64,000 nucleotides of DNA from Candidatus Hydrogenedentales bacterium. Its GTDB lineage: Bacteria; Hydrogenedentota; Hydrogenedentia; Hydrogenedentales; JAEUWI01. A program made the translations under genes and the position numbers. The stretch spans positions 5,996,284 to 6,060,283 of the forward strand of contig OW818658.1 in the NCBI GenBank assembly GCA_942492815.1. Direction: 5' to 3'. How positions within the stretch are numbered: position 1 is the first letter of the stretch; every line of letters starts with the position of its first letter. The notes beneath the pieces were generated by a model that was given only the letters and a program-made list of their open reading frames with translations, did no database searches and was not told the DNA's origin. This document shows, in pieces, positions 1 to 64,000 of the stretch.

Positions 1-501
1 GCCTATCTCGGCGAGGGCCTCCGCACGGCCTCCGTGCGCAGCGTCATGGCCACCTTTACGCTCAAACTCAAACCGGCCCATCTGGACATCATCATGGACA
101 GCTTCCCCGGTTTCACGCGCATCCTCTGCCGCCAGTTTGCCCTGCGCCTGCGCGAGGCCAATGTCTTCATAAAGCGCTACCAGACCAACAACACCATGGC
201 TGTGGAGCAGCGATTCCTGAGCCCTGGCGAAGTGCTCGTGGACGCGGGTGCCCCGGCCGACAAACTATTCCAGCTCGTGGACGGCGTGTTGCTCGAAAAG
301 GGCGACCCCGATACGTCCATCCGAGCTTCGGACGACGGTCCCGTATTCGTCGGGACGCGTCCCTTCTTCAAAGGTGGTACCCATGAAAAGCGCGTAGTGG
401 CGAAGACGCAGGCCATAATCGTCGCCCTGGGCAAATCCCGCGAGGCGGCCATCATTCGCAACTTCCCCGAGCTCGCTCTGGAGTTGATCAGAGAGCCATA
501 G
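1..501 (+). CDS. cyclic nucleotide-binding domain protein, 5' partial (open at window start); phosphate-binding-cassette-like RTASVRSV and a second cNMP-like domain (GEVLVDAGAPADKLFQLVDGVLLE)
   Basis: Frame 1 is open from nt 1 with no upstream stop. The motifs fit the cNMP-binding (CAP-family effector) fold. The stop codon lies immediately before the start of repeat array A. Confidence 0.55.
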   Translation, partial: AYLGEGLRTASVRSVMATFTLKLKPAHLDIIMDSFPGFTRILCRQFALRLREANVFIKRYQTNNTMAVEQRFLSPGEVLVDAGAPADKLFQLVDGVLLEKGDPDTSIRASDDGPVFVGTRPFFKGGTHEKRVVAKTQAIIVALGKSREAAIIRNFPELALELIREP

Positions 502-1500
502 GGACGTACCGCCGCAAGCGCACTGCGAGCAGGAAAAGTGAAACCACGGGCACTCTCGCCGCGTCTTCGAGCGCAGCGCACCACAGCGCGGAGGCATGTC
601 CCTGGGGATGTAACGTCGCGACGTGAACGTCGAAGTTGCCAAACGGGAAGTTACTTTTCTTCCCCGTCATCCCACCCATCCACCGGGACAGGCCCACGCA
701 TCAAACACACGCCGTCAATGGTAAACGGCTTTTGCTGCATCGAGTTTTTCGCGCTATCGGACGACTATTGAGCGCGGGTCCGTCCCTTGGGGACGTACCG
801 CCGCAAGCGCACTGCGAGCAGGAAAAGCGAAACCACAGGCATTCTCGCCGCGTCTTCGAGCGCAGCGCACCACAGCGCGGAGGCATGTCCCTGGGGATGT
901 AACGCAGCGACGTGAACGTCGAAGGTGTCGAGCAGGAAGTCTCTTTTCTTCCCCGTCATCTCACCCATCTACTGGGACAGGCCCACGCATCAAACACACG
1001 CCGTCAATGGTAAGCGGCTTTTGTCGTATCGAGTTCTTCGCGTTATCGGACAACTCTTGAGCGCGGGTCCGTCCCCAGGGGACGTACCGCCGCAAGCGCA
1101 CTGCGAGCAGGAAAAGTGAAACCTCAGACACTCTCGCCGCTTCTACGAACGCAGCGCACCACAGCGCGGGGGCATGTCCCTGGGGATGTAACGCCGCGAC
1201 GTGAACGTCGAAGGTGTCGAGCGGAAGGTGACCTCTCATTCCCGTCATCGCACCCATCCACTGGGGACGTACCGCCGCAAGCGCACTGCGAGCAGGAAAA
1301 GTGAAACCTCAGACACTCTCGCCGCTTCTACGAACGCAGCGCACCACAGCGCGGGGGCATGTCCCTGGGGATGTAACGCCGCGACGTGAACGTCGAAGGT
1401 GTCGAGCGGAAGGTGACCTCTCATTCCCGTCATCGCACCCATCCACTGGGGACGTACCGCCGCAAGCGCAATGCGCGGAGGCAAAGCAAGGCCACAACGA
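501..1500. repeat. composite direct tandem repeat array A. Units are 184-296 bp and mosaic (a short unit with or without a ~100 bp insert), about 5 units. The last two 184-bp units are identical. Contains the palindrome CGCGACGTGAACGTCGAAG.
   Basis: Seen directly: the unit start GGGACGTACCGCCGCAAGCGCACTGCGAGCAGGAAAAG recurs at ~501, 797, 1078, 1263 and 1447. The array sits between the cNMP gene stop and the RAYT stop. Confidence 0.9.
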
Positions 1501-1503
1501 CAA

Positions 1504-2130
1504 TTACTTGTCGGGCAGCCATCGCTTGAAGTAGGTCCGATCACCGAGAGGTTTTCCATTTCGCGTATGTTGCCGGATCTTCTCCAGAAAGCCCTTGTTT
1601 TCCATCTCTACCGTCAGGCCGTCTCGCCATTCGGAATCCGCGAAATGGCTGAACCATCGATTCAAATCGAGCAGAGTATCGTGATCGCGACTGCCACAGT
1701 GCGCAGGAGCACTGGACCACGTGTAGTCCCACGGCAATGCAACCATTCCGGCTCTCACCGGATTCAATTCGACATAGCTCAACGCGCTAACTATGTGGTC
1801 CAAATCCATCGGGCAGGAGTAAAATCGCCCATGCCAGAGATGGCCAAAACGCCCGTACTTCTGATTGATGTAGCTGGCGTGCTCAAGCTGCGAAGACTTC
1901 ATGGCCCGGCTTAAGCTCTCCTTCTCAGCCGGTACTGCAACGATATGTATGTGGTTGGTCATGAGGCAGTAGCCGAGAATACGTACGCCGTATTCCTGGC
2001 TGTACTTCTCCAGGAGATTGATGTAGCGCATTCGGTCTTCGTCTTCGAAAAAGACCGGCTCTCGATTGTTTCCTCGATGGGTAATATGGTGCGCAACCCC
2101 GGGAAGCACTATGCGTTGTTCGCGTGGCAT
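1504..2130 (-). CDS. REP-associated tyrosine transposase (RAYT, TnpA_REP; IS200/IS605-like Y1 HUH transposase)
   Basis: 208 aa. Carries the HUH motif (MTNHIHIVAV) and a catalytic Tyr region (WHGRFYSCPMD), typical of the Y1 transposase / RAYT family. Flanked on both sides by repeat arrays. Confidence 0.85.
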   Translation of the reverse strand: MPREQRIVLPGVAHHITHRGNNREPVFFEDEDRMRYINLLEKYSQEYGVRILGYCLMTNHIHIVAVPAEKESLSRAMKSSQLEHASYINQKYGRFGHLWHGRFYSCPMDLDHIVSALSYVELNPVRAGMVALPWDYTWSSAPAHCGSRDHDTLLDLNRWFSHFADSEWRDGLTVEMENKGFLEKIRQHTRNGKPLGDRTYFKRWLPDK

Positions 2131-2159
2131 AGCAGCAGGGTATCGAGCATGCTCGGGTT

Positions 2160-3215
2160 TGTCAAGACTTGACGTGAACGTCGAAATCGCCGAGCGGGAA
2201 GTCTCTTTTCTTCCCCGTCATCCCACCCATCCACCGGGACAGGCCCACGCATCAAACACACGCCGTCAATGGTAAACGGCTTTTGCCGTATCGAGTTTTT
2301 CGCGCTATCGGACGACACTTGGGCGCGGGTCCGTCCCCCAGGGGACGTACCGCCGCAGAGGCCCCATACCAAATCAGAAAGCACCCGAATCTGATGCCTG
2401 TTCCAACAGGGCGCAGCGCACTACAGCGCGGGGGCATGTCCCTGGGGATGTAACGCCGCGACGTGAACGACGAAGGTGTCGAGCAGGAAGTCTCTTTTCT
2501 TCCCCGTCATCTCACCCATCCACCGGGACAGGCCCACGCATCAAACACACGCCGTCAACGGTAAACGGCTTTTGCTGCATCGAGTTTTTCGCGCTATCGG
2601 ACGACACTTGAGCGCGTGTCCGTCCCCCAGGGGACGTACCGCCGCAGAGGCCCCATACCAAATCAGAAAGCACCCGAATCTGATGCCTGTTCCAACAGGG
2701 CGCAGCGCACCACAGCGCGGAGGCATGTCCCTGGGGATGTAACGTCGCGACGTGAACGTCGAAGTTGCCAAACGGGAAGTTACTTTTCTTCCCCGTCATC
2801 CCACCCATCCACCGGGACAGGCCCACGCATCAAACACACGCCGTCAATGGTAAGCGGCTTTTGTCGTATCGAGTTCTTCGCGTTATCGGACAACTCTTGA
2901 GCGCGGGTCCGTCCCCAGGGGACGTACCGCCGCAAGCGCACTGCGAGCAGGAAAAGTGAAACCTCAGACACTCTCGCCGCTTCTACGAACGCAGCGCACC
3001 ACAGCGCGGGGGCATGTCCCTGGGGATGTAACGCCGCGACGTGAACGTCGAAGGTGTCGAGCAGGAAGTCTCTTTTCTTCCCCGTCATCTCACCCATCTA
3101 CTGGGACAGGCCCACGCATCAAACACACGCCAGCAAAGGCAATCGGCTCCTGCCGTATTGAGTTATCGCGCTATCGGACGACACCGGGGCGCGGGTCCGT
3201 CCCTTCGGCCATCCT
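2160..3215. repeat. composite direct tandem repeat array B. Same family and orientation as array A, about 4 units. The last unit overlaps the 3' end of the GH5-like gene.
   Basis: The same modules recur: GACGTGAACGTCGAAG, CATCCACCGGGACAGGCCCACGCATCAAACACACGCCGTCAATGG and GGGGACGTACCGCCGC. The array ends ~3215, inside the GH5 gene's last ~11 codons. Confidence 0.9.
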
Positions 3216-4387
3216 CTTGTTCGCTTCCTGTAGCACCTTCAGATAGCCGCTGCGTGCGTTGGTCGCGGTCACGTTCATCGAGGACTCCTGCCAGGAAAAA
3301 TCAAATACCCAGTAGGCCGCGAGCTGAACCGGACTTGCTTCGATCGCCTCGAAGAGCTTCAGTCCCTCGGCCATGGCGGTCTCGGGGGTCCAGGGTACTT
3401 CGTTGTCCGGCGGTGCACCGAACTCACCCACGAAGAGGCCCTTGCCCGCACCGCGCGACACCTGGTAGGCCGCATCGAGGATCTTGCCGTAGGGCACACC
3501 GACCTCCCCGAAGCGCTTGCCTGTGGGCTCCGGATAGATGTGAATGGAGATGAGGTCGTTCGGGTCGGGCGTCATGAAGGCGAGGTTCCCCTGAAGCTCT
3601 TCCACGCTGTCCTGGCCCCAGCTCAACTCGGTGTGTTGGTGGTGGGCCGTGGGACGGGGAAGGCTGTGGCCCGTGGTAATGGGGCGGGCCGTGTCAATCT
3701 TTCGGATCTCCACCGCGAAGGCCGTCGTGGCCGCGCGAATGATCTCGGAAGTCAGATCATCGGCCGCGCTCCGCGATTCGGGCGAGCCGAGTGAAGGAAC
3801 GATGGGCGGGCGGTTGTCGGCCGCGTTGGGCAGATCCGCCGCAAGGGAGTACTCATTGCCGAATTCCCAGGCCCAGATGGCGGGCGAATTCACATAGCGC
3901 GAAACCACCTGCTGCACGTAGGTGCGCATGAAGGCCTGGGTCTTACTCTCGGGATCGCCCCACTTGCTCAGAGGCTCGCCGACAAGGTCCGGCACGCCCG
4001 CCGTCCACCAGAACAGCGAGGGAATGAGCCCCACGCCGGTCTCTTCGGCGGCCTTGACCACGCCGTCCATCAGCGCGAAATACTTGTCCGGGTCGGATTG
4101 ATACAGGGCCCAATTGATGGCATAGAAGCCGCCAAACTGCAAGCGCACGAAGGGAATGTCGTGGGCGGCCAGCGTCTCGAAGCCCGCCCGGTACGACGTG
4201 TCCTCCGGATTCTCCAGACAGCGCGAGAAGGCGTCCATATAGTTCACACCCAGGGCGCGGATGGGCTGGCCGTCTTTCAGAATCACGCCACCCTCACCAA
4301 TGCGCAAGCCGGGAATCTGCGACTCCTGGGCAACAACAGCGATGGAAACGGCGGCGGCGAGGAACGCCGCGAGGTATTTTAGCTGCA
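3171..4387 (-). CDS. secreted glycoside hydrolase, clan GH-A (GH5-like; cellulase/mannanase type)
   Basis: Signal peptide MQLKYLAAFLAAAVSIAVVAQ at the chosen start. WEFGNE catalytic-acid motif typical of clan GH-A. The ORF-track start at 4562 would run through the hairpin repeat, so the Met at 4387 was chosen. Confidence 0.7.
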
Positions 4388-4408
4388 TGGCTGATTGGGT
4401 GCTTTCTG

Positions 4409-4507
4409 GTACTACAGGGACATCAGAGACGACAGGGACTACAGATTGAGCTTGCGGCGGGCAACATCTATTTCCTGCCGTCTCTGTAGTCTCTGCCGTC
4501 CCTGCAA
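4409..4507. repeat. REPIN-like hairpin element, copy 1: two inverted arrays of 3-4 copies of the 9-mer NNCAGRGAC, separated by a ~25 nt spacer
   Basis: Left arm TACAGGGAC ATCAGAGAC GACAGGGAC TACAG. Right arm is the reverse complement of TGCAGGGAC GGCAGAGAC TACAGAGAC GGCAGG. Intergenic. Confidence 0.85.
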
Positions 4508-4533
4508 ACTCGAGGAACCAGCCTCGGTGTATT

Positions 4534-7500
4534 TTAGCTCCGCCGATAAAGCGGATCGGCACCCAGCGTACCTTTCAGGCTCTCGAGATAGTTTGGGTGC
4601 TCCAAGCGGTATAGCTCTGCCTTGGCCTCTGCGAGGCGTCCGACGATGTCGAGGCGTTCGGCCTCTTCGACGTAGTTGGGCTTCTCCAGGAACGCCGAGA
4701 GGTTCTTGATGTGCCGTTTCCACAGGGCGCAGTCGCGCTCCTGCTTGATTCGGAGGCGCTCATGATACCAGTCACTTTCCATCAGGTACTCGCGGGTGAA
4801 AAGCTTGCGAATTTCCGGGTCCTGCACCGACTTGCCCTCATAGTGACCATGCACCATGATGTGGAGGAGGGCCGCCAGGGGCGGGCAGGCCGCCGTGATG
4901 CTGCCGTCGTCGAAGAAGGCCTGGGCGCAGCGCTGCTGGGCCTCCGTGATATTTTTGATACCGTCCACGTAGGCGTCCATGTCCTGGAGCTCGGGCCGGA
5001 GCATTTCGTCGTTGAACACCGTCGAGGGACTGTCAAACACGCGGCCGAAGTAGTGGCTCAGGAAGGTGCGGGTCATGCGGTAACCCAGGCGGCTCGCCAG
5101 GATCGTCTCGCCCTGGTATTCGAAGTCATCCACTTTCTCGAAGCACCCTTCGCGGAGCAGGTGTGCGGGATCCCGCTCCACTTCGGAAAGGCGGCACCAC
5201 ACTTCGGGAATCAACAGGCTCACGTCGTGGTCCACGCGATACTTCGGGCCGATGTAGCCCGCCGCCGTGGTGAAGCTCTTGTATTCCGTCAGGATGTACG
5301 ACACCAGTGCGTTGTTCAGATCGCTGGTGGGCGTGAGGCAGTTGAAAGGCCCCTTGGTCAGGGCGCCTTCCGATCCCGCACCCGTGGTCGAGGGTGACTT
5401 GCCGGTCAAGCTGGCGATGAAGTCCATGAAGAGCTCCGGGAGCTCCTGGTGGTGAATCGGGTTGTAGACCGCCAGCGGGCGGATCCCGGCCTTCACGTCG
5501 GGCGGGTTATTCCGCCGGCCGGGCAGCACGGCATTCACCGGGTGTAGCACGGGCTTGTCCATGGGCACGCGGCGGTGAAGGCGCGTGGCCACTTCGCCGA
5601 TGTATTTGTCCCGCGGGTTGGTCAGATCGGGGCGCAACTGCAGATAGCGCGGGTTCTTCGACGGCGCGCCATCCACGATGCGCGGGTGTGCCGACGACAC
5701 GAAGTATTCTATATCGTCGCTGTCCGCCACGCGGTTGATCAAATCCTGCATCGGCTGGCTGTAGGCCTGGAAAGTGATCGTGTGCTGCTGTAGCTTCCGG
5801 GCGTCTTCGCGGGTCAGGGGCTCGAAGTTGGAGATGAAGTTCTCGTCTTCCGAGAGGTCCCGCTCCGTCTGTTTGTCGTGGCCCCGGTGGATCGCGTCGT
5901 CGGGACGCTGGAACAGGCGCATCTCGCAATTGTCCACGATCTTGACGCTCGGGTTCTTGTACTCCGGGCAGAGGTGCGAGAGGCTACTGGCCGGTACCAC
6001 CACCGACGCGGAGATATCGTCTTCTTTCTGAATCTTCGCCGCAGGCAGGAAATCCTGGCGCAGCTTGTAGGTGCGCCACGACCCGTCGCTCACCAGGCCC
6101 ACGCGCAGATAGCTCGCCACCAGCTTGCGGCCGTTGAACTTCAGCTCATGGCCCGGCTTGCCGTTGATCACGTCGGCGCTGAAATGGCTGCGCCAGTCCT
6201 CGCCCCACTCGGGGCGGTAGAAGCGCTTGATGATGAAGATCATCGCCTTCACATAGTCCGGGATCGTGTTGAGCCAGGCGTTGTACTCGGGCGTGTAGTC
6301 CTCTTCCGAGGGTGTCAGCAGCCGGATCACCGAACCCAGCGAACGGTTGGCCGCCAGCAGGGGACGGCCCTTGGATACGATGCGCTTGTCCTGGAAGCGA
6401 TCGCTGAAATGATGGGCCATGACCGCCTGAATGCGATTGAGATCTTCCTTGTAATCGGCCACGAAGAAGGGGCCGTAGTGCACGGCATCCAGCAGGGATT
6501 TCGAGATCTCGGACTTGCCGCCGCCCGACACGGTGCAGGGCTTGTGACAGAAGGTGCCTTCCACGCCCGTGCCCACCAGACGCCAGCTCGGGGCGCCGGG
6601 GTGCTTTTCCATGTGGACGTTGTAGCCGTCCGGGTTGAGGTACACGTAGCCCGGCCGCAGGGGGATTTCCTGCTCCACGCCGTCCCGCTCCCAATACACC
6701 CGCTGGGTATTGAGATCGATATGGACGTTCTCCGGCACGTAGATGACGTCCGGGTAAGCCCGGTCGACGGCATAGCCCTCGGGCTGTACCTCCATCAGCT
6801 CGCCATACTTGGCGACCATCTCGTCAAAGCCGTGGCCTTCCTTGGTATAGCGGAAGTCCATGAAGAATTTATCGCCCAGGTTGAAACGGGCGTAGGCCAG
6901 CGCACCGCCCGCGTGCTCTTCTTCGCAGTTGCCGTAGAGGTTCGCCGCATAACTGAGCTGGGTTTTCACTTCCTTCTTGCAGTAACCAAAATAGTTGTCC
7001 GCAATCAGCGTCACCATCACGCCCCGGTCGTCGCGGCAGGCAATCTTGAAGGCGTTGCCGTCGTTGTACAACTCGCCCTCGTCCTTCCAGCACATACCCT
7101 CCTTGCGCTGGCGCTCCGTGGCGTCGTCGAAGTAAGGAAGCCCCAGTTCCTTCTTGCGCAGGTGGGTCAGGTGTGGGGCCAGCACCACGCAGCCCGTGTG
7201 GCCCGTCCAGTGCTCCGCATCGAGGGCGGCATCATTTTCCGCCAGTGTCGGATCGCCCGCGTTGCCGAAAATGGTTTCCACGAAGTCGAGGTTGCTCACC
7301 AGGCTGCCCGGCACGAAGAACCGGGTCTCCATCGTCTTCGCGGGGAGCAGGCCCGGGATCTCGGCCGAGACCAGCGGCCGCATCATGAGCGACACCATCG
7401 TGTGGGCCTGATCGTCCTCTTCAGCGAGGAAGGGCAATTGGAGCAGGTCGCGCGGCGGGTTCAGCGCCGCCACCATCAGATTCCCGAAGACCCGCTTCGG

Positions 7501-8001
7501 CACTTCCTTCTTGTCCAGCGGTACGGGCAGGCCCCCGTCCGCCACGTGGAAGACGCCTTTCGTCGTGCGCCGGTCGCTGCTCGGGTTGTGCAGCACACCT
7601 TGGGCAATCCGGTAGGAGGACACACACCCGTTCTTGAAGCAGTGCCCGTCCACCGGAAGAGAGAGTTCCCGTGCGAGGCCCGGCCGGTCCAGTACGAACG
7701 TGGTGCTCGGCAGGCGCAGCGGCGCGTGGAGCGTCTCTCCGGCCAGGTACTCCTCCAGAAACGCCTGGATGCGCTGGTCGATGGGGCACAGGTGGCCGCG
7801 CAGGAGACGGCTCTTTTCCTTGTAGCTCTGGATGAGCCCGTCGGTGAGGCCGAGGAACTCGGTGCTGGCCTTGGTATAGGTCGGCAGATCCAGGGCGGCC
7901 AGTTTCAGGCTGATATAACGGACCAAATGCCGGCGTTCGTAGGGCTGGGTATGCCCTTCCTGTAGAAAGGGTAATCGGGCGGTCTGGTTACCTTGCGTCA
8001 C
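4534..8001 (-). CDS. large conserved cytoplasmic protein (1155 aa); possibly a PPi-dependent phosphoenolpyruvate carboxykinase family member (tentative)
   Basis: Single uninterrupted 1155-aa ORF with globular, non-repetitive composition. The size matches the ~1150-aa PPi-PEPCK family, but I cannot verify motifs from memory. The antisense 695-aa ORF is rejected. Confidence 0.75.
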   Translation of the reverse strand: MTQGNQTARLPFLQEGHTQPYERRHLVRYISLKLAALDLPTYTKASTEFLGLTDGLIQSYKEKSRLLRGHLCPIDQRIQAFLEEYLAGETLHAPLRLPSTTFVLDRPGLARELSLPVDGHCFKNGCVSSYRIAQGVLHNPSSDRRTTKGVFHVADGGLPVPLDKKEVPKRVFGNLMVAALNPPRDLLQLPFLAEEDDQAHTMVSLMMRPLVSAEIPGLLPAKTMETRFFVPGSLVSNLDFVETIFGNAGDPTLAENDAALDAEHWTGHTGCVVLAPHLTHLRKKELGLPYFDDATERQRKEGMCWKDEGELYNDGNAFKIACRDDRGVMVTLIADNYFGYCKKEVKTQLSYAANLYGNCEEEHAGGALAYARFNLGDKFFMDFRYTKEGHGFDEMVAKYGELMEVQPEGYAVDRAYPDVIYVPENVHIDLNTQRVYWERDGVEQEIPLRPGYVYLNPDGYNVHMEKHPGAPSWRLVGTGVEGTFCHKPCTVSGGGKSEISKSLLDAVHYGPFFVADYKEDLNRIQAVMAHHFSDRFQDKRIVSKGRPLLAANRSLGSVIRLLTPSEEDYTPEYNAWLNTIPDYVKAMIFIIKRFYRPEWGEDWRSHFSADVINGKPGHELKFNGRKLVASYLRVGLVSDGSWRTYKLRQDFLPAAKIQKEDDISASVVVPASSLSHLCPEYKNPSVKIVDNCEMRLFQRPDDAIHRGHDKQTERDLSEDENFISNFEPLTREDARKLQQHTITFQAYSQPMQDLINRVADSDDIEYFVSSAHPRIVDGAPSKNPRYLQLRPDLTNPRDKYIGEVATRLHRRVPMDKPVLHPVNAVLPGRRNNPPDVKAGIRPLAVYNPIHHQELPELFMDFIASLTGKSPSTTGAGSEGALTKGPFNCLTPTSDLNNALVSYILTEYKSFTTAAGYIGPKYRVDHDVSLLIPEVWCRLSEVERDPAHLLREGCFEKVDDFEYQGETILASRLGYRMTRTFLSHYFGRVFDSPSTVFNDEMLRPELQDMDAYVDGIKNITEAQQRCAQAFFDDGSITAACPPLAALLHIMVHGHYEGKSVQDPEIRKLFTREYLMESDWYHERLRIKQERDCALWKRHIKNLSAFLEKPNYVEEAERLDIVGRLAEAKAELYRLEHPNYLESLKGTLGADPLYRRS

Positions 8002-8246
8002 GGTGAGTGTACTCCCCTGTCGTGTTAAGGGTTGTGCGGTGGTATGCGCGTTGGCGCTCGGGCCCCGGTTGCCGGCTATTGGGTGACCGACCGGGGTTAA
8101 AACAGCGGAAAAAGCCCGTCTGCCTGTGCCCGACCACAGGGATGGAGATGTCCCGGCAATCCTGTATCCTGAGGATCAGGAAGCTTCCCTATTCTAAAGG
8201 ATCGCGGGGGTCATAATCGACCCCGCGATCCCCGATTCAATGAAAA

Positions 8247-8284
8247 CGCGGACGCACCCGGCTGGGTGCGCCCGCGCAAAAAAA
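8247..8284 (-). terminator. Rho-independent terminator for the 8299-8889 gene
   Basis: On the minus strand: GC-rich hairpin CGCGGGCGCACCC-AGCC-GGGTGCGTCCGCG followed by a T-run. Confidence 0.6.
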
Positions 8285-8298
8285 CTTAACTTCGGCGA

Positions 8299-8889
8299 TC
8301 AGCGGCCCGGAGGCAGCAGGTGGCCGTAGCTCATCGTGGTCGGAAAGCGCGCGTCGCCGCTGGCCGGGATGAAGGTCTGGTAGTACACGAAGGTGCCCTG
8401 CACGTCCGTCGGGTCGCCCGTCCACGAGATGGTGAGAGAGCCGTTAAATTTGCCGTCATTCAACTGTCCCCCGAGGGCGCGGACGCTGTTTACGCCCGTG
8501 CGCGGACGATCCGGAACGAGCGTCGCGGTGGCGCTTTCCTGGCCGCCAGGCGTGGCATCGGGATCGCGGCGCGCCGGACGGAATGCGACCGACGAGTAGG
8601 GAGGAATCACGAAGGAGTTGTTCTGATCCGCCAGGGTGCTGTTGTTGGCGGGTCCGAGGGGCACACCGGTCTGACTGAAGTACTCGATCGAGCAGTTCAG
8701 GTTATAGCCTACGTTACTCTTGAGGTAAACAATACCCGTCACCCCGCTGATAACACCGGGAATGTCATTGGCCACGGGCGCATTGTCGACAAACCAGGGG
8801 ACACTCAGGGAACTTGCGAAAGCTACCGTGGTGCCGGCCAGGGCGGCAACCAGAACACCTATCTTTCTCATCTTCTGCCTTCTCCTCAT
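8299..8889 (-). CDS. secreted hypothetical protein (signal peptide MRKIGVLVAALAGTTVAFASS)
   Basis: ORF with an N-terminal signal peptide. No recognizable domain. Start chosen at MRRRQKMRK. Confidence 0.55.
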   Translation of the reverse strand: MRRRQKMRKIGVLVAALAGTTVAFASSLSVPWFVDNAPVANDIPGVISGVTGIVYLKSNVGYNLNCSIEYFSQTGVPLGPANNSTLADQNNSFVIPPYSSVAFRPARRDPDATPGGQESATATLVPDRPRTGVNSVRALGGQLNDGKFNGSLTISWTGDPTDVQGTFVYYQTFIPASGDARFPTTMSYGHLLPPGR

Positions 8890-9185
8890 TGGGCTGAATC
8901 CCTGTGTACCATGACCGCAGAATTCACCCGCGCTGGTTGTTGGATTGCGATGCGCCATGCATCACCGACTACGCTGTCTCCCGAAAGCCGCAGCCAGCAC
9001 TCGTTCTGAGTTCTTGCCCGACTCCCTCCAATTTCACTGTGCCCCAGTATATCGGATATCTCCCAAACTTCCAAGGGCTTTTTCTGGTACGGCCTGTCGA
9101 TATTCTCATTTTTCATAGTCACCCCGAAGGGAGGCCTGATTCTACCCGGTTGTAACGGCCGGGCGACCTTTCGCATAATGCCCCC

Positions 9186-10820
9186 ATGCAGCCCATCCAA
9201 CGACGCGAATGGTGTTTCCCTCTGGCCTTGGCCGTCGCTTTCGCGGTATTCGGCTCCCTGCCCTACCTCTATGCAATGCGCGCGGAAGGCCCCACCGAAA
9301 CCTTCATGGGCTTCGTTGGCCGGGGCACCCCCGGCGCCAACAGCTATTTCGCCTTTTCGCGCCAGGTGGCCGAAGGTAGTGCCTTCACGACCAATTTGTA
9401 TAGCCCCCACGCCCCTTCCCGGGCCTACTTCAATCCCGAATGGTGGGTCATCGGGGCGGCAGCCCGGGCCACGGGCCTCTCCCTGACCACCCTATTCCAT
9501 GTGGAGCGCGTGATCGCGGCGTTCGCGTTTCTCCTGGCCGCTTACTACCTCTGTGCCGTCGTGTTGGCCACGTCGCGACACCGCCAACTCGCGCTCGCCC
9601 TGATCGCCTTCGGCGGCGGCTTCGGCTGGCTGGTGGAGAGCCTGAACGCCGTCTTTCACGGGAACCTGGCCGTACCTGTGGATACCCAGGGGGTTACCGT
9701 CTTCGCCTATCTCGTGAACAAGCCACACTTCATTCGCGCAGCGGCCTGCGCGGCCCTGCAATATGCCTGGCTCATCCGTGGCGCACAATCGGGCCGTTGG
9801 GGCTTCTTCTGCGCCGCCGGCTTGGCCGCCTCGGCCCACAGCCTCATCCGGCCCTACCAGATTCCCGAGTCCTGCCTCGTGCTACTCCTTTATGTCGTCG
9901 CCCGTTCACTCGAGAATCCAGGCGTACTCCGTCAAGCGATTGGCCAAGCGGGATGGACCGTCCTCGGACATCTCCCGGTGATCGGCTGGCACACCTGGAT
10001 CCTGCTGGACAATCCGCTGGGCCTCGGCCCCATGCTGGCCTGGCAGCCCATGCTTCTCCTGCCCCAAATGCTCTGGCTGGGGCTGCCCTTCTGCGCCGTC
10101 CTTGTTTATGCGGGTCTTCGGTGCATTCGGGGGCACTGGAGCCCAGAACTATCCATCCCCGTGCTATGGCTGGCCGCCGCCATGCTCCTGTTGCAGGCCC
10201 ACCCCTACTATCCCTGGGGCGTCGAAAGCTATTTCCCCTGGGTACTCGCACCGCCCCTGCTCTTCGTGAAGCACATCGTTCCCACTGCGGCGGACTGGCT
10301 CAAATCACGCCGCGCCGCAACGACCCTGCGGCCCCTCGCCGTGGTGCTGATGGGCGTCCTGGTGTTGCCCGGCAATGCCCTCAACTACGCTCGCTTCTTC
10401 ACCACCCTTCACGAGCCCGTGGCCCCCTGGCGCTACTACCTGGCCGACGACCTGCTGCAGGGACTGGACTGGCTGAAGAAAAACGCCGCGCCGGAGTCGG
10501 TGGTTCTCGCGAGCCACGACACGAGCCAATTCATCCCGCGCCTGGCGAACCTTCGGGTCGTTTCTGGTCAGGACGTGCTCACGGATCGCTACCGCGAGGC
10601 GAATGCCTCCGTCCTCCGCTTCTTCGTTACGCCCGGCGATGACGCTTTCAAGCAGGGGTTCTGCCGGGAACAGTCGGTGGCGTGGATGGTCCTCGGGCCT
10701 TTCGAAAAAGCCTTCGCGCTCCTGGATCCCGCCGACCACCCGTGGATGCGCCCGGAGTTCACCGATGGCGACGTCTCGATTTACCGCGTGGACCTGCCCC
10801 CTCAGAACGGCGGTAAATAA
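9186..10820 (+). CDS. polytopic integral membrane protein (~12 TM) with a C-terminal soluble domain; GT-C-fold glycosyltransferase-like (uncertain)
   Basis: 544 aa with many hydrophobic helices and a C-terminal ~130 aa hydrophilic domain. No DD/DE motif confirmed. Confidence 0.5.
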   Translation: MQPIQRREWCFPLALAVAFAVFGSLPYLYAMRAEGPTETFMGFVGRGTPGANSYFAFSRQVAEGSAFTTNLYSPHAPSRAYFNPEWWVIGAAARATGLSLTTLFHVERVIAAFAFLLAAYYLCAVVLATSRHRQLALALIAFGGGFGWLVESLNAVFHGNLAVPVDTQGVTVFAYLVNKPHFIRAAACAALQYAWLIRGAQSGRWGFFCAAGLAASAHSLIRPYQIPESCLVLLLYVVARSLENPGVLRQAIGQAGWTVLGHLPVIGWHTWILLDNPLGLGPMLAWQPMLLLPQMLWLGLPFCAVLVYAGLRCIRGHWSPELSIPVLWLAAAMLLLQAHPYYPWGVESYFPWVLAPPLLFVKHIVPTAADWLKSRRAATTLRPLAVVLMGVLVLPGNALNYARFFTTLHEPVAPWRYYLADDLLQGLDWLKKNAAPESVVLASHDTSQFIPRLANLRVVSGQDVLTDRYREANASVLRFFVTPGDDAFKQGFCREQSVAWMVLGPFEKAFALLDPADHPWMRPEFTDGDVSIYRVDLPPQNGGK

Positions 10821-10878
10821 GAAAGGCGCTGTCGCCCGGAGCGGCAACAGCGCCTTGAAAAGCTTCGGGATGGGTTAC

Positions 10879-11859
10879 CTACCAGCGGATGATCGCCGAG
10901 GCCCAGGTCAGGCCGCCACCAAAGGCCGCCAGCAGCACGGTGTCGCCTTCTTTGATCCGGCCTTCCTTGCGGGCCTCGTCGATGGCGATCGGGATGGATG
11001 CCGCGCTCGTGTTGGCCACCTTCATGACGTTGAGATAGATCTTATCGTCCGTCAGGCCCACGCGCTTTGCTGCGGAATCTATGATCCGCTTGTTCGCCTG
11101 GTGGGGGATGAAGAGGTCGATATCGTCGACCGTGAGACCAGTCTGCTCGAGCGCCACCTCAATGGCGTCGCCGAAGGCACCGATGGCGCGCTTGTACAGC
11201 TCGCGGCCGTTCATGCTCACGCCGCGCTCCACCGTGTTCACATTCTCAGGGGTGATGGGGGTGCGCGTGCCGCCGGAGGGCACGGAAAGAATATCGGCCG
11301 CGCTGCCGTCGGACCGGGTGTAGGTGGAGAGAATGCCGTGCTCGCCTTCGCTGGCGCGCAGCACCGCGGCCCCGGCACCGTCGCCGAAGAGTACCGCCGT
11401 GTCCCGCTTCTCCCAGTAGAGGTGGTCCGAAAGCTTTTCCGCGCCAATCACCAGAATGGTCTTGTGAACCCCGGCTCGGATCAGGGCGTCGGCATGCTGC
11501 AGCGCGTAGACAAAGCCCGAGCAGGCCGCGTTGAGATCGCTCGCACCGGCGCGGTTGGCACCCAGGTTGCTCTGGATAATGCAGGCGGAGGAGGGCATAT
11601 TATGATCGGGCGTAAGGGTGGCGCAGATGATATAGTCCACGTCTTCCGGCGCAACACCGCCGTCTTCAAGGGCCCGGCGTGCGGCCTCGGTTCCCAGATC
11701 GGACACGGCCTGTTCCGCCGAAGCGAAATACCGCTGTTCGATGCCGCTGCGCTGGCGGATCCACTCATCGGAAGTGTCCACGAACTTGGACAGATCGTCA
11801 TTGGTTACCAGCTTTTCCGGCAGGTAGTGCCCCGTGCCTACGATACGGGCATGTATCAT
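10879..11859 (-). CDS. fabH: 3-oxoacyl-[acyl-carrier-protein] synthase III (KAS III)
   Basis: 326 aa. Contains the active-site Cys region (NAACSGFVYAL), HQAN and AAFGGGLTWAS motifs. Full-length, classical FabH. Confidence 0.92.
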   Translation of the reverse strand: MIHARIVGTGHYLPEKLVTNDDLSKFVDTSDEWIRQRSGIEQRYFASAEQAVSDLGTEAARRALEDGGVAPEDVDYIICATLTPDHNMPSSACIIQSNLGANRAGASDLNAACSGFVYALQHADALIRAGVHKTILVIGAEKLSDHLYWEKRDTAVLFGDGAGAAVLRASEGEHGILSTYTRSDGSAADILSVPSGGTRTPITPENVNTVERGVSMNGRELYKRAIGAFGDAIEVALEQTGLTVDDIDLFIPHQANKRIIDSAAKRVGLTDDKIYLNVMKVANTSAASIPIAIDEARKEGRIKEGDTVLLAAFGGGLTWASAIIRW

Positions 11860-12178
11860 TGTAAAGCGTCTCCACGAACCTGATTGTTACCCCCGCATGG
11901 TGATCCAGATGCAGGTAAAGCGCCATAGGCGAGGAAACCGCTGCGGAAGGATGGGTAGGTCGCCGCTATTGTGTCATACCCAAGGCCCAAAAAGAAACTT
12001 TACGGCATTTTCGGACATGAAAAACCGCTTAAAACTTACCGCCCGGTAGGTACAAGTGGGACGCTTTTCGGCGACCCCTCCCCCCCAATCTCGCGCCGCA
12101 TTGATACCACCGCCTCCCGTCCTTTATCGTAGACTACAGATCGCTTTCTCGTGCGTGGCTGGCAGGCCCCCCGAGAAG

Positions 12179-12763
12179 ATGCGACGCTTCGACGCGACTT
12201 ACGGCACTCGCTTCGCCGCAGGAAAGGGACTGTCCACCGTGGAACAACTGCAATACCCCATCGGGCGCTTCGAAGCGCCCGTGCCTATCAACCTTCCCCA
12301 GGTCGCCCATTGGATCGAAGAAATCCGGACCCTGCCCGCGCGGCTCGAAGCCGCGGGGATCGGTCTGCAGGATCAGGATCTCGACACACCCTATCGCCCC
12401 GGCGGCTGGACCATCCGTCAGGTGGTACACCATCTGGCCGACAGTCACATGAATTCCTATATCCGCTTCAAACTCGCGCTCACGGAAGACAACCCCACGA
12501 TCAAACCGTACTTTGAAGATCGCTGGGCCGAGCTGCCCGACAGCGGCGGACCGATTGTCCACTCCCTCTCGCTAATCCACGCCCTGCACCGCAAATGGGT
12601 GCGCCTGATGTGGAGCCTTTCGGAAGATCAGCTCGCCCGTACCTTCCACCACCCCGAAGCGAACAAGGATTACCGGCTCGACTATGCCATCGGGCTCTAT
12701 GCGTGGCACGGAAATCACCACCTCGCCCATATTCTCTCGTTGCGGGAGCGCATGGGCTGGTAA
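12179..12763 (+). CDS. DinB/YfiT-family metal-dependent hydrolase/transferase; close match to bacillithiol S-transferase YfiT (BstA-like)
   Basis: DTPYRPGGWTIRQVVHHLADSHMNSYIRFKLALTE and LYAWHGNHHLAHI match the YfiT signature. Confidence 0.75.
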   Translation: MRRFDATYGTRFAAGKGLSTVEQLQYPIGRFEAPVPINLPQVAHWIEEIRTLPARLEAAGIGLQDQDLDTPYRPGGWTIRQVVHHLADSHMNSYIRFKLALTEDNPTIKPYFEDRWAELPDSGGPIVHSLSLIHALHRKWVRLMWSLSEDQLARTFHHPEANKDYRLDYAIGLYAWHGNHHLAHILSLRERMGW

Positions 12764-12787
12764 GGGATTGCAGGGACGTATCCAGCG

Positions 12788-12841
12788 CGAATGCCGGGTG
12801 CCACCTCAATCGAGCGACGCTCGTTTGGGTGCGTTGAGGGG
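12788..12841 (+). terminator. conserved gene-end motif: CGAATGCCSGGGTGCCACCTCAATC, then a GC hairpin, then GTTTGGGTGC
   Basis: Directly downstream of the YfiT stop. The same motif recurs at 22620 with a different but still palindromic hairpin sequence (covariation). T-rich tail. Confidence 0.4.
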
Positions 12842-13039
12842 CTTGGATCCGCATTCAACAACGAAGCTTTCAATCCGGCTTGTGGACCTCGGAAGGGTAA
12901 GGCGACTTGGACCCAAATCCATCAACCCATCCACAGGGACGGGCACGCGCGTTGACGGTCTCGCTGCGCGGTATAGACACCTGAAAACTACCGCAGAGCA
13001 TGTACACGGAAAAGCGGCGGGCGCGAGTCCGTCCCTTCC

Positions 13040-14419
13040 CTACGCCATCGCCGACAGCAGTTCGTAGTGGCGCTTTCGATAGCGCGCCAGGGTTTCGGCG
13101 TGGTCTGAGGCACCCGCAAGATTGTTTCTTTCCCATGGGTCATGACCCAAGTCGTACAATTCTTCCGCGCCGGGCGCGCCGTCGATCCAGCGGATATACT
13201 TCCAATCGCGCGAGATGACGCCCTCACTCCTGGGAATCTGGGGGTGCTTGAAGTGGTGATGGTAGAGACAATCGTCCCGCCATTCCAGGGGCTGGTCCTC
13301 CATCAAAGGTCGCAGGCTCCTGCCCTGCACGCGCTCCGGAATCGCGATGCCCGCGAAGTCCAGAATCGTTGGCGAGACGTCCAGTTCATTCACCAGGCGA
13401 TCCACGGTAACGCCTCGGCGCGTGGCGTCGGCCTGGGGGTTGAAAATGATCATGGGCACGCGGATGGAAAGTTCGTAGGCGTACCACTTGCCCTCCAGGC
13501 CGCGTTCGCCAAGGAAGTAGCCGTTGTCGCCCAGATAGACGATGACGGTGTTGTCGGCGGCACCGCAGCGGGCCAGGGTCTCGCGCAGGCGACCGATATA
13601 AGCGTCGATGCCGGTGATCGTGCGGTAGTAATTTTTCACCGACTCCTGGAAGCGCTCCGCACCGCCGAAGTTGTGCTTGAAGCGCCGGACGCCCTCGCTG
13701 TCCTGCAGGAAGGGCGGAAGCACTTCGAAACCACCCGCCTCCGAAGCGGCGGGATCGGGCACGTTCTGATCGGCGTAGAGCGATTGAAACTCGGGCGCGG
13801 GCTGATAAGGTTTCTCCGCGTAGTCCAGGGCGTGAGGCGATTGAAAGCCAAGGGAGACGCAGAAAGGGCGGCCCGCCGCGACTTCGGCCTCGATAAATCG
13901 CTCCGCCGCTTCGGTGTGGAGGTCATCGGCATGACGCGCGCCCGAATTGTCCTTCGGAAAATACAGGCCACCATGGGCCGGCGCCTGAACGACGTCAAAC
14001 GCGCCTTCGGCCGCGCCGTAGCCGTTCACGCCATGCTTCCCGAAGCACCCCGTGCGCCAGCCCGCCGCACGAAACTGATCCGGATAGCTCGCCTTCTGAT
14101 CTTCATCGCGAATGGCCGTGGCGAAATCGATCACACGGTGTCGCGCCGGGTGCATGCCCGTGAAGATACTCGCCCGGCTCGTGCAGCAGATTGCCGTGGT
14201 GACGCAGGCGTTGGTAAAGCGCACCCCCTCCGCCGCGAGGCGATCCAGATTGGGCGTCTGGAGAAAGGGATGGCCCGCGCAACCCAGCGCATCCGCGCGA
14301 TGGTCGTCGCCCACGATCACAACCACGTTCATGGGCCTGGGCTGGGCCGTGGCGGGTAATGCGGCCAAGGCGGCAGCGCCGCCGCACGCGGTTAAGAAAT
14401 GCCTTCTGGAAAACTGCAC
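13040..14419 (-). CDS. sulfatase (arylsulfatase family), TAT/Sec-secreted
   Basis: RRHFLTACGGAAALAALPATA twin-arginine signal. C-T-S-R-A-S formylglycine motif (CCTSRASIFTG). Sulfatase N-domain motifs are present. Confidence 0.85.
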   Translation of the reverse strand: MQFSRRHFLTACGGAAALAALPATAQPRPMNVVVIVGDDHRADALGCAGHPFLQTPNLDRLAAEGVRFTNACVTTAICCTSRASIFTGMHPARHRVIDFATAIRDEDQKASYPDQFRAAGWRTGCFGKHGVNGYGAAEGAFDVVQAPAHGGLYFPKDNSGARHADDLHTEAAERFIEAEVAAGRPFCVSLGFQSPHALDYAEKPYQPAPEFQSLYADQNVPDPAASEAGGFEVLPPFLQDSEGVRRFKHNFGGAERFQESVKNYYRTITGIDAYIGRLRETLARCGAADNTVIVYLGDNGYFLGERGLEGKWYAYELSIRVPMIIFNPQADATRRGVTVDRLVNELDVSPTILDFAGIAIPERVQGRSLRPLMEDQPLEWRDDCLYHHHFKHPQIPRSEGVISRDWKYIRWIDGAPGAEELYDLGHDPWERNNLAGASDHAETLARYRKRHYELLSAMA

Positions 14420-14455
14420 GGTTTTCTCCGTGGCGGCGCGACGGCCGCCGATTCT

Positions 14456-14516
14456 ATCGGACTGATCAGACTGATCGGACCGATCAGATCAGTCCAATCC
14501 GTCTGACCGGTCGGAT
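14456..14516. repeat. GATC-rich palindromic element (GATCAGAC(T/G)GATCGGACCGATC family), copy A; overlaps the stop of the downstream minus-strand gene
   Basis: ATCGGACTGATCAGACTGATCGGACCGATCAGATCAGTCCAATCCGTCTGACCGGTCGGAT. It encodes the C-terminal SDRSDGLD plus the stop of the 14489 gene. Confidence 0.85.
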
Positions 14517-16303
14517 AGGCTATATTGTTCTGGCACCACACCATCGCGCAGGCCGGCAAAGTATCCCGCCGCCGCCGCCATGGCTCCGCGACCGCATTCG
14601 CGCCCGATAGGACGGCTTGCCACGGTGTCTACCCGGGGGTGAACGCCACACATCAACCGCCCGAGCCCGCCATCGTCCGCGATATCCTGATAGGTCGCCC
14701 ATTGGAGGGTGACGGGTTCCGAAGGGGCCTCATCGAAAGGCAACTCCGTCACGATCCACTCCATCAAGCCGCCGGGCACGTAGACGTCCTCCGTATACGC
14801 CTCCATCACTTCCTTGAAGCTCCAGCCGAAGGCCGCATGTCCGGAAGTGTAACCCGGGAAAGGTGGCGTTACAAACGTCGGATGCTGATAGGGCATCCAG
14901 TCCTCCGGAAGCATCCAGCCCACGCCCGAATAGGGGCCACGCCACGCCTTGATCTTTACCCTGCCCACCTGCTCGCCCTCGGGCCCCGCGAGCGGGTCGT
15001 CCTCGCCGATTAACTCCACCACACCTTCGCGCAGGGGCAGTTGGTTGTACTGGCCGAGCCAGCGGATCGCTGTGATGGGGCGCACCCAGTCGTATTGGCG
15101 TTTCACGTCCCACACCGCGATCGCCGTGTCGTGCATGGCGCCGCCCAGTGCGAAGTAGAGCTTCACATCGTATTCGAGATCGTGATGCGCGGGCTTGTTG
15201 GCTGGTTGTGCGTTGACGAGGCCCCCGCCCGCCAGCACGTCGGTCGCGATCTCGAACCACCAGGGCCCCGGCATGTTGAAACGGTTCCCGTCGAGAAAGG
15301 CCGCCTGCGCCCGGTAGTAGTCGCCGCGCCGGACAAAGTTGTCGGCGTAGGCCTCGCCCGTGGCAGGATTCACGGGGTGCCCCGTGCCGTCGTCGGTGGG
15401 AAAAGGATTGTTTCCGCGAACACCCGGCGAGATGTTGATCAACTCGCTGCCCAGACCCTCGGCGGGATCGAGGGACGCGCTGTAGACCAGCACCTCCATA
15501 AAGTTGTCGACAAATTCCCCCATGGTGGCGCCGCCGAATTGAGGCGGCGCACCGGGGTCGATGCGGAGACCGGACTCGTCGTAGGGCGCGAGGGCGAAAG
15601 GCGTCACGAAACACCATTGGGGCGTGAGGAATGGTTGCACCTCGCCGTCCGGCATTCGGATAGGCTGCCAGGCATTGATATCCATGATGGCGGGCGTCCG
15701 GTAGTCCAGTTCCAGCGGCGGATTCACCGACTCGTAGCCACTGGTGTCCCTGTAGTCACCCGGTTCATTGGCCCCGTCGTCCTCGCAGAAATCCAGCACG
15801 ATCCGGGCAATTTTCGCGCCCAGCGCCTGCGCGGGGGATGGCCTGGGATTGCCCAGTTCGTCGAGATAGCCCAGCGTCCGCATGTGTACCCGAAAGGCGG
15901 CATAGGCCTCATAGCCCGATGTCCCCGGCGGGTCGTCCGCCAGCACCTTGAAACCCTCGCGCAGTACCGGGTACACCGCGTGACTCAGGGTCTCCGCGAC
16001 ATTCTCCAGGGTCTTCGGCCCGGCCTCGCCCTTCAGCCGCTTGCCGGTGAAATAGCCCGACGCCGTATCGTCGTAGACGGCCCAAGCCTCGTACATCGCC
16101 GCGCTCGCGTGCCACAGTTTGCGCGCCTCCACCGTGGGTCCCTGCGCCTCCGCACGCGTCGCTTCGAGCGCGAGACGCATCCAAGCCTGAGAGAGGTCGT
16201 TCAGCCGCGCCGCGCGCTCGACCCTGGGGCAGCCACTGAGGCCCGCCAGAAGCCCCAGGCCGATGCAGAGGACTCCGAGTCTGCGGGTAAGCGGGTATTG
16301 CAT
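14489..16303 (-). CDS. vanadium-dependent haloperoxidase / PAP2-superfamily-like lipoprotein
   Basis: PGYTSGHAAFGWSF and CGVHPRVD motifs are characteristic of vanadium haloperoxidase/acid phosphatase. Lipobox LAGLSGC. Start taken at MQYPL. Confidence 0.6.
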   Translation of the reverse strand: MQYPLTRRLGVLCIGLGLLAGLSGCPRVERAARLNDLSQAWMRLALEATRAEAQGPTVEARKLWHASAAMYEAWAVYDDTASGYFTGKRLKGEAGPKTLENVAETLSHAVYPVLREGFKVLADDPPGTSGYEAYAAFRVHMRTLGYLDELGNPRPSPAQALGAKIARIVLDFCEDDGANEPGDYRDTSGYESVNPPLELDYRTPAIMDINAWQPIRMPDGEVQPFLTPQWCFVTPFALAPYDESGLRIDPGAPPQFGGATMGEFVDNFMEVLVYSASLDPAEGLGSELINISPGVRGNNPFPTDDGTGHPVNPATGEAYADNFVRRGDYYRAQAAFLDGNRFNMPGPWWFEIATDVLAGGGLVNAQPANKPAHHDLEYDVKLYFALGGAMHDTAIAVWDVKRQYDWVRPITAIRWLGQYNQLPLREGVVELIGEDDPLAGPEGEQVGRVKIKAWRGPYSGVGWMLPEDWMPYQHPTFVTPPFPGYTSGHAAFGWSFKEVMEAYTEDVYVPGGLMEWIVTELPFDEAPSEPVTLQWATYQDIADDGGLGRLMCGVHPRVDTVASRPIGRECGRGAMAAAAGYFAGLRDGVVPEQYSLSDRSDGLD

Positions 16304-16400
16304 GTGTGGTCTCCTCGCCTTCGAAGCACCCGGCTTCAATCGAGGATACAATGTCGCGAGGGGGCCCATGGAGTCAAGAAGGAGACCGAATACGTCACGC

Positions 16401-17747
16401 TCAGGCCAGGCTGCACACCTGATTGCGACCGTGTCGTTTCGCGTCGTACATGGCCTTGTCCGTGAGGTTGATCAGGGCGGCGCTGTCCTGTTCGCCCGGC
16501 TTGTACTGGGAAAGACCGATGCTGCACGTCACCACGAGCGAGCGGGCGTTGGGAAAACGAAATTCCTGTTCGCCGATCTTTTCGCGCAGGCGGTTGCTGA
16601 AGAGTTCCGCCTTGTGCAGGTCGGTATTGATCAGCAGAATCATAAACTCCTCCCCGCCGTAGCGCCCGGCAATGTCGGGGCTGCGCACAGTCTGCTGGAG
16701 CGTGCGGGCTACGGAACGCAGCACGGTATCGCCCGCCTCGTGCCCATGGCAGTCGTTCAACTGCTTGAAGTGATCCAGGTCGAACATACACAGCGTCAGG
16801 GGCTGCTCATAGCGCCGCGCGCGGTTCAACTCGGTCTCCAGGGACTGCATGAGGTAGCGGCGGTTGAAGAGGCCGGTGAGCTCGTCCCGCGTGGCCATCT
16901 CTGCGAGGTGGCGGTGGGCGGACTGCAATTCCTGGCGCAACCGAACGCGCTCCAGCGCCGCGAGAATGCTCTGGATCAGGCGGTCCTGATTGAGCCCCAA
17001 CTTGGGCAGATAGTCGCAGGCGCCGCGGCGCACCGCCTGGGCAACGAGGTCTTCGCTGCCCTGGCCGGAAATGAGGATGAACGGGGGCAGCTCGATCTGG
17101 AGCGCCAGCCGGGTGAAGAGATCAAGTGAGGTGCCGTCGGGCAATTGATAGTCCGAAAGGATCAGGTCGAAGCGCGTCGCCAGCAAGGCCTTTTCGGCGC
17201 TGGCGCAATCCGTCGCGCGACCCAGATCCAACGTGGCGGACCAGGGCTCGAGCAGATCGCACACACTCGAAGCAAAGACGTCCTCGCCCTCCACGATCAA
17301 CACGCGGTAGCGGCCTTCCGGCACATCCATCGAGGTGGCTGAATTCACGGGAAGCAGGAGGTCCGCCTGCACGTGCTGGATCCGGTCAATGATCTGCTGC
17401 ACCTGTTTCGCGTGCATTTTCAACGCGGAGATTTTCGCACTGAGGGAGGGCGTGCATGAGGAGTCCGTTTCGAGATCGGCGCTGACGCGCAGCAACTCCA
17501 CCAGGGGCTGATCGAGCTCGGCGGTTGTGGCCCCCGCCATCTGCAGCACGACTTTCAGCCGCTCTTCTTCAATGCGCCGCTCCGTGGCCTCGGACATCTG
17601 TCCGCGAATCAGGGCAAGTTGGTTGGAGCGCAGGCCCAATTCGTGGGTCACGGCGGCAAGTCGCTGCTCCGTGCTCCGGAGCTTGCGCTCGTACACTTCC
17701 GTGCTTTCCCAAGTGTCCCGGGCATCTATACCACGGTGTTCTCGCAT
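16401..17747 (-). CDS. response-regulator receiver + GGDEF diguanylate cyclase with an N-terminal coiled coil
   Basis: REC domain (RVLIVEGEDV...DLILSDYQLPDGTSLDL). GGEEF active site; RYGGEEF. Confidence 0.88.
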   Translation of the reverse strand: MREHRGIDARDTWESTEVYERKLRSTEQRLAAVTHELGLRSNQLALIRGQMSEATERRIEEERLKVVLQMAGATTAELDQPLVELLRVSADLETDSSCTPSLSAKISALKMHAKQVQQIIDRIQHVQADLLLPVNSATSMDVPEGRYRVLIVEGEDVFASSVCDLLEPWSATLDLGRATDCASAEKALLATRFDLILSDYQLPDGTSLDLFTRLALQIELPPFILISGQGSEDLVAQAVRRGACDYLPKLGLNQDRLIQSILAALERVRLRQELQSAHRHLAEMATRDELTGLFNRRYLMQSLETELNRARRYEQPLTLCMFDLDHFKQLNDCHGHEAGDTVLRSVARTLQQTVRSPDIAGRYGGEEFMILLINTDLHKAELFSNRLREKIGEQEFRFPNARSLVVTCSIGLSQYKPGEQDSAALINLTDKAMYDAKRHGRNQVCSLA

Positions 17748-17982
17748 GTGCCGCCTAGCCGCACCCCGGATTCGGGTGCGCGTGCCCGCCGGACCCCTGC
17801 CAGGCCGACGAGTTTTTACCGTTCACTGAAAGCATTATACACGTATTCCTGAAAATAGGGGGGATACATTTGAATACCTTCCGACTTCAGCGTAAGAATA
17901 TATACCGTTTGACTTCTAACTGTTTTGTGGTACACTTGACCCATACCAGCGTGGTACCCTGTGGATTGAGGAGGCCCTTACC

Positions 17983-20900
17983 ATGAACAATCGCGATGAG
18001 ATCAGCCAGATTCGGGCGGAGCTGGAGCGCGTGCAGCGAAACGTCACGCGCCTGGCCCAACGCCTCGATGACGTGGAGGCACGGGAGAGTGCAGGCGCGG
18101 AACCGCCGGTGGCAACGGTCAAAGCGGTGACGCCGGAAATACCGCCGCAGCTGCCCGCTTCTGCCTTTGCACCCGCGCCCGCCGCAGTGAAGAGCGACGC
18201 AGCGCCTTCCTTCCCGCCCGAGGCGAAGGTTGTCCCGACGACCCCAATACCTCCGGTGCTTCCCCGACGTCCCCTCGTGCCGCCGCCAGCTCCCAAAGCG
18301 CCCCGCCGTTTCGGCCCGCCGGAAGGCATGGGCTGGGAAATGGCCCTCACCACCTGGTGGCTCCCGCGCATCGGCGTGCTCATGCTCGCGCTTGGCACCG
18401 TCTGGGGACTCACCTTCATTTCGAATGAATACACCGATTCGCCTTGGATGCCCTTTGCGCGCGTGGCCCTGGGCTATGCGCTCGCGTTGGGTCTTGGCGG
18501 CATCGGCTGGAAACTGGAAAAGAAATACGCGGGTTACGCCCGGGTACTCATGGGCGGCGGCTTCGGGCTCCTCTACTTTGTCACCTTTGCCACGTGGTAC
18601 ATCCCGCCAACGCGCATCGCACCGAGCCAGGAGTTCACCCTCCTGTTGCTCGCGCTGTTGGTCACCGCGTGGGGTGCCGTGGCCCAATGGCGCAAATCCC
18701 AGCTCATCGCTTTGTCCATGACGCTCCTCGGTCACTTCACCGTGGCCCTGTCCACCCTTTCCCTCGAAAGTCCGAGCCGCGCGGCCGTGGGTGGCTTGTT
18801 GATCCTCGGTATCGGCAGCGCTTTCTTCCTAATCCGCAATGGCTGGTACAGCGTGGCCATGAGCGCCATGATCGGCAGCTATCTCAACCAGTTTTTCTGG
18901 CTGGCCCAGGCGCCCCCGAGTGGCGCGCCCATGGATTTTGCGCTGGGCATGTTGGTGCTGGCGACCTATCTCGTGCTCTATGCCCTGGCCGATCGCTTCA
19001 CGCCCCACGAACACGCCGCCACGCGAACGCGGACCCGCAATATCTACTGCGGTCTGAACACGGGCGGTTTCCTGCTCCTCGGCCTCGCGCTGATGCAGGG
19101 CTTTGAATTCGCTCAGGGGAAAGAGTACCTCCTCTACTTCGCCACAGCCCTCTTTGCCGCGGGCATGGGCTGGAGCTACACACTGCGCCCGGCGCCCGAA
19201 AGCAGGCACACACCCGATTCCCTCGCGAACATCTACTACACCAAGGCCTCCATGCTGGCCACGGCCGGCCTGGCCGCGTGGCTCGATGGTCCTTCCGTGA
19301 CCCTCGCCATCGCCCTGCAATCGCTCGCGCTCCTCGCGGCGGCGCGGCGTTCTCAACGCCCCGTGGGACGGCTCCTGTCCCTGGGCACGGCGCTGGTGGC
19401 CTTCGTCCACGGCTGGTACACCCTCGATCAGGGCGGGTTTCCCGCCTTCGGTGATCCTGGCCACACGGGGCAGGTGCTCGTGGGGCTGCTCACGATGTCG
19501 GTGTTCTGGGCCATCGCGGAGTTGTATCGCGTGACGCCGTGGCACACCTTTTCCCAAGGTCCCTGGGGGGGCCCGGATCTTTTCCGCGACTTCTGCGCCA
19601 GTCTTGAGATGGTGGCGCAGAAGGAAGGCGCCCCCATCCTTCCGAGCCGCATGATCTTCTCCCATGTGCTCGTGGCCTTTGGCGCCCTGCTCATCGCGGG
19701 CCAGGCCCGCGCCCTCTTTCCCCTGTACTACAGCGCGCCCGCCTTCTGCGTGCTCGGCCTGGCGGCAGCGGCACTGGGTCTGGCCCTCCGTTCCGCGCCC
19801 GTGCTCGCGGGCTGCGCATTCTACCTGACCTTCGGCCTCGCATGCTGGCTGATTCAGATCCTCGGCGGCCATGCCCCGGAACCCAATGGGCTCCTCGTGG
19901 CCGTGGCGTGCGTGGCCGCCTTTGTCGCGACCTCGGAACTCTTCCGCCGCTTCCTGCCCGCGCGCTTTGAGACGCATGCGCTGGACAGCGGCATTCAGGG
20001 CGCCTGGAAACGCAACCACCTGCTGCTGGCCCACCTCACGGCCGCTGGCGCGGCAGTGATTATCGCCACGGGCCTTCAGGAACGCACCGGTCCCCCCATG
20101 GCGCTCCTCGGCGCCGGGGCCGTCGCTCTCCTCGCCACAGGCTACGCCGCCGCCACGGGCGCGGCCAACCTGGGACTCCTCGCGGTGCTGTTGACGGCTT
20201 TCACCATCGTCGTATCGCCTCAGGTCGCATTCGAGACAATAGACGGCTTCCGGGCCCTTCGGGGCGTAATCCTCGCCGCCGCAGCCGCCACAGCGGTGGA
20301 GCATCGCGGATGGGGCGTCCGGCGGCCTGGCCTCGCCTTTCACCGCCTGTTGCCCATGCCCTATCTGCTCTATGGCTGCGCGGCGTGGAACACCATCTGG
20401 ATGGTCGATGCGTACTGTCCCGACCATCTTCATGCCGTTGTCCTCGCTGGTGCCGCAGCCGCCTTCGCCGTCGCGCTGCTGGTACTTCACGCACGCGCCA
20501 TGGCCAGTCTGGGCGCGGTCCTCATGGCGGTGGCGCTGGTGGCGTGGCTGTCGAATCAAAGTCTCGCGGAAACCCGCTGGTGGCACATCGGAGCCCTCGC
20601 CATTGTGGCGCTGTCCATCGCCGGCGATCGCTTCCTCACCCTGCGCAATCCCTTCAACAGACCCTGGCCCGCGCGGGTGATGCTCTGCTGCGCCTGGGTG
20701 GTCTGCCTGGCCTGGAACGGGAGGATGGGCGATCACGGCTGGCACTACAGTGGCATGGCCCTCATCGCCGGGGCCTTCCTGGCCTATGCCGCCCTCTTCC
20801 GAAGCCGCACCGCCGGCGCTTTGTCCCTCCTGGCCGGAGCCCTCGCCACCTTTCCGCTTATCGTCGCCACGGAGCACGGCATGACCCTCGGGGCGTTGTG

Positions 20901-21366
20901 GGCCGGCTATAGCGCCCTCATCGTGTACTGGCTCGCCGCTGAACGTGGCGTTACGATGGTACTGAACCGGATTCGCGTTGCCATCGAACCAGCACAGGTC
21001 ACCACAATCACGGTGCTGCTCGCGGGCACGCCCACGCTGCTCGGCGTGCTCTGTCTCTCCCGTGTGGACACCATTCAAAATTTCTACCTCACCATGGCCT
21101 GGACGGCCTGGGGTCTGGCAATCTTCTGCTGGGCCCTCTTCACACGCCAGCCCTGGTTCCGCTACATGGGCCTCGGCGTTTTCGCCCTCGCCCTGGCCCG
21201 CGCCTTCCTTATCGACGTGTGGCGTCTCCAGGGCCTCTACCGCGTCGGTGCCATGCTCTTCCTGGGCGCGGCTCTGCTCGCCGTGGCCTATGGCTACACC
21301 CGCTGGCGCGCCAGCCAGGCCGACAAGACCGAAGAAGATGCCGCACCGGAAGAGGATCGGCCATGA
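17983..21366 (+). CDS. giant polytopic membrane protein (1127 aa) with an N-terminal coiled coil and Pro-rich linker; DUF2339-like
   Basis: N-terminal MNNRDEISQIRAELERVQRNV coiled coil, a Pro/Ala-rich segment, then >20 hydrophobic helices. Divergent from the GGDEF gene. Antisense 853-aa ORF rejected. Confidence 0.7.
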   Translation: MNNRDEISQIRAELERVQRNVTRLAQRLDDVEARESAGAEPPVATVKAVTPEIPPQLPASAFAPAPAAVKSDAAPSFPPEAKVVPTTPIPPVLPRRPLVPPPAPKAPRRFGPPEGMGWEMALTTWWLPRIGVLMLALGTVWGLTFISNEYTDSPWMPFARVALGYALALGLGGIGWKLEKKYAGYARVLMGGGFGLLYFVTFATWYIPPTRIAPSQEFTLLLLALLVTAWGAVAQWRKSQLIALSMTLLGHFTVALSTLSLESPSRAAVGGLLILGIGSAFFLIRNGWYSVAMSAMIGSYLNQFFWLAQAPPSGAPMDFALGMLVLATYLVLYALADRFTPHEHAATRTRTRNIYCGLNTGGFLLLGLALMQGFEFAQGKEYLLYFATALFAAGMGWSYTLRPAPESRHTPDSLANIYYTKASMLATAGLAAWLDGPSVTLAIALQSLALLAAARRSQRPVGRLLSLGTALVAFVHGWYTLDQGGFPAFGDPGHTGQVLVGLLTMSVFWAIAELYRVTPWHTFSQGPWGGPDLFRDFCASLEMVAQKEGAPILPSRMIFSHVLVAFGALLIAGQARALFPLYYSAPAFCVLGLAAAALGLALRSAPVLAGCAFYLTFGLACWLIQILGGHAPEPNGLLVAVACVAAFVATSELFRRFLPARFETHALDSGIQGAWKRNHLLLAHLTAAGAAVIIATGLQERTGPPMALLGAGAVALLATGYAAATGAANLGLLAVLLTAFTIVVSPQVAFETIDGFRALRGVILAAAAATAVEHRGWGVRRPGLAFHRLLPMPYLLYGCAAWNTIWMVDAYCPDHLHAVVLAGAAAAFAVALLVLHARAMASLGAVLMAVALVAWLSNQSLAETRWWHIGALAIVALSIAGDRFLTLRNPFNRPWPARVMLCCAWVVCLAWNGRMGDHGWHYSGMALIAGAFLAYAALFRSRTAGALSLLAGALATFPLIVATEHGMTLGALWAGYSALIVYWLAAERGVTMVLNRIRVAIEPAQVTTITVLLAGTPTLLGVLCLSRVDTIQNFYLTMAWTAWGLAIFCWALFTRQPWFRYMGLGVFALALARAFLIDVWRLQGLYRVGAMLFLGAALLAVAYGYTRWRASQADKTEEDAAPEEDRP

Positions 21367-21395
21367 CGGAAAGGTGAGAGAATTCAGCATTCCCT

Positions 21396-21469
21396 CTTCC
21401 GTGCTTTTCCGTGAAATTCCGTGGTCAAAAATTTATTGACCACGGAAGGGCACGGAATTTCACGGAACG
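21396..21469. promoter_or_regulatory. long imperfect stem-loop with three direct TTCCGTG repeats and an inverted partner (CCGTGAAATTCCGTGGTCAA / TTGACCACGGAA...GGAATTTCACGG)
   Basis: Seen directly, 30 nt after the stop of the 17983-21366 gene and upstream of the small membrane-protein gene. Candidate terminator/attenuator or regulator-binding site. Confidence 0.45.
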
Positions 21470-21568
21470 TAGTGGCGAAAAATTCGAGGTCGGATCGGCA
21501 GATGTGGTGGTACACTGATGCCGAGGGTATGGGAATGCCTGCCCACTTCAATCAGGAGGGTGCCCATT

Positions 21569-21862
21569 ATGTCCATTTTGATGCTCACCATTTTGCTAAC
21601 ACTGCTCGCGCTCATCGCCGGGGCCGGGCTCTGGCTTCTTGGACGCAACGCGCCCCTCTTCACCCTCGGCGGCCCGATTCAACCGGATGGGAAGGACGAA
21701 TTGGACGTTGATACGCTCCGGGCCTATGCCGCGAATGTTCAAGCCGCAACGGGTGGCCAAGACCTCGGGACACTGGTCCGGCGGCGGCTGTTCCTTTCGC
21801 TCGCTGGTCTCGTGCTGGTGTTGGGTGCCATCGCGGGAACACTTTGGGTTGTCCAAGGATAA
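21569..21862 (+). CDS. small two-TM membrane protein, hypothetical
   Basis: MSILMLTILLTLLALIAGAGLWLL and a C-terminal hydrophobic helix. An alternative upstream start exists at 21518. Confidence 0.4.
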   Translation: MSILMLTILLTLLALIAGAGLWLLGRNAPLFTLGGPIQPDGKDELDVDTLRAYAANVQAATGGQDLGTLVRRRLFLSLAGLVLVLGAIAGTLWVVQG

Positions 21863-21870
21863 CAAGAGAT

Positions 21871-22602
21871 ATGAAGAACATGACCCGATACGCAAGCATT
21901 CTCGTCCTGGTCGTCGCCGCGCAGTTCACTTTCGCGGAAGACACGGTCCAGATCCTCCGAACCGGCCTGTGGCATGGCGACAACGTCACCGCCGAGTCGG
22001 GTCCCGACTGGTGGGGCATCTTCCCGGAGGGCGACGGCTTCACGCTGCAGCAGGCGCCGGTGACGATCACGGCCGAGTTCGATGCCATGATGGACCAGGA
22101 AGGCCAAGCCACGGGCAAGCTGGTAAAGGTCCCGCAGGAAGCGGAACCCGTGCTGTTGGTGTACGGGATCAAGGGGCTCAAGGAAGGTCGACTTAGTACG
22201 ACGAAACGTAGAATTTCTGAAAACATGGTCGAGCCAGGCCAGAGCATCGATTTGGAATTGACTGGTGATGAATCCCACATCTCGACGAAGCTTGAGATTT
22301 CAGGCAGCATGATCGCACCGGAGGGTCAAAGTGACCGATTGCCGGAAGACTTCGAGTTTACGTTGGTGCGAATATCTGGCTCGAGAACCGTGAGACAGTC
22401 TCTTGCCAAGCTTCCTGGTATAACCGATGGCAAACCACGGCTCGTCTGGGCGGGCGATCTCGACCGGGATGGAAGGGTGGACGTCTTGCTCAACACTACT
22501 GACAAGTACTTCGTAACTCATCTCGTGCTCTATCTCTCCAGTGCGGCGAAGAAAGGTCAACTCGTCGGCAAGGTGGCGGAATGGAGAAGGGCGGCCTGCT
22601 GA
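21871..22602 (+). CDS. secreted hypothetical protein (signal peptide MKNMTRYASILVLVVAAQFTFA)
   Basis: Signal peptide. No recognizable domain. Overlaps the upstream small ORF. Confidence 0.55.
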   Translation: MKNMTRYASILVLVVAAQFTFAEDTVQILRTGLWHGDNVTAESGPDWWGIFPEGDGFTLQQAPVTITAEFDAMMDQEGQATGKLVKVPQEAEPVLLVYGIKGLKEGRLSTTKRRISENMVEPGQSIDLELTGDESHISTKLEISGSMIAPEGQSDRLPEDFEFTLVRISGSRTVRQSLAKLPGITDGKPRLVWAGDLDRDGRVDVLLNTTDKYFVTHLVLYLSSAAKKGQLVGKVAEWRRAAC

Positions 22603-22619
22603 GAAACGACAGCGAGTAT

Positions 22620-22676
22620 CCCGAATGCCCCGGGTGCCACCTCAATCCCGCCTCAGCGGGTTTGGGTGCCCTGAGC
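22620..22676 (+). terminator. second copy of the conserved gene-end motif (CGAATGCCCCGGGTGCCACCTCAATC + CCCGCCTCAGCGGG hairpin + TTTGGGTGC)
   Basis: 18 nt after the stop of the 21871-22602 gene. Hairpin CCCGC-CTCA-GCGGG followed by TTTGGG. Confidence 0.45.
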
Positions 22677-22842
22677 CGGGAGCCCCTGCTTACACGGATG
22701 ATCAGACCGGGCTTTTTGTGCCTTCTGTGCGATGCCTGAAGGATTCACACCCGCAACGACTCTCCACTTTGTTGATCGCGTCCCCACTTGCTACACTGGG
22801 TTTCTGGACAGCAGCACCCCAATCCCAACCAAGGACGCGCCC

Positions 22843-24270
22843 ATGAAACGCCATTCCGCCGCCCCCCTCAGCCGCCGCTCTTTTATCCGCCGCACCCTCG
22901 GGGCCGGGGCCGCCCTGGGCGCCTTCACGGGCCCGCAGATTCTTTCTTTTGCCCAGGGCGACATGACGCTGCGCGCGGGCGAAGCGACGGTGGACTCTAC
23001 GCCGCCGAAGGGCATCGAGCTGGCCGGCTTTCACTATCCCATCGGTGGGAATCCGCGCTTTATCACCGATATTCGCCAGCCCACCGCCGTCCGCGCCCTG
23101 GTGCTGCAGCAGAACCTGACCCAGGTCGCCATTTTGTCCATCGACATCCTCGCGGTGACCACGCCCATGGCCGAGCGGGTACAGAAGGCCGTGGAGGCGA
23201 AGACGGGCATCCCCGCGGCCAATGTGCGCCTATGCGCGACCCACACCCACTCCATGCCGACCTTTGCCTACCTGCGCCAGTGGGGCACGGTGCCGGAGGA
23301 GTACATGAAGATGGTGGAGGAGAAATGCCTGGAGGCCGTGACCCTGGCGCAGGCGGACTGCGGGTCGGCGGTGATGTTCACCGGCGGAAGCCAGGCCGAG
23401 GGTGGCAACTTCAACCGCACGGTGAAGGGCTCGAAATCGGACAAGGACTTCACGGCGGAATCGACGGACGACGAGCGATGGCTGGACACGCTGCTGCAGG
23501 TGCTCTACTTCGAGCGGGCCGAGGGCAAGCCGGGCATTCTGTGGTATCACTTTTCCTCCCATCCCGTATGCTATGGCGACGGCCTGGCGGGACCAGACTG
23601 GCCCGGCCTCGTGGCGAGTCGGGTGCGGGAAACCCACAAGCTGACGCCCTCTTTTCTCCAAGGCCACGCGGGCGATGTGAACCCCGGCGACGGCGTCAAG
23701 TGGATCGGCGAGGCGGAACCTTCGGCCAATGCGGTCATCGCCGCGATCGATCGCGCCATGGCCAAGCTGGAGAAGGTGGACGTGGACGTGTTGCGCTCCA
23801 TGACCCGGCCCTTCGACATGCCCCTCGACATCGCACTGTACGACCAGTGGCTGAAGGAGTATGAAGCCGCACCGGAAAAGTGCAACAACGGCAACTGGGT
23901 GGACGCGGGCTTCGCGAAAGACTGGTTTGAGGCCAGCCGGGCCAAGGCCTGGACGAGCCCCACGCTCGCGGCGCCCATCAGTTGCATCCAGCTCGGCAAC
24001 ACGGCCCTGGCCTTCCACGCCTCCGAACTGTACAGTTTCTACGGCCTCGACATCCGCCACAAGTCGCCCTTTGAAAATACCCTCGTCGTGGGGTACGCTG
24101 ATGGCGCCCTTGGCTATGTGACGGATCCCAAATCCTACGATCCGGCCGACGGCGGAAACTACGGCGCGGTGGTGGTGCCGAAGATTCTCGACATTCCCCC
24201 TTTCACCCGGGAAACCGGGCGCGCCCTGGCGGCGGGCATCGGCTCGCTCCTGCGCGACACCGCCGTGTAA
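22843..24270 (+). CDS. neutral/alkaline ceramidase-like hydrolase, TAT-secreted
   Basis: SRRSFIRRTLGAGAALGA twin-arginine signal. ATHTHSMP and GDVNPGDG motifs resemble the neutral-ceramidase THTHSGP and GDVSPN motifs. Confidence 0.6.
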   Translation: MKRHSAAPLSRRSFIRRTLGAGAALGAFTGPQILSFAQGDMTLRAGEATVDSTPPKGIELAGFHYPIGGNPRFITDIRQPTAVRALVLQQNLTQVAILSIDILAVTTPMAERVQKAVEAKTGIPAANVRLCATHTHSMPTFAYLRQWGTVPEEYMKMVEEKCLEAVTLAQADCGSAVMFTGGSQAEGGNFNRTVKGSKSDKDFTAESTDDERWLDTLLQVLYFERAEGKPGILWYHFSSHPVCYGDGLAGPDWPGLVASRVRETHKLTPSFLQGHAGDVNPGDGVKWIGEAEPSANAVIAAIDRAMAKLEKVDVDVLRSMTRPFDMPLDIALYDQWLKEYEAAPEKCNNGNWVDAGFAKDWFEASRAKAWTSPTLAAPISCIQLGNTALAFHASELYSFYGLDIRHKSPFENTLVVGYADGALGYVTDPKSYDPADGGNYGAVVVPKILDIPPFTRETGRALAAGIGSLLRDTAV

Positions 24271-24306
24271 TCACTCGGCATAAGAACGGTACTACGAGGA
24301 ATCCCC

Positions 24307-25305
24307 ATGATTTTCCTGGCCTTTATCCTGCTCATCACCTGCGGCGCCCTGGGCTTCATCTACTGGCAGATCCAGAAAACCACGGCCCTCACCACGCCCT
24401 CCGAAGTGCTCGCGTACCATGCCCAAGAGCACAAGTACTTCGTGGACAATCACTCGCCCACCGTTTCAGAGCTGGCGGAGTCGCTCCGTGCCAACGGTTT
24501 TGAAGAAGTGGCCGCCGCCGCTGAGCGCGCCTCGAAGCCCTGCTTCCGGCTGGTGCCCGCCGCGGAGGAGGATATCAGCCCACGCAGCCACTTGGGCGGC
24601 GCGCCCGACCTCCCGGATTTCGCCCTCTGGCCCCAGTGGGAGGGCGTTCCTCTCGCCTTCCTCGCCCAGATCGATCTGGGCGAACTGGCCGAACTGAACC
24701 CCGACACGCCCTTGCCAAAGGAGGGCCTCCTGTCCTTTTTCTACGACGCCGACCAGCGCACCTGGGGCTTCAAGCCCGAAGATCGCGGCAGTTGGCGCGT
24801 GCTCTATTTTCCCAACCCCTTCGAACCCGTGGCCATCAACGAATGGCCCACGGGCCTGCCCGAACACGGCTGCTACCCATTGGCTTCCATGTTCGTCGAG
24901 CACGGAGAGTCCCTGCCCGATGATCTGATTGACGATTTCCTCGCCGCGAGAAGTCCGCGGGAAGCCGCCATGCTCGAAGACATCATGGATCAATACCAGC
25001 AATGCTACGAAGGCGCGGCCCACCAGGTCCTCGGCTACCCCTACGCCATCCAGGGCGATATGCGCCTCGAATGCCAGCTCGCCAGCAATGGCCTCTTCTG
25101 CGGCGACGAATCGGGCTACAAGGATCCCCGAGCAAAAGATCTGGAGCCCGGCGCCGCCGACTGGCACCTGCTCTTCCAGCTCGACTCCGATGATCGCGCC
25201 AGCATGATGTGGGGCGATATGGGCACGCTCTATTTCTGGATCAAAGACCAGGATCTCGCGGCGAAGCGCTTCGATCAGGTGTGGATGGTGCTGCAGTGCG
25301 CGTGA
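24307..25305 (+). CDS. DUF1963 (YwqG-like) domain protein with an N-terminal membrane anchor
   Basis: C-terminal WGDMGTLYFWI motif typical of DUF1963. N-terminal TM MIFLAFILLITCGALGFIYW. Confidence 0.6.
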   Translation: MIFLAFILLITCGALGFIYWQIQKTTALTTPSEVLAYHAQEHKYFVDNHSPTVSELAESLRANGFEEVAAAAERASKPCFRLVPAAEEDISPRSHLGGAPDLPDFALWPQWEGVPLAFLAQIDLGELAELNPDTPLPKEGLLSFFYDADQRTWGFKPEDRGSWRVLYFPNPFEPVAINEWPTGLPEHGCYPLASMFVEHGESLPDDLIDDFLAARSPREAAMLEDIMDQYQQCYEGAAHQVLGYPYAIQGDMRLECQLASNGLFCGDESGYKDPRAKDLEPGAADWHLLFQLDSDDRASMMWGDMGTLYFWIKDQDLAAKRFDQVWMVLQCA

Positions 25306-25311
25306 GGCGGA

Positions 25312-27774
25312 CTAAACCATCCGCGCTACACCCGAATCCCCATCCACCTCAATCATAGCCCCCGTCGTAATTCGCTCCGTCGCCTCCGGCACGCCGATGA
25401 CTAACGGAATCCCATATTCCCGTGCAATGATTGCCGCGTGGGACAGCAGCCCGCCACGCTCGATTACGAGGCCCGCCACGTGACGCAGTACCGGGGTCCA
25501 GGCGGGATCCAGGCAGGGCAGCACGAGCACGCACCCTTCGGGCAGACACTCGGTCAGGGCATTCAATTGCTGAAAAACCTGGGCCGGGCCTCGCGCCACG
25601 CCTGGTGAAGCGCCCACACCCCGGAGCACCGTGGCGGTCGGGTCGTCGCCCTCCGGTTTCCACGGCCCGAGGTGGGTCGGTCGCCGCACGGGCACGTTGA
25701 TGCGGTGCTCACGTCTACGCTGAGCGATGCGGGCCGGGTCGGCTGCGTGCCCCTCGGTCAGGGCCTGTCGCAATTCGTCCCACGTGATCCACCAGAGGTC
25801 ATCGGCCTTTTCCAGCAGGCCTTTCGCCTCCAGGGAGCGGCCCGCGCTCAACAACAGCGCGCGCTGTCGCGCGAGAATACGCTCCCAATGAAATCGCTGT
25901 TCCTCGCGCATTTCCAGCAGGCGTGCGAGGACGTTGCGGGACTGTGGCGATGTCATGGCGAGCGTTGGATGTGTCGAATCAAGCTCCGTACTCACAGAAG
26001 TGTCGTCATTCCCGCGCATGCGGGAATCCAGTGCGTTTGCGCAGTCTGCGATGTCCGGTCGCTGGATTCCCGCTTTCGCGGGAATGACTGAAGCGTCGAA
26101 ATCTTTTTCACCAGTCGAGTCTGGGCTTGAATCGAGAGACCCGAAAGGCGGGATCTCCGCCCAGGTCGGCGCGGCATAGTCCAGCGATGAGGATCGATGG
26201 CCGCAGTTGCGCAGGAACGCCGCCACGGTGGTCTGATCGCCGACGTAGGCTACCTCACGGGCGGCATTGGCTTCGGCCGTAACCAGGCGCACCTGCCCGT
26301 GCAGCCGCCGGCGCAGACTCTCCCGGAGCGCGCGGGGCAGCGGACGCGTCAGCATCAGAAAGGCGTTGTAGGCGTAGTCCGCCAGCATGATGCTCCAGCG
26401 GTGCAGGCACAGAAACTCTTCTGTCAATGCGTCCAGTTGCGCCCAGGCCTCGTACCAGACCTCCGCATCGTCGCCGTCCTTCGCCTCGGGAATCGCGGCC
26501 AGCCGCGTGCCGAGGCCATCGCGGAATCGATCCCAGGCGCGGAGGTTGCCGAGCACGCGTTTGCGCTCGCGCCAGAGCACGGGAAGTCCGGTCCAGAGCA
26601 AACCGGGACCGGGCAGGCGACCCGGCGCCTTGCCTGCGGGATAGAGCTGGCGCAGGTCGGGCGTGAGCAGCCACGCGGGCAGATTGCGAAGGAGCCGGTG
26701 GTACGCCTCCAGGGACACGTAGACTTGTCCGCTAAAATCGAAGGTCAGGGGCGCTGGCACGGCGATACCGCGCAACTGAAGCGCGTCTTCAACGCCGGTG
26801 CGCACGATGAGGGGCAGCAGCGTGGTCCGCGTGATGGGGTGAATCGGTTCATGGAATCGCTGATCTAGAAACCACGACGTGGCCGGCACGGGCGGGCGAA
26901 GCGAAGCCTCCAGCGCGAGGCGCGTGATGGGCCGGGCCTGAAGGAGCCAGAGCCCCGAAGCGTCCGCGGCCCATTCGATGTCCAGGGCGGCGTCGAAAAC
27001 TTCTTCCAGCTTGAGCAGCCAGCCGAGCAACGCCGCGACGAGTTTTTCATCAAGTTGATCCGGTCCCTGCGCACCCGTTTCGACCTGCGCGATCGCACTG
27101 CTCTCGATATCCACTTCAAAGCGGCTGGGCGTTGCGGTCCCATCCACCAGAGCGCCGCACTCCCCGAGGACGGCCTCTATCAGCACCCGATCATAACGCG
27201 CGCGACTTGGATGGGCGGAGAATGCAACACCGGAGAGGACAGGCGTGATACGGCGCTGGAGGATGACGGCCATGGCGCCCGGACCATGGGCGTTGCGGTA
27301 GGCCGAGGCACGCTCCGCGCGTGCGCTACTGAGCACGGCATCGATCGCCTCGGGAAGTTCAGCCGCGCTCGCGCAGAACAAGGTTTCGTAAATTCCCGCA
27401 GCGGAGGCGCCGGACTGATCTTCCGACAGTCCGGAGGAGCGCACGGCCAAGCCTTCGCCATTGGGACTTAGCTCCGCAAAGAGGGCGTCGAGCGCCAGGC
27501 GAGATTCAGCGGTGTCTGGATGGAAATGGACCGCCGCGTCCGCCGGCAGAACCACCCAGGGGGGCACGGGTGCCCCGGCCGCGTGGAGCCGCAGCAGGCC
27601 AGCGGCCTTCCCGCCGATGGACAGCGGAGACTCGCCATCAAGATCTTCGGGTTTTTTGAAGAGCGCGTGATCCAAGGTGCCCTGGAATTCTGGCGGATGC
27701 ACCGCCACGGGATGGGTCGAATGGGTCGAATGGGTCGAAAAGGCCCGCAAAGTTTCGAGCCCCCTCGCTGTCAA
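25312..27774 (-). CDS. PEP-utilizing phosphotransferase family protein (PpsA/PPDK-like ATP-grasp N-domain + C-terminal swivelling phosphohistidine domain; rifampicin-phosphotransferase-like architecture)
   Basis: C-terminal GGLLSHAAIIAREYGIPLVIG is the PEP-utilizing mobile-domain His motif. N-terminal GGKAAGLLRL is ATP-grasp-like. A low-complexity insert encoded by a palindromic repeat separates the two. The true start is uncertain (possibly a non-ATG start downstream of the STHSTHSTH repeat). Confidence 0.75.
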   Translation of the reverse strand: MTARGLETLRAFSTHSTHSTHPVAVHPPEFQGTLDHALFKKPEDLDGESPLSIGGKAAGLLRLHAAGAPVPPWVVLPADAAVHFHPDTAESRLALDALFAELSPNGEGLAVRSSGLSEDQSGASAAGIYETLFCASAAELPEAIDAVLSSARAERASAYRNAHGPGAMAVILQRRITPVLSGVAFSAHPSRARYDRVLIEAVLGECGALVDGTATPSRFEVDIESSAIAQVETGAQGPDQLDEKLVAALLGWLLKLEEVFDAALDIEWAADASGLWLLQARPITRLALEASLRPPVPATSWFLDQRFHEPIHPITRTTLLPLIVRTGVEDALQLRGIAVPAPLTFDFSGQVYVSLEAYHRLLRNLPAWLLTPDLRQLYPAGKAPGRLPGPGLLWTGLPVLWRERKRVLGNLRAWDRFRDGLGTRLAAIPEAKDGDDAEVWYEAWAQLDALTEEFLCLHRWSIMLADYAYNAFLMLTRPLPRALRESLRRRLHGQVRLVTAEANAAREVAYVGDQTTVAAFLRNCGHRSSSLDYAAPTWAEIPPFGSLDSSPDSTGEKDFDASVIPAKAGIQRPDIADCANALDSRMRGNDDTSVSTELDSTHPTLAMTSPQSRNVLARLLEMREEQRFHWERILARQRALLLSAGRSLEAKGLLEKADDLWWITWDELRQALTEGHAADPARIAQRRREHRINVPVRRPTHLGPWKPEGDDPTATVLRGVGASPGVARGPAQVFQQLNALTECLPEGCVLVLPCLDPAWTPVLRHVAGLVIERGGLLSHAAIIAREYGIPLVIGVPEATERITTGAMIEVDGDSGVARMV
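26005..26089. repeat. intragenic REP doublet: two self-palindromic 25-mers in inverted orientation (GTCATTCCCGCGCATGCGGGAATCC ... GGATTCCCGCTTTCGCGGGAATGAC), inserted in frame within the PEP-utilizing enzyme gene
   Basis: Seen directly. It encodes the low-complexity peptide ...SVIPAKAGIQRPDIADCANALDSRMRGNDDTS... between two folded domains. Confidence 0.85.
27713..27740. repeat. tandem 9-mer (GGGTCGAAT x3) at the 5' end/N-terminus of the PEP-utilizing gene (encodes STHSTHSTH)
   Basis: Seen directly. Confidence 0.85.
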
Positions 27775-27798
27775 CTATCAACTGTCAACTATCAACTG
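27770..27798. repeat. tandem heptamers CAACTAT/CAACTGT x4, overlapping the stop codon of the SpoU-family gene
   Basis: GTCAACTATCAACTGTCAACTATCAACTG. The minus-strand TGA stop of the 27785-28315 gene lies in the first heptamer. Confidence 0.85.
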
Positions 27799-28315
27799 CT
27801 TTCCTCTTCCCCAAGATATCATAGAGCACGATCCCGAAAGCATTGGCCACGTTGATGCTGTTCTTGTAGCCGTGCATGGGGATCTTCACCACGTGGTCAC
27901 AGCGGGCGATGTTGCGCTCGTGAATGCCGTTGACCTCGTTGCCGAAGACGATGGCCACGGGGCCGGGCCACTGAAAGTCGTGCATGTCTTCCGCGCCTTC
28001 GGCCACTTCGATGGCGACGATGGGAATGCCCTGTTCCTTCAGGGCGGCGAGGCAGTCCTTGGTGCGCTCGTAGTAGGTCCAGGGGACATAGGCGAAGGCG
28101 CCGAGGGCCGTCTTTTCCAGTTTTTTGTGGGGCGGGTGGGCCGACATGCCGCACAGGTGGATATGCGCCACGGCGCCCGCGTCGCAGGTACGAAAGATGG
28201 AGCCCACGTTGAAGGCGCTCCGAAGATTGTCGAGCACCACGTGGACCGGGTTGCGTGGGATGGGCGCGAGGTTGGCAATGTCGATATCGGCGTAATGGGG
28301 TTCCAGTTCGGCCAT
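27785..28315 (-). CDS. SpoU/TrmH-family RNA 2'-O-methyltransferase (SPOUT)
   Basis: 176 aa. Motifs VVLDNLRSAFNVGSIFRTCDAGAV, VAIVFGNEVNGI and NSINVANAFGIVLY are typical SPOUT motifs. Confidence 0.8.
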   Translation of the reverse strand: MAELEPHYADIDIANLAPIPRNPVHVVLDNLRSAFNVGSIFRTCDAGAVAHIHLCGMSAHPPHKKLEKTALGAFAYVPWTYYERTKDCLAALKEQGIPIVAIEVAEGAEDMHDFQWPGPVAIVFGNEVNGIHERNIARCDHVVKIPMHGYKNSINVANAFGIVLYDILGKRKAVDS

Positions 28316-28349
28316 GATGGGAGGATCCTGAAAGAGGGTTAAGGAATGG

Positions 28350-28433
28350 TGTTACAGGGACAGCAGGGACGACAGGAATAAAACAGCCTGGGTCCCTGCC
28401 TGCCGTCTCTGCTGTCCCTGCTGTCCCTGCGGC
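28350..28433. repeat. REPIN-like NNCAGRGAC inverted-array hairpin, copy 2
   Basis: TTACAGGGACAGCAGGGACGACAGG ... CCTGCCGTCTCTGCTGTCCCTGCTGTCCCTGCGG. Confidence 0.85.
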
Positions 28434-28516
28434 TTCGCGCCAGTCACTCGCCACCTCCAAATAAAAACCGGCCTTCCCGCAGTGGAGAAGGCCGGTCGTA
28501 CATTCAAGAAATGGGC

Positions 28517-30559
28517 TCAGGGATTGGCCGGGGCCGTCTCCGCCGCAGGTGCTTCGGCGGCGGGGGCTTCGGCAGCCGGAGCGGCTTCCGCGGGAGCGCC
28601 GGTGGCCGGGGTCACGCCCGAGTCCGCAGCGGGGTTCGCGGGCGTTTCGGTGGCCGTGGTGTCTTCGCGACCGATGATCGCGTCGTAGACCTTCTGATCG
28701 ATGCTCCAGTCCACGCGCTCCAGTTCACGCTCGCGCAGGTCCTTCAAGTAGTCCTGCAGGAGCTGCATGCCGGCCATCTGGCGACGCTGGTCGCGCAGGG
28801 CCTTGCCCTCTTCGCCCCACTTGGCTTTCGCCTCTTCCGTGGGCTCTTCACGCTTGGTGAGTGCGATGAGGTAAGAAGCGCCGAGGAAGTCCGTAAGGGG
28901 ACCGGCCAGTTCGTTCTCCGCCTTGCCTTCCAGCGCCGTGTAGATGTCCTGGGTCTGGAGGTAGATCTGCTGCTGGAACAGGAACTCGCTCTTGGCGAAG
29001 GGAGCCGTCTCCTTGATTTCGAGGTTCAGGTCGGGGAACTTCTCCTTGACCTCGTCCAGCGTCTTCGCCTGGGCTTTGATCTCGTTGGCCAGCGCGGTAA
29101 TCTCCGCCTTGTAGGCCTCGCCCTGCTTGCGCTCGGCAACCACGTCGTCCGTCACCTGGGTGCGGACTTCGTCCAGCGCCGGAATCGCGCCTTCGGTCGT
29201 CAGCACGGCTTCGGCCACATAGAGGTTTTCGCTCGCGGCGATGACGGGGAATTCAAAGGGCTGCTTGTTGAACTTCTTCATGCCTTCTTCGTCCACCACG
29301 CGGCGGAACTGGAACGCATCGACCCGGGGAATCCCGTTGATCTCGGCGGATTCCACGTTGAAGCCTTCGGCCAGGCTGGTCTTGTAGCCCAACTCCGCAG
29401 CGGCGGTGGAAAGGTTGCCCTTTTCTTTCGCTTTGGCGGAGAGTTCCTGGGCCTTCAACTCCAGCGCGGCCTTGGCTTCCGCAGGGATCTCAACTTTGAT
29501 GTAGATGTGGCGCGCAAGAATCTCGCGCACCTGAGGCGTCGCAGCGGGGGCCGCTTCGGCCGGGGCTTCCGCAGGGGCGGCGGGATCGGCCGGGGCAGGC
29601 GTCGCCGCCGGGGCTGCTTCGCCACCGGTCATGCGCTCATCTTCCACTTTGTATATGTAGAAGCCACCGGGACCGCGCACGGGTTCGCTCACACCGCCCT
29701 TGGTCAGTGCGAAGAGGGGCTTGCGGTAGTCCAACTCGGTCGGGCGCTCGGAGATCCAGCCCAGTTCACCGCCGTTCTTCGTTTCCAGCTCGGAATACTG
29801 ATCGGCCAGGGCCGCGAAATCCTCGCCAGCCTGGGCCTTCGCCAGCACTTCCTTCACCTTGTCGTTCGGCTCGGCCAGCAGCGACAGGGCCACATATTCG
29901 GCCGAATGATTTGCGGGCTTCTGATAACGCGCCTTGTTCGCTTCATAATACGCGGCAATCTCTTCTTCCGTGGGGACCACGGGCTTCTCGATCTTGGCAT
30001 ATTTCATCTGGATCTTGGTGGCGTTGTCCTTCAACTCCTGCTCGATGTCCTTGTCGAGCACGCGGTTGGCGGCCGCCAGCACCGTTTCCATGTAGACCTG
30101 GCGGGAAACCTGCTCTTCAACGCCCGCGAAGACCTCGTCCCAGTCGATGTTCGCATCGTTGTTATTGGTAACCCAGGCGTTGTAGCGCGCCGGAATAAAG
30201 GTGCCCGCGTCATCCTTGAAACTCGGATCGTCGCGCAGCCGCTCTTCGAGCAGGGGCTGGTCCACTTTGAACTTGCGCTTCTGCTCGTCGCGCTTGATAA
30301 GGGCGGAGGCGAGCATTTCCTGCATCACTTCGCCCGCGATGCCCTGCTCTTCAAGCTGAAGATAGGAGGGCTGCTCGCCGCCCCGGGCGGAGCGCCGCGC
30401 GGCCATTTCCAGGTTGCGACGGAACTCGGACGCCATGATGGGGACACCGGCTACCTTGGCCAGTTCCACGTCCACGCCCTGATCCATGCCCGGATTGGAC
30501 GTGGGGACGCCGAAGAACAACATGGGCAGGCCAATAGCGACAAACATGAAAATGAGCAT
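28517..30559 (-). CDS. ppiD: periplasmic chaperone / peptidyl-prolyl cis-trans isomerase PpiD-like (SurA-N domain + parvulin), with Ala/Pro-rich repeat tails
   Basis: N-terminal TM MLIFMFVAIGLPMLFFGV. Parvulin motifs GGELGWISE and GGFYIYKVED. C-terminal PAAEAPAAEAPAAE pentapeptide tandem. The ORF-track start at 30853 is rejected, so an internal Met was used. Confidence 0.75.
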   Translation of the reverse strand: MLIFMFVAIGLPMLFFGVPTSNPGMDQGVDVELAKVAGVPIMASEFRRNLEMAARRSARGGEQPSYLQLEEQGIAGEVMQEMLASALIKRDEQKRKFKVDQPLLEERLRDDPSFKDDAGTFIPARYNAWVTNNNDANIDWDEVFAGVEEQVSRQVYMETVLAAANRVLDKDIEQELKDNATKIQMKYAKIEKPVVPTEEEIAAYYEANKARYQKPANHSAEYVALSLLAEPNDKVKEVLAKAQAGEDFAALADQYSELETKNGGELGWISERPTELDYRKPLFALTKGGVSEPVRGPGGFYIYKVEDERMTGGEAAPAATPAPADPAAPAEAPAEAAPAATPQVREILARHIYIKVEIPAEAKAALELKAQELSAKAKEKGNLSTAAAELGYKTSLAEGFNVESAEINGIPRVDAFQFRRVVDEEGMKKFNKQPFEFPVIAASENLYVAEAVLTTEGAIPALDEVRTQVTDDVVAERKQGEAYKAEITALANEIKAQAKTLDEVKEKFPDLNLEIKETAPFAKSEFLFQQQIYLQTQDIYTALEGKAENELAGPLTDFLGASYLIALTKREEPTEEAKAKWGEEGKALRDQRRQMAGMQLLQDYLKDLRERELERVDWSIDQKVYDAIIGREDTTATETPANPAADSGVTPATGAPAEAAPAAEAPAAEAPAAETAPANP

Positions 30560-30844
30560 GGCCCGCTTGTGATCTCGAAAGATATGCACCGAAAAAAACC
30601 TCCACAGTAAGTAAACAGGCCGCGATGGGACCCGACCGGCATGAAACGGCCCTTGGCCGCTAGTTTCACAATTTGGTAAACCTGACGAATTTAGCACATG
30701 CCGGTCAATGGGTGCAAATAACCCCTGTAAAATGCAAGGGTTAGATGCCAAGTGCCCTCCGAAATGTGCTACACTCAGGCTTCTGCCGATTTCGTCGCCG
30801 GCCCGGCCCTCTCCCCCCGCCGCAAGCCGGCTGGAGGTACCCCT

Positions 30845-31867
30845 GTGAAACATGTCGGGAGCGAAGAAGTGTTTGACCTGCTCGCCGTCGGCGCCGGGCC
30901 CGCCGCGCTGGTGGCCCTACGCGAAGCCCAGATCAAGGGCCTGCGGGCCGTCGCCATAGACAAGGGGCCCGTCTGTGGCGCCCTGCTCAAGCACCCGACC
31001 TACATGCGCTGGTTCTCCACCTTCGACAAGCTCGAACTCTGCGGCTTTCCCCTGCTGATCGATGAAAAGAACCCCACGCGCCGGGAGTACCTCCGCTACT
31101 GCCGCGCCTTTGTAACGTATTTCGGACTTGAGGTTGTCACCTATCGAGAAGTGACGCGAATCGAAGAGGTGGACGGCCTGTTTCACGTCATCACCCGCGA
31201 TCTCTTTGGCCGGGAGCAGCGCTGGGCCGCCCGCAATGTGGTCTTTGCCACGGGATTCTACGACAGTCCCCGCCCGCTGGGCATTCCCGGCGGCGATTTG
31301 CCGAAAGTGAGCCACCGCTACTCCGAATCCCACTACTATGCCGACCACAAGGTGCTGATCATCGGCGCGGGGTCCTCTGCGGCCGAAGTGGCGCTTGAAC
31401 TCTACCGCGAGGGTGCCGACGTGACGGTGGCTATGCGGGGGGACCGCTTCCACACCAAGTACTGGGTCGAGCCCGATATCGAGAACCGCATCAAGGAAGG
31501 GTCCATCCAGGCCTACCGGAACTGCGAAGTCCTCGAGATCGGCATGGATGACGCCACCCTCCGCACCGAGTCGGGGGATATTGTCCACGTTCCGAATGAA
31601 TTCGTGCTGGCCATGACGGGCTACGAGCCGGACACGACGCTTCTGGAGAGCACCGGCGCTATCGTGGACAGGGCCACCGGAAAACCTATTCTGGATACGG
31701 CCCACGAGACGACGGTACCGGGAATCTTTGTGGCCGGGACCCTCTGTGCGGGGTGTGAGGCAAATGTAGTTTTTGTGGAAAATAGTCGCGAGCATGGCCC
31801 CGCCATCGTTCGCCGGATACTGAGCCGCCGGGAGGTCCACGCCCTTCCCGCTGGACGACCGGAGTAG
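30845..31867 (+). CDS. FAD/NAD(P)-dependent pyridine nucleotide-disulfide oxidoreductase, YpdA-like (putative bacillithiol-disulfide-reductase family)
   Basis: Two Rossmann motifs (LAVGAGPAAL, VLIIGAGSSAAEVALEL). Segments DLPKVSHRY, FVLAMTGYEPD and VVFVENSREHG align with Bacillus YpdA as I recall it. GTG start at 30845 assumed (the ORF track allows an ATG at 30752). Confidence 0.65.
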   Translation: MKHVGSEEVFDLLAVGAGPAALVALREAQIKGLRAVAIDKGPVCGALLKHPTYMRWFSTFDKLELCGFPLLIDEKNPTRREYLRYCRAFVTYFGLEVVTYREVTRIEEVDGLFHVITRDLFGREQRWAARNVVFATGFYDSPRPLGIPGGDLPKVSHRYSESHYYADHKVLIIGAGSSAAEVALELYREGADVTVAMRGDRFHTKYWVEPDIENRIKEGSIQAYRNCEVLEIGMDDATLRTESGDIVHVPNEFVLAMTGYEPDTTLLESTGAIVDRATGKPILDTAHETTVPGIFVAGTLCAGCEANVVFVENSREHGPAIVRRILSRREVHALPAGRPE

Positions 31868-31871
31868 TCCC

Positions 31872-32594
31872 ATGCATTGGCACATTATCGAAGGGGAAGC
31901 GGGCTGTGAGTTTGCGGTGGCACACAAGTGCACCGCCATTATCGTGGACGCACTGCGAGCCAGCGCCACCGCCGCCATGCTCTGCGATCAGGGTGCCAAG
32001 TCCATCCTGGTGGTACGCGAAGTGGAGGAGGCCCTGCGCGCGAAGGCGGTGCATTCCGGTGCGCTTCTCTTTGGCGAGCGCGGGGGCGTGCCCCCCGAGG
32101 GCTTCGACTATGGCAACAGCCCCCAGGACGCGGGACATGCCCGGGGCCGGAGCGTCATTTTCACCACCACCACCGGCGCGGGACGTCTGATCTCCGCCTG
32201 GGGCGCCCACGCGGTGCTCATGGGCACGACCATCAACGCCTCGGCGGTTGCGAGGGCGGCAGCCGGTTTGGAGCATGACGTGGTCATCATCCCCGCCGGA
32301 TTCGCAGGCGATCCCGAGTTCGACGCCCAGGAAGACTGGTGCGCCTCCACCGCCATCGCCATGAAGGCCGGCGTGAACATTGGCGAGGGCCGGGAAACCT
32401 TCGAGGCCTGGCGTGATCGCATCGACGCCGAAGGCATTGAGGCCATCTTCAGCGGCGCGCCCCACGCCGCCAAACTGCGGAAAATCGGAATGGAGTCCGA
32501 CATCGCCTGGTGCGCCCAGGTCGACGTGACCCATGCCGTTCCCCAGGGCGTCGCCCGGACTGAGCTGGGCGTGGTGCTGGAGGCGATGGAATAG
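31872..32594 (+). CDS. 2-phosphosulfolactate phosphatase (ComB) family protein
   Basis: AIIVDALRASATAAML matches the ComB (D-x-L-R-A-S/T) signature. ~240 aa. Starts 4 nt after the ypdA-like stop (operon). Confidence 0.65.
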   Translation: MHWHIIEGEAGCEFAVAHKCTAIIVDALRASATAAMLCDQGAKSILVVREVEEALRAKAVHSGALLFGERGGVPPEGFDYGNSPQDAGHARGRSVIFTTTTGAGRLISAWGAHAVLMGTTINASAVARAAAGLEHDVVIIPAGFAGDPEFDAQEDWCASTAIAMKAGVNIGEGRETFEAWRDRIDAEGIEAIFSGAPHAAKLRKIGMESDIAWCAQVDVTHAVPQGVARTELGVVLEAME

Positions 32595-32600
32595 TCGCGG

Positions 32601-32676
32601 ATTAGTCCGCGGGCCAATCAGACTGATCAGACTGATCGGACCGTTCCGATCAGTCTGATCCGTCCGATCGGTCTGA
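32601..32676. repeat. GATC-rich palindromic element, copy B
   Basis: CCAATCAGACTGATCAGACTGATCGGACCGTTCCGATCAGTCTGATCCGTCCGATCGGTCTGAT. Confidence 0.85.
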
Positions 32677-32778
32677 TGGGCATCGCTGCCACTGTCGGCT
32701 TCTCGCGATATCCTTCCCTTTTTCGCTATACTGTCGGGCCATTGCACACCCCAACCACCCGCCCGAGGAGTTTTCCCC

Positions 32779-34476
32779 GTGAATCCCTTTTCCAGCCTTA
32801 TCCCGCCGATCCTGGCCGCTTTTCCCGACTTGAGCGCGGAGGATATCTCTTTCGGCCCGCCGCCGAAGCTCGAACTGGGCGATGTGGCCATTCCCATGTT
32901 CCTGGCGGCGAAGAAGCTGAAATCCGCGCCGCCGAAGCTGGCCGCCGAGATCGCGGAGAAGGTAGCTTTCGGCCCGGAAGTACTTGAAGCGAAGCCCATG
33001 GGGCCTTACCTGAACCTGAAACTCGATCGCGGGGCCTTCGCCCGGAAGATCGTGGGCGGCGTACTCGAAGCGGGCGACGCCTTCGGTGCGAACGGGATCG
33101 GCCAAGGCAAGAAGGTCGTGCTGGAGCACACCAGCATCAACCCCAACGCCAGCCCCCACGTGGGCCGGGCGCGCAACGCCATGATCGGCGACAGCCTCGC
33201 GCGCCTCTTCCGCTTCGAGGGCCACGACGTGGAAGTGCACTACTACGTGAACGACATGGGCCGGCAGATCGGCCTGCTCGTGCTCATCGCGGAAGAGCTG
33301 CAGAATCTCAAGTTCGAGCAGATCCTCGACGCCTACGTGGAAGCCAACGAGCGCGCCAAGGTGGACGAGGCCTTCGCCCAGGCGGGTTATGAGCTGCTTT
33401 CGAAAATGGAGCAGGGCGACCCTGAAACCCAGAAGAAATTCACCGCCGTCACCGACCTGTGCCTCAAGGGCCAGTTGGAAGTCTTGCACCGCCTCGGCGG
33501 CACCTATGACGTATTCGATCATGAATCGAAGTACGTGAAGGATGCGCGCCTCGACGAGATCGTGGCGAAGCTGAAGGAAAAGGACGCGGTCTTCATCGAC
33601 GAAGACCAGCGGCTCGTCGTGGACCTGTCCAAGCTGGGCTACACCCAGGAAGAGGGCCGCTATTTCGTGCTCCTTCGCGGCAATGGCAGCTCCATGTATG
33701 GCTTCCGCGATCTGGCCTACACGCTGGACAAGGAAGCCCTCGGCGCGGACATCAACCTCATGGTCCTCGGCGAAGATCACAAGCTCTACGCCCAGCAGCT
33801 CGCGCTGATCCTCGAAGCGGCGGGCCACCCGGCACCGGAGCCCATTTACTACTCCTACATCCTGCTGAAGAGCGGCAAGATGTCCACCCGTCAGGGCAAG
33901 GTCGTGCTGTTGTCCGACTTCCTCGACGAAGCCTCCGGCCTGGCCCGCGAGCGCGTGGCCGAGCAGTGCAAGGATCTCTCCGCCGAAGAGCAACACGCCA
34001 TCGCCGAGCAGGTCGCCGTCGCGGCCATCCGCTTCAGCGTGCTGCGGGTCACGCCCAACAAAAACGTGATCTTCGACATGGAAGAAAACATGAAGTTTGT
34101 CGGCGACACGGGCCCCTACGTACAATATTCCTGCGCGCGCATCAACTCCATCATGCGCAAGAACGACGGCGAAGTGTCCAACGCGCCTGCGGAGCTGTTC
34201 CCCGTCACCGCCGACGCCGAGTGGGCGCTCCTCACCAAGATCGCCGACTTCTCCAGCGTCGTCGCCAGCGGCCTCAGCCAGCGCACCTGCGCACCCATTG
34301 CAAACTACACCCTCGAACTCGCACGCTTGTTTTCCAGCTTCTACAACGACTGCCCCGTGCTCAAGGCAGAAAACGAAGCCCTGGTCACCGCACGCCTCCA
34401 GATCTGCAAGGCGACCTTGCAGACCCTGAAAAACGCCTTGGGCATTTTGGGGATTGCCGCGCCCGAGAGGATGTAG
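32779..34476 (+). CDS. argS: arginine--tRNA ligase
   Basis: 565 aa. HIGH-region HVGRARNAMIGD. Class-I aaRS architecture. C-terminal ...LGIAAPERM. Initiates with GTG in the sequence. Confidence 0.93.
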   Translation: MNPFSSLIPPILAAFPDLSAEDISFGPPPKLELGDVAIPMFLAAKKLKSAPPKLAAEIAEKVAFGPEVLEAKPMGPYLNLKLDRGAFARKIVGGVLEAGDAFGANGIGQGKKVVLEHTSINPNASPHVGRARNAMIGDSLARLFRFEGHDVEVHYYVNDMGRQIGLLVLIAEELQNLKFEQILDAYVEANERAKVDEAFAQAGYELLSKMEQGDPETQKKFTAVTDLCLKGQLEVLHRLGGTYDVFDHESKYVKDARLDEIVAKLKEKDAVFIDEDQRLVVDLSKLGYTQEEGRYFVLLRGNGSSMYGFRDLAYTLDKEALGADINLMVLGEDHKLYAQQLALILEAAGHPAPEPIYYSYILLKSGKMSTRQGKVVLLSDFLDEASGLARERVAEQCKDLSAEEQHAIAEQVAVAAIRFSVLRVTPNKNVIFDMEENMKFVGDTGPYVQYSCARINSIMRKNDGEVSNAPAELFPVTADAEWALLTKIADFSSVVASGLSQRTCAPIANYTLELARLFSSFYNDCPVLKAENEALVTARLQICKATLQTLKNALGILGIAAPERM

Positions 34477-34683
34477 GGGACGGACCCGCTCAAAGGCCCT
34501 TTGGTCTGGCGGCACGATCAGTCACGCCCATCAAAGTCACGCCAGAACGAAACACGCTACAGCGCGCGGGCCTGTCCTCAACGGGATCAGTGGAAGGGAC
34601 CGAGTGCAAGTCCGGCCTTTTTCGACAGACTGCAACTTTCAAATTCGGACGTAGAGCAGGCTCAATTTTGACTTTCAACTCAC

Positions 34684-35193
34684 TTGCGTGGAGATCGCGT
34701 TATGTTGCCGGAATCACTCGATGACATGGTTGCAATTGCGGCTGCCAAACTCACCCTGGGCCAACTTTCAGGCGAAGAAGTACACGCCGTCGCGATGAAT
34801 GCACTTCTGACTGGCATCGATTGCGAAGAAGTTCTTGTGTTGGTTGATATGAGAAAACCTTTCGCATTTGACTTGGAAGAACTTTTCATTCGATTGATCG
34901 ACAAGCTTGGAGTCAAGCTTCCAAACGTTCAAGAGGCTACTCTTCGCGTTGCCAGAGAAGTCGCCACCCGGATAATATCGGGGAGTGTAACTCCCTATGA
35001 TGGGGCGCGCCATATTTGGTGGAAGTTGGCCAACTTAGAAGGATGCGATCAACGCTTGAACGTATTCGTCGGCTTGGCAAGTGAGATTGAAGACTGTATA
35101 TCGGAAGAAACTCGCGCAGAATATGTGCTCGATATAGTGCGGGAGGCGAGGGCGCTCTTGGTAGAGGATTCCCGCTCGCTTGGAGCATCATAA
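34684..35193 (+). CDS. hypothetical protein in a low-GC (~47%) islet
   Basis: 169-aa ORF. GC is markedly below the ~65% flanks. No recognizable domain. The start may be the Met at 34702. Confidence 0.5.
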   Translation: MRGDRVMLPESLDDMVAIAAAKLTLGQLSGEEVHAVAMNALLTGIDCEEVLVLVDMRKPFAFDLEELFIRLIDKLGVKLPNVQEATLRVAREVATRIISGSVTPYDGARHIWWKLANLEGCDQRLNVFVGLASEIEDCISEETRAEYVLDIVREARALLVEDSRSLGAS

Positions 35194-35299
35194 ACCTCTT
35201 TGCCTGCGAAGACGCATTGGGAGATCGCCCCGACGGCCTGATACTAATCATGGGCGCGACGGCGGACCGGCAACAGACTGTACTTGCGCCGCAATAATT

Positions 35300-35599
35300 T
35301 CAGTTTGGCCGTAAGACCTCGGTAATTGGATGAACAATGATGGAGTCCGCCCGCTTTCGCACAAGGCTCAGGTCGTAGTTCATCTGAAGACGCAACCAAC
35401 CATCGGCAGTGCCCCAGCCCATCTTTTCGAGCCGCACAGACATCTCGGGAGATATCCCTGACTTCTCGTTGAGCAGGTTGTTTAATGTTTGTCTTGCCAC
35501 CCCCAGGGCTTTGGCACCATCGGACACGGTAATCCCCAAGGGTTCGAGACAATTGACTCGCACGTGCCGTCCCGGATGCGGTGGGTTCTTCATTGGCAT
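35300..35599 (-). CDS. higA: HigA-family antitoxin (XRE-type HTH)
   Basis: MPMKNPPHPGRHVRVNCLEPLGITVSDGAKALGVARQTLNNLLNEKSGISPEMSVRL matches the HigA consensus (HNPPHPGE...LGV.RQ.L..LLNG...IS.EMA.RL). Confidence 0.85.
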   Translation of the reverse strand: MPMKNPPHPGRHVRVNCLEPLGITVSDGAKALGVARQTLNNLLNEKSGISPEMSVRLEKMGWGTADGWLRLQMNYDLSLVRKRADSIIVHPITEVLRPN

Positions 35600-35613
35600 A
35601 TTCTGCGACTCCC

Positions 35614-35892
35614 TTAGTGATAATCCACAAGATCGATTTCCAAGGCAAGGCCGACCTCGAATCGAAAAACGATGCGCCAGTTTCCAGAAACAATAACGGC
35701 GTACTGACCACGACGGCTACCGCGCAACTCGTGCAGTCGATAGCCAGGTTGTCGCATGTGCTCGATCGTATCTGCGGCGTCTAAATCGGCAAGAATCAAC
35801 TCAATCCTGGCCAGCAGGTTAGGGTTGACCTTACTGACATCACCGTGTTCGTAGAGGCGCTTCAGCCCCTTGTGTTTGAAGCTACCGACCAT
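35614..35892 (-). CDS. higB: HigB toxin (RelE/ParE superfamily mRNA interferase)
   Basis: FKHKGLKRLYEHGDVSKVNPNLLARIE...HELRGSRRGQYAVIVSGNWRIVFRF...VDYH matches HigB. Immediately upstream of higA. Confidence 0.85.
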   Translation of the reverse strand: MVGSFKHKGLKRLYEHGDVSKVNPNLLARIELILADLDAADTIEHMRQPGYRLHELRGSRRGQYAVIVSGNWRIVFRFEVGLALEIDLVDYH

Positions 35893-35935
35893 GTTTTAGT
35901 TTACCATAGACAATTGTCACTTGTCAGATCGACTC

Positions 35936-36000
35936 ATAAAAAATCCGGCGCGGCCGGTCACAGAGGTCCCGTAAGACCTTTTCGACCCGCCGCGCCGGTC
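35936..36000 (-). terminator. Rho-independent terminator of hcp (CCGGCGCGGC / GCCGCGCCGG stem followed by a T-run on the minus strand)
   Basis: Hairpin 20 nt after the hcp stop, followed by ATTTTTT on the minus strand. Confidence 0.6.
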
Positions 36001-36020
36001 AGGGCGCAATTAGAGTTTTA

Positions 36021-37328
36021 TTACAGCGAAGCCAGCAGCGCTTCCACGTCGGCTTTCGCATCCGTGCCCACAGGCTTGAGGTTGTAGTTCTTCTGCAGCA
36101 GCGCCAGCACGTTGGGCGTGACGAAGGCGGGCAGGTTCGGGCCGAGGTGAATGCCCTGGACGTTCAGATAAAGGAGGGTCAACAGCACGGCCACGGCCTT
36201 CTGCTCGAACCAGCTTATCATCAGCGTGAGGGGCAGGTCATTTACGCCGCAATCGAAGGCTTTCGCCAGCGCCAGGGCCACCTGGATCGCGCCGTAGGCG
36301 TCGTTGCACTGGCCCATGTCGAGGAAGCGGGGCAGGCCCGCCACCGTGCCGTAGTCATAGTCGCGGATGCGGAACTTGCCGCAGCCCAGCGTGAGCACCA
36401 GGGAGTCCATGGGCGTGGCGTGGGCAAAATCGGCGTAGTAGTTACGTCCTGGCTCCGCGCCGTCGCAACCGCCGATGAGAAAGACGTGGCGGATATCGCC
36501 ATCCTTGAAAGCCTTCACCAAGGTGTCCGCCAGATTGAGAATCTGGGTGTAGTGGAAGCCGATCGTGGACTTCTTCAGCTCGGTAGGCTTCAGCGGGCCG
36601 ATTTCCAGCGCGCGCTTGATGATGGGCGTGTAGTCGTTGTCCGTAATCCGCATCGCGCCGGGCACCGCCGTGGTGCGGGTGGTGTAGAAACGGTCGAGGT
36701 AGGTGTTGGAGTCCCAGGGGATCAGCACGCAGTTGGTGGTGCCGAGGATCGGCCCGCCGAAGCGCTCAAATTCCACGCGCTGCTTTTGCCAGGCCGAGCC
36801 GAAGTGGCCCTTGAGGTGGGGGTATTTCTTCAGACCGGGATAGCTGTGGCCAGGGAGCATTTCGCCGTGGGTGTAGACGTTCACGCCCGCGTTGTTGGCC
36901 TGTTCCAGCAGGTCCTTCAGGTCCATCAGGTCGTGGCCCGTGATGAGGATGCCGGGGCCTTCCTGGATGCCTTCGGTCACTTCCGTAGGTTCGGGAAGCC
37001 CGAAATTTTCCACGTGTCCGTCGTTCAGGAGCTGCATGGTTTTCAGGTTCATGCGCCCGCATTCCAGCGCCATCTCCACCAAAGTCATCAGGTCGAAGTT
37101 CACGTTCGTCATGGTGGCGAAGAGAGCCTCTTCGATGAAGGCCTCCACTTCCGGGTCGGTCTTGCCCAGGCGCCGCGCGTGGTGCTTATAGGCCGCCATG
37201 CCCTTCAGGCCATAAAGCAAAATCTTCTGTACGGACTCCACGTCCGCGTCCTTTCCGCAGATGCCGCGATCGACGCAGCCCGTGCCGCGAAAGGTTTGTT
37301 CACACTGGTCGCAATGCATGGTGGCCAT
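36021..37328 (-). CDS. hcp: hybrid cluster protein (hydroxylamine reductase), short class
   Basis: N-terminal MHCDQCEQTFRGTGCVDRGICGK cysteine cluster. 435 aa. Hcp-family motifs throughout. Confidence 0.85.
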   Translation of the reverse strand: MATMHCDQCEQTFRGTGCVDRGICGKDADVESVQKILLYGLKGMAAYKHHARRLGKTDPEVEAFIEEALFATMTNVNFDLMTLVEMALECGRMNLKTMQLLNDGHVENFGLPEPTEVTEGIQEGPGILITGHDLMDLKDLLEQANNAGVNVYTHGEMLPGHSYPGLKKYPHLKGHFGSAWQKQRVEFERFGGPILGTTNCVLIPWDSNTYLDRFYTTRTTAVPGAMRITDNDYTPIIKRALEIGPLKPTELKKSTIGFHYTQILNLADTLVKAFKDGDIRHVFLIGGCDGAEPGRNYYADFAHATPMDSLVLTLGCGKFRIRDYDYGTVAGLPRFLDMGQCNDAYGAIQVALALAKAFDCGVNDLPLTLMISWFEQKAVAVLLTLLYLNVQGIHLGPNLPAFVTPNVLALLQKNYNLKPVGTDAKADVEALLASL

Positions 37329-37537
37329 AAATCCGGTCCTTTTTCCTGTCGCCCCGAGGGGTCGTTAAAGATGTATTTGTGATCTATGTTACACCTCTTT
37401 TCAGGATTTTGCAAGCGGTATGCTTAACAAACGCACGCGGCGTGGGCAGGTGGCGGGCACTACGATGGGACTGCTCTGGAAATAAGCGGTCACGACGCGA
37501 AGAGGTATGTGATGACTACCGTCAACGCTGGAACTTA

Positions 37538-37577
37538 CCCCCCCTCCCCCCCCGCAAGCGGGGGGGGTAGGGGGGGT
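37538..37577. repeat. G/C homopolymer palindrome C6TC9-GCAAGC-G8TAG7 (hairpin / G-quadruplex-prone) in the hcp upstream region
   Basis: Seen directly: CCCCCCTCCCCCCCCCGCAAGCGGGGGGGGTAGGGGGGG. Confidence 0.9.
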
Positions 37578-37738
37578 AAAGCTCGGATATGACTTCCACC
37601 CTCTATGGGTGACGCGAAGCGTCATGAATGACTGTCCAGAAAAGGCGGCGGTGAAGAGCGGGATTGGCGCTGAAAGGTAGTCAACCGCAAGGAGGTGGAC
37701 GTAGGCGGGTGGGCGGGACTGTCCCACGCTGTTAAAGT

Positions 37739-38240
37739 CGCGGGACAGTCCCGAATGGCACTAACTTAAGGGCAATGCCTGGATGCTTCAACGGGTAACC
37801 TGGGGTGCCACCCTCAAACGCAATCGCGTAGCGATGAAGTTTGTGGGTGTTGGGATTTCACCGTGTGACACGATTTTCTTTGAAAATTGGAGCCTCTTCA
37901 CCCACAAGTCGCGACCGCCGGTGGCGGGGGTTCGAGAAAGAAAACGCCGGGCTGTAGTCTTCAGGCTGTAGGAAGTTGTGTTCGGCTATTGAGTGAACTG
38001 TGTTTGGTTAAAGTCACCTCACCCACAAAGTTCCCCCGCTTCGCTCCTCCCTTTGAGGGTGGCACCCGCAGGGCCCTAAGGGGATCTGGGTGGGGCTTGG
38101 GTCGGTTGAAGTCCGGTGTTTTCTTAGCAGCAGCTCCCCCGCTGCGCTCCTCTGCTTGAGGGTGGCACCCGCCATTAACTTCGAAAAGCTTAGAGCGCCT
38201 TTCTCTTATGTTAGTGCCATTCGGGACAGTCCCGAACGCG
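37739..38240. mobile_element. MITE-like non-autonomous element, ~500 bp, with ~28-bp terminal inverted repeats (CGCGGGACAGTCCCGAATGGCACTAAC / GTTAGTGCCATTCGGGACAGTCCCGAACGCG) and an inner inverted repeat (GGGGTGCCACCCTCAA / TTGAGGGTGGCACCC); no ORF
   Basis: Terminal inverted repeats seen directly. The GGGACNGTCCC palindromic core is shared with the tandem array at 57.1-57.8 kb. Additional GGGAC(A/T)GTCCC copies flank it at 37711 and 38309. Confidence 0.6.
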
Positions 38241-38325
38241 CAGGAGGCCGCGGCGCTCCAGAAAGTTCATGCGGCACGCATTCGCAATGCGTACTCCAGG
38301 TGCCTTGGCGTTCAGGACAGTCCCG

Positions 38326-39960
38326 TCACTTCTCGATGTAGAAATCCTGAAAGCGGTGGTAGCCCAGCAGATTGGGAACATAACCCTTCACTTCCGGGGC
38401 TTGGAGGTACTTCCGGGTGTAAAAGTAAATCGGGACGATGGGTAGATCCTCCAGCACGATGTCTTCGGCCTGCTTCAGCAAAGCAAAGCGCTTGGCGGTG
38501 TCGGGCTCGGCGTAGGCCTGCTGGATGAGGGCGTCGTAGGCCGGGTTGGCGTAGCCGGTGCGGTTATTGCCGCCATCGGTGAGCCACATCTCCAGGAAGT
38601 TCATGGGGTCCATCACATCGCCGATCCAGGCGGCGCGGGCGAGGTCGTAGTCCAAGCTGTTGGTGCTGTCGAGGTAGACCTTCCAATCCTGATTCAACAG
38701 TCGCACTTCCAGGCCGAGATTCTTCCGCCACATCTGCTGCATGACTTCGGCAATCTTCTTGTGCTGCTCGGAGGTGTTGTAGAGAATCTCCACGGGTGGC
38801 AGACCTTTGCCGTCGGGGAAGCCGGCCTCGGCCAGGAGCGCCTTGGCTTTTTCCGGATTGAACTCCAGGCGGGGCGTCCCCTCATAGCCCGGAATGCCCG
38901 GGGGCACATAGCTCGCTGCCGGCGTCTGCCCGCCCTTGGTCACGTTGCGGGCAAGTTCCTCTCGATCCGTCGCCAGCGACAAAGCCTGGCGCACGCGCTT
39001 GTCGTTGAAGGGTGGGCGCGTGGTGTTGAGGCGATAGAAATAGACGCCCAGGTAGGGATCGATATGGATGAGTCCCGGATCTTTCTCCCGATACTCCGCG
39101 ATTTTGTGCTCGGGGACGTCGCCGGTCAACTGGATCTTGCCGGAACGGAAACTACGTTCTTCGGTGCTCAGATCGTCGATGGGATAGAACTCGATACCAT
39201 CGAGCCGGACCTTGTCGCGCTCCCAATAGTGATCGTTGCGCGCGACCCGGATGATTTCATTCGGACTCCACTCCGTAAGGCGGAAGGGGCCGTTGCTCAC
39301 GTGATTCCCGCCCCGTGTCCACGGCGTACCCCGTTCATCCATTCGTCCGTAGGCCTCGATGGTGGCCTGATGCACGGGAAACCACGCCTGGTGAATCTGC
39401 ATGGCGAGCAGGTACGGCGTGGGGTATTCCAGCGTAAGTTCCAGCGTGTGATCGTCGATAGCCTTCGCGCCCACCTCGTCAATATTCGTTATCGTGCCCT
39501 GATTGAAGCCTTTCGCATTCTTGAGGCAGAAGAGCAGGTAGGCGTAGTCCGCCGCCAGTGCCGGGCTCAGCATGCGCTTGTAGCTGTAGATAAAATCCTT
39601 CGCCGTCACCGGATCGCCGTTAGACCACTTGCCATCAGCCCGCAATTTGAAGGTGTAGACCCGTTTGTCCTCCGAAATGGTCCACGACTCCGCCGCTGCC
39701 GGTAAGGGATCAAAGGTTGCCGGATCGACCCCGGTGAGTCCGTCAAACAACGAGGCCAGCACGCGATGTTCCGGCACGCCCGTCACCAGATGGGGGTCGA
39801 GATCTTTCACTTCGGCGTTGATGTTAATCCTGAGCACCTTCGCCGATTCCGTCGCCGAACCGGACTCCCCGCCCTGTACATCTTCTTTCGGAGAGCCGCC
39901 GCACCCCGCCAGAAGCAGTGTTGCGACGCCGATTACGGTATAAACGGAAAACTTGCGCAC
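38326..39960 (-). CDS. ABC transporter substrate-binding lipoprotein, family 5 (oligopeptide/dipeptide-binding, OppA/DppA-like)
   Basis: Lipobox LLLAGCGG. SBP_bac_5 architecture. GTG start preceded by AGGAA chosen. The repeat motif GGACAGTCCCGTCA abuts the stop codon. Confidence 0.8.
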   Translation of the reverse strand: MRKFSVYTVIGVATLLLAGCGGSPKEDVQGGESGSATESAKVLRININAEVKDLDPHLVTGVPEHRVLASLFDGLTGVDPATFDPLPAAAESWTISEDKRVYTFKLRADGKWSNGDPVTAKDFIYSYKRMLSPALAADYAYLLFCLKNAKGFNQGTITNIDEVGAKAIDDHTLELTLEYPTPYLLAMQIHQAWFPVHQATIEAYGRMDERGTPWTRGGNHVSNGPFRLTEWSPNEIIRVARNDHYWERDKVRLDGIEFYPIDDLSTEERSFRSGKIQLTGDVPEHKIAEYREKDPGLIHIDPYLGVYFYRLNTTRPPFNDKRVRQALSLATDREELARNVTKGGQTPAASYVPPGIPGYEGTPRLEFNPEKAKALLAEAGFPDGKGLPPVEILYNTSEQHKKIAEVMQQMWRKNLGLEVRLLNQDWKVYLDSTNSLDYDLARAAWIGDVMDPMNFLEMWLTDGGNNRTGYANPAYDALIQQAYAEPDTAKRFALLKQAEDIVLEDLPIVPIYFYTRKYLQAPEVKGYVPNLLGYHRFQDFYIEK

Positions 39961-40076
39961 AGGGAAATTCCTTCCTGGTTTATGCAAAAACTCACGGTTG
40001 CTTCTGGGCACGGGGGCCATGTGCCGCGCCAAGTATTATAAATGTATTCGCGGCTGGGGTTAAAACCGTATCGGCC

Positions 40077-41042
40077 TCACTTCACTGCGGTCTTCCGAAG
40101 GTCCTCGAGCACCGCGCGGGGCGCGACAAATACGGTGCCGTGCCGGATACCCTCCGGCATCACGATCTGCTCCGAAACATCTTCCCAGGAATTCCGATCG
40201 ACCGAGCGCACCGCGCCATAGCGGTGGTCCATATACTTGTCGAAATAGACCAGCCACTGGCCCTTCCAGTTCACTGCGGAGGGACCTTCGGCCCAGTAGT
40301 CGCCCGTAATTTTCGGCGAGGCGGCGCTCCAGGGACCTTCCGCTTTCTCCGCCGTGGCCACGCGGATATTCTTCTCCTCGGGCTTGAGGGTCTCGTTCTT
40401 AAGAAACATGACGTACTCGTTCCCCGCCTTCACCACCGTGGAATCGATCACATTGAAGCCGAGATCGTAGAAGAGCTTCGTCTCGCTGAACGTTTTAAAG
40501 TCCTTCGTGGCCGTGTAATAGATCCGGTGATTGTTTTCGCCGTCCCCCTGGCCTTCCGTCGCGGGGAAGCGCCCGGGTATCGTGGTGGCCCAGAAAATGA
40601 GGTACTGGCCGGTGGCGTCATCGTAGAAGGCCTCCGGCGCCCAGGCATTCTGCGCGGTGGGCTCGTGCATCATGACCGGAACATACTGCTGCTCCGACCA
40701 GTGGATCAGGTCTTTCGAGCTCGCATGGCCGATGCCCCGCTCCTGCCACCCCGGTGTCCACACCATGTGAAACAGGCCGTCCGCGCCGGTGATGATGCAG
40801 GGATCCCGCATGAGCACCGACTCGCCTACCTTCGGCGCAAGCCAGACGTGGTCCCTGCGAACCTCCTCCCAACGGAGGCCGTCTTCGCTTGTGGCGAGAT
40901 ACAGCCCCGCCTCGCCGTTGTTGCGAAAGAAGGAAAAGAGGAGGACATTGTCCGGCTCTGCGGCGTGCATCGGAACGGTGGACAGCAACGCCATCGCTAT
41001 GAAAACAAAGCACGAGTACCGAAGTGCGCTGAAAGAAATCAT
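40077..41042 (-). CDS. glycoside hydrolase family 43-like five-bladed beta-propeller hydrolase, secreted
   Basis: Signal peptide MISFSALRYSCFVFIAMALLSTVPMHA. Motifs RDPCII (DP base), WAPE and WAEGP match the GH43 catalytic triad. Confidence 0.65.
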   Translation of the reverse strand: MISFSALRYSCFVFIAMALLSTVPMHAAEPDNVLLFSFFRNNGEAGLYLATSEDGLRWEEVRRDHVWLAPKVGESVLMRDPCIITGADGLFHMVWTPGWQERGIGHASSKDLIHWSEQQYVPVMMHEPTAQNAWAPEAFYDDATGQYLIFWATTIPGRFPATEGQGDGENNHRIYYTATKDFKTFSETKLFYDLGFNVIDSTVVKAGNEYVMFLKNETLKPEEKNIRVATAEKAEGPWSAASPKITGDYWAEGPSAVNWKGQWLVYFDKYMDHRYGAVRSVDRNSWEDVSEQIVMPEGIRHGTVFVAPRAVLEDLRKTAVK

Positions 41043-41511
41043 GGCTGTTTCCCTTTCTGTTCGCTTAGCGAAGCGACGCCACCATAGTACCCCACACGCC
41101 ACGGAATGGAAAATGACCTGGCGACCAAACCACGCCGTTGCTCCTTGCATCCTGATTCACAAAAAAAAGACCTGTCACCACGAAGGCACGAAGTTCACGA
41201 AGAAAAACGGGAAGTCGGACGTTTACCCACGCTTGGCATGCCGTCTTTCGAATGATCTCTGCACGCAAAGGCGCAAAGATATTGGGGACGTCGGTTCAAT
41301 ACGTTTTGCCTGACTTACCGGGTAGAATCGCGGCTGCGAAATGTTTCCTTCTCCCTTTTTTCTTCGTGCTCTTCGCGCGTTTCGTGGTGAAAGTTCTGGT
41401 TGCGGCCCGAGGCCGCTTCAATTACCTCGTGGTGGGGTTTCCCGGCCCCGCGTTGCCCCGTCGCGCCGCGCTCCATTACAATAGCGGTCTTCGCAGTCCC
41501 GAAAGGCCCCC

Positions 41512-42168
41512 ATGAACACCATCGAACGCACCTGGATGACGTTGAAACACACGTGGAAGTTCGCCCGCAAGGGCAAACGCTGCCAGTTTCCCATTCCCAG
41601 CCTCCATGTGGACGGCCATGTGGAATTGGGCGACCTGTGCCGCTTCCGCAACAACGTGACCCTGCGCACTCGAGGCGAGGGCAAGATCATCTTCGGCAAC
41701 CGCTCCGGCTTTAGCTGGGGCTGTACGGCGGAAGCGCATCAGCTCATCCAGATCGGCAACTACACGGCCATCGCGGAGTACTCCTGGATCTGCGACACCA
41801 TGCCCGTGCTCAAAGGCTCCACGAAGGGTTGCCGCGAGGTGGAGTACGTTTCGAAGCCCATCTACATCGGCAACGACGTATTCGTCGGCAGCGGCTGCAT
41901 CATCGGCCCCGGCGTCACCATTGGCGACGGCGCCGTGGTGGGCCCCTTCAGCGTGGTGACGCGCGATATTGGCCCGCTGGAGATCTGGGCGGGCACGCCG
42001 GCGCGCAAGCTCGGCCACCGCACCGAGGGAGTGACCGAGACTCAGCTCCAGTCGCTGCGAGATCTGGTTGCCGAGCAGGGCATCCAGGGAAATCGCTACG
42101 AGAGCCCTTCAATCGCGCAAAAGATTGTAAAAAAGATCTTCCGGAAACTGAAGAAACTGGTTCGCTAG
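41512..42168 (+). CDS. hexapeptide-repeat (left-handed beta-helix) acetyltransferase
   Basis: Repeated [LIV]GxxxxIGxxxx[IV] hexapeptides (IYIGNDVFVGSGCIIGPGVTIGDGAVVG). Confidence 0.75.
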   Translation: MNTIERTWMTLKHTWKFARKGKRCQFPIPSLHVDGHVELGDLCRFRNNVTLRTRGEGKIIFGNRSGFSWGCTAEAHQLIQIGNYTAIAEYSWICDTMPVLKGSTKGCREVEYVSKPIYIGNDVFVGSGCIIGPGVTIGDGAVVGPFSVVTRDIGPLEIWAGTPARKLGHRTEGVTETQLQSLRDLVAEQGIQGNRYESPSIAQKIVKKIFRKLKKLVR

Positions 42169-42179
42169 AAGGTCTGCCC

Positions 42180-42887
42180 ATGCCCATTCGCGCCATTACA
42201 TTCGACTACTGGATGACCCTCTTTCGCGAGCAGGATCGCGCGCTGCGCCACGAGCACCGTTCGGAAGCCTTCGCCAGGGCCACCGGCGCACCCCAAGCCG
42301 ACGTAAGCCGGGCGCTGCAGGCCGCCCACGAATACTTTTTTACGATCCACGTTGCCGAGCAGCGCACGCTGGAACCCATCGACGCGGTGCGCATGGTGTG
42401 CCGCGATCTGGATCTCACCATTTCGGATTCGCTCGCCGACGAACTTGCCCGCGCCTTTGGCACGTCCATTCTGGTCTACCCGCCCGGGCTGATCGAGGGC
42501 GCCCTTGAGGCCGTGAAAGCCGCCGCCGCACGGGGGCCCGTCGGCATCATCTCCGACAGCGGCATGAGCCCCGGATCCTCATTGAAGAAACTATTGGATC
42601 TGCATGGATTCACACCCTATTTCACCCACATGACCTTCTCCGACGAACTGGGCGTGGCCAAGCCCCAAGCGGCCATGTTTGAACAAACCGCCGCTGCCCT
42701 CGGCGTGGCGACACACGAACTCCTGCACATCGGCGATCTGGAGCCCACGGATATTGCCGGAGTTCACGCAGTGGGCGGAGTGGGCGCTCTCTTCGCCGGA
42801 GCGAATGATCGCTTCGCGGAGAATACGACCGCGGAGTACGTGTTCCGCCACTGGGATGAATTCCTCGACGCGCTGCCTGACATTTGA
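42180..42887 (+). CDS. HAD-superfamily hydrolase
   Basis: N-terminal ITFDYWMTL (DxD-type motif I), and GIISDS... / HIGDL motifs. The ORF-track entry 41829-42887 reads through from upstream; the ATG at 42180 was chosen. Confidence 0.65.
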   Translation: MPIRAITFDYWMTLFREQDRALRHEHRSEAFARATGAPQADVSRALQAAHEYFFTIHVAEQRTLEPIDAVRMVCRDLDLTISDSLADELARAFGTSILVYPPGLIEGALEAVKAAAARGPVGIISDSGMSPGSSLKKLLDLHGFTPYFTHMTFSDELGVAKPQAAMFEQTAAALGVATHELLHIGDLEPTDIAGVHAVGGVGALFAGANDRFAENTTAEYVFRHWDEFLDALPDI

Positions 42888-42906
42888 AAAGCGAGCGCGT
42901 TCCCTC

Positions 42907-43533
42907 TTACCCCAGCTTTACCCGCTCCAGCGTTGCGTTCCACGGCGTGTCTTCCGTGCTGATCAGCGCGTAGCGCGCGAATCCCTCTTCCGCCATGAGC
43001 GATCCCGGCGCGACGAAAAGTGCACCGTCCACGTGGCGCGTGAAGAAATCTTCCGTGCCTCCGCTGACGATGATATCCGCGCGCGTTATCTCGCGCTGGC
43101 GTTTCAACTTTGCGACGGGCGTATCAGCGGTGATGACTTCCCGCGGATTACCGGGCGAACCGTGGCACACGATTCCCGAGAGCCCTTCCACGATAAAAGT
43201 GCGCGTCTTCCGCCAGTCGCGGAGCCGCTCGAGATTCTGGCTGCTCAGGTATTCATGGGCCGCGCGCAGCGCGGGAAGGAGCGCTTCATCGACCTTTCGA
43301 TCCAGCGTTTCCTGCTTGCGCGAATAGCGAACAACCATGCGATCCTTGTTGCCCTGCACGCAGATCACACCGTATTTTTCCAGCAACGCAATGACTTCAT
43401 TGCCCCCATCGCCGCCCATAATGGCGTCGCCCGTGTGCAGAATCGTCTGAATTCCGGTGTCCGCGATTGCGTTCAGCGCGCATTCGAGCGCGTTTTTGTT
43501 GCCATTGATGCTGCCAATTGCGGCGAAGATCAT
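42907..43533 (-). CDS. metallophosphoesterase (calcineurin-like, YfcE-type)
   Basis: ILHTGDAI, GNKD and IVCHGSPG phosphoesterase motifs. Confidence 0.7.
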   Translation of the reverse strand: MIFAAIGSINGNKNALECALNAIADTGIQTILHTGDAIMGGDGGNEVIALLEKYGVICVQGNKDRMVVRYSRKQETLDRKVDEALLPALRAAHEYLSSQNLERLRDWRKTRTFIVEGLSGIVCHGSPGNPREVITADTPVAKLKRQREITRADIIVSGGTEDFFTRHVDGALFVAPGSLMAEEGFARYALISTEDTPWNATLERVKLG

Positions 43534-43599
43534 GAATTTGTTCCTTCCCGGAAAAAAAATTTCTGGCCGCCTCGGGCGGCGTTGCGAACTATACGCGCT

Positions 43600-43903
43600 T
43601 CAACAGCGGCCTTCAATGAAATTGTAAGATGTTGCAATTAAAGGTGTTGCAAAAACTAAATCAATTTTTTTACTTTTGAGACCGCCGATGAGCCTGTAAA
43701 ATAAGGGCGATTTCGCACCCAAAAAAATTTTAGCATTGAAAATAGGGCTTGACAAATCATTATTTAGACGTTAATCAATACACCATTGCTGAAGGCGCTT
43801 CCGGTAGTTGCGCGCAGCACCGGAGAGAGCATACGTCTGTCGCGTATCTTGGGCCGGCGCCGACAGCTTCCAAGACCAATTCGATTTCAAAGGAGAAACG
43901 ACC
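43600..43903 (+). promoter_or_regulatory. AT-rich promoter/leader region of the HU-like gene, with a TTGACA -35-like hexamer at ~43749 and two TTGCAA direct repeats at ~43633-43655
   Basis: Local GC drops sharply. AGGAG ribosome-binding site 8 nt upstream of the ATG. The -10 element is not convincing. Confidence 0.35.
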
Positions 43904-44224
43904 ATGACCATTAAGAAAGCCAAGCCGACCGACAAGGCCCTCACGAAGTCCAAAGTGATCGAAGCCCTGGCCGAAGAAACCCAGCTTTCGAAGAAAGACG
44001 TCGGTACTGTCCTCGCGGCGCTGACCGAGCTGTCCTACGCGCAGGCCGCCGTGGGTTTCACCATCCCCGGCCTCGGCAAGCTGGTCGTCCAGCAGCGCAA
44101 GGCGCGCAAGGGCCGCAACCCGAAGACGGGCGAGACCATCAAGATCGCTGCCAAGAAGGTGCTCAAGTTCCGCATCGCCAAGGCCGCGAAAGACGCGATC
44201 ACGCCCGCCAAGGAAAAGAAATAA
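43904..44224 (+). CDS. HU/IHF-family DNA-binding protein with a Lys-rich N-terminal extension
   Basis: VIEALAEETQLSKKDVGTVLAALTE...GFTIPGLGKLVVQQRKARKGRNPKTGETIKIAAKKVLKF is a classical HU fold sequence. Confidence 0.85.
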   Translation: MTIKKAKPTDKALTKSKVIEALAEETQLSKKDVGTVLAALTELSYAQAAVGFTIPGLGKLVVQQRKARKGRNPKTGETIKIAAKKVLKFRIAKAAKDAITPAKEKK

Positions 44225-44248
44225 CCAATACCGCACAATTGCGGCGCT

Positions 44249-44290
44249 GACCCGGCCCGGTCTTCACTTCGGTGAGGCCGGGCTTTTTAA
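44249..44290 (+). terminator. Rho-independent terminator of the HU-like gene
   Basis: CCCGGCC...GGCCGGG stem followed by CTTTTT. Confidence 0.6.
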
Positions 44291-44413
44291 TTGACAATGT
44301 ACAATTGACAATGAAAAGACTGAGCAACCTGCCAGCCAGAGATTTTCCGCCCGATTCTCATTGTCAATTGTCAATTGTCAATTGTCAATTGTCAATTGTC
44401 AATTGTCCATTGT
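44289..44413. repeat. heptamer repeat element: AATTGACAATGTACAATTGACAATG, then a 45-nt spacer, then (CAATTGT)x7 in inverted orientation. The tandem part overlaps the 3' end of the TolC-family gene.
   Basis: Seen directly. The tandem heptamers encode the C-terminal ...NNGQLTIDN of the 44385-45803 gene. Confidence 0.9.
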
Positions 44414-45803
44414 TGGTCGCGCGCTGCAACGACGCATAGGCCACGAAGTAATCGCGAATGGCCTGCACCAGCGCGGTCTTCGCCTGGGTGCGCGCCAGCT
44501 CGGTATCGATGATTTCGGTCTGCGTGCCCGCGCCTTCCTTGTAGCGCAGCTCCGCCAGACGCACGCTTTCCTCCGCCAGCGCCACCGTCTCTTTGCCCGC
44601 GCGCATGGACGCCGTCGCTTCATCGAGCCGCACGCAGGCCTGCTCCACATCCGCCGCCACAAGCCGCTCCAGATCGTCCAACTGAATCCGAAGGCTATCC
44701 GCGCGCGCGCGCACCTCGCCCAGTTCATGCTTGCGCTGGCCGCCGAGATAGAGATCCCACTGAGCGCCCACGTTCACCTGCCAGCCATCCGTCAATACAC
44801 GCCCGCCATTGTCCACACTCTGCCATTTCACCGTGGCCGCGGCCTGAGGCAGATACTTCCCCTTCACCCCTTTTTCCTGCTGGCCCGTGGCCGCCACCGC
44901 TTCCTGCAATGCGAGCACCTCCGGGCGCTTCTCGCGGGCCTGCGCGATCAGTTCCGAGGCCTTCAGCGCCACGGGCGACCAGGGCAGAGACGCATCGTAG
45001 CTCAGGGGCTGTTGTTCCGGCAGCGCGAGGATGCGGCGCATGTTGATATCCGCAAGTTTCGCCCCGGCGCGGGCCGCTTCAAGATCGGAGCGCCGCGAGC
45101 CCGCTTCGGTCTTTGCGCGCATCACCTCGAAGTTGGTAATGGCGCCCTCCCGCAGCAGGGCCTCGGTGTCCTTCACATGGCGCTCGAAGGCCTCCAGGGC
45201 CTCCGTGGCCACCGCTACCAGCGAAGAGGCCAGCAGGGCATTGTGGTAGGCTTCCCGGGCCTGGTAGGCAATCTCCGCGCGGACGGCGTCGCGGCGCCAG
45301 ACCTCCGATGCCGCGAGATACTCGGACGCCTTCACCGCCGCCTGCACTTGGCCACCCGCATAGATCAGTTGCGTGATGCTCAGACCCGTGGTGGTGGTTC
45401 CCTTCTCGGGCGCATAGCCTTCGGCGCCGATCAGCTTTTGAATGCCCGGGCGGCCGATCCCCTGGTCGAGCTCCTCGATGTAGTTGTAGGCCACCTGCCC
45501 CTTCACCTGGGGCAGACGCCGCGCTTTCGCCTGGCCCGTCTGGGCCTCGCGCAGCGCGATGTCCGTGTCGGCTTCGAGCACCTGGGCATTGTTTTCGAGT
45601 GCCAGCGCCACGCACTGATCCAGCGTCAGGGCCAGCGTTTCCAGGGCCTCGCCCCCCTCGCCACCCGTGTGATATGCTTCGGGCTCCGCAAGGATCGGCC
45701 CAGCCTGCTCAAGAAGTTGCTCAAGTTTTGGATCGGCCTGAGCCCCTGCGGAAAGCAGCGCGGATGAGCAAAAGACAAGGCGAAAAAGCGTGGAAGATTT
45801 CAT
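44385..45803 (-). CDS. TolC-family outer membrane efflux protein
   Basis: 472 aa. Signal peptide. Two OEP repeats with coiled-coil-rich alpha-barrel segments. Confidence 0.8.
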   Translation of the reverse strand: MKSSTLFRLVFCSSALLSAGAQADPKLEQLLEQAGPILAEPEAYHTGGEGGEALETLALTLDQCVALALENNAQVLEADTDIALREAQTGQAKARRLPQVKGQVAYNYIEELDQGIGRPGIQKLIGAEGYAPEKGTTTTGLSITQLIYAGGQVQAAVKASEYLAASEVWRRDAVRAEIAYQAREAYHNALLASSLVAVATEALEAFERHVKDTEALLREGAITNFEVMRAKTEAGSRRSDLEAARAGAKLADINMRRILALPEQQPLSYDASLPWSPVALKASELIAQAREKRPEVLALQEAVAATGQQEKGVKGKYLPQAAATVKWQSVDNGGRVLTDGWQVNVGAQWDLYLGGQRKHELGEVRARADSLRIQLDDLERLVAADVEQACVRLDEATASMRAGKETVALAEESVRLAELRYKEGAGTQTEIIDTELARTQAKTALVQAIRDYFVAYASLQRATNNGQLTIDN

Positions 45804-45927
45804 GGGGGCAGACTCCCGAAAGGGTTATGGCAGCGCCTGATTTTAATGCCCCCGGCTTGGGGCAGTCAAAGGCCCGCCCTTGCACGCCCATCCGGCAAAG
45901 AGAAATCAGCAGTATCGGAGCATATCC

Positions 45928-46647
45928 ATGAGTGAGCTCATCATCGTGCGCCACGGCCAGGCGTCCTTCCTTTCGGGCAACTACGACCAGCTTTCCGAGC
46001 TCGGCGCAGAGCAGACCCGACTCCTGGGCGAATTCTGGGCCGCGCGGGGCCTCCGCGCCGCGCGCTTCGTCGTGGGTCCGCGTAAACGACACCAACAATC
46101 GGCCGATGCCATCCTGGCCGCACTGGCCGACGCGGATTTGGCCCCGATGGAAGTGGTCGACGATGATCGGCTCGATGAGTTCGACTGGGACGGCCTCTAC
46201 CGCTATGCCAGCAGCACCCTCGCGGAGCGCGACCCCGCCATCGGCGCGCTGAAGCACGCCTTCGAATCGGCGTCCGACATCACGGCGAAGCGGCGCACCA
46301 TTCAGCACTATATGGAAGCCGTCACCGCGCAGTGGGCGGCGGGGGCCTTTCACGAAGACGGTCTTGAAACCTGGGACGAGTTCCGCAGCCGCGTGGAGGT
46401 CGCCATGAGACAACATATACAGGATCTGCCGAGCGGGAGCCGCGTGGTCCTGGTGACCTCGGGCGGCGTGGCGGCGGCCTCGGCGGGTCATGTGCTCGGT
46501 CTGGACGCCGCGCGAACCCTGGGACTCATCTGGACTTTGCGCAATGGCGCCCTCGTGGAGTACCTCTTCGGGAAGGGCCGCATATCTCTCAGCAGCTTCA
46601 ACAACGCGCCCCACCTGCCCGAAGCGCGGCACTGGACCTATCGGTAG
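45928..46647 (+). CDS. histidine phosphatase family protein (phosphoglycerate-mutase-like)
   Basis: N-terminal LIIVRHGQASF (RHG catalytic motif). Confidence 0.75.
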   Translation: MSELIIVRHGQASFLSGNYDQLSELGAEQTRLLGEFWAARGLRAARFVVGPRKRHQQSADAILAALADADLAPMEVVDDDRLDEFDWDGLYRYASSTLAERDPAIGALKHAFESASDITAKRRTIQHYMEAVTAQWAAGAFHEDGLETWDEFRSRVEVAMRQHIQDLPSGSRVVLVTSGGVAAASAGHVLGLDAARTLGLIWTLRNGALVEYLFGKGRISLSSFNNAPHLPEARHWTYR

Positions 46648-46655
46648 CGAAGTTT

Positions 46656-46683
46656 AATCAGACGGATCAGATCAGTCCGATGA
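46656..46683. repeat. GATC-rich element, short copy C (AATCAGACGGATCAGATCAGTCCGATG)
   Basis: Seen directly. Follows the stop of the 45928-46647 gene. Confidence 0.7.
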
Positions 46684-46746
46684 ACTCCCAGAAAATGAAA
46701 ACGGCCTTCCGCCACATTGGCAGAGGGCCTCTAAATTTTCGGGCGC

Positions 46747-47817
46747 CTATTTTGTGTGCCCCAGGATCGCCTCTTCCTTGAAACTCGTCAGCATCACCGT
46801 GGCGCGCGAATCCGTCGTATAGACCACGTGGATTGTGCCGTCCTTCGCCTGGATCGCCATGGGATAGGCAAAGGTATTGCCCGGGGCGACGATATCGCGG
46901 CGATGGGGCCACGTCTTGTCGTTGTCCTCGGAAATCGCGATGGTCAGGGGAATCCGCTCGTTCATGTTGTCGTTGTAGGCCAGCAGCAGATGCCCGTTCT
47001 GCAGCTTGATGAAACCTACGGCCGCATTGGGGTTCGGAAACTGGGAATCTTTACCGCGTTTCCACGTCTGGCCGCCGTCATGCGATTCCGAGCGCACCAG
47101 ATAGCGGTTCGTGCTTGGTTCGTAGCCGCCACCCACGCGGCAATAAGCGATCAGGCAATCGTCCGTGATCTGCACCGCCTCGGGCTGGAGATTGCCCTTC
47201 TTCGACTTGATCCGCTTCGTCGGCGTCCACGTGCGCGTCTTCGGATCGTGCCGGAGGAAGTAGGACGTCGTGTCCCGACCGATCACCTCCCGGTCGCTGC
47301 CCGTCTCGTGGTAGACCGGCAACAGGTACTCGCCGTTGTTCAACACAATCGGACGGCCCCGCACCATCGTGCCCATTTCAAAACCCAGATTCATCGAATC
47401 GGACCACGTATGGCCACCGTCCTCGGAGATCTTGGCCTTGATGAGCGTCTCCGACCAGGTGGCGCCGAAACGCTGCACGTAAAACAGCCACACCAGACCA
47501 TCCGGCGCCTGCCACACGATGCCGTTACCCTCGCCCTGGAAAGGCGTGTCCGCCAGCAACTGCGGCTCCGACCAGGCCGTCTGCCCCGGCGAACGGCGGA
47601 TGCCATAGACCTTTGATTCGTCCTCATACTCGCCGCCGCCACCATAAAAAGTGATGTACAGATCGCCGTTGTCCAACTCCGTGATCGCGGCGGGGTGCTT
47701 ATAGGCCCCCGGCTTCTCGGTGCCGATCACCTTCTCCACGATGATGTCATCCGCCGCGAGGACGGGGACCGAAAAAAAGGCCAGCGCCAGCGCGCAGGAC
47801 AGGGAATTACGCCACAT
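46747..47817 (-). CDS. BNR-repeat sialidase/neuraminidase-like glycosyl hydrolase, secreted (paralog 1)
   Basis: BNR Asp-box motifs SEDGGHTW and SHDGGQTW. Signal peptide. ~65% identical to the adjacent paralog. Confidence 0.75.
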   Translation of the reverse strand: MWRNSLSCALALAFFSVPVLAADDIIVEKVIGTEKPGAYKHPAAITELDNGDLYITFYGGGGEYEDESKVYGIRRSPGQTAWSEPQLLADTPFQGEGNGIVWQAPDGLVWLFYVQRFGATWSETLIKAKISEDGGHTWSDSMNLGFEMGTMVRGRPIVLNNGEYLLPVYHETGSDREVIGRDTTSYFLRHDPKTRTWTPTKRIKSKKGNLQPEAVQITDDCLIAYCRVGGGYEPSTNRYLVRSESHDGGQTWKRGKDSQFPNPNAAVGFIKLQNGHLLLAYNDNMNERIPLTIAISEDNDKTWPHRRDIVAPGNTFAYPMAIQAKDGTIHVVYTTDSRATVMLTSFKEEAILGHTK

Positions 47818-47930
47818 GAAAGATACTCCTTGTTGGGGTCGATTGGACGTCATAGACACCGGGGTAGGATAAAGGGTGGCCGGGGCGAAACTCAATTAAA
47901 ACTCGAATTCACCACGTCTTCCCGCCGCGC

Positions 47931-49004
47931 CTACTTCGTGTGCCCGAGTATCGCCTCTTCCTTGAAGCTCACCAGGATCACCGTGTCCCGAATACCCGTC
48001 GTGCAAATCACGTGGATGGTTCCATCCTTCGCCTGGATCGCCATGGGATAGCCGAAGGTGTTGTCCGTTCCGCTCGTGGCGAGATCGCGGCGGTGGGGCC
48101 AGGTCTGGTCGTTGTCCTCGGAGATGGCCGCAGTCAGGGGTGTGCGATAGTTCATGCTGTCATTGAAGACCAGCAGCAGCTTGCCGCTCTGCAGCTTGAT
48201 GAAGCTCACCGCCGAGTTCGGGTTGGGAAACGGGGAGTTCTTGCCCCGGCTCCACGTCTCGCCGCCGTCGCGCGATTCGGACCGGAGGATGTAGCGCGAC
48301 GTGCTCGGCTCGAAATCGCCGCCGGGGCGGACATAGGCGATCAGGTGCTCGTCCGAAATCTGCACCGGCTCGGGCTGGAGATTGCCGTGTCGCGAACGGA
48401 TACGACCGGTCGGGGTCCACGTGCGCGTCTTCGGGTTGTGGCGCAGGAAGTAGGATCGTGTGTCGGGAAAGGTCCGGTCGATGTCGCTGCCCGTTTCATG
48501 ATAGACCGGAAGGAGGTAGTCGCCGTTGTTCAGCACGATGGGCAGGCCGCGGCACATGGTGCCCAGTTCGAAGTTCAGCACCATCGAGTCGGACCACGTC
48601 TCGCCGCTGTCCTCCGAGATCTTCGCGAGGGTCCGCGATTCCGACCACGTGTCGCCGTAGCGCTGCACGTAGAAGAGCCACAGCAGGCCGTCCGGCGCTT
48701 GCCAGGCGATGCCATTCCCCTCGCCGAGGAAGGGCGTGTCCGCCAGGAGTTTCGGCTCGGACCACGCGGTCTCCCCCGCTTTCCGGCGAATGCCCCAAAC
48801 CTTTGAATCCTCCTCATACTCGCCACCGCCACCGTAATAGGTCGCAAAGAGATCGCCATTGGTCAATTGCGTAATCGCAGCGGGGTGCTTGTACTTCCCG
48901 GGATGCTCCTTGCCAATGACGTGCTCGATAAGGATGTCCTCCGCGGCGAAGGCGGTGAACGAAAAAAGGAAGGCCATTGCGCAAAGCGTGGATGTGTACC
49001 GCAT
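47931..49004 (-). CDS. BNR-repeat sialidase/neuraminidase-like glycosyl hydrolase, secreted (paralog 2)
   Basis: BNR motifs SEDSGETW and SRDGGETW. Tandem duplicate of the 46747-47817 gene. Confidence 0.75.
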   Translation of the reverse strand: MRYTSTLCAMAFLFSFTAFAAEDILIEHVIGKEHPGKYKHPAAITQLTNGDLFATYYGGGGEYEEDSKVWGIRRKAGETAWSEPKLLADTPFLGEGNGIAWQAPDGLLWLFYVQRYGDTWSESRTLAKISEDSGETWSDSMVLNFELGTMCRGLPIVLNNGDYLLPVYHETGSDIDRTFPDTRSYFLRHNPKTRTWTPTGRIRSRHGNLQPEPVQISDEHLIAYVRPGGDFEPSTSRYILRSESRDGGETWSRGKNSPFPNPNSAVSFIKLQSGKLLLVFNDSMNYRTPLTAAISEDNDQTWPHRRDLATSGTDNTFGYPMAIQAKDGTIHVICTTGIRDTVILVSFKEEAILGHTK

Positions 49005-49200
49005 AGGTAGAGCTCCGTTGAAGTGCGGGTTCGACGTCATCTTGCTGGAAGAATATCGGCTGGCCGCGACGGATCGCAACAGGCGGCACGACTGCTGGGG
49101 AGCGACTGACTTCGTGGTGCCGAGGTACGACTTCCGGATGCGCGAATCGAATCTGGAAAATGCCCGGCAATCAACCGCCGGCCGCTGATGGTATGTTCTC

Positions 49201-50109
49201 TTAGCCCGTGAAGTCGGGCAAATAAATCAGCAACCCACAGGCCACGGCCCACAGCACCACCGTGGCACCCAGGGGACGATCTTTAATCAGCGTGCTGCTG
49301 GGATCGCCGCCGCCGGTCTCATGGTGGATCAGGTGGAGATAACGGAAGAGTCCGTAGACCACGAAGGGCAGGGTGATGTAGAGCTTGTCGGTGCCGAGGC
49401 GCTGAATCACTTCGGGGGAGCAGGTATAAATCGTGTAGGTGATCAGCGTGCCCCCGGCCATGATGAGGATAAGCTGATCGAGGTAGTTCACCGTGTAGTG
49501 TTGCAACACCTGCCGGTGAGACTGGGCACCTTCCTCCAGCAGGAGGATTTCCTGGCGGCGCTTGCTCAGGCCGAGGAAGGTGGCGAGGAAAAGGGTGCAC
49601 ACCACGAGCCAGTTGGAAAAGGGCACGTCCAGGGCAATGGCGCCGGCCACGGCGCGGATCACGAAGCCCAGCGCAATGGCGAGCACGTCCACGATCATGA
49701 CGTGTTTGAGCTTGAGCGTATAGGCGAGGGTCAGCACGACATAGGCCAGCAGGGCCACCAGAAACTCCTGCCGGATGGCCCAGGCGATGACCAGGCTCGC
49801 GCCGAAAAGGAGCACCAGCAGCACGCGCGCGGCGGCGGGGCTCATGGCGCCGCTGGCGAGGGGGCGGTGGCATTTCTTGGGGTGTTCGCGGTCGCTCTCG
49901 ATATCGAGGAGGTCGTTGAAGACATAGGTGGCGCTGGCGGCCAGACAGAAGGCGGCAAAGGCCGCCAGGCTCACGAGGGCCTGGCTCGGGTGGCTCAATT
50001 CGCCGGCGAAGACGAGGGCCGCAAAGAGCAGCAAGTTCTTCGTCCACTGGTAGGGACGCATCGCTGCGATGCAGGTCACGATGAAGGGCGGGTGCTTGGT
50101 CTCGGCCAT
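49201..50109 (-). CDS. UbiA-family prenyltransferase; decaprenyl-phosphate 5-phosphoribosyltransferase (DPPR synthase, Rv3806c-like)
   Basis: 302 aa (same length as Rv3806c). YVFNDLLDIESDREHPKKCHRPLASG prenyltransferase motif. Start codon overlaps the dprE2 stop. Confidence 0.75.
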   Translation of the reverse strand: MAETKHPPFIVTCIAAMRPYQWTKNLLLFAALVFAGELSHPSQALVSLAAFAAFCLAASATYVFNDLLDIESDREHPKKCHRPLASGAMSPAAARVLLVLLFGASLVIAWAIRQEFLVALLAYVVLTLAYTLKLKHVMIVDVLAIALGFVIRAVAGAIALDVPFSNWLVVCTLFLATFLGLSKRRQEILLLEEGAQSHRQVLQHYTVNYLDQLILIMAGGTLITYTIYTCSPEVIQRLGTDKLYITLPFVVYGLFRYLHLIHHETGGGDPSSTLIKDRPLGATVVLWAVACGLLIYLPDFTG

Positions 50110-50867
50110 TACATGCTCATCTTCTTGAAGACGCGACGGGGGATATTGCGGATGATCAGCATGATGTAGCGCCAGAAGAAGGGCACATAGGCCTCGTCCT
50201 TACCGGTGCTTACCGCTTTGAAAATGGCCTTGCCCGCCTGGGCCGGCGTGGCAACGAGGGGGCCGGGGAGCGGCAGGCCGAAGGTCATTTTGGTGTCCAC
50301 AAAGCCGGGCTGGATCGTGGTCACGGTCACGTTGGACTTGGCCAGCCGCACGCGGAGCCCTTCGAGGTAGCAGGTCAGCCCCGCCTTCGTCGCACCGTAA
50401 ATGTAGTTCGTCTGTTTGCCGCGATCGCCCGCGACGGACGAAAGGACGCCCAGGAAACCGGAACCGCGATGCTCAAAGACCGCCGCAAAGGCTTCCAGAA
50501 TGGAGATGGCGCTGGTGAGGTTGACCGAGATCATCTTCTCCACTTCGGCCATGTGTTTCTGAGCTTTTTCCTGCTCGGCCATATAGCCATAGCCCAGCAC
50601 GATGCCCGTGGGCTTGGTACCGATGGCGGCCTCGCAGGCTTCCACGAATTTGCCATGGGAGGGGAGGTCTTCGGCGTCGAAATGCAGGGCATGGCAGGGC
50701 ACGCCGTGGCGCACGGCGATATCCGCCGCGAGAATGGCGTTCTCTTCGTCATCCCGCGCGGCGAGCACGAGGGTGTAGCCCGCCGCGGCAAAAGCCTGGG
50801 CCGTGGCCCGGGTGATGCCCGAGGTGGATCCGAGAATGACGGCGCTGGGCCGGAAGTCGGTGCTCAT
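50109..50867 (-). CDS. dprE2: decaprenylphosphoryl-2-keto-beta-D-erythro-pentose reductase DprE2 ortholog (SDR)
   Basis: 252 aa. LGSTSGI Rossmann motif and YGATKAG. The C-terminal ...FWRYIMLIIRNIPRRVFKKM closely parallels Mtb Rv3791 ...FRYVMMVLRHIPRSIFRKL. Confidence 0.8.
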   Translation of the reverse strand: MSTDFRPSAVILGSTSGITRATAQAFAAAGYTLVLAARDDEENAILAADIAVRHGVPCHALHFDAEDLPSHGKFVEACEAAIGTKPTGIVLGYGYMAEQEKAQKHMAEVEKMISVNLTSAISILEAFAAVFEHRGSGFLGVLSSVAGDRGKQTNYIYGATKAGLTCYLEGLRVRLAKSNVTVTTIQPGFVDTKMTFGLPLPGPLVATPAQAGKAIFKAVSTGKDEAYVPFFWRYIMLIIRNIPRRVFKKMSM

Positions 50868-50926
50868 GAGGGATACGCTCTACGTTGGCATTCATTGTGA
50901 TTCGCGGAGTATTGCGCGCAATCGTG

Positions 50927-51000
50927 CAGAGACAACAGGGACGTCAGCGACAGCAGGGTACGCAATTCCTGCTGTCGCTGCTGTCTCTGACGTCCCTGAA
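50927..51000. repeat. REPIN-like NNCAGRGAC inverted-array hairpin, copy 3 (between dprE2 and dprE1)
   Basis: CAGAGACAACAGGGACGTCAGCGACAGCAGGG ... CCTGCTGTCGCTGCTGTCTCTGACGTCCCTGAA. Confidence 0.85.
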
Positions 51001-51033
51001 AAACAGCGGGGTAAGTGTTGGGCATATTGAGCA

Positions 51034-52377
51034 TCACACCAGCCCCAATCGCCGTGCCATGTTGGAGGACAGCACGCCTTTGGGATCGAGGCGCTTCTGT
51101 ATGGCTTTGAACTCGTCCAGGCGCGGGTACATGGCCGCGATGGTCTCCGGACTCGCCACGGCGTCTTTCGCCAGGTAGAGACGTCCATCGTGATCGAGAA
51201 GGATCCGCTCCAGCTCGTGGAGGAAGGGCGTGAGGCCACGGTGGTTTGGCAGATCAAGCGTGAGGGTGTAACCCTTCATGGGATGGGACAACAGGCCGGG
51301 ATTCTGCTCGCCGAAGGTCTTCAAGACGGCGAGGAACGAAGCGCGGCGCGAATCGGCGAGTCGCTGGAGAATGCGGATGAGGCCCTGCTTGCTCTCGTAG
51401 GGCAGTGTGGCCTGAAACTGGGCAAAGCCCTTGCGCCCATAGAGCCGGTTCCAGTGGTGGATGGCGTCCAGGGGATAGAAATACTTGTCGTAGTGCACCA
51501 GCTTGCCGATGGTCGTGGGGTGCGCGGCGTAGAAGACCTTGTTGAAGGCCGTCACGCTCAGGGGATTCAGCACAAACTGGGGGCAGTTGAAGGGCACGTT
51601 CTTCGGGAATTCCCGCTTCAGAGCGAAGGGTGTATTCGCGCGGGCCGGATCGAGCTGGGAAAGCCTCGCGTGATTGCCCTGCATAAGTACGGAGCGGCCC
51701 AGACTCGCGCCCCGCGCCAGGCAATCGACCCAGGCCACGGAATATTTGTGGGCGCCGTCGGTCGCCGCCATGGCATCCAGCGCGTGATCCAAATCGCGGC
51801 ACTGGGTGTAATCCGTCACGATCCAGGAGCTTTCCACGGGCTGAAGCCGCACGCGGGCCGTGAGGATGAACCCCGTGAGTCCCACACCGCCCGCCGTGGC
51901 CCAGAAGACATCGGCGTTCTCGGTTTTCGAGCAATTCAGGATCTCGCCGGTAGGCAGGAGCAGCGTGAAGGATTCCACGAATTCGCAGAAGGTCCCGTCG
52001 CAGTGATGGTTCTTGCCGTGGACGTCATTGGCAATGGCGCCGCCGATGGTCACAAATTTGGTGCCGGGCGTGACCGGGACGAAATAGCCGCGCGGCACAA
52101 AGACGTCGAGAATGTCGGCCAGGCTGACGCCAGCCTCGCACTCGAGTACGCCGGTTTCCTCGTCGAAGCTGATCATGCGGTCGAGACGAGTGGTGTTGAC
52201 CACGCCACCGCCACCGTTGACGGCGGTATCGCCGTAGCTTCGGCCCAGTCCTCGGGCGATGATCGAAGAGGAAGCGTGACCCCCGATGAGGTCGTTCAGG
52301 GTGCGGCGTTTTTCCGGGCGAAAGACGTCACACTTCTCGGGATCCAGGCCGCCCCAGCCGCTGAGGGACTGGTGCAT
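51034..52377 (-). CDS. dprE1: decaprenylphosphoryl-beta-D-ribose 2'-oxidase DprE1 ortholog (FAD-dependent)
   Basis: Motifs IARGLGRSYGD, VTIGGAIANDVHGKNHH, FWATAGGVGLTG and C-terminal YPRLDEFKAIQKRLDPKGVLSSNMARRLGL all parallel Mtb Rv3790. Start chosen at MHQSLSGWGG to match the DprE1 N-terminus. Confidence 0.85.
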   Translation of the reverse strand: MHQSLSGWGGLDPEKCDVFRPEKRRTLNDLIGGHASSSIIARGLGRSYGDTAVNGGGGVVNTTRLDRMISFDEETGVLECEAGVSLADILDVFVPRGYFVPVTPGTKFVTIGGAIANDVHGKNHHCDGTFCEFVESFTLLLPTGEILNCSKTENADVFWATAGGVGLTGFILTARVRLQPVESSWIVTDYTQCRDLDHALDAMAATDGAHKYSVAWVDCLARGASLGRSVLMQGNHARLSQLDPARANTPFALKREFPKNVPFNCPQFVLNPLSVTAFNKVFYAAHPTTIGKLVHYDKYFYPLDAIHHWNRLYGRKGFAQFQATLPYESKQGLIRILQRLADSRRASFLAVLKTFGEQNPGLLSHPMKGYTLTLDLPNHRGLTPFLHELERILLDHDGRLYLAKDAVASPETIAAMYPRLDEFKAIQKRLDPKGVLSSNMARRLGLV

Positions 52378-52642
52378 GGAGGAATCGGCCACGGGTATTC
52401 TCCTGGGTTGGTGTGAAGGTCTCGGCTGTGAAGTGTACTCGGGTGTATATACCCGCCGCAGGCGAAAGTATAACGCCATCGGTCGGATACAAACAAGTCC
52501 GACTGGCGCTATCTGCTTTGTTGACAGGGAATTAGAGGGAAAAACGCATGAAAAAAATGGGGCCCATACGACCTATACGACCCATGTAAGCCATCGCCGG
52601 TGGCCTGCTTCCCGGTCCAGCGCCGCCCCCGGCGATCCACTT

Positions 52643-53449
52643 TCACTGCTCCGGTGTCTTCGGGGACTTGTTCTCCATCAGGATATCATCCAGAATCAGG
52701 ATTCGTTCGCACCAGATCATGAGCAGGGTGCACAGGTAGCGGCGGCCCATTTTGCGCAGGCGCAGGTTGCTGATGCCCCAGGTGCGGCCGGACCAGGTGA
52801 TGGGGACCTGGGCAATGCGGTAGCGCCGGATCAGGCTCGACAGCGACATTTCGATAGTGATGTTGAAGTGGGCCGCCTGCAGCGGAAGGATGCTCTGGAT
52901 CACATGGCGCCGGTAAACCTTGAAGGCGTTGGTGAGGTCGTTGTGGTGGGTCAGGAAGAGCACCTGCATGGCATGGTTCACGATTCGGTTGACCACCAGC
53001 TTCACGGGCGGATAGTGGGTGACACTGCCGCCCTTCATGAAGCGCGATCCGAAGACGCAGTCGTAGCCCTCTTCAATCTTGCGATAGCAGCGCACCACGT
53101 CCAAAGGGTTGTCCGAACTGTCCGCCATGACCACGGCGAGCACGTCGCCCCGGTAGTGGTGTAGTCCGCAGCGGATAGCGCGGCCGAGGCCGCCGGGGGG
53201 CCAGTTGTGGACCAGGTGGATCTCGGGGATTTCCTTCGCCTTCTCCTCGATCACCGCCGTGGTGTTGTCCGTGCTGTTGTCGTTGACCACGAGGAGCTCA
53301 AAGGGGATAGATTCCGCGCGCAGGGCGGCGGCGAGGCTTTCCAGCGTGGGTATGATGTTCTTCTCTTCGTTGTACGCGGGTATAAGAACGGAGTAGAGAA
53401 GGGTATTCTTCTCCACCGGCTGCAACTTAGATTCGGCCTTCGAAACCAT
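52643..53449 (-). CDS. GT2 polyprenyl-phosphate glycosyltransferase (DPM1/GtrB/ArnC-like)
   Basis: [24 protein letters not shown] and DSSD motifs of the GT-A GT2 family. C-terminal extension. The ORF-track 5' extension was rejected in favour of the internal Met. Confidence 0.75.
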
Positions 53450-54488
53450 GGTAGATCTCCCCCAGAAGAGCGTCAATATCGTAGGCGTAGCGCCAGTTCG
53501 GGTAGTGGGACTGAAATTTGCCCACGTCGCTGATCCACCAGATGTGATCGCCGATGCGGTTGTCGTCCTCGTAGCGGATATCCATTTTGTTCCCGGTGAT
53601 GACCTCGCACTTGGCGATGGCTTCCTGCATGGAGCAGTTGCTGTGGCGGCTCCCGCCGATGTTGTACACCTCCCCCGAGCGCGGCGCGCGAAGCACTTCA
53701 AAAAAGCAGTTGACCAGGTCGCTGGAGTGGATATTGTCCCGTACCTGCTTGCCCTTGTAGCCGAAGATGCGGTATTCCTTCTTCGTGATGGCGCATTTCA
53801 TGAGGTAGGACAGAAATCCGTGGAGCTCTGCGCCGGAGTGGCCCGGTCCGGTGAGGCAGCCGCCCCGGAAAACGGCGGTCTTCATGCCGAAATAGCGGCC
53901 ATATTCCTGCACCATGACATCGGCAGCCACCTTGGAAGCACCGAAGACCGAGTGCTTGCACTGGTCGATGGACATGGTCTCGTCGATGCCGTCCTTCGCG
54001 TAGGGGTGGCTCTCGGCCACTTCCCAACGGGTTTCCAACTCCACCAGGGGCAGGTTGTTGGGCGTATCGCCGTAGACCTTGTTGGTCGAGGTGAAAATGA
54101 AAGGCGCTTCTGGGCAATGTTGACGCGTGAGTTCCAGGAGGTTCAGCGTACCCACCGCATTCACGCCGAAATCGGTCAGGGGTTCTTTCGCCGCCCAGTC
54201 GTGGCTCGGCTGGGCCGCCGTGTGCACCACGAGTTCTATGGACGAGCTATAGGATTTGAAGATAGCCTCCAGGGCGCCAAAGTCGCGAATATCCGCCTCG
54301 TGGTGCGCGTAGTTCGCGTGGTCCGCGCGGAGCCGCTCCACCGCCCAATGGGTCGAGGCTTCCTCCCCGAAGAAGTACGCGCGCATGTTGTTGTCCACGC
54401 CCGCCACAGTGTACCCTGCTGCGATGAAGCGGCGGACCGTTTCCGCACCAATCAGACCGGCCGAACCGGTTACCAGAACCACACCCAT
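53427..54488 (-). CDS. NAD-dependent sugar epimerase/dehydratase family protein (extended SDR)
   Basis: [15 protein letters not shown] Rossmann motif. ~350 aa. CDP-paratose-2-epimerase-like. The catalytic YxxxK is not clearly canonical (FGASK). Confidence 0.65.
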
Positions 54489-54631
54489 AAACGCTCCCGA
54501 TGAACGGCACGATACGTAGAAGGAAGAAAACGGCGAAATGCGAGACGCCATTCTAGCGCACAATCGTGCGAGGCTGTCAACCGGCGCGGCGACCCCGAGG
54601 CGGTGTGTTTGGCGCGAGTCGACTTCCTTCA

Positions 54632-54735
54632 CTGCAGGGACGAGAGCGACATCAGGGACGGCAGGCTGCGATGGCCGGAATTTGCTGTCGTTTGCAGAGT
54701 TCCTGCTGTCTCTGCCGTCCCTGACGTCCCTGCAA
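54632..54735. repeat. REPIN-like NNCAGRGAC inverted-array hairpin, copy 4 (divergent promoter region between the two epimerase genes)
   Basis: CTGCAGGGACGAGAGCGACATCAGGGACGGCAGG ... CCTGCTGTCTCTGCCGTCCCTGACGTCCCTGCAA. Confidence 0.85.
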
Positions 54736-54800
54736 CCATCGGCCAGATGCTACGGCTGCTTTGCATTGCCGGTCTCTCGTACCGTTCCCGGAGCCCGCCC

Positions 54801-55865
54801 ATGAAAACCATCCTCGTCACCGGCGGCGCCGGCTTTGTGGGCTCCTGCCTGGCCATGGGCCTCAAAGCACGCGGCGAGAACACCCGCGTGGTCGCCTTCG
54901 ACAATCTCCGCCGGCGCGGCTCCGAGCTGAATCTGCCCCGACTCAAGGCGGCGGGCGTGGAGTTCCTCCATGGCGACATCCGCTGTCCCGGCGACCTGGA
55001 AGAAGTTGGTCCCTTTGACGTGCTCATCGAGTGCAGCGCGGAGCCTTCGGTGCTGGCCGGCTATGGCGGCTCACCCAAGTATGTGCTGGAGACCAACCTG
55101 ACCGGCACGTTGAATTGCCTGGAAGCCGCCCGGCAGCACGGGAGCGACATCCTGTTTCTTTCCACGAGCAGGGTCTATCCCATGGAGACCATTGCGAGCC
55201 TGCGCTACCGCGAGACGGAGACCCGCCTGGAGCTGGAAGCGGAGCAGCCCGTGTCGGGGGCCAGCGCCGAGGGCATCGCGGAGGACTTTCCCCTCGAAGG
55301 GGTACGCTCCCTCTATGGCGCAACCAAACTGGCCTCAGAACTGGTGATGGCGGAGTACCTGTCCATGTACGGCCTGCGGGGCGTCATCAACCGCTGCGGC
55401 GTGCTGACCGGACCCTGGCAGATGGGCAAGGCCGATCAGGGCGTGGTGGTCCTCTGGGCCGCGCGCCATGCCTATGGCGGCGCATTGAAATATATCGGCT
55501 ACGGCGGTCAGGGCAAGCAGGTTCGGGACATGCTCCATGTGGAAGATCTCCTCGATCTGGTGTGTATCCAGCTCGCTCGATTGGACGAGTTCAGCGGGCG
55601 GACCTTCAACGTGGGCGGGGGCCGCGCCGTGAGCACCTCGCTTCAGGAATTGACCGGACTGTGCCAGCGCTTTACAGGCAATACCATCCCCATCGCGGGT
55701 GAAGTTGCGAACCGTGCTGCCGATATACCCCTCTACCTAACAGACAACCGGCGCGTGACGGCGGCCACGGGCTGGACACCGGCGCGCACGGCAGATATGA
55801 TTGTGGAGGAGGTTTGCGCGTGGCTGAGGGACCACGAAGGGGCGCTGCGGCCGCTATTGAGTTGA
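54801..55865 (+). CDS. NAD-dependent sugar epimerase/dehydratase family protein (extended SDR)
   Basis: ILVTGGAGFVGSCLA Rossmann motif. YGATKLASE catalytic YxxxK. Confidence 0.75.
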   Translation: MKTILVTGGAGFVGSCLAMGLKARGENTRVVAFDNLRRRGSELNLPRLKAAGVEFLHGDIRCPGDLEEVGPFDVLIECSAEPSVLAGYGGSPKYVLETNLTGTLNCLEAARQHGSDILFLSTSRVYPMETIASLRYRETETRLELEAEQPVSGASAEGIAEDFPLEGVRSLYGATKLASELVMAEYLSMYGLRGVINRCGVLTGPWQMGKADQGVVVLWAARHAYGGALKYIGYGGQGKQVRDMLHVEDLLDLVCIQLARLDEFSGRTFNVGGGRAVSTSLQELTGLCQRFTGNTIPIAGEVANRAADIPLYLTDNRRVTAATGWTPARTADMIVEEVCAWLRDHEGALRPLLS

Positions 55866-56016
55866 CGGGGGGCGCAGTTTACACGGTCAGATTACACAGT
55901 TTACGCCCTATCCTCTTTTCGGCATGGGAGTTAGACCGAGAATAGGATTGACCGTTTGGGCGGTCGGTGGTATCATGAACATATCTGAAACCCTTGAAAT
56001 ATCGGGAGATGCAAGC

Positions 56017-57045
56017 ATGAAGAAGCCCAGTGGTGTGGAAATGAAGTCCAGCGCGGCCCGCGCCGGTTTCACGCTCATAGAACTCTTGACGGTAATCGCG
56101 ATTATTGCGATCCTCGCGGGGATGACGGCCGTGGCCGTGCCGCGCTATCTTGAAAAGGCCCAAGTTACCAAGGCCAAGACCAATATTGAAAACGTGGCCA
56201 AGGCCCTCGCCGCGAAGTCAGCCGAGTCAGGCAATACCACGGGCTACCCCGTGGCCTACGGCTTTGTGCTGCCCGAAGCCCGGGAAGTTGCGCCTGCCAC
56301 ACTGCTTCTCAACCCGGAGCTTTATTATCAGTTGCGCCCCTATACGGCTGAGATCGGGCTTCACCAGGATCTGAATGTGTACGAGCTACCCCGCTGGATG
56401 CTGTCGGCCTATGACAGCGACAACAACGGCCAGCTCGGGCTCCTGGAGTACTCGCCGATCGGCGAGAAGGATTCCGGCACCAATACCTATACGTTTTCTT
56501 TGGAGATGTACTCCGGTCCGAATGGCGAATTCCCGGGTGCGGGCGCGAGCAACAACCCGGCTATCGTGAGTCTGTCCGAAGTAACCCTGCAATCCAAGGA
56601 CGGCATTCAACGGCCCTTTGCCTATGTGCCCTTCAACAAGCGCCAGCTCTCCGCAATTCGTCGCTACTGGACGAATCAACTTGATGAGTTTGGTACGACG
56701 GTGGACGCGGCGGACCCCGACCTCCAGGGTCGGCTTTTCTTCCCACCGCCGAACTATGACGGATTCGTACTCGTCGGCAATGGCCCCGGTGGTACCAACG
56801 GTGGCGTGGTAGCCGATCCTCCCGCGAAGAGCGGTGCTGGCTACGATGATGCGTACGTTTACCACATGGCGGCGTTGCGCACGGCTTTCCTGGCCACGCG
56901 CGACTGGGATCGGGACGGAGTCGGTGGCGGACAGCCCGACGGCAAACGGGACTTCGACTTCGAGGCCCGCAAGGACGCGCAGGAACTGAACATGCTGCCC
57001 GACGGCACCAACGGGGCTGGTGCCTTCATCAAGGTGGTTGAGTAA
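56017..57045 (+). CDS. type IV pilin/pseudopilin-like protein with a prepilin-type N-terminal cleavage/methylation motif and a large C-terminal domain
   Basis: Motif ...ARAGFTLIELLTVIAIIAILAGM, followed by a GspG-like alpha1 helix (AVPRYLEKAQVTKAKTNIENVAKAL). 343 aa; Ser/Thr/Gly-rich C-terminal part. An alternative start lies at 56041. Confidence 0.75.
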   Translation: MKKPSGVEMKSSAARAGFTLIELLTVIAIIAILAGMTAVAVPRYLEKAQVTKAKTNIENVAKALAAKSAESGNTTGYPVAYGFVLPEAREVAPATLLLNPELYYQLRPYTAEIGLHQDLNVYELPRWMLSAYDSDNNGQLGLLEYSPIGEKDSGTNTYTFSLEMYSGPNGEFPGAGASNNPAIVSLSEVTLQSKDGIQRPFAYVPFNKRQLSAIRRYWTNQLDEFGTTVDAADPDLQGRLFFPPPNYDGFVLVGNGPGGTNGGVVADPPAKSGAGYDDAYVYHMAALRTAFLATRDWDRDGVGGGQPDGKRDFDFEARKDAQELNMLPDGTNGAGAFIKVVE

Positions 57046-57072
57046 CCCGTTATCCACATAGCACGTAAATCT

Positions 57073-57108
57073 CGCGGCAGGTCTTCGGACCTGCCGCGTT
57101 TCTTTTGG
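57073..57108 (+). terminator. Rho-independent terminator of the pilin-like gene
   Basis: CGCGGCAGGTC-TTCG-GACCTGCCGCG followed by TTTCTTTT. Confidence 0.7.
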
Positions 57109-57109
57109 G

Positions 57110-57812
57110 CCCGGGGGGGGACCGTCCTGCACGAACAAAATCGCCTTCCGCAAGTGCCGCGTTGCAACAGGAAGTACCCTCCAACCGAGGGAGATCAACC
57201 ACCCGTGCGGGACCGTCCCCCGCTTTAAAAGCGCGGGACGGTCCCGAACGCGCAGAGGTCTTGCGGCGCGCTGCCGTGATTCGCACGACCCACGGACCTC
57301 ACCCGTGACACCGTTGCCCGGACGTTCAGGACGGTCCCGTCGTAACGCGGGGACTGTCCTGCACGAACAAAATCGCCTTCCGCAAATGCCGCGTTGCAAC
57401 AAAAAGCACCCTCCAACCGAGGGAGATCAACCACGCGTGCGGGACCGTCCCCCGTTTTAAAAGCGCGGGACGGTCCCGAACGCACAGGGGGCTGCGGCAG
57501 GCTTCCGTGGTCCGTATGACCTGCGGACCTCACCCGTGACCCCGGTGCCCGGACGTTCAGGACGGTCCCGTCGTAACGCGGGGACTGTCCTGCACGAACA
57601 AAATCGCCTTCCGCAAATGCCGCGTTGCAACAAAAAGCACCCTCCAACCGAGGGAGATCAACCACGCGTGCGGGACCGTCCCCCGTTTTAAAAGCGCGGG
57701 ACGGTCCCGAACGCATAGTGTGCTTCGTCCAACCGGGTTTCACCGATCGAACCACACTACCTATCATAAATCAAGAGCCCCTGCGTTCAGGACGGTCCCG
57801 TCGTTGCGCTAT
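57110..57812. repeat. direct tandem repeat, ~240-bp unit x ~2.6 copies, each carrying several GGGAC(C/T)GTCCC palindromes (related to the MITE-like terminal inverted repeats at 37.7 kb)
   Basis: Unit boundaries at ~57113, 57353 and 57593. Motifs CGCGGGACGGTCCCGAACGC, CGTTCAGGACGGTCCCGTCG and GGGGACTGTCCTGCACGAAC recur. Confidence 0.9.
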
Positions 57813-57851
57813 ACTACGCCCCCGATGTCTCTCCACTAGAAAGCCTTTCCC

Positions 57852-58679
57852 ATGTTTCATGACTTCATCGAGCCCGGCGTTCCGGTCGTGCTCTTCTGGA
57901 TCTTCGTCTCCGTCGCCATCATCATCCAGGGCATCAGCAAATCCGGCTTTGCGGGCGGTGCGGGGATCCTGTCACTGCCGCTGATGATGCTGGTGATGCC
58001 CGTCGACAAAGTCGCGGCGACGCTGCTGCCCCTGCTGATCCTGTGCGACTTCAACGCGATCTACCACCACCGGCACAACAAGGACTGGACACAGGTGATG
58101 CGGATCTTTGTGCCGTCGTGCCTCGGCATCGTGCTGGGAGCGCTGGTGTGGTGGAAGATCGGGCGCGAGGGTGTGGAGTTTTACAGCCTCTTGATCAAGC
58201 GCATGGTGGGCGTGATCGCGATTATCTTCGGACTCTACATCGCCGCGAAGGACCAATCCATGGCGTGGGTGGCGCACCACAAGGCGGGGCGGAAGACGGC
58301 GGTGATCGTGGGTATCGTGGCCGGCTTCACGTCCACCATTGCCCACGCTGCCGGGCCCATCGTGAGCCTGTATATATACTCTCAGGGCTTCAACAAGACC
58401 CTCTTCGTGGGAACGGTGGCCTGGACCTTCACGCTGATCAACCTGACCAAGCTGCCCTTTTATGCCTGGGCCGGACTCGTGGATACGAGCGTACTCTGGT
58501 TCGACGCATGCCTCGTGGCGCTGATCCCGGTGGGCTCGTGGCTCGGCCACTGGATGCACCACCGGGTGTCGAAATGGTGGTTCAGCCGGATCATCATGGT
58601 GCTGACCCTGGTGGCGGGCGTGCAGTTGTTGTTTGACGTGCAGGTGATCCAGTGGGCGCTGGAACTGCTGGTGCGCTAA
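57852..58679 (+). CDS. TauE/SafE-family (DUF81) sulfite-exporter-like membrane protein
   Basis: 275 aa, ~8 TM. Duplicated four-TM halves with GxGGG-like motifs (FAGGAGILSLPLM, AHAAGPIVSLYI). Confidence 0.7.
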   Translation: MFHDFIEPGVPVVLFWIFVSVAIIIQGISKSGFAGGAGILSLPLMMLVMPVDKVAATLLPLLILCDFNAIYHHRHNKDWTQVMRIFVPSCLGIVLGALVWWKIGREGVEFYSLLIKRMVGVIAIIFGLYIAAKDQSMAWVAHHKAGRKTAVIVGIVAGFTSTIAHAAGPIVSLYIYSQGFNKTLFVGTVAWTFTLINLTKLPFYAWAGLVDTSVLWFDACLVALIPVGSWLGHWMHHRVSKWWFSRIIMVLTLVAGVQLLFDVQVIQWALELLVR

Positions 58680-58722
58680 GCGGGACAGACCGCAACTCAT
58701 ACTCCGGTGATTTTTCGCTGAT

Positions 58723-58811
58723 TTCAGGGACAACAGGGACTTCAGAGACGGCAGTAAAAGAAGCTCTTAACGATCTCACTGCTGTCCCTGTTGTCCCTGC
58801 TGTCTCTGCAA
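58723..58811. repeat. REPIN-like NNCAGRGAC inverted-array hairpin, copy 5
   Basis: TTCAGGGACAACAGGGACTTCAGAGACGGCAG ... CACTGCTGTCCCTGTTGTCCCTGCTGTCTCTGCAA. Confidence 0.85.
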
Positions 58812-58897
58812 CCTCCTAACGACGCCAGCGGTATGCATCGTGCCCACTAAGGTATACGCGCGCCCCCAACCCGCGCCAACCTGGAAGGACCATACCC

Positions 58898-59425
58898 GTG
58901 GAAATTGAAACGCCCCGCCTGCGATTGCGCCCCTGGCGTTTGGAAGACAAACCCGCACTGCTGCGCCACGCGGACAACCCGAACGTTTCGCGCAACCTCT
59001 GCAACATGTTCCAATCGCCCTACACCGAGGCGGATGCGGAATCGTGGATTCAGAGCTGTCTGGCCACCGAGGGCCCGTGCAGAAAATTCGCCATCGAGAT
59101 CGAGGGCGAGGTGGTCGGGGGAATCGGAATCCACCCGCGAGAGGACGTCTTGGCGCAGACGGCGGAGATCGGTTACTGGCTCGGCGAATCCAACTGGGGC
59201 CGGGGCTACATGACCGAGGCGCTCCGCGCGATCGTGATTCATGCCTTCGAGACCTTTGAGTATCACCGGCTGGAGGCGGGCCATTTCGGGTGGAACCCGG
59301 CCTCGGGGCGCGTGCTCGAAAAAGCGGGCTTTCAACTGGAAGGCTGCCAGCGCGAGCGATTCTTCAAGAACGGCGAGTTTACCGACAACATGATCTATGG
59401 CCTGTTACGTGACGAGATCGTATAA
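58898..59425 (+). CDS. GNAT-family N-acetyltransferase (RimJ/RimL-like)
   Basis: TPRLRLRPWRLED... and the acetyl-CoA-binding core (IGYWLGESNWGRGYMTEALRAI). Confidence 0.75.
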   Translation: MEIETPRLRLRPWRLEDKPALLRHADNPNVSRNLCNMFQSPYTEADAESWIQSCLATEGPCRKFAIEIEGEVVGGIGIHPREDVLAQTAEIGYWLGESNWGRGYMTEALRAIVIHAFETFEYHRLEAGHFGWNPASGRVLEKAGFQLEGCQRERFFKNGEFTDNMIYGLLRDEIV

Positions 59426-59444
59426 CACGTGACTAGCCACTCAT

Positions 59445-59545
59445 GGGACGGATCAGACGGATCGGACCGATCTGCTTGATTAGATCGGTCTGATCCGTCC
59501 GATTGACTACGCGCCGTCAATTGTCCATTGTCCATTGTCAATTGA
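59445..59545. repeat. GATC-rich palindromic element copy D (59445-59505) immediately followed by (CAATTGT)-type heptamers (59516-59545), 10 nt upstream of the ABC exporter start
   Basis: GGGACGGATCAGACGGATCGGACCGATCTGCTTGATTAGATCGGTCTGATCCGTCCGATTG, then GTCAATTGTCCATTGTCCATTGTCAATTG. Confidence 0.85.
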
Positions 59546-59556
59546 TATAATCCGCC

Positions 59557-61329
59557 ATGACCTTCGGCTCCCCCACATTCTGGCGCTTTCTCCGCTACGC
59601 CCGCCCCTACCGCTTTTACATTCTCGGCTCGGTGGCGACGGGCGTGGTGAAGTTTACCCTCGCGCTCCTGCTTCCCTTTGCCATGGGCTATTCCCTGGAC
59701 CATATTATCCTGGCGAATATCCCCGGTGACGAGAAGATGAACCGGCTCCTCCAGATGTCGTGGATTCTCATCGCGGTGTTCATCGCCCGCATCCCCATCG
59801 CTTACTACCGCTCCTACTGGGCGGAACTGGCGGGCAATCGCACCATCTTCGACATCCGCAACGCCCTCTACGCCCACGTCCAATCCCTCGGGCTCGCCTA
59901 CCACGCGGGCCAGCGCACCGGCGCCACCACCTCGCGCCTGACGAACGACATCAACCAGGCCCAGGGCATCCTCGATCGGGGCGTCATGTCCGTGGCGGTC
60001 GATTTCATTTTTCTTGTGGGCGTGGTGATCTTTCTCTTCTTCAAAAACTGGCAACTGGCCACGGCGAGCCTTTTCACCCTGCCCATGTACGCCCTCGTCT
60101 TCGGTCTGCTCAACCCGCGCCTTCGCGTGGCGTCCCAGCGCTCCCTTGACGAGATGTCCCACCTTTCCGGCGAGATCAACGAAAAGCTCACGGGCCACAG
60201 CGTGGTCATGTCCTTCGTGCGCGAGCGCTCCGAGCGCCTCCGCTTCATGAAGTTGCACCGGAAGTACTATGACGAAGTGATGGTGCGCACCCGGATCCAC
60301 GTCTCCATGTTTCAAGTGGGCGAGTTCTTCACCATGGTCGGCCCGCTGGTGGTTACCCTGGTGGGCACCTGGCTTGCCGTGAATGGCTCCCTCACGCCCG
60401 GAGAACTGGCGGCCTTCAGCGGCTACCTCGCCCACCTCTATCTGCCCACGCGCCGCCTGGCCGACGCCTCCGCCGCCGTTCAGATGCAGCTCGCAGGCAT
60501 GGACCGCGTCTTCGCCATTCTCGATGTACGGCCCGACATCGCCGACACGCCCGACGCCAAGCCCCTTCGACTCACCGAGGGCCGCATCACTTTCGACAAC
60601 GTGTACTTTTCCTACCTCGACGACCAGCCCGTGATCGAGGGCATTTCCCTCGAAGTAGAGCCCGGCCAGGCCGTGGCCATCGTGGGTCGCAGCGGTGGCG
60701 GCAAGAGCACCCTGGTGAAGCTCGTGCCCCGATTCTACGACGTAAAGAGCGGCGCAATACGCATCGACGGCCAGGACATCCGCGACGTCACGCTCCACTC
60801 TCTGCGCGAGAAGATCGGCATGGTGATGCAGGACGCGATCCTCTTCGGCGGCTCCGTGCGCGAGAACATCCTCTATGGTCGCCGCGGCGCCACGGAAGAA
60901 GAGATGCTCGAAGCGGCCCGCATGGCCCACGTGGACGAGTTCGTGGACGAATTGCCCAAGGGCTACGACACCCTCATCGGCGAGCGCGGCGTGACCCTCA
61001 GCGGCGGCCAGAAGCAACGCCTCAGCATCGCCCGGGCTTTCCTGCGCGACCCGGAAATCCTCATCCTCGACGAAGCCACCTCCAGCCTCGACTCCCACGC
61101 GGAAAACGTGATCCAGGAAGCCCTGGAGCGCCTCATGAAAGGCCGGACCACGCTGGTCATCGCCCACCGCCTCGCCACCGTCGTGGACTGCGACCGCGTT
61201 GTCGTGATCGAAGACGGCCGCATCGTCCAGGACGGCGCCCACGACGCCCTCATCAACGAAGAAGGCCCCTACCGCGCGCTGTGCGAAGAGCAATTCGGCG
61301 CAGTGCAGTTGGAAGATCTGGCGGGTTAA
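59557..61329 (+). CDS. ABC exporter, fused permease/ATPase (MsbA-like half-transporter)
   Basis: Six-TM N-terminal domain. Walker A GRSGGGKST. Signature LSGGQKQRLSIARA. Walker B ILILDEAT. Confidence 0.9.
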   Translation: MTFGSPTFWRFLRYARPYRFYILGSVATGVVKFTLALLLPFAMGYSLDHIILANIPGDEKMNRLLQMSWILIAVFIARIPIAYYRSYWAELAGNRTIFDIRNALYAHVQSLGLAYHAGQRTGATTSRLTNDINQAQGILDRGVMSVAVDFIFLVGVVIFLFFKNWQLATASLFTLPMYALVFGLLNPRLRVASQRSLDEMSHLSGEINEKLTGHSVVMSFVRERSERLRFMKLHRKYYDEVMVRTRIHVSMFQVGEFFTMVGPLVVTLVGTWLAVNGSLTPGELAAFSGYLAHLYLPTRRLADASAAVQMQLAGMDRVFAILDVRPDIADTPDAKPLRLTEGRITFDNVYFSYLDDQPVIEGISLEVEPGQAVAIVGRSGGGKSTLVKLVPRFYDVKSGAIRIDGQDIRDVTLHSLREKIGMVMQDAILFGGSVRENILYGRRGATEEEMLEAARMAHVDEFVDELPKGYDTLIGERGVTLSGGQKQRLSIARAFLRDPEILILDEATSSLDSHAENVIQEALERLMKGRTTLVIAHRLATVVDCDRVVVIEDGRIVQDGAHDALINEEGPYRALCEEQFGAVQLEDLAG

Positions 61330-61419
61330 AGTCTGTCGCACATACGCCACGATTGTTGATGCATGTCATAGTGACCAATGGTACAATGGCGAAGAGGTAG
61401 AATCCCGAGGAGGCCGCGC

Positions 61420-61635
61420 GTGTCAAACATCAAGAAGCAAATTGTGACCGACGAAAGCGGCCGCCCGATAGCCGTTCAGATTTCCTACGACGACTGGGTT
61501 CGGCTGGAGGCACGATTGGCCGAGAAAGGCGAGCCGCCCGCAAAGACCGGCGATCTGAGCAAGCACTTCGGAGTCATGCCGCTCCGCTTCGACCCCATGG
61601 AGTTTCAGCAACGGGCACGTAGCGAATGGCCGTAG
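61420..61635 (+). CDS. type II antitoxin (VapB/Phd-like) paired with the downstream PIN toxin
   Basis: Small ORF with GTG start after a GAGGAGG ribosome-binding site. Overlaps vapC by 10 nt. Motif QIVTDESGRPIAVQISYDDW. Confidence 0.6.
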   Translation: MSNIKKQIVTDESGRPIAVQISYDDWVRLEARLAEKGEPPAKTGDLSKHFGVMPLRFDPMEFQQRARSEWP

Positions 61636-62024
61636 GCCAGGTGCTCGATACCAACGTCGTGCTCTACCATCTTGGCGGACGATTGGCGGAGCCAATTAGC
61701 GGCACGCAGTGCTGCGTGTCTATTGTCACGCAATTGGAACTCCTGTCATATCCGGACATCACTCCAGCGGAAGAATCATTCATCCGCACCTTCCTGGCGG
61801 ACCTCACCATTGTCGACTTGAGTTCGGAAATTTGTCAGTCAACGGTCTATCTCCGCCGGGCCTATCGCTTGAAGCTTCCCGACGCTATCATTTGCGCCAC
61901 CGCTCTCGCGCTGAATGCAACGCTTTTGACAAACGACAAGCAACTTGCGGCAGTCTCCGAAATCCGCATGGAACGTGTAGCCCTCAGTTCCCAGGAAGGA
62001 CAGGGCACCCCAGACCCCAACTAG
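61626..62024 (+). CDS. vapC: PIN-domain ribonuclease toxin
   Basis: LDTNVVLYHL (first conserved Asp). ...TNDKQLAA (C-terminal acidic residue). 132 aa. Confidence 0.75.
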   Translation: MAVGQVLDTNVVLYHLGGRLAEPISGTQCCVSIVTQLELLSYPDITPAEESFIRTFLADLTIVDLSSEICQSTVYLRRAYRLKLPDAIICATALALNATLLTNDKQLAAVSEIRMERVALSSQEGQGTPDPN

Positions 62025-62069
62025 CAAGGGGCAAGAACGGGAATCACATTGAGAAAGGGAGGCCTTGTG

Positions 62070-63332
62070 ATGAAATCGATTAGAAACCCGCTTCTTGTAC
62101 TTGACCGGAAATCCTGGCCGGGGGGCTTTCGCCTATTCCCGATCGCATTGCTCGCGGTGCTGGCGGCGGGTTGTTCGTTGGAGCCCACTCACAAGATCTA
62201 TTACACCGAGACGGTGTCCGCCGTGGATTCCACAAATAAAGTGGGCGTCGACATTTACAAGATCCTGGCAAAAGACGAGGGAAATCTGTGCATCTCGCCG
62301 CTGAGCATCGCGATGAACCTTTCGACCGTCCTGGCCGGCGCGCGCGGGAAGACGGCGAATGAGATCAACGCCGTCCTGGGCATCCCGCCGGGCGGTGGCA
62401 TTCACGAAGGGTTCAGCGAACTTCGCGCGATGATCGAAGGGAGCAACTCCGAGGATTGCCAGACGATATTGGCCAATGTGCTGGCGTATCAGGAAGGCAT
62501 GGACCTGAACGCCCAGTTTTTGGGAATTCTGGACAAGAATTATTCTGCCGCACGACTTCCATTGAATTTCGCGAATCGCTCGGACGATGCGAGGGATCGG
62601 CTGAATACCTGGATCGCAGAAAACACGAAGGGCCGAATCCGGGGCTTTTTGACGGGGGACGATATAACTCCGTACACCAGGGTTATACTTGCGAACGCTC
62701 TTACCTTCGACGCCAAGTGGGATCGGGAATTTGATCCGAAGGTTACAAAGGAAGCACCGTTTTTCCCGGAAGACGAGCGCGAAGTATCCGTTCCCATGAT
62801 GAAGCGGAAAGGTGTCTTCCGCTTATCGGCTCCAGCGGACGGCGTTCAAGTTCTTCGCCTGCCCTATCGCGGAGGACAAGTGGAAATGGTACTGGTGCTG
62901 CCCGTAATGGGTGAAAAACTGAAAACGGTGGAACGGGCGCTTTCCGCCCGGCAGCTTCAACAATGGGTAGATCAGTGCCAGAGCGAGCCATCCGAGGTTT
63001 ACTTACCACGTTTCACAGGTCATACACGTAGCGATCTGCTGGGCGCGCGCTCCCAATTAGGCATGGCATGCGCGTTCAAGCCGACTTGCGCCGACTTTTC
63101 GGGCATCACAAGCGAGCCCTACCACGTTGGTCTGGTAAAGCATGGCTGTTACGTGGAGGTGGATGAGGAAGGCACCAAGGCGGCGGCAGTAACCGCAACT
63201 GGGTTGCTCGGTGGCGGGGCCGGAGATGAATTTCGCGCCGTCCGGCCCTTCCTGTATTTCATCCGCGAAACCACGTCCGGAGCAATCTTGCTGATGGGGC
63301 GTGTCACGAATCCGATGGCGCTGGAAACGTGA
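62070..63332 (+). CDS. serpin-family serine protease inhibitor, lipoprotein
   Basis: Lipobox LAAGCS. Serpin motifs NALTFDAKWDREF, hinge EEGTKAAAVTATG and C-terminal FLYFIRETTSGAILLMGRVTNP. Confidence 0.85.
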   Translation: MKSIRNPLLVLDRKSWPGGFRLFPIALLAVLAAGCSLEPTHKIYYTETVSAVDSTNKVGVDIYKILAKDEGNLCISPLSIAMNLSTVLAGARGKTANEINAVLGIPPGGGIHEGFSELRAMIEGSNSEDCQTILANVLAYQEGMDLNAQFLGILDKNYSAARLPLNFANRSDDARDRLNTWIAENTKGRIRGFLTGDDITPYTRVILANALTFDAKWDREFDPKVTKEAPFFPEDEREVSVPMMKRKGVFRLSAPADGVQVLRLPYRGGQVEMVLVLPVMGEKLKTVERALSARQLQQWVDQCQSEPSEVYLPRFTGHTRSDLLGARSQLGMACAFKPTCADFSGITSEPYHVGLVKHGCYVEVDEEGTKAAAVTATGLLGGGAGDEFRAVRPFLYFIRETTSGAILLMGRVTNPMALET

Positions 63333-63530
63333 GACCGAAGTAAGCCCGTAACATTCTACCCATCCACCGGGACGGGCACGCGCGTTGACGGCCACAATCA
63401 CGTATTTGGCCAATGCCGCGCGGCCGAAATCCGATAGTGGAACCGCGGACGCGCAAAGCTTACAATACAACCCCAATGTGGGAACCAAGGCAAAGCCAAT
63501 GGCCCGAAGCGATTTAAGGAGAGAGTTCGG

Positions 63531-64000
63531 ATGGGGAATATGACCGGCGTGCTCAGCGAGGTGGACGTCACCCGTGACGTGGGAGCAATCGTATTGGGGG
63601 GCGGTCGGGGGACGCGCCTTTATCCCCTGACCAAGGTGCGCGCCAAACCCGCGGTGCCCCTGTGCGGCCGTTACCGGCTCGTGGACATTCCCCTGAGCAA
63701 CTGCCTCAACTCCCAGATCAACAAGATCGCGGTATTGACCCAGTACAACAGCCACTCCCTCAACCGCCACATCAACAACACCTACCGCTTCGACATGTTC
63801 AGCGGCGGCATGGTGGAGGTGCTGGCCGCCGAGCAGACCGATTTGGCCAGCGGCAACGAATGGTTCCAGGGCACGGCGGACGCCGTGCGGAAGCAATTTG
63901 TCCACATCCGCGATCAGGGCGTGTCCCACTATGTCATTCTTTCGGGCGATCAGCTCTATCGCATGGATTACCGGGAACTCCTCGAAACCCACTTTAACAA
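63531..64000 (+). CDS. glgC: glucose-1-phosphate adenylyltransferase (ADP-glucose pyrophosphorylase), 3' partial
   Basis: Hand translation gives [61 protein letters not shown], a classical GlgC N-terminus. Open to the window end, so it is absent from the ORF track. Ribosome-binding site AAGGAGAG upstream. Confidence 0.85.

Follow-up and report, generated by a model that had tools for sequence, protein, structure and literature searches.

A 2.7-kb cluster in the genome of an uncultivated Hydrogenedentota bacterium holds 13 short repeated elements around one transposase gene, and it raises the question of whether these repeats belong to the transposase or whether the gene merely came to lie among them. 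A preliminary description of the 64,000-nucleotide stretch of DNA analysed here (the window) had offered both possibilities, namely an unusual REPtron-type architecture or a RAYT inserted into a satellite-like array. The gene lies, as first described, intact and in antisense (1504-2130, minus strand) between two arrays of one orientation (501-1497 and 2167-3204). Tandem Repeats Finder assigns these a period of 289 nt at 501-1265 (2.6 copies) and at 2171-3203 (3.6 copies), and of 185 nt at 1078-1486 (2.2 copies). The reported sub-repeats GGGGAYGTAMCG (14 copies) and hairpins GACGTGAACGWCG (eight copies) are all on the plus strand and, in a scan of the 64-kb window, do not occur outside the arrays; the hairpin at 2460 has a broken stem. 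Core matches in the arrays number 30 against approximately 3 expected across the whole window, which excludes chance.

The unit lengths, previously given as 184-296 bp, are in fact 185 and 289 bp (285-286 bp in the natural register), and the units are composites. Their basic element is a doublet of 100-102 bp with imperfect 15-nt inverted ends (GGGAC...GTCCC), of which there are two types, C-type and b-c; one of each, with an 82-nt spacer, makes up a composite unit of 285-289 bp. The contrast drawn earlier with canonical REPs is only partly valid: whole units are indeed long and share one orientation, but they consist of doublets of approximately 101 nt with inverted termini (REPIN- or MITE-like), which puts the inverted symmetry one level down. 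Alignment of the units bears out their modular, mosaic composition with an optional module of approximately 104 nt, and places the transposase gene within a unit that it splits, not between units. The features of the cluster are as follows.

501-1497, minus: array A, six complete doublets plus a remnant with an internal deletion, and spacers of 82-83 nt; the elements read in sense on the transposase strand
501-602, minus: b-c doublet, spacer variant V1, its core overlapping the TAG stop of the cNMP-binding gene
685-786, minus: C-type doublet, the "optional ~100-bp insert" of the preliminary description
790-891, minus: b-c doublet (V1)
974-1075, minus: C-type doublet
1079-1180, minus: b-c doublet (V1), within the first identical 185-nt unit
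1264-1365, minus: b-c doublet (V1), within the second identical 185-nt unit
1449-1497, minus: remnant b-c doublet adjoining the transposase stop codon on its downstream side; c core (1449-1463) intact, spacer internally deleted, b core degenerate
1504-2130, minus: RAYT/TIRYT-like Y1 HUH transposase of 208 aa, with NHIH at 59-62, predicted catalytic Y119 in YVELNP, and WSS at 138-140
2131-2166, minus: promoter-like region, TTGACA (2160-2165), 17 nt, TACCCT and 6 nt to the ATG
2167-3204, minus: array B, seven doublets and spacers, opening with a spacer that bears a CGACGTGAACGTCG hairpin
2236-2337, minus: C-type doublet
2342-2442, minus: b-c doublet, alternative spacer V2
2525-2626, minus: C-type doublet
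2631-2731, minus: b-c doublet (V2)
2814-2915, minus: C-type doublet, start of a 249-nt stretch (2814-3062) identical to 974-1222
2919-3020, minus: b-c doublet (V1)
3103-3203, minus: C-type doublet, the copy common to the syntenic locus L030, which gives the GH5-like gene its 3' end

As had been noted, the arrays reach the stop codons of both neighbouring genes: the TAG of the cNMP-binding gene (499-501) overlaps the first core of array A, and the final doublet of array B supplies the last 11 or so codons, together with the stop, of the GH5-like ORF (3171-4562, minus strand). The identity of two units noted earlier was likewise borne out (1078-1262 and 1263-1447, 185/185 positions), and the exact 249-nt stretch listed above is common to both arrays, across the gene.

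The doublet is defined by its ends. The pattern GGGACN3CN3CGC-N60-90-GCGN3GN3GTCCC is matched by the 13 doublets where no match is expected by chance, doublet length stays between 100 and 107 nt across 110 distinct copies, and the b-core pattern (GGGACATRCCYCCGCG) stands 75-78 nt from GGTACGTCCC in every genome. The composite, a C-type doublet followed by a spacer of approximately 82 nt and a b-c doublet, is homologous across Hydrogenedentota genomes (257-289 nt), where full-length copies show 70-77% identity to the reference unit; the terminal cores are largely conserved and the interiors vary freely. In C-type doublets 13 of the 15 terminal positions pair, at position 13 both partners of the C-G pair have changed, to T-A, in five copies, and 665 of 750 cells are paired against 655 ± 3 after shuffling, a value reached in 1 of 2000 shuffles. 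Such co-varying termini fit either hairpin pairing or two inverted protein-recognition sites; the two termini differ at conserved mismatches (A.C and G.T, positions 6 and 8). The cores GGGACGTACCGCCGC, GGGACATGCCCCCGC and GGGACGGACCCGCGC have neither self-complementarity nor a GT[AG]G foot, and pair only with their partner approximately 72 nt away.

Judged by its sequence, the transposase is RAYT-like. Residues 13-121 match Pfam Y1_Tnp (1.5e-14), the motifs NHIH and Y119-VELNP identify a Y1 HUH core with a Y---NP tyrosine motif, and His60, His62, Tyr119, N123 and P124 are invariant among nine homologs. The best NCBIfam model is REP_Tyr_transpos, at 64.5 bits below its cut-off of 80, while the IS200 model reaches only 19.6 bits (cut-off 55). 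E. coli TnpA-REP (4er8) gave a weak profile match aligned through the HUH and Y motifs (E = 0.013), tied with 2ec2 at an equal E-value (18.1 and 18.0 bits, respectively). Pfam returned Y1_Tnp alone, with no HTH-like C-terminal domain (Bac_DnaA_C, HTH_23, HTH_28), and the 70-aa C-terminal tail, although it matches no family, is kept among homologs. Upstream of the gene, the TTGACA is kept at the equivalent position in homologous loci and marks the upper edge of a 675-nt gene cassette (1492-2166), whereas a strict sigma-70 scan of the promoter-like region returned no site.

The preliminary description had named the occurrence of the unit at this locus only as evidence against its reading; two diverged solo copies and one partial copy lie outside the cluster in the same window.

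12764-13040, minus: solo decayed composite filling a convergent intergenic space, in which a C-type doublet (12936-13035) is complete and is accompanied by the start of a spacer and a c-like core
34477-34578, plus: solo C-type doublet in the opposite orientation, with one mismatch per core, abutting the stop of ORF 32779-34476 (plus), one of several overlapping mechanical ORF calls
63369-63405, minus: partial copy, consisting of a C-type 3' core and the spacer start GTGGATGGGT

Copy number in the source genome is extrapolated from the 64-kb window; dispersal was counted in related genomes and in metagenomes. The former hold the doublet at 39 loci, on at least 31 contigs in one bin and seven in another, and the stretches fetched for these loci contain one transposase gene only (L023); 22 metagenome loci carry the repeat and none of them the transposase. 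The three nucleotides preceding composites are mostly YCA, GCAGTCCC(Y)CA precedes five solo copies, and the tandem junctions read GTCCC-TCA-GGGAC. No target duplications were evident among the flanks listed in a non-systematic look.

Homologs of the transposase with 64-89% identity in other Hydrogenedentota assemblies are accompanied, on one or both sides and in equal relative orientation, by homologous composites of 257-265 bp. The repeat family of the window flanks homologs of the gene at five other loci. Composite units lie on both sides of the gene at L001, L002/L003 (where the downstream copy ends at the contig end) and L004; at L044 a full doublet lies downstream but just part of a unit upstream (spacer, half-core, b core), and L023 has units downstream only, at least three in tandem. 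At every one of these loci the b-to-c direction is the gene direction, and an HMM built from 17 composites of another genome matched the units of the window end to end (E = 5e-10 to 2e-14). More distant paralogs have families of their own: on either side of the genes at L069 and L072 lie direct copies of different repeats, and L004 and L069, which belong to one assembly, differ in their flanking families. L071, a 46%-identical homolog, is surrounded by an exact 26-27-nt GGGACAG inverted repeat in a textbook terminal-inverted-repeat layout, and L071 and L044 share the arrangement b-gene-(b...c). A homolog of the P0010 type (L045/L046) has no cores nearby.

Based on these findings we conclude, with a probability of roughly 0.7, that the region is a TIRtron/REPtron-type locus in which a RAYT-like Y1 HUH gene is embedded among its cognate non-coding mobile elements, and that the inverted-end elements of approximately 100 bp are probably mobilised by the transposase. 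The first of the two original options is supported in substance by the REP_Tyr_transpos model, the recurrence of the family at five homologous loci and its dispersal. By analogy with E. coli TnpA-REP and the TnpA of IS200/IS605, the transposase would bind and cut single-stranded DNA at the GGGAC cores, although the E. coli recognition model may not transfer because the cores lack both a palindrome of their own and the GT[AG]G foot. Doublets or composites would be copied or moved into intergenic sites, with a putative preference for a ...GTCCC-YCA motif; because this is the element's own 3' end, new copies would come to lie head-to-tail beside old ones and give rise to same-orientation arrays. 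Arrays may then grow, shrink and reshuffle by homologous recombination and gene conversion among their units, and this would explain their mosaic make-up as well as the pair of identical units and the 249 nt that are identical on either side of the gene. Since direct repeats flank the gene, recombination may also delete it and leave one unit, as in the relative L030. It may likewise insert the gene anew at a different unit, so that the gene would stand at different loci in close relatives and yet keep a constant orientation to the repeats.

Two other explanations carry a small share of the probability. The first holds that the units are chiefly transcribed RNA elements (3'-end stabilisers, terminators or structured ncRNA) that owe their conservation to this RNA role, the transposase being a past disseminator or a bystander. 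Many REPs have been argued to be transcribed and to act as RNA (Di Nocera et al. 2013, PMC3733652), the copies seen here lie in short intergenic spaces and often abut the stop codons of convergent genes (on real and crude gene calls), and doublet length is kept while the interior varies. The C-type doublet on the gene strand, moreover, is the only doublet fold to reach z = -4 against shuffled sequences. Most doublets, however, fold no better than their shuffles (z +0.6 to -1.8), RNAalifold finds a terminal stem on either strand and no shared interior structure, Rfam 15 has no match at gathering score in the whole window, and terminator-like sites in the region number five against 3.6 in shuffles. 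As this explanation also leaves the fixed association and orientation with the transposase gene unaccounted for, we consider it improbable.

Equally doubtful is the proposal that the gene and its flanking doublets form an autonomous, currently mobile IS200/IS605-like insertion sequence (TIR-gene-TIR) with the gene-less doublets as its MITEs, and not a domesticated single-copy RAYT. It draws on the differing position of the gene between close relatives: the syntenic L030 locus (87-91% nucleotide identity) contains a single unit and lacks the transposase gene, although this could be a collapse in short-read assembly, and at L044 an 83%-identical 675-nt cassette adjoins carA instead. The b-gene-(b...c) layout and the presence of several paralogs per genome (L004 with L069, and L001 with L046, each pair in a single assembly) would also agree with it. 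Against this, the window has one copy of the gene, its paralogs in relatives share 41-66% identity with the window protein, and no two near-identical gene copies were seen; the tyrosine motif is Y---NP, not the Y---Q of IS200 (Quentin et al. 2018, PMC6006769); and each lineage has the gene at a different place inside the unit, which fits recombination better than precise transposition. In this window a simple TIR-gene-TIR element is not intact because the upstream b core beside the gene is missing, only the c core at 1449-1463 remaining adjacent.

The second of the original options, that the arrays are a pre-existing satellite-like tandem repeat into which an unrelated gene merely inserted, is very unlikely. 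It would account for the interruption of a unit by the gene, for the single gene-less unit at L030, and for the fact that the cassette shared with L044 contains no repeat sequence of its own. It is nonetheless unsupported, because the association of gene and family recurs across lineages in constant relative orientation and each paralog has a private family; solo copies and short arrays on dozens of contigs are, in addition, unlike a locus-bound satellite. That copy number, identical units and mosaic are partly an assembly artefact is hardly credible, for although identical 185-nt units and the 249-nt inter-array identity are hard to assemble and many contigs of relatives end within these repeats, the units keep a consistent register while differing in module content and at many positions, arrays with 260-270-nt periods are present in several independent assemblies, and the neighbouring genes are contiguous with their counterparts in the syntenic relative.

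Beyond the probable TIRtron/REPtron-type locus itself, a wider reading is put forward tentatively, at somewhat less than even odds: a hitherto undescribed, phylum-wide REPIN-like system in Hydrogenedentota, run by TnpA-Y1 proteins of a subclass reported as REP-less, with the two-doublet composite of 257-289 nt as mobile unit, insertion beside the element's own GTCCC-YCA 3' end that gives rise to head-to-tail arrays, a private family for each paralog, and a gene shuffled between array loci through its direct flanks. Work on RAYTs and their REPs or REPINs has so far mostly concerned Proteobacteria, and for the largest RAYT-like subclass (2.1, Group 1, TIRYT) reports describe either no REPs or sparse inverted repeats. 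Here a protein with the motif signature of subclass 2.1, as matched by eye, is tied in an uncultivated phylum to an abundant, ordered family of non-coding elements. These have clear termini, their two doublet types travel together, and a simple rule could explain how the arrays grow. Taken in order, the TIR-flanked L071, L044 (b-gene-b...c) and the gene-in-array loci (the window, L001 and L004) suggest how an autonomous element could become a domesticated gene accompanied by satellite-like repeats. The repeats also break Hydrogenedentota assemblies and rewrite the 3' ends of genes, as in the GH5-like enzyme. If the phylum-wide system holds true, it would provide a tractable natural model for the origin of REP- or TIR-type repeats from a TIR-flanked Y1 gene.

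Among known systems, bacterial MITEs (Correia/NEMIS, RUP, ERIC) resemble the doublets in being gene-adjacent non-coding elements of 70-300 bp with terminal inverted repeats of 15-30 bp; in contrast, the likely mobilising enzyme here is a Y1 HUH and not a DDE transposase, and the elements form ordered composites and tandem arrays. IS200/IS605 elements (IS608, ISDra2) share the Y1 HUH catalytic core, non-identical left and right ends and an apparent insertion 3' of a short specific motif (here YCA after GTCCC), but differ in the Y---Q motif, in the tnpB that is absent here and in their multiple identical gene copies. The REPINs of Pseudomonas (Bertels and Rainey 2011, PMC3116915) are likewise non-autonomous doublets of approximately 100 nt, with inverted short sequences and a spacer, that are dispersed, flank a transposase gene and can form a long hairpin, and solo doublets exist here as well. 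REPIN halves, however, are palindromic REPs, which the present halves are not; the REPIN population of a genome is near-identical (PMC3116915), unlike the diverged composites described above; and here two distinct doublet types travel together.

With the REPtrons and BIMEs of E. coli and pseudomonads (Nunvar et al. 2010; Ton-Hoang et al. 2012; Messing et al. 2012, PMC3479197) the locus shares a RAYT-type gene that has dispersed extragenic repeats of its own on its flanks, a private family per paralog, clusters of short cores in alternating orientation, and copies after genes. It departs from them in having 15-nt cores that are not themselves hairpins and bear no GT[AG]G foot, paired approximately 72 nt apart in place of a 20-40-nt palindrome, a period of 285-289 nt against about 80, and whole units in direct orientation to either side of the gene.

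The closest described class appears, from motifs matched by eye, to be the TIRtron/TIRYT (PMC3733652), which corresponds to TnpA-Y1 subclass 2.1 (PMC6006769) and to the Group 1 RAYTs (Bertels et al. 2017, PMC5581495), a relative of the REPtron. NHIH, YVELNP and the WSS tail motif agree with those of subclass 2.1 in Table 1 of PMC6006769 (NHVH/NH[YF]H; YIELNP/Y[IV]HLNP), the repeats open with GGGAC(A/G), near the published TIR motif GGGGWSAS, and L071 supplies the textbook inverted repeat; published TIR repeats can form dimers and clusters in moderately abundant families. At 208 aa the protein falls below the median of 238, Pfam shows no HTH-like C-terminal domain in it, and no intact TIR pair brackets the gene in this window. 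Subclass 2.1 has been reported without REP-like sequences (Quentin et al., PMC6006769) and Group 1 RAYTs with flanking 16-mers of low abundance only (Bertels et al., PMC5581495), whereas the cognate repeats of the present locus are abundant gene-less doublets of approximately 101 nt, joined into composites of 257-289 nt and set head-to-tail in arrays on both sides of the gene.

Analysis with Tandem Repeats Finder and Pfam bore out the presence of two repeat arrays around an intact Y1 transposase gene, with repeats delimited at 501-1265 (period 289), 1078-1486 (period 185) and 2171-3203 (period 289). The genes concerned are the following:

Ends at 501: cNMP-binding-domain gene, neighbour of array A (501-1497)
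1504..2130, minus strand: transposase ORF of 208 aa (Pfam Y1_Tnp, E = 1.5e-14), between the arrays
3171..4562, minus strand: GH5-like gene, neighbour of array B (2167-3204)

Much of the preliminary description was substantiated. The sub-repeats GGGGAYGTAMCG (n = 14) and hairpins GACGTGAACGWCG (n = 8) all lie on the plus strand and occur nowhere else in the 64 kb, although one of the eight hairpins, at 2460, is broken. Alignment confirmed the modularity of the units, resolving an optional module of ~104 nt and two alternative segments of ~57 nt in a mosaic of variants, while the two units reported as identical (1078-1262 and 1263-1447) match at 185/185 positions and the repeat does supply the final ~11 codons and stop of the GH5-like ORF. 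The unit lengths of 184-296 bp required correction, as the measured sizes are 185 and 289. In addition, arrays A and B have an exact stretch of 249 nt in common (974-1222 = 2814-3062). The locus is thus real and looks non-artefactual. Directly downstream of the GH5-like gene lies an ORF of 1155 aa (4534-8001, minus strand) which matches no Pfam family at E <= 0.001 and overlaps the called start of the GH5-like ORF by 29 nt.

The repeat is built on a 15-nt core, GGGACRTRCCSCCGC, which occurs 30 times on both strands of 501-3203, and at chance level in the remainder of the window (3 matches against 2.9 expected). The cores form inverted pairs, and the pattern GGGACN3CN3CGC-N60-90-GCGN3GN3GTCCC picks out 13 doublets in the arrays, each 100-102 nt long, where none is expected by chance. 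On the transposase strand the b-c doublets read GGGACATGCCCCCGC...GCGGCGGTACGTCCC and contain one of two interchangeable spacers. The optional insert previously reported is indeed present and corresponds to a second doublet, C (GGGACGGACCCGCGC...GCGTGGGCCTGTCCC), so that the unit of 285-289 nt consists of a C doublet, an 82-nt spacer carrying an extra half-core and a small hairpin (CGACGTGAACGTCG), and a b-c doublet. The reported uniform orientation consequently holds for the units, which are direct, but not within them, since each is composed of inverted-ended elements.

It had been considered that the unit might be unique to this site; this is not so, because three further copies were found in the window:

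12764-13040: decayed solo composite filling a convergent intergenic space (HMMs / C-type core pattern)
34477-34578, opposite orientation: solo C doublet adjoining the stop of ORF 32779..34476(+), one of several overlapping mechanical ORF calls (HMMs / C-type core pattern)
63369-63405: partial copy (HMMs / C-type core pattern)

The crude calls of a home-made greedy ORF caller, which produced many spurious "inside ORF" assignments in this GC-rich DNA, show a trend for the 3' ends of element and convergent gene to face each other; only this trend and the cases with real gene calls were used.

Other repeats are present in the window. A second long-unit tandem array (57030-57723; 231 nt x 3) is intergenic, has a further, partial copy near 57780 and no adjoining transposase, and is centred on the palindromes GGGACCGTCCC / GGGACGGTCCC, whose six exact matches all fall there (0.1 expected); it was rejected as a member of the studied family as the unit HMMs miss it, though the GGGAC/GTCCC signature is common to both. 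A third, dispersed family (14447-14529, 32608-32690 and 59443-59516) consists of palindromes of 60-80 nt made of 9-nt periodic ATCAGACTG/ATCGGACCG repeats, and these resemble classical REP hairpins more closely than do the elements analysed here; its sites lie between large predicted ORFs, each overlapping at least one mechanical ORF call. A 41-nt direct repeat (AGYTCCCCCGCTKCGCTCCTC...GAGGGTGGCACCCGC; 38029-38069 and 38132-38172, 103 nt apart) has a 90% match in an unrelated metagenome contig (L057 1152-1201), and its motif GAGGTGGCACCCGGC also occurs within the 12.8-kb solo composite. Two tandem paralogous ORFs of 382 aa (46743-49079), with 77-82% nucleotide identity over aligned stretches, represent a recent gene duplication.

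The association of gene and repeat was examined at the loci of homologous transposases, the closest of which carry the annotation Candidatus Hydrogenedentes:

L001, 66% identity: gene cassette exactly between two complete composites of 258-261 nt; cores upstream at 4647+, 4748-, 4804+, 4907- and downstream at 5622+, 5723-, 5776+, 5879-
L004, 64% identity: one unit upstream, two tandem units downstream
L002/L003, 69% identity: a unit on each side, the downstream copy ending at the contig end
L044, 87-89% identity: spacer, half-core, b core, gene, full b-c doublet
L023, a 41% paralog: at least three tandem units of 264 nt downstream

At all of these loci the b-to-c direction is that of the gene, and GGTACGTCCC lies 75-78 nt from the b-core pattern throughout. 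An HMM trained on 17 composites from another genome aligns with the window units over their whole length (positions 2-265; E = 5e-10 to 2e-14), indicating that the whole composite is homologous across genomes. More distant relatives carry repeats of their own: L072 and L069 (the latter from the same assembly as L004) possess their own composite families with direct copies on both sides of the gene, paralog P0017 of L069 (2000-4100; GCA_019637335.1) lying between arrays of another composite, which is spaced at 110, 171 and 286 nt and contains AGTCCCCGGGGACT palindromes and inverted pairs GGTGCCTGTACCCG / CGGGTACAGCCACC. At L071 (46% identity) an exact 26-nt GGGACAG repeat is found upstream, again at the 3' end of the gene and, inverted, 36 nt later. 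No cores were found near the P0010-type homolog (L045/L046). In the TARA homolog L002 the called gene stops at an in-frame TAG (5520-5531, after ...LLVEM), beyond which the frame continues with homology to the C-terminal tail (NKGFLEQIRQHT...), so that this stop is recent or a sequencing error.

The syntenic relative L030, from the Lake Mendota metagenome series, is 87-91% identical to the window at the nucleotide level on either side (window 1-791 and 2917-5514). Between the same pair of genes it carries one unit and lacks the transposase, and a solo C-type copy lies ~2.9 kb away; the single unit could be a product of short-read assembly collapse. At L044, conversely, an 83%-identical gene cassette of 675 nt (window 1492-2166) adjoins carA. 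Relatives therefore differ in where the gene is located, but not in its embedding in units.

The window-specific hairpin motif GGGGATGTAACGNNGCGACGTGAACG had no exact match among 185,579 species genomes, a collection to which the source genome therefore does not belong. The lineage-general doublet pattern was found at 39 loci (31 separate contigs of one Hydrogenedentota bin, seven of a second and one of a Lake Mendota bin), only one of which (L023) has a transposase gene within the stretches retrieved. The first bin contains many full-length composites of 264 nt, with 70-77% identity to the reference unit, and tandem pairs with periods of 260-272 nt at several loci. None of 22 additional loci from a metagenome scan has a transposase.

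Concerning the ends of the elements, the terminal 15-nt stems form in all single-strand folds, while whole-doublet folding energies are mostly no better than those of shuffles, the sole exception being the C doublet on the gene strand (z = -4). RNAalifold on 60 b-c and 50 C-type doublets (both strands) showed the terminal stem only, so that the idea of a conserved RNA structure in the interior was rejected; an Rfam gathering-level search of the window gave no match. Co-variation was assessed on C doublets, the b-c termini having been ascertained by the search pattern. Among 50 distinct C doublets, 13/15 terminal positions are paired, position 6 is a conserved G.T and position 8 a conserved A.C, and five copies show a C-G to T-A double change at position 13. 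The paired cells (665, against 655 +/- 3 in shuffles) were reached in 1/2000 shuffles and, with the double change, indicate that the termini co-evolve. Such co-variation would fit either hairpin pairing or two inverted protein-binding sites, between which it cannot distinguish.

The transposase possesses an HuH motif (NHIH) and a Y---NP motif (YVELNP), of the types belonging to class 2 TnpA-Y1 proteins (PMC6006769). The NCBIfam RAYT model is its best match, albeit below cut-off (64.5 against 80), the IS200 model scoring far lower; Pfam detected no C-terminal HTH-like domain. Against PDB, phmmer gave no match and a nine-sequence profile matched 4er8 at E = 0.013. No second copy was detected in the window by tblastn, and a second 208-aa ORF (42907-43533) was discarded as a candidate, its sequence being unrelated. 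A strict sigma-70 consensus scan returned no promoters; a TTGACA that precedes the ATG by ~30 nt in the window, L044, L001, L002, L004 and L072 suggests a short-leader promoter, a call resting solely on this conservation across homologous loci.

The three nucleotides 5' of composites are mostly YCA, one genome has five solos with GCAGTCCC(Y)CA before them and GGGACTGCC after them, and tandem junctions read GTCCC-TCA-GGGAC. A plausible mechanism can be proposed from these sequence features. Given its class 2 motifs, the transposase should act on single-stranded DNA, cleaving and rejoining it at the cognate cores; insertion 3' of GTCCC-YCA, the motif with which the element itself ends on its 3' side, would generate head-to-tail arrays of one orientation. 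Recombination between units would account for the mosaic and the identical units as well as for the 249 nt that are identical across the gene. If the direct flanks recombined, the gene would be lost, yielding the L030 state, or could be moved to another unit with its orientation unchanged. Solo composites of the JAJRPE01 bin (L006, L013, L024, L031 and L043) have ...GGCAGTCCC(Y)CA on the 5' side and, in L024 and L031 at least, GGGACTGCC... on the 3' side; in these two the composites are thus enclosed by a further inverted pair that also bears the GGGAC/GTCCC signature and may represent an additional element family or the preferred target.

Among known systems, the locus falls into an established general kind, in which a RAYT/TIRYT gene is accompanied by cognate extragenic repeats. 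In IS200/IS605 the left and right ends are distinguishable, as are the doublet ends through their conserved mismatches. Canonical REPtrons differ in that the locus has neither a GT[AG]G foot nor a self-palindromic REP of 20-40 nt. The best match in the literature is TIRtron/TIRYT (PMC3733652), equated by Quentin et al. with TnpA-Y1 subclass 2.1 (PMC6006769), which the locus resembles in its motif signatures, as judged by eye, and in its cores, GGGAC(A/G) being close to the published GGGGWSAS, but from which it differs in lacking the C-terminal HTH-like domain and in the incomplete TIR pair around the window gene. Subclass 2.1 was reported without REP-like sequences (PMC6006769), and Bertels et al. 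found just low-abundance flanking 16-mers in Group 1 (PMC5581495); full-text searches of the literature retrieved no account of either these repeats or RAYTs from Hydrogenedentes. What distinguishes the locus is its two-doublet composites of 257-289 nt, arranged head to tail in arrays that flank the gene on each side, in an uncultivated phylum.

Follow-up and report, generated by a model that had tools for sequence, protein, structure and literature searches.

The window considered here is a 64-kb stretch of DNA from a Candidatus Hydrogenedentes-like genome, and its 3′ intergenic spacers house several families of palindromic repeats. It was compared with about ten partial loci from relatives, with genes called on the basis of GC3 and Pfam; these relatives are metagenome assemblies, in which tandem arrays can be collapsed. 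Four repeat families may be distinguished: (a) REPIN-like elements of approximately 105–120 nt with GGGAC...GTCCC inverted termini, which also occur as arrays of 289-nt units that flank a RAYT-like Y1 transposase gene on either side; (b) hairpins composed of inverted tandem 9-mers; (c) tandem heptamers; and (d) a REP-like doublet. Features that belong to, or accompany, family (a) are as follows.

501 to 1487, unstranded: array A, of the same unit family as array B, with periods of 289 and 185 nt.
1504 to 2130, minus strand: transposase gene of the Y1 (IS200-like) kind, RAYT-like, flanked by arrays A and B.
2171 to 3206, unstranded: array B, in which a 289-nt unit is repeated in tandem 3.6 times.
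12764 to 13039, unstranded: repeat fill of 276 nt separating the DinB-like gene from the convergent sulfatase gene and directly adjoining the stop of each.
34477 to 34577, unstranded: complete GGGAC element, directly adjoining the arginyl-tRNA synthetase gene from the first base past its TAG stop.
38222 to 38325, unstranded: GGGAC-type element with termini GGGACAGTCCCGAACGC and GCGTTCAGGACAGTCCC, abutting the stop of the substrate-binding-protein gene (38326–38328) and not its source.

Each unit of array B consists of two elements of ~105–120 nt with GGGAC...GTCCC termini, and array A starts on the final base of the TAG codon that closes a cNMP-binding-like gene (1–501, plus strand). Dispersed copies lie at 12922–13039, 34477–34577, 38222–38325 and from 63355 onward. 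The motif GGGACNKNCC occurs 58 times in contrast to 8.7 expected, and the elements carry GGGAC(N)5CC..CGC at either end, as the terminal inverted repeats typical of a MITE. A strict GGGACNKNCC scan of the relatives found few copies because the termini there are degenerate. The protein encoded between the arrays belongs to the Y1 (HUH) transposases of the IS200-like superfamily (Pfam PF01797, E = 1.5e-14, 54.6 bits against a cut-off of 23), and HUH and Tyr motifs (NHIHIV, SYVELNPVRAG) can be recognized in its translation by eye. Among NCBIfam models, NF047646 (REP-associated tyrosine transposase) matches it best, over the full model length at 64.5 bits, below the curated cut-off of 80; the IS200 model yields just 19.6 bits. 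No match to PDB sequences was found at E up to 0.01, the single match at E up to 10 being an unrelated one that arose by chance (E = 0.82), and a single-sequence AlphaFold model was unusable (pLDDT 38).

On sequence grounds, the window likely exposes a RAYT/REPIN system. As in the REP/REPIN-RAYT systems, a Y1 gene whose best NCBIfam match is RAYT is flanked on either side by arrays of putative cognate palindromic elements (A, 501–1487; B, 2171–3206), and the dispersed copies are extragenic, about 100–120 nt long and bounded by inverted termini. Unlike those systems, the RAYT score is below its cut-off, the flanking repeats have been amplified into tandem arrays of 289-nt units, and the RAYT-like gene is missing at the corresponding site in a 94% relative, L035.

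Five of the seven distinct elements that were folded gave z-scores of −3.2 to −7.4, with the GGGAC element beside the substrate-binding-protein gene at −3.2; neither of the two GGGAC “Y” elements outdid shuffled sequence (z = −0.9 and +0.5). The window gave no matches in Rfam or tRNA scans. As T runs are absent after the 9-mer, heptamer and GGGAC hairpins, these do not qualify as intrinsic (Rho-independent) terminators. Ordinary terminators with T runs adjoin some of the repeat hairpins, for example at 44240–44285 and 28450–28500.

In about 11 of the ~40 genes, a repeat starts either upstream of the stop or no more than 10 nt past it; four genes end inside a repeat. A preliminary description of this DNA had named five that terminate in this manner. 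Four of these, the GH5-like, VHPO-like, TolC and SpoU genes, were upheld, and alignment with orthologs, the check proposed at the time, indeed places the end of homology to distant orthologs where the repeat starts in each of them. The fifth, the substrate-binding-protein gene, was not. The features concerned are listed below.

3171 to 4388, minus strand: GH5-like gene, whose ORF passes through GGGACGGACCCGCGC, the terminal inverted repeat ending array B.
3171 to 3206, minus strand: GH5 tail EGTDPRPGVVR and TAG, formed by GGGACGGACCCGCGC and adjoining bases of the last array B unit.
14447 to 14529, unstranded: hairpin of inverted tandem 9-mers (ATCAGACTG family).
14489 to 16369, minus strand: VHPO-like gene, ending inside this 9-mer “GATC” hairpin.
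14489 to 14524, minus strand: read-through extension of the VHPO-like gene (TAT, 10 codons and TGA).
27767 to 27798, unstranded: heptamer array TCAACTG/TCAACTA, whose first units (27785–27798) encode the SpoU tail VDS and TGA.
27785 to 28315, minus strand: SpoU gene, with its last 3 codons and TGA in that array.
44283 to 44317, unstranded: opposing heptamer arm; its pairing with 44355–44413 yields a long hairpin between TolC and HU, which converge there.
44360 to 44413, unstranded: heptamer array ATTGTCA, 7.7 copies, of which 44385–44413 encodes the TolC tail NGQLTIDN and TGA.
44385 to 45803, minus strand: TolC gene, inside the heptamer array from 44385 to 44413.

The last 11 codons of the VHPO-like gene (YSLSDRSDGLD) and its TGA constitute one arm and the loop of the 9-mer hairpin, other copies of which lie at 32608–32690, 46657–46681 and 59443–59516. 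Where the window has TAT (14522–14524), the closest ortholog has TAA, the difference lying at base 14522. This ortholog (L008, 87% identical) stops at the TAA and has the hairpin 4 nt further on, and the orthologs at 77–87% identity all end without the tail. Comparison with these orthologs shows a TAA-to-TAT substitution that carried translation 11 codons into a pre-existing hairpin. Thus, the gene does read into the GATC element, as had been proposed, but the recent insertion that was thought to have brought it there is refuted at this site in favour of single-base stop loss. Since the extension hinges on one base, an error of base calling or assembly could be suspected, with the remaining overlaps ascribed to fuzzy repeat borders, and the apparent overlap at the substrate-binding-protein gene did prove to be such a border effect. 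However, the overlaps of GH5, TolC and SpoU recur in independent assemblies, and the translated arm of the VHPO hairpin carries three further substitutions relative to L008, which alone exclude nothing. An artefactual origin is considered very improbable.

For the GH5-like gene, the end of array B falls at 3203 according to TRF and at 3206 according to a 20-mer that is repeated at 770, 2321 and 13019. The overlap with the array is therefore genuine but extends over 3171–3206, or 11 codons and TAG, and not up to 3215 as first described. All orthologs of at least 78% identity bear an in-frame tail of the form G(T/A/N)(D/G)(P/L)R, with the tail DNA compared in L004, L005 and L035, and orthologs of 68% identity or less have unrelated tails. 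By this comparison the tail is old, being common to relatives down to about 78–84% identity. An element terminus has belonged to the coding end ever since these relatives, at 78% identity and above, shared an ancestor, and it took the place of an older tail, as shown by where homology ends; it presumably arrived by insertion.

The overlaps described for TolC and SpoU coincide with the arrays mapped here, TolC having about 8 codons and its stop within heptamers. In SpoU, domain homology stops at residues 167–172 of 176. Orthologs of TolC at 82–97% identity have heptamer-coded tails, more distant ones have variable tails, and the length of the array varies among relatives; SpoU likewise ends in VDS and a stop in L012 and L013, where there are 3 array units versus more than 4 in the window. 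Among 103 long ORFs, tandem 7- or 9-nt runs cross the stop codon only in the TolC and SpoU orthologs, and none of 515 internal control codons is crossed. Both tails are likewise old as judged by the orthologs, common to relatives down to 78–84% identity and differing in copy number alone, and these ORFs end in arrays of short units, which are shared among relatives and drift in copy number. Read in the direction of the gene, the heptamers would present a stop to every frame within three units, so an ORF reaching the array would be expected to end within a few codons once beyond any units with a lost stop.

Another explanation for the heptamer and 9-mer arrays is that they expanded in situ through replication slippage, with the terminal sequence of the gene, including its stop, as the seed, such that the gene end was the donor. 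The unit variant is indeed particular to each locus (ACAATTG at TolC, YAGTTGA at SpoU), at the TolC site the tail of a 77% ortholog is encoded by another array, of 9-mers (GTGGACNNN), and array copy number varies between close relatives. Against this, a near-identical heptamer (TCAATTG/TCCATTG) is found at 59516–59545, away from gene ends, and the complementary arm of the TolC array, ~45 nt off, is unexplained by simple slippage from a gene end. Seeding from the gene end is viewed as unlikely. At the TolC end, the site is kept across relatives as the unit sequence and copy number change, with heptamers in most and an unrelated 9-mer in L032, and the two arms of inverted short-unit arrays tend to remain complementary. 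That inverted arrays of 7- and 9-nt units form a distinct class of 3′-end hairpin element, renewing itself in place, is a long shot suggested by these features and by the stop that the heptamers, in sense orientation, would present to every frame. The cyanobacterial STRR are tandem heptanucleotide arrays that are intergenic, often downstream of genes, and sometimes have hairpin potential. The window resembles them in these respects, but differs in phylum and unit sequence, and in its inverted arm pairs, its 9-mer versions and the entry of arrays into coding ends; the units ACAATTG and YAGTTGA, in a Hydrogenedentes-like host, are not known among the STRR consensus types of heterocystous cyanobacteria.

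The substrate-binding-protein gene departs from the other four. The element at 38222–38325 starts 1 nt past its TGA, with an overlap of at most 2–3 nt, and forms the first part of a repeat fill of ~880 nt (about 37450–38325). In L031, whose ortholog is 93% identical and which has neither element nor fill, the last residues, the TGA and the next two bases match those of the window. A repeat-free ortholog with the same C-terminus is precisely what the preliminary description had said would overturn its claim that this gene ends in the repeat motif. Judged by this ortholog, the stop is ancestral, and recent insertion is refuted as its source. A further match of 38 of 46 positions between L031 and the window past the stop was dismissed, as it consists mostly of the shared gene end, with the remainder judged to be chance.

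An in-frame palindromic block is also contained within the PEP-utilising enzyme, in agreement with the initial account.

About 25953 to 26141, minus strand: in-frame palindromic block of the PEP-utilising enzyme, adding a net 144 nt (48 codons).

Its REP-like arms (26005–26031 and 26062–26088) form a 27-nt inverted pair with 93% complementarity, and the block occurs in L013 but not in L012. Comparison of these relatives shows it to be polymorphic, in a variable linker of the protein. Rickettsia palindromic elements (RPE) insert in frame within genes, and the block is like them in being a palindromic element that one close relative has and another lacks; it differs in that it is a single case in the window and of unrelated sequence.

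Taken together, it is very probable that these gene ends reached the repeats by differing routes, namely stop loss (VHPO-like), an older element terminus (GH5) and array drift (TolC and SpoU), with the stop of the substrate-binding-protein gene being ancestral. The alternative advanced originally is that each tail records a recent insertion of a mobile repeat at a gene 3′ end, displacing the native stop and tolerated as a short tail. The turnover on which it drew is well founded, since repeats have proliferated in this lineage: in addition to the arrays and the RAYT-like gene, the 276-nt and ~880-nt fills are missing from close relatives in comparisons with L035, L004, L005 and L031, and repeat turnover is, by these comparisons, high. 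The GH5 tail would also fit an older insertion that replaced an ancestral tail, and the PEP block is held by one of two relatives. Nevertheless, none of the four tails is demonstrably a recent insertion, as the VHPO-like extension arose by substitution beside an element already there and the tails of GH5, TolC and SpoU are shared with relatives at 78–84% identity. Target-site duplications, which had been suggested as a check, are not visible in three comparisons of filled and empty sites (substrate-binding protein with L031, sulfatase–DinB with L004 and L035, and PEP with L012), and at all three the sequence has been replaced with no clean insertion. Recent insertion as a general account is improbable. 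Ortholog comparison, put forward as a means of dating, did work for these events.

The flush placement of repeats is a separate matter. Six GGGAC termini lie 0–5 nt from stops, with junctions of TAG/GGAC, TAG/GGGAC, TAA/GGGA, TGA C/GGGAC and TAA GC/GGGAC. A target motif for these elements, of the TA, GTAG or stop-like type, was looked for at the junctions, and none recurred consistently in this small sample. The DinB-like/sulfatase spacer measures 6, 18 and 46 nt in relatives, and the ancestral 3′ spacers of the clade are very short (6–50 nt); the C-terminal tails of the affected proteins lie outside conserved domains. Short spacers and tails of this kind would explain why repeats end flush with or across stop codons. 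REP sequences near stop codons in E. coli are reported to tune expression or mRNA stability, and by analogy hairpins might be selected at or over stops such that a terminating ribosome, on meeting a stable stem, would tune one or the other. Beyond the six termini near stops, such coupling would be consistent with a 32-nt inverted repeat in L004 that starts exactly at both convergent TAG stops, and with the hairpin potential kept at the TolC site in L001 and L033. The short ancestral spacers (6–46 nt) account for flush placement at the sulfatase/DinB pair without it, but fail to explain the substrate-binding-protein site, where the repeat-free spacer of L031 is ~190 nt; conversely, no hairpin is found at the matching sites in L032 and L005. 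Functional coupling is regarded as quite unlikely.

Repeats that overlap the 3′ ends of genes are already on record for other bacteria. In Coxiella burnetii, QMITE1 and QMITE2 overlap the 3′ ends of functional genes by 1–50 bp and supply C-terminal residues and/or the stop, and in enhC an indel joined the ORF to a pre-existing element, resulting in an extension (PMC5896051). The window is similar in that small palindromic elements at gene 3′ ends give C-terminal residues and/or the stop, and the enhC extension parallels the stop loss of the VHPO-like gene. As with QMITE, homology ends at the repeat and the stop lies inside it for GH5, VHPO-like, TolC and SpoU, though not for the substrate-binding protein. 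The phylum is another one, however, and the element sequences are unrelated; moreover, several repeat classes overlap genes in the window, tandem heptamers included, and most overlaps are old as judged by orthologs. No description of such repeats in this candidate phylum was found in the literature. Because the phenomenon has been documented elsewhere, no open question is resolved here.

Instead, the window serves as a worked example of how palindromic repeats between genes come to encode the C-termini of proteins by several routes, through stop loss, old insertion and array drift, and of how ortholog comparison can date each gene-end event. For annotation, the tails GTDPR..., SDRSDG... and QLTIDN in this clade are best read as repeat-derived sequence and not as functional motifs. 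The window additionally brings to light, in a little-studied candidate phylum, a likely RAYT/REPIN system together with unusual hairpin arrays of short units. If the arrays do renew themselves, they could serve as inherent fail-safe stops for translation, coupled to a hairpin in RNA or DNA, and could steadily supply gene ends with new C-terminal tails.

Some 40 genes were called in the window (GC ~61%) from third-position GC content, and homolog searches assign the window to the Candidatus Hydrogenedentes-like metagenome genomes. Four of these ~40 genes end inside a repeat. The preliminary description, which held that repeats supply gene ends by recent insertion, is largely borne out as an observation, but its mechanism is right only in part. 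The six genes that it named all have Pfam support:

3171-4562 (-), GH5 cellulase-family gene, which probably begins in fact at ATG 4388, ahead of a signal peptide
14489-16369 (-), DUF6851/VCPO-type (VHPO-like) gene
25312-27774 (-), PEP-utilising enzyme
27785-28315 (-), SpoU
38326-40032 (-), SBP_bac_5 substrate-binding protein
44385-45803 (-), TolC/OEP gene

Elsewhere, a low-GC region (34600-36000; GC 0.55) holds a HigB/HigA-like toxin-antitoxin pair (~35614-35895(-) and ~35300-35716(-)), and 61375-62024(+) carries a VapB/VapC-like pair that shows a PIN-domain motif; the two pairs are judged by translations alone. Two neighbouring paralogs of 382 aa each (46747-47895 and 47931-49079, (-)) share ~77-82% nucleotide identity across 1 kb; their orthologs in relatives' loci give weak or faint Pfam AF_1845 matches (L001) or a BNR_2 match (L033).

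The repeats belong to several families. Family (i) comprises elements of ~105-120 nt with inverted termini GGGAC(N)5CC..CGC, a pair of which makes up a 289-nt unit; the motif GGGACNKNCC occurs 58 times in the window against 8.7 expected. Family (ii) comprises hairpins made of inverted tandem 9-mers of several types, family (iii) tandem heptamers and family (iv) a 27-nt inverted pair:

501-1487, array A of 289-nt units (i)
2171-3206, array B of 289-nt units (i)
57030-57723, array of a related 231-nt unit
12922-13039, 34477-34577, 38222-38325 and from 63355, single GGGAC copies (i)
14447-14529, 32608-32690, 46657-46681 and 59443-59516, 9-mer hairpins of the ATCAGACTG type (ii)
4406-4507, 28355-28432, 50927-51001, 54626-54735 and 58725-58820, 9-mer hairpins of the CAGGGACNN type (ii)
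21397-21467 and 41179-41386, 9-mer hairpins of other types (ii)
27767-27798; 44283-44317 with 44360-44413; 59516-59545, tandem heptamers (iii)
within the PEP-enzyme gene, 27-nt inverted pair (iv)

The 231-nt array, three tandem copies with CGGGAC(C/G)GTCCCG-type palindromes, sits 3' of the gene at 55924-57045, beyond that gene's own terminator. Five of seven distinct folded elements, including the two GATC-type 9-mer hairpin copies that were folded, are far more stable than shuffled sequence (z -3.2 to -7.4); the two Y-type GGGAC copies fold no better than shuffled sequence. Rfam and tRNA scans of the window gave no matches.

The GH5 coding strand ends ...AAG AGG ATG GCC GAA GGG ACG GAC CCG CGC CCC GGT GTC GTC CGA TAG, within which GAAGGGACGGACCCGCGCCC is an element terminus that also terminates array units and recurs beside the sulfatase stop (13019-13038; 19/20 bases match). 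Orthologs of at most 68% identity end in ...ANRRM plus 3-10 unrelated residues, and relatives of at least 78% identity all carry an in-frame G(T/A/N)(D/G)(P/L)R followed by differing continuations and stops. The overlap with array B is real but old rather than recent, because the tail is found in all relatives of at least 78% identity and the element terminus lies inside the gene end in the DNA of three syntenic relatives, L035 (94%), L004 (90%; GCA_016791475.1) and L005 (78%). The spacer 3' of GH5 in these three spans just 151-234 nt. At this array site they have one repeat unit or element and no transposase gene; the single unit in L035, complete and of the 289-nt type, abuts with its outer arm the TAG of a convergent cNMP-binding-like gene. 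Relative to these metagenome assemblies, in which arrays may collapse, what appears particular to the window's lineage is amplification to 2.7 kb of arrays enclosing a RAYT-like gene.

That gene, which occupies 1504-2130(-) in the interval from array A to array B, matches Y1/IS200-like transposases (Pfam PF01797, E = 1.5e-14), and its translation shows HUH-like (NHIHIV) and Tyr (SYVELNPVRAG) motifs. Its top NCBIfam model, NF047646 'REP-associated tyrosine transposase', is covered whole at 64.5 bits, under the curated 80-bit cut-off, and an IS200 model reaches only 19.6 bits; a PDB sequence search with the protein found no match. A Y1 transposase flanked by palindromic-element arrays is the REP/REPIN-RAYT signature, and the same layout makes 501-3206 a candidate system of this kind.

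At TolC, the tail NGQLTIDN and its TGA are encoded by ACAATGG ACAATTG ACAATTG ACAATTGA. Orthologs of 82-97% identity have equivalent heptamer-encoded tails (QWTMDN, QLKMDN, QLTMIN), so the reading into heptamers is genuine but not recent; remoter orthologs diverge past ...ASLQRAxGGD, with tails of 1 to >40 residues. L001 and L033 share the layout of gene end, heptamer arm, spacer, complementary arm and terminator of the convergent HU gene, with shorter or variant arms that keep the hairpin potential (z = -2.3 and -4.3). The L032 ortholog (77% identity) has a different tandem 9-mer, GTGGACNNN, coding for its tail AVEPAVD and stop, and no significant hairpin is predicted there. These array-coded tails, including that in L032, argue that the TolC end has long been situated in short-unit arrays and that the arrays turn over. 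The SpoU overlap is likewise real, if small, and old: in the window, L012 and L013 the protein ends K(A/T)VDS, then TGA within the second heptamer unit, although L012 and L013 have 3 units and the window >4. Homology with solved SpoU/TrmH structures and with 150 diverse representatives extends no further than residues 167-172 of the 176. The heptamers carry TGA or TAG in the gene's reading direction and, because 7 and 3 have no common factor, every frame hits a stop within three units; judged from sequence, an ORF entering such an array would have to end within a few codons.

A tandem 9-mer, TCGACCCAT, occupies the gap from the SpoU heptamers to a conserved GTG, probably the true start of the PEP-enzyme gene (window 27712-27739, ~3 copies; L012 9955-10000, ~5; L013 ~750-775, ~2), and a similar 9-mer lies at ~52540-52575. 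Heptamer units at 44289-44413, 27767-27798 and 59516-59556 include TTGACA or TTGATA, resembling -35 hexamers, and the last are followed by TATAAT 6 nt ahead of the next gene's ATG; heptamer arrays may also carry promoter-like signals.

The VHPO-like gene does read into the GATC hairpin, but not by insertion. Its nearest ortholog, P0207 (87% identity; syntenic locus L008), ends ...CCG GAA CAA TAA with a matching 9-mer hairpin already 4 nt beyond, and the window gene ends ...CCA GAA CAA TAT AGC CTA TCC GAC CGG TCA GAC GGA TTG GAC TGA. A single substitution at 14522 removed the stop relative to L008, and translation extends 11 codons, passing through the first arm of the hairpin and stopping at a TGA within the loop. 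None of the remaining orthologs (77-81% identity) has such a tail, and L009 lacks a hairpin altogether. This is the clearest of the cases, apparently one of stop loss and read-through into a pre-existing element. In L035 (90-290) a palindromic element unlike that of the window, its arms GTTCCCAGGCTCCGCCTGGGAATGCAGTCTCCGGAGC... and ...CGGAGACTGCATTCCCAAGCGGAGC, sits in the VHPO-sulfatase spacer, and the window's intact GATC hairpin is absent, which indicates that the repeat content of one site was replaced between close relatives.

For the substrate-binding protein, the proposed ending in a repeat is refuted. In L031 (93% identity), which lacks the element, the gene likewise ends in ...DFYIEK and TGA, with an identical two bases (CG) after it, and the stop is therefore ancestral. 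Beyond it lies an unrelated ~190-nt spacer with an ordinary terminator in L031 versus ~880 nt of repeats from 1 nt past the stop in the window, homology resuming at the next gene's promoter region. The window stretch (37450-38325) is a mix of repeats, among them GGGAC elements, a poly-G/C palindrome (~37540-37580) and two copies of the GAGGGTGGCACCCGC type; L031 (2869-2955) has in its place ~60 nt with an ordinary hairpin-plus-T-run terminator, no equivalent of which was recognised in the window. The in-frame palindromic doublet described in the PEP-utilising enzyme was confirmed by alignment of the window, L012, L013 and two distant homologs. A block at ~25953-26141, in the variable linker from the ATP-grasp to the mobile domain, spans 189 nt where L012 has 45 nt, which adds a net 48 codons, is present in L013 and absent from L012, and contains the inverted pair GTCATTCCCGCGAAAGCGGGAATCCAG / CTGGATTCCCGCATGCGCGGGAATGAC (fold z = -5.9); no target-site duplication is visible at the block.

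Element termini also lie 0-5 nt from the stops of six window genes:

1-501, gene with TAG directly followed by GGACGTACC
12056-12763, DinB-like gene
sulfatase gene, junction TAG GGAA GGGAC
arginyl-tRNA synthetase gene, TAG directly followed by GGGACGGACC
substrate-binding-protein gene
TauE-like gene, junction TAA GC GGGAC

Relatives show a like pattern: a PEPCK-like gene in L004 has TAG directly followed by GGACGGACG, and a 32-nt inverted repeat there (11200-11231 and 11334-11365; 84% complementary) has its two arms beginning precisely at the TAG codons that end two convergent genes. Among all retrieved loci, the 18-mer TAGCAGCCCGTTGCAAAA is confined to these two places. Crowding would be a simple cause of such flush placement. 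L004, L035 and L005 have sulfatase/DinB spacers of 6, 18 and 46 nt, where the window carries 276 nt of repeats, and an insert into a gap that short must touch both stops. Alternatively, a target preference of the elements or selection favouring a stop-codon hairpin may lie behind the placement. The sulfatase stop, TAG in the window, is TGA in three relatives, so that its supply by the element is possible. Among 103 long ORFs of the window and eight relatives, tandem 7-/9-nt runs cross the stop solely at TolC and SpoU orthologs; at 515 internal control codons no such crossing occurs.

Parallels exist in the palindromic elements that lie in frame within Rickettsia genes, in REP sequences close to E. 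coli stop codons and in the STRR heptamers of cyanobacteria; a literature search found no paper on such repeats in Hydrogenedentes. In Coxiella burnetii, copies of QMITE1 and QMITE2 extend 1-50 bp into the 3' ends of functional genes, where they provide residues or merely the stop codon; at enhC, the extension came about through an indel that connected the reading frame with an element already in place (PMC5896051). Gene ends inside repeats are already known elsewhere, as these QMITEs illustrate, and the most unusual features here are the inverted arrays of short units and the arrays that flank the RAYT-like gene.

Follow-up and report, generated by a model that had tools for sequence, protein, structure and literature searches.

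Inverted pairs of short tandem arrays, each built from the heptamer CAGRGAC repeated at a 9-nt pitch, form a widespread family of intergenic elements that extends across several bacterial phyla. Five copies (E1 to E5, Table 1) are found in the 64-kb stretch of DNA analysed here (the window), which belongs to an uncultured Hydrogenedentota bacterium, and all five are intergenic. The first-pass annotation of the window had allowed that the design might be confined to this region; the same design was recovered in public genome and metagenome scans, which together yielded at least 157 paired elements (at least 26 from the genome scan and at least 126 from the metagenome scan). The elements listed come from Thermoanaerobaculia and other Acidobacteriota, Hydrogenedentota, Alistipes and many soil and lake metagenomes, and the same 7-nt core is thus reused in at least three phyla. 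A related MAG, bin.359, carries copies on three further contigs (L031, L054 and L099), and no paired element was found among 2.9 million viral contigs. The family is an addition to a known but unexplained kind of element, the dispersed inverted pairs of short tandem repeats, which includes the GGGAATC repeats of Xanthomonas and the paired sites of Geobacter.

A relaxed array finder run on the window returned exactly the five elements that had been annotated, and no array outside them. The arms in the window consist of two to three clean units followed by a degenerate inner unit, usually (A/G)GCAGG, such that the three to four tandem 9-mers per arm originally described are reached when the degenerate unit is counted, and two to three when it is not. 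The inverted design was likewise described correctly, whilst its dimensions (a spacer of 15-35 nt and a total of about 90 bp) are revised here to a spacer of 4-39 nt, depending on how the degenerate inner unit is counted, and a total length of 72-98 nt. The five copies have spacers that bear no relation to each other. In E1, the G-rich array reads CAGGGAC AT CAGAGAC GA CAGGGAC, then TA CAG, and in E4 the middle unit of the G-rich array is degenerate (GAGAGCGAC). The two-unit pattern CAGRGACNNCAGRGAC, allowing at most one mismatch, has 18 matches in the window against 0.11 expected, all within the five elements. For the single heptamer, 48 copies were counted where 16 would be expected; this excess is made up of the elements and of one copy in each unit of a 289-bp repeat, and isolated copies are at chance level. 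Of 17 distances between successive perfect cores in the window, 15 are 9 nt; when the metagenome loci are included, the core-to-core distance is 9 nt in 508 of 554 cases and 18 nt in a further 30. E1, E2 and E5 lie between co-directional genes, and the annotated placement of the other two at gene boundaries also holds, E3 being intercistronic within a dprE1-dprE2 operon and E4 lying between divergent epimerase genes. A second motif class, ATTGTCA, is present in the window as well.

Table 1. Paired-array elements in the window, measured from outermost core to outermost core, with their gene context and the predicted folding energy of each strand
Element	Extent	First array	Second array	Spacer or loop	Gene context	Fold, kcal/mol (z)
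E1	4415-4504	G-rich, 4415-4439	inverted, 4480-4504	31 nt	29 nt past stop of 1155-aa PEPCK_PPi-like gene (4534-8001, - strand); 26 nt ahead of ATG of GH5 gene (3174-4388, - strand)	-44.7 on + strand (-4.3); -48.7 on - strand (-5.7)
E2	28355-28429	G-rich, 28355-28370, plus degenerate third unit	inverted, 28405-28429		between canonical intrinsic terminator (28466-28497, - strand) of SurA-like gene and SpoU/TrmH-like gene (ATG at 28315, - strand)	-44.9; -50.0
E3	50927-50998	50927-50951	50974-50998	short loop	dprE1-like (51037-52479) / dprE2-like (50112-50867), both - strand	-48.5 (-7.7); -45.7 (-6.8)
E4	54635-54732	G-rich, 54635-54659	inverted, 54699-54732, 4 units, innermost degenerate	39 nt	NAD-dependent epimerase/dehydratase genes, transcribed divergently	-63.4; -53.1
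E5	58725-58808	58725-58749	58784-58808	25-34 nt	46 nt past stop of TauE/SafE gene (57852-58679, + strand); 90 nt upstream of GNAT acetyltransferase gene (58898-59425, + strand)	-46.3 (-6.4); -51.8 (-8.0)

Across the family, the number of units per arm has a sharp mode at four (174 of 314 arms), the spacing between arms ranges from 1 to 63 nt (median 22 nt), and the G-rich array precedes the C-rich array without exception (162:0, and 26:0 in a scan whose pattern left the pairing unspecified). The percentage frequencies of the core over 157 elements are C83 A98 G95 G84 G97 A98 C95, values that are partly inflated because the elements were detected through their cores, and the positions N1 and N2 are nearly uninformative. 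The first-pass annotation had argued from the conserved CAGRGAC and its free dinucleotide that a motif is recognized and that the elements are not plain hairpins, and the larger set bears this out: the core is conserved at 83-98% and NN is nearly random, the in-register match of NN between arms is 39%, a shuffled control giving 30%, and at the R/Y position, which does not covary, the match is 75% against 74% in the control. Adjacent units share an identical NN in 14.6% of cases versus 11.3% at random, and this near-random level means that adjacent units are not fresh duplicates. The pairwise identity between copies (median 76%, 99th percentile 83%) is at the level given by the cores alone. The reuse of one core in several phyla, the fixed orientation, and cores that are kept in place whilst the pairing bases drift freely together point to a reader of sequence rather than to a structure.

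The explanation that we tentatively favour is that the elements are a REP/BIME-like intergenic cis family whose heptamers would be read by a putative sequence-specific factor and which also have the potential to fold into hairpins. Each element would offer two head-to-head arrays of the core c-A-G-r-G-A-C, spaced 9 nt apart throughout with two free bases between neighbouring cores, to a putative reader that is most simply pictured as a protein binding cooperatively, with one protomer per repeat. Reading of the cores would hold heptamer, pitch and orientation constant whilst NN, spacer and unit order drift. Given the inversion of the two arrays, a transcript that crosses the element in either direction would form a long hairpin of 7-bp helices interrupted by 2x2 internal loops, and at its usual place, just past a stop codon or between cistrons, this hairpin may act as a REP-like barrier that would protect the upstream mRNA or modulate read-through, and not as a classical terminator. 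That a reader exists, what it would be and whether the DNA or the RNA form would matter to it is something that we infer from the pattern described above, in which the conserved motif without covariation, the fixed pitch and the fixed orientation are indirect pointers towards protein reading of an iteron- or operator-like kind. Several observations count against this explanation: sites are not stably conserved between relatives, the differences in the E1 orthologue of L246 fall in cores (both described below), the core frequencies are partly inflated by the mode of detection, about 20% of the classifiable elements lie between divergent genes, where there is no 3' end to protect, and the existence of a MITE-like subfamily in Thermoanaerobaculia implies that at least some members have spread by transposition.

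A parallel for reading of this kind is offered by the operators of ribbon-helix-helix proteins, such as omega of pSM19035, which acts on 7-bp heptads, and MetJ, which acts on 8-bp metboxes. These arrays have two to ten units per site and are bound cooperatively, with one dimer per unit, and unit spacing matters above spacer sequence. The present arrays resemble them in their contiguous units of 7-9 bp, in direct and inverted orientation; unlike the present arrays, those operators are located at a few specific promoters of their own regulon or plasmid and are not dispersed over the chromosome at gene 3' ends. We know of no ribbon-helix-helix protein that has been linked to the present arrays.

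A possible but doubtful alternative is that the RNA hairpin is the whole function, with REP-like stem-loops that would stall ribosomes at termination, dampen read-through or stabilize the mRNA upstream; the heptamer would then be a convenient stem module, and its repetition would give tolerance to register shifts. The five window elements form very stable hairpins, with predicted energies of -45 to -63 kcal/mol for either strand (z between -4.3 and -8.0), and the mean MFE over 157 elements is about -62 kcal/mol. Paired arrays are far commoner than single ones in the relevant phyla, the spacer is short (median 22 nt), the median distance to the facing stop codon is about 12 nt (from crude gene calls), co-directional and convergent contexts account for 51 of 64 classifiable cases, and both E3 and E1 are intercistronic. 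However, a hairpin alone gives no reason for the same heptamer in three phyla or for the strict order of G-rich and C-rich arrays, and the variable positions have nearly no compensatory pairing. Folding does not favour sense over antisense RNA or the reverse (41:39, p=0.65), leaving the sense strand without a G-U advantage; single arms of three to nine units exist, and the copies between divergent genes are as awkward here as above. No match to Rfam 15 at the gathering score was found for the window elements or 16 related loci, and relaxed E-values gave just sub-threshold eukaryotic miRNA-precursor hairpins.

Comparison of orthologous loci bears on both selection and mobility. The clearest case is E3, where none of 42 invariant core bases differs from the orthologue in L120, compared with 6 of 12 NN positions, 7 of 12 loop positions and 29 of 94 flanking positions (31%), two 9-mers having been swapped; the chance of this by our arithmetic is 0.69^42, about 2e-7, which points to purifying selection on the cores at this one locus as judged from the alignment. 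In L115/L116 (90% protein identity) E3 is a decayed relic, and in L118/L119 (79% protein identity) it is absent. E1 has an orthologue in L246-L249 that is identical at 87 of 90 positions, with a flank beside it at about 70% in the comparison with L246, where all three differences fall in cores and none in NN; in L245 and L250 the E1 site holds a different TIR element of about 300 nt that ends in the same heptamer. E2 is absent at the orthologous site in L241 (bin.359, SpoU 97% identical) and in L242 (86%). At E4, homology with the close relative L120 breaks off at a promoter-like TTGACA...TAGAAT, which is 55 nt away from the element. Turnover of the elements is fast, and the unstable conservation of the sites is more in line with an element that is dispensable or selfish than with an important site of the host.

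This turnover lends some weight to the proposal, which we nevertheless consider unlikely, that the elements are non-autonomous mobile DNA, their arrays serving as multiple transposase or recombinase sites, an arrangement found at Tn7 or Mu ends and in foldback elements, and the motif being kept since intact copies alone are mobilized and not through any host need. The fixed inward orientation of the arrays matches that of transposon ends, presence and absence vary among close relatives, and both the relic in L115 and the TIR element at the E1 site are in keeping with mobility. In Thermoanaerobaculia, a conserved inverted terminal motif of about 19-23 nt, (CTA)GGAGCCTGCGCGGCAGAAA, lies next to 21 of 155 elements, with 87-93% identity between copies from different loci, which differ by a 9-nt unit. 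This subfamily lies inside a TIR-bounded MITE-like repeat, the motif of which ends in CTAG, and a target-site duplication is indistinguishable from the terminal repeat. Spread across phyla is, moreover, typical of insertion-sequence families. Against mobility, target-site duplications were found neither in the window nor elsewhere, and the window copies have no flanking direct repeats in common and no shared flank motif; nor do the Hydrogenedentota copies have a common terminal motif. The five unrelated spacers and an inter-copy identity that reflects the cores alone also count against it, no gene is enclosed by a long-range pair of arrays in any of the loci retrieved, and the cores of E3 have been kept in place amid flank divergence, for which selection for transmission alone is inadequate.

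The first-pass annotation had likened the elements to REPINs mobilized by a RAYT, and on this point its interpretation, partly supported as a whole, is largely refuted. REP and BIME sequences are extragenic palindromes of high copy number, located between cistrons and at the 3' ends of genes, which form hairpins in transcripts and act as docking sites for proteins; each REP is an imperfect palindrome of 20-40 nt with near-identical copies within a genome, and REPINs have a fixed spacing and a cognate RAYT flanked by the same REP (PMC3116915, PMC3333891). The present family is alike in its palindromes at gene ends and between cistrons, its transcript hairpins and its appearance and disappearance between related genomes. 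A RAYT (Pfam Y1_Tnp) is encoded at 1504-2130, the copy density and intergenic placement are REP-like, and the repeat that flanks the RAYT has the pentamer GGGAC in common with the nonamer core, which is a weak resemblance. The defining features of REPs and REPINs are all absent, however: the arms are tandem direct repeats without an internal palindrome and not short imperfect palindromes with a conserved 5' tag, inter-arm spacing is variable, there is no cluster of near-identical copies, and the RAYT is flanked by the unrelated 289-bp tandem repeat, which has one chance heptamer per unit and no nonamer array, as the annotation had itself remarked in calling the two kinds of repeat dissimilar. 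RAYT-driven REPIN identity was rejected on these grounds and is very improbable.

Little probability attaches, too, to the idea that the units form G-quadruplexes in competition with the hairpin, a proposal made earlier for GGGNATC repeats in Xanthomonas and Nostoc (PMC4692102). GGG is present in most units, four units per arm is the mode, as in that study, and a run of four or more GGG units is present in 116 of 314 arms; yet the middle G is one of the core positions that vary most (84% G, 15% A), conservation reaches 95-98% at the 'loop' bases A, A and C, and four GGG tracts occur in none of the 10 window arms. Least credible of all are ordinary intrinsic terminators, possibly bidirectional and repetitive by chance, a reading that the annotation had named as one that would refute its own: the hairpins are GC-rich and close to gene ends and a U-rich tail (five or more T within the 9 nt that follow the stem) is found at 69 of 306 sides, but 77% of sides lack one, none of the five window elements was called in a terminator scan or has a U tract, E2 adjoins a separate canonical terminator, E3 lies inside an operon, and stems of about 30 bp in elements of about 90 nt are far above terminator size.

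The paired-repeat kind to which the family belongs was described in Xanthomonas as inverted pairs of tandem repeats of the GGGAATC heptamer, with 70-75 cases per genome of two convergent arrays on opposite strands; these arrays are mostly between co-directional genes and near stop codons, their unit number varies among related genomes, and their orthologous conservation between two species is reported as 83% (Rehm et al. 2015, PMC4692102). The present elements have three to four units of 9 nt per arm, convergent arrays on opposite strands, a variable distance between them and dispersed intergenic copies. With the Xanthomonas arrays they share a short unit that contains G, a dispersed and largely intergenic location, convergent pairs, co-directional and stop-codon placement and a unit number that varies between relatives. 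They differ in a unit of 9 nt with seven conserved and two free positions, in a G tract that is not the best-conserved part, with window arms that cannot form a canonical G-quadruplex, in pairing that is the rule here and the minority in Xanthomonas, in orthologous conservation below the Xanthomonas value and in a core that is found in several phyla.

In Geobacter metallireducens, classes 1-3 of 'predicted global regulator binding sites' are opposite-strand pairs, each of three to five tandem repeats of 7-9 nt (e.g. TCTCCGTS[Y], GTTGCTYN and MTYCTGA), with tens of copies per genome and a variable pair distance; one copy lies between proB and proA, protein binding (IHF/HU) was proposed by the authors, whose description is confined to supplementary alignments, and the distance of the insertion sequences ISGme8 and ISGme9 from class 1 sites is constant (Aklujkar et al. 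2009, PMC2700814). The likeness lies in tandem-repeat pairs on opposite strands, in the proB/proA copy, which parallels E3 between dprE1 and dprE2, and in the presence of several motif classes per genome, of which the window has its second in ATTGTCA. The motifs themselves differ, and the window is without insertion sequences at a fixed distance.

For years, paired inverted arrays of short repeats have been on record in Xanthomonas, Geobacter and cyanobacteria without an account of their role, and the present family places three constraints on any explanation: a core that crosses phyla, the use of just one of two orientations that could give a hairpin, and cores that are kept while the pairing bases drift. 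A bolder version of the favoured explanation, which we regard as rather improbable, is that CAGRGAC at a 9-nt pitch is the recognition code of an undescribed and widely distributed DNA- or RNA-binding factor, and that head-to-head four-unit arrays mark gene boundaries in Hydrogenedentota, Acidobacteriota and Rikenellaceae. If true, this would amount to a cross-phylum system that organizes the nucleoid or transcript ends, and the paired repeats of Xanthomonas and Geobacter would be lineage-specific counterparts with other motifs. The sequence (NNCAGGGAC)4 provides a defined bait for finding the putative reader in lineages that are almost entirely uncultured. The elements also break assemblies and mark content differences among close relatives, which makes them relevant to the curation of MAGs and to synteny analysis; two contigs, L159 and L220, end inside an element.

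Five intergenic elements in the window (E1 to E5) carry, on the + strand, two to four tandem nonamers of the form NN-CAG(G/A)GAC, followed by a spacer and the reverse-complement array, as the first-pass annotation had described them, and a tolerant array finder run on the window returned exactly these five. The window has 18 matches to two tandem units where shuffles predict 0.11, and 18/18 lie inside E1-E5; isolated heptamers (CAGRGAC, the core of the unit) occur at chance frequency, with the exception of one copy per unit of an unrelated 289-bp repeat. Differences at the NN positions limit the complementarity between the two arms of an element, each a single tandem array, to 79-81%. Folding of either strand nonetheless gave hairpins of -44.7 to -63.4 kcal/mol (z -4.3 to -8.0), and no shuffled sequence was as stable. 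The proteins encoded on the flanks have their closest homologues in Hydrogenedentota MAGs, including members of the order Hydrogenedentiales, the family-level bin JAEUWI01 and MAG GCA_041859365.1 (bin.359).

Locations of the paired-array elements and of other repeats and rearrangements; coordinates are those of the window unless a contig or locus used for comparison (L-number) is named
Feature	Location	Strand	Context or description
E1	4415-4504		between PEPCK_PPi-like gene and GH5 gene, both - strand; 29 nt past one stop, 26 nt ahead of next start
E2	28355-28429		between canonical intrinsic terminator (28466-28497) and SpoU/TrmH start
E3	50927-50998		intercistronic, dprE1-like and dprE2-like genes
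E4	54635-54732		between divergent epimerase genes
E5	58725-58808		between TauE and GNAT genes, both + strand
19-nt direct repeat bracketing E1	4366-4384; 4521-4539		84% identical; one copy in first GH5 codons, other across upstream gene's stop codon
~300-nt dispersed element	L245 8411-8713; L250 about 9667-9973		orthologous to window about 4415-4533
~300-nt dispersed element, further copy	L241 about 8478-8692
~190-nt MITE-like repeat	L058 about 7390-7570; L196 about 4220-4400; L159/L220		Thermoanaerobaculum-like contigs
RAYT gene	1504-2130	-	Pfam Y1_Tnp; mid tandem array of 289-bp unit
289-bp unit array	501-1486; 2171-3203		about 7.5 copies in all
ATTGTCA arrays	35906-35926; 44292-44312 with 44360-44408; 59520-59547		second short tandem repeat class
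Apparently inverted segment	49216-63423		~14 kb; holds E3, E4 and E5
231-bp tandem unit	57117-57715		2.6 copies, 94% matches; start GGGGACTGTCC, end GGGACCGTCCCCCG
Perfect tandem repeats around SpoU 3' end	27712-27739 and 27768-27798		ATGGGTCGA x3.1 and CTGTCAACTATCAA x2.2
Two adjoining 382-aa ORFs	46747-47895; 47931-49079	-	both match SpoU-adjacent gene of L242

The design is not confined to this region. A scan of one genome per species, using a pattern of three tandem units, returned at least 114 loci, and at least 26 of these have the head-to-head design, in Thermoanaerobaculia/Thermoanaerobaculum, other Acidobacteriota, Hydrogenedentota (including bin.359) and Alistipes. Long arrays on one strand account for many matches, in Streptomyces among other taxa; they were taken as coding repeats from their form only and set aside, and have no relation to the paired intergenic elements. 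When metagenomes were scanned with the paired pattern, at least 120 loci were found, mostly in soil and lake samples among the matches listed, and the same pattern had no match in 2.9 million viral contigs, where no phage association was seen. An Rfam search of the elements matched no family, and searching the text of the literature for the repeat sequence turned up no paper.

The anatomy of the element was defined using the 157 paired elements among the matches listed in the genome and metagenome scans. Arms of three, four, five and six units number 41, 174, 71 and 15, four-unit arms being the commonest, and the spacer is 1-63 nt long (median 22), giving a median total length of 92 nt. Among the elements listed, the distance from core to core is 9 nt in 508/554 cases and 18 nt in 30. 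The core is composed of C 83%, A 98%, G 95%, G 84% (A 15%), G 97%, A 98% and C 95%, percentages that are inflated to some degree since the elements were found through their cores, whilst 50% of units have A at N1, and N2 shows almost no preference. The NN bases of the two arms match in register at 39% of positions, compared with 30% for randomly paired arms (z about 6), and the R/Y position matches at 75% compared with 74% (z about 1), so pairing at the variable positions is not maintained. NN types are common to both arms of one element in 21.7% of cases, against 11.3% by chance, and are shared by adjacent units in 14.6%, hardly above that chance level; neighbouring units being hardly more alike than random, fresh slippage was rejected as the origin of the arrays, and the figures point to arms of common origin that have been blurred by register shifts. 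Among the matches listed, the G-rich array (CAGRGAC) precedes the C-rich array in 162 pairs and follows it in 0, and the order is 26:0 within the genome scan alone, where the pattern is blind to pairing.

A hairpin requirement alone would permit both array orders, which counts against the first of two main rival explanations, that the elements function purely as RNA hairpins. Structure alone hardly explains a heptamer that does not vary, a strict pitch, the preference for four units, the single inward orientation and the lack of compensatory change; these five features point to a reader, and we lean, tentatively, towards a putative sequence-specific factor that would read the heptamer cores of the arrays. 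The iteron-like protein-recognition logic of the first-pass annotation is in this respect reasonable, though unproven. Selection on a sense-strand RNA was also looked for, and no asymmetry was seen between the strands of the elements. The hairpin is nevertheless real, and the positions after stop codons or between cistrons make a role in the transcribed element probable, one that may be REP-like; gene-context statistics are approximate, as the crude ORF and GC3 caller mislabelled some sides (for example through spurious antisense ORFs at E1 and E2).

Relatives of the window were located through homologues of its proteins. E3 is kept in one of them (L120; 92.5% nucleotide identity), where 42/42 invariant core bases are unchanged, whilst half of the NN bases, 7/12 of the loop and 31% of the flanks have changed and two neighbouring 9-mers have exchanged places. 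The E3 site holds a decayed relic in a relative at 90% protein identity and nothing in a relative at 79%. Upstream of SpoU, neither bin.359 (97% protein identity) nor an 86% relative has E2; the latter still has the terminator. In four contigs of a 94% relative, E1 matches at 87/90 positions beside a flank of ~70% identity; in two other relatives (95% and 90%; L245 and L250) exactly its site is occupied by a different element of ~300 nt, with inverted termini AGGGACTGACGCGGAC...GTCCGCGTCAGTCCCTG, that stops at the boundary of E1 and has the same terminal heptamer. From these comparisons at the E1-E3 sites, the elements turn over quickly, yet the cores are under constraint wherever an element is kept. 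The ~300-nt element with these termini is absent from the window, and in L245 the stop codon of the upstream gene comes from its first bases.

In Thermoanaerobaculia, a conserved motif, (CTA)GGAGCCTGCGCGGCAGAAA, lies inverted beside 21/155 listed elements, on one flank or on both; the acidobacterial terminal motif GGAGCCTGCGCGGCAGAAA does not occur in the window. A ~190-nt unit between (CTA)GGAGCCTGCGCGGCAGAAA termini is common to three or four loci at 87-93% identity, the copies differing by one 9-nt unit and NN changes. The nonamer palindrome forms the inner part of this repeat, whose boundaries are CTAGGAGCCTGCGCGGCAGAAAA...TTTTCTGCCGCGCAGGCTCCTAG; the CTAG ends are reminiscent of the TA target of IS630-family elements. 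Two contigs, L159 and L220, end within the repeat, which therefore breaks assemblies. At least some arrays thus travel in a MITE-like carrier; the window copies do not. Such a carrier, together with the fast turnover between relatives, would suit the other main rival, a selfish element in which the arrays serve as ends bound by a transposase, but the conservation in place of the E3 cores and the unrelated spacers among copies speak against it.

A MITE identity was rejected for this lineage on the lack of target-site duplications and of common termini: direct-repeat searches around E1-E5 found none in common, and no shared flanking or terminal motif was found in the Hydrogenedentota copies. The 19-nt direct repeat at E1 is probably not a target-site duplication, since it is not conserved in the orthologue L246, where it is much weaker. 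As for an autonomous partner, no array pair encloses a gene in any locus retrieved. The suggestion that the elements are REPINs mobilised by a RAYT transposase was wrong, in that the arms do not consist of REP palindromes, the spacing varies and the copies share cores alone (median identity 76%, 99th percentile 83%); its companion remark that they are unlike the repeats around the RAYT in the window was borne out, that gene sitting in the unrelated 289-bp repeat. Classical terminators were rejected because a U-rich tail is found on only 23% of sides of the listed elements, and E1-E5, which have no U tract and of which a terminator scan calls none, are not ordinary degenerate terminators. G-quadruplex elements were rejected for the window: four GGG tracts do not occur in any of its arms, and the middle G ranks with the most variable positions of the core.

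This kind of element is already known. The GGGAATC repeats of Xanthomonas show a preference for four units and form 70-75 convergent pairs per genome, between co-directional genes (PMC4692102), and classes 1-3 of the 'global regulator binding sites' of Geobacter metallireducens consist of paired sets of 3-5 tandem 7-9-mers, one set on each strand and the distance between them variable, with one pair located between proB and proA (PMC2700814). Both precedents have the architecture seen here, and the function of neither is established (PMC4692102, PMC2700814). The CAGRGAC family belongs with them as a further member, having in common the inverted pairs of short tandem arrays, but is set apart by its 7+2 unit and by one core reused across phyla; the question of function becomes more tractable through this shared core and the rule of orientation.

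Other repeats and rearrangements were observed nearby. Relatives L245 and L246 have one 289-bp unit between the GH5 and cNMP-binding genes, with no RAYT there, so the window shows local amplification and RAYT insertion; the 231-bp unit resembles the 289-bp unit in style. The heptamer ATTGTCA, which gives TTGACA on the opposite strand, has 18 two-unit matches in the window against 0.15 expected (<=2 mismatches). At 44.3 kb, two inverted copies lie ~50 nt from an array of 7.7 copies that they face, head-to-head like E1-E5 with another motif; the array at 59.5 kb adjoins a TATAAT-like box that immediately precedes an ATG. The inverted segment was recognised relative to L115, L118 and L120, in which a match to window 63424-64000 begins immediately after the end of the UbiA gene (window 49216). 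Finally, the pair of 382-aa ORFs looks like a tandem gene duplication.
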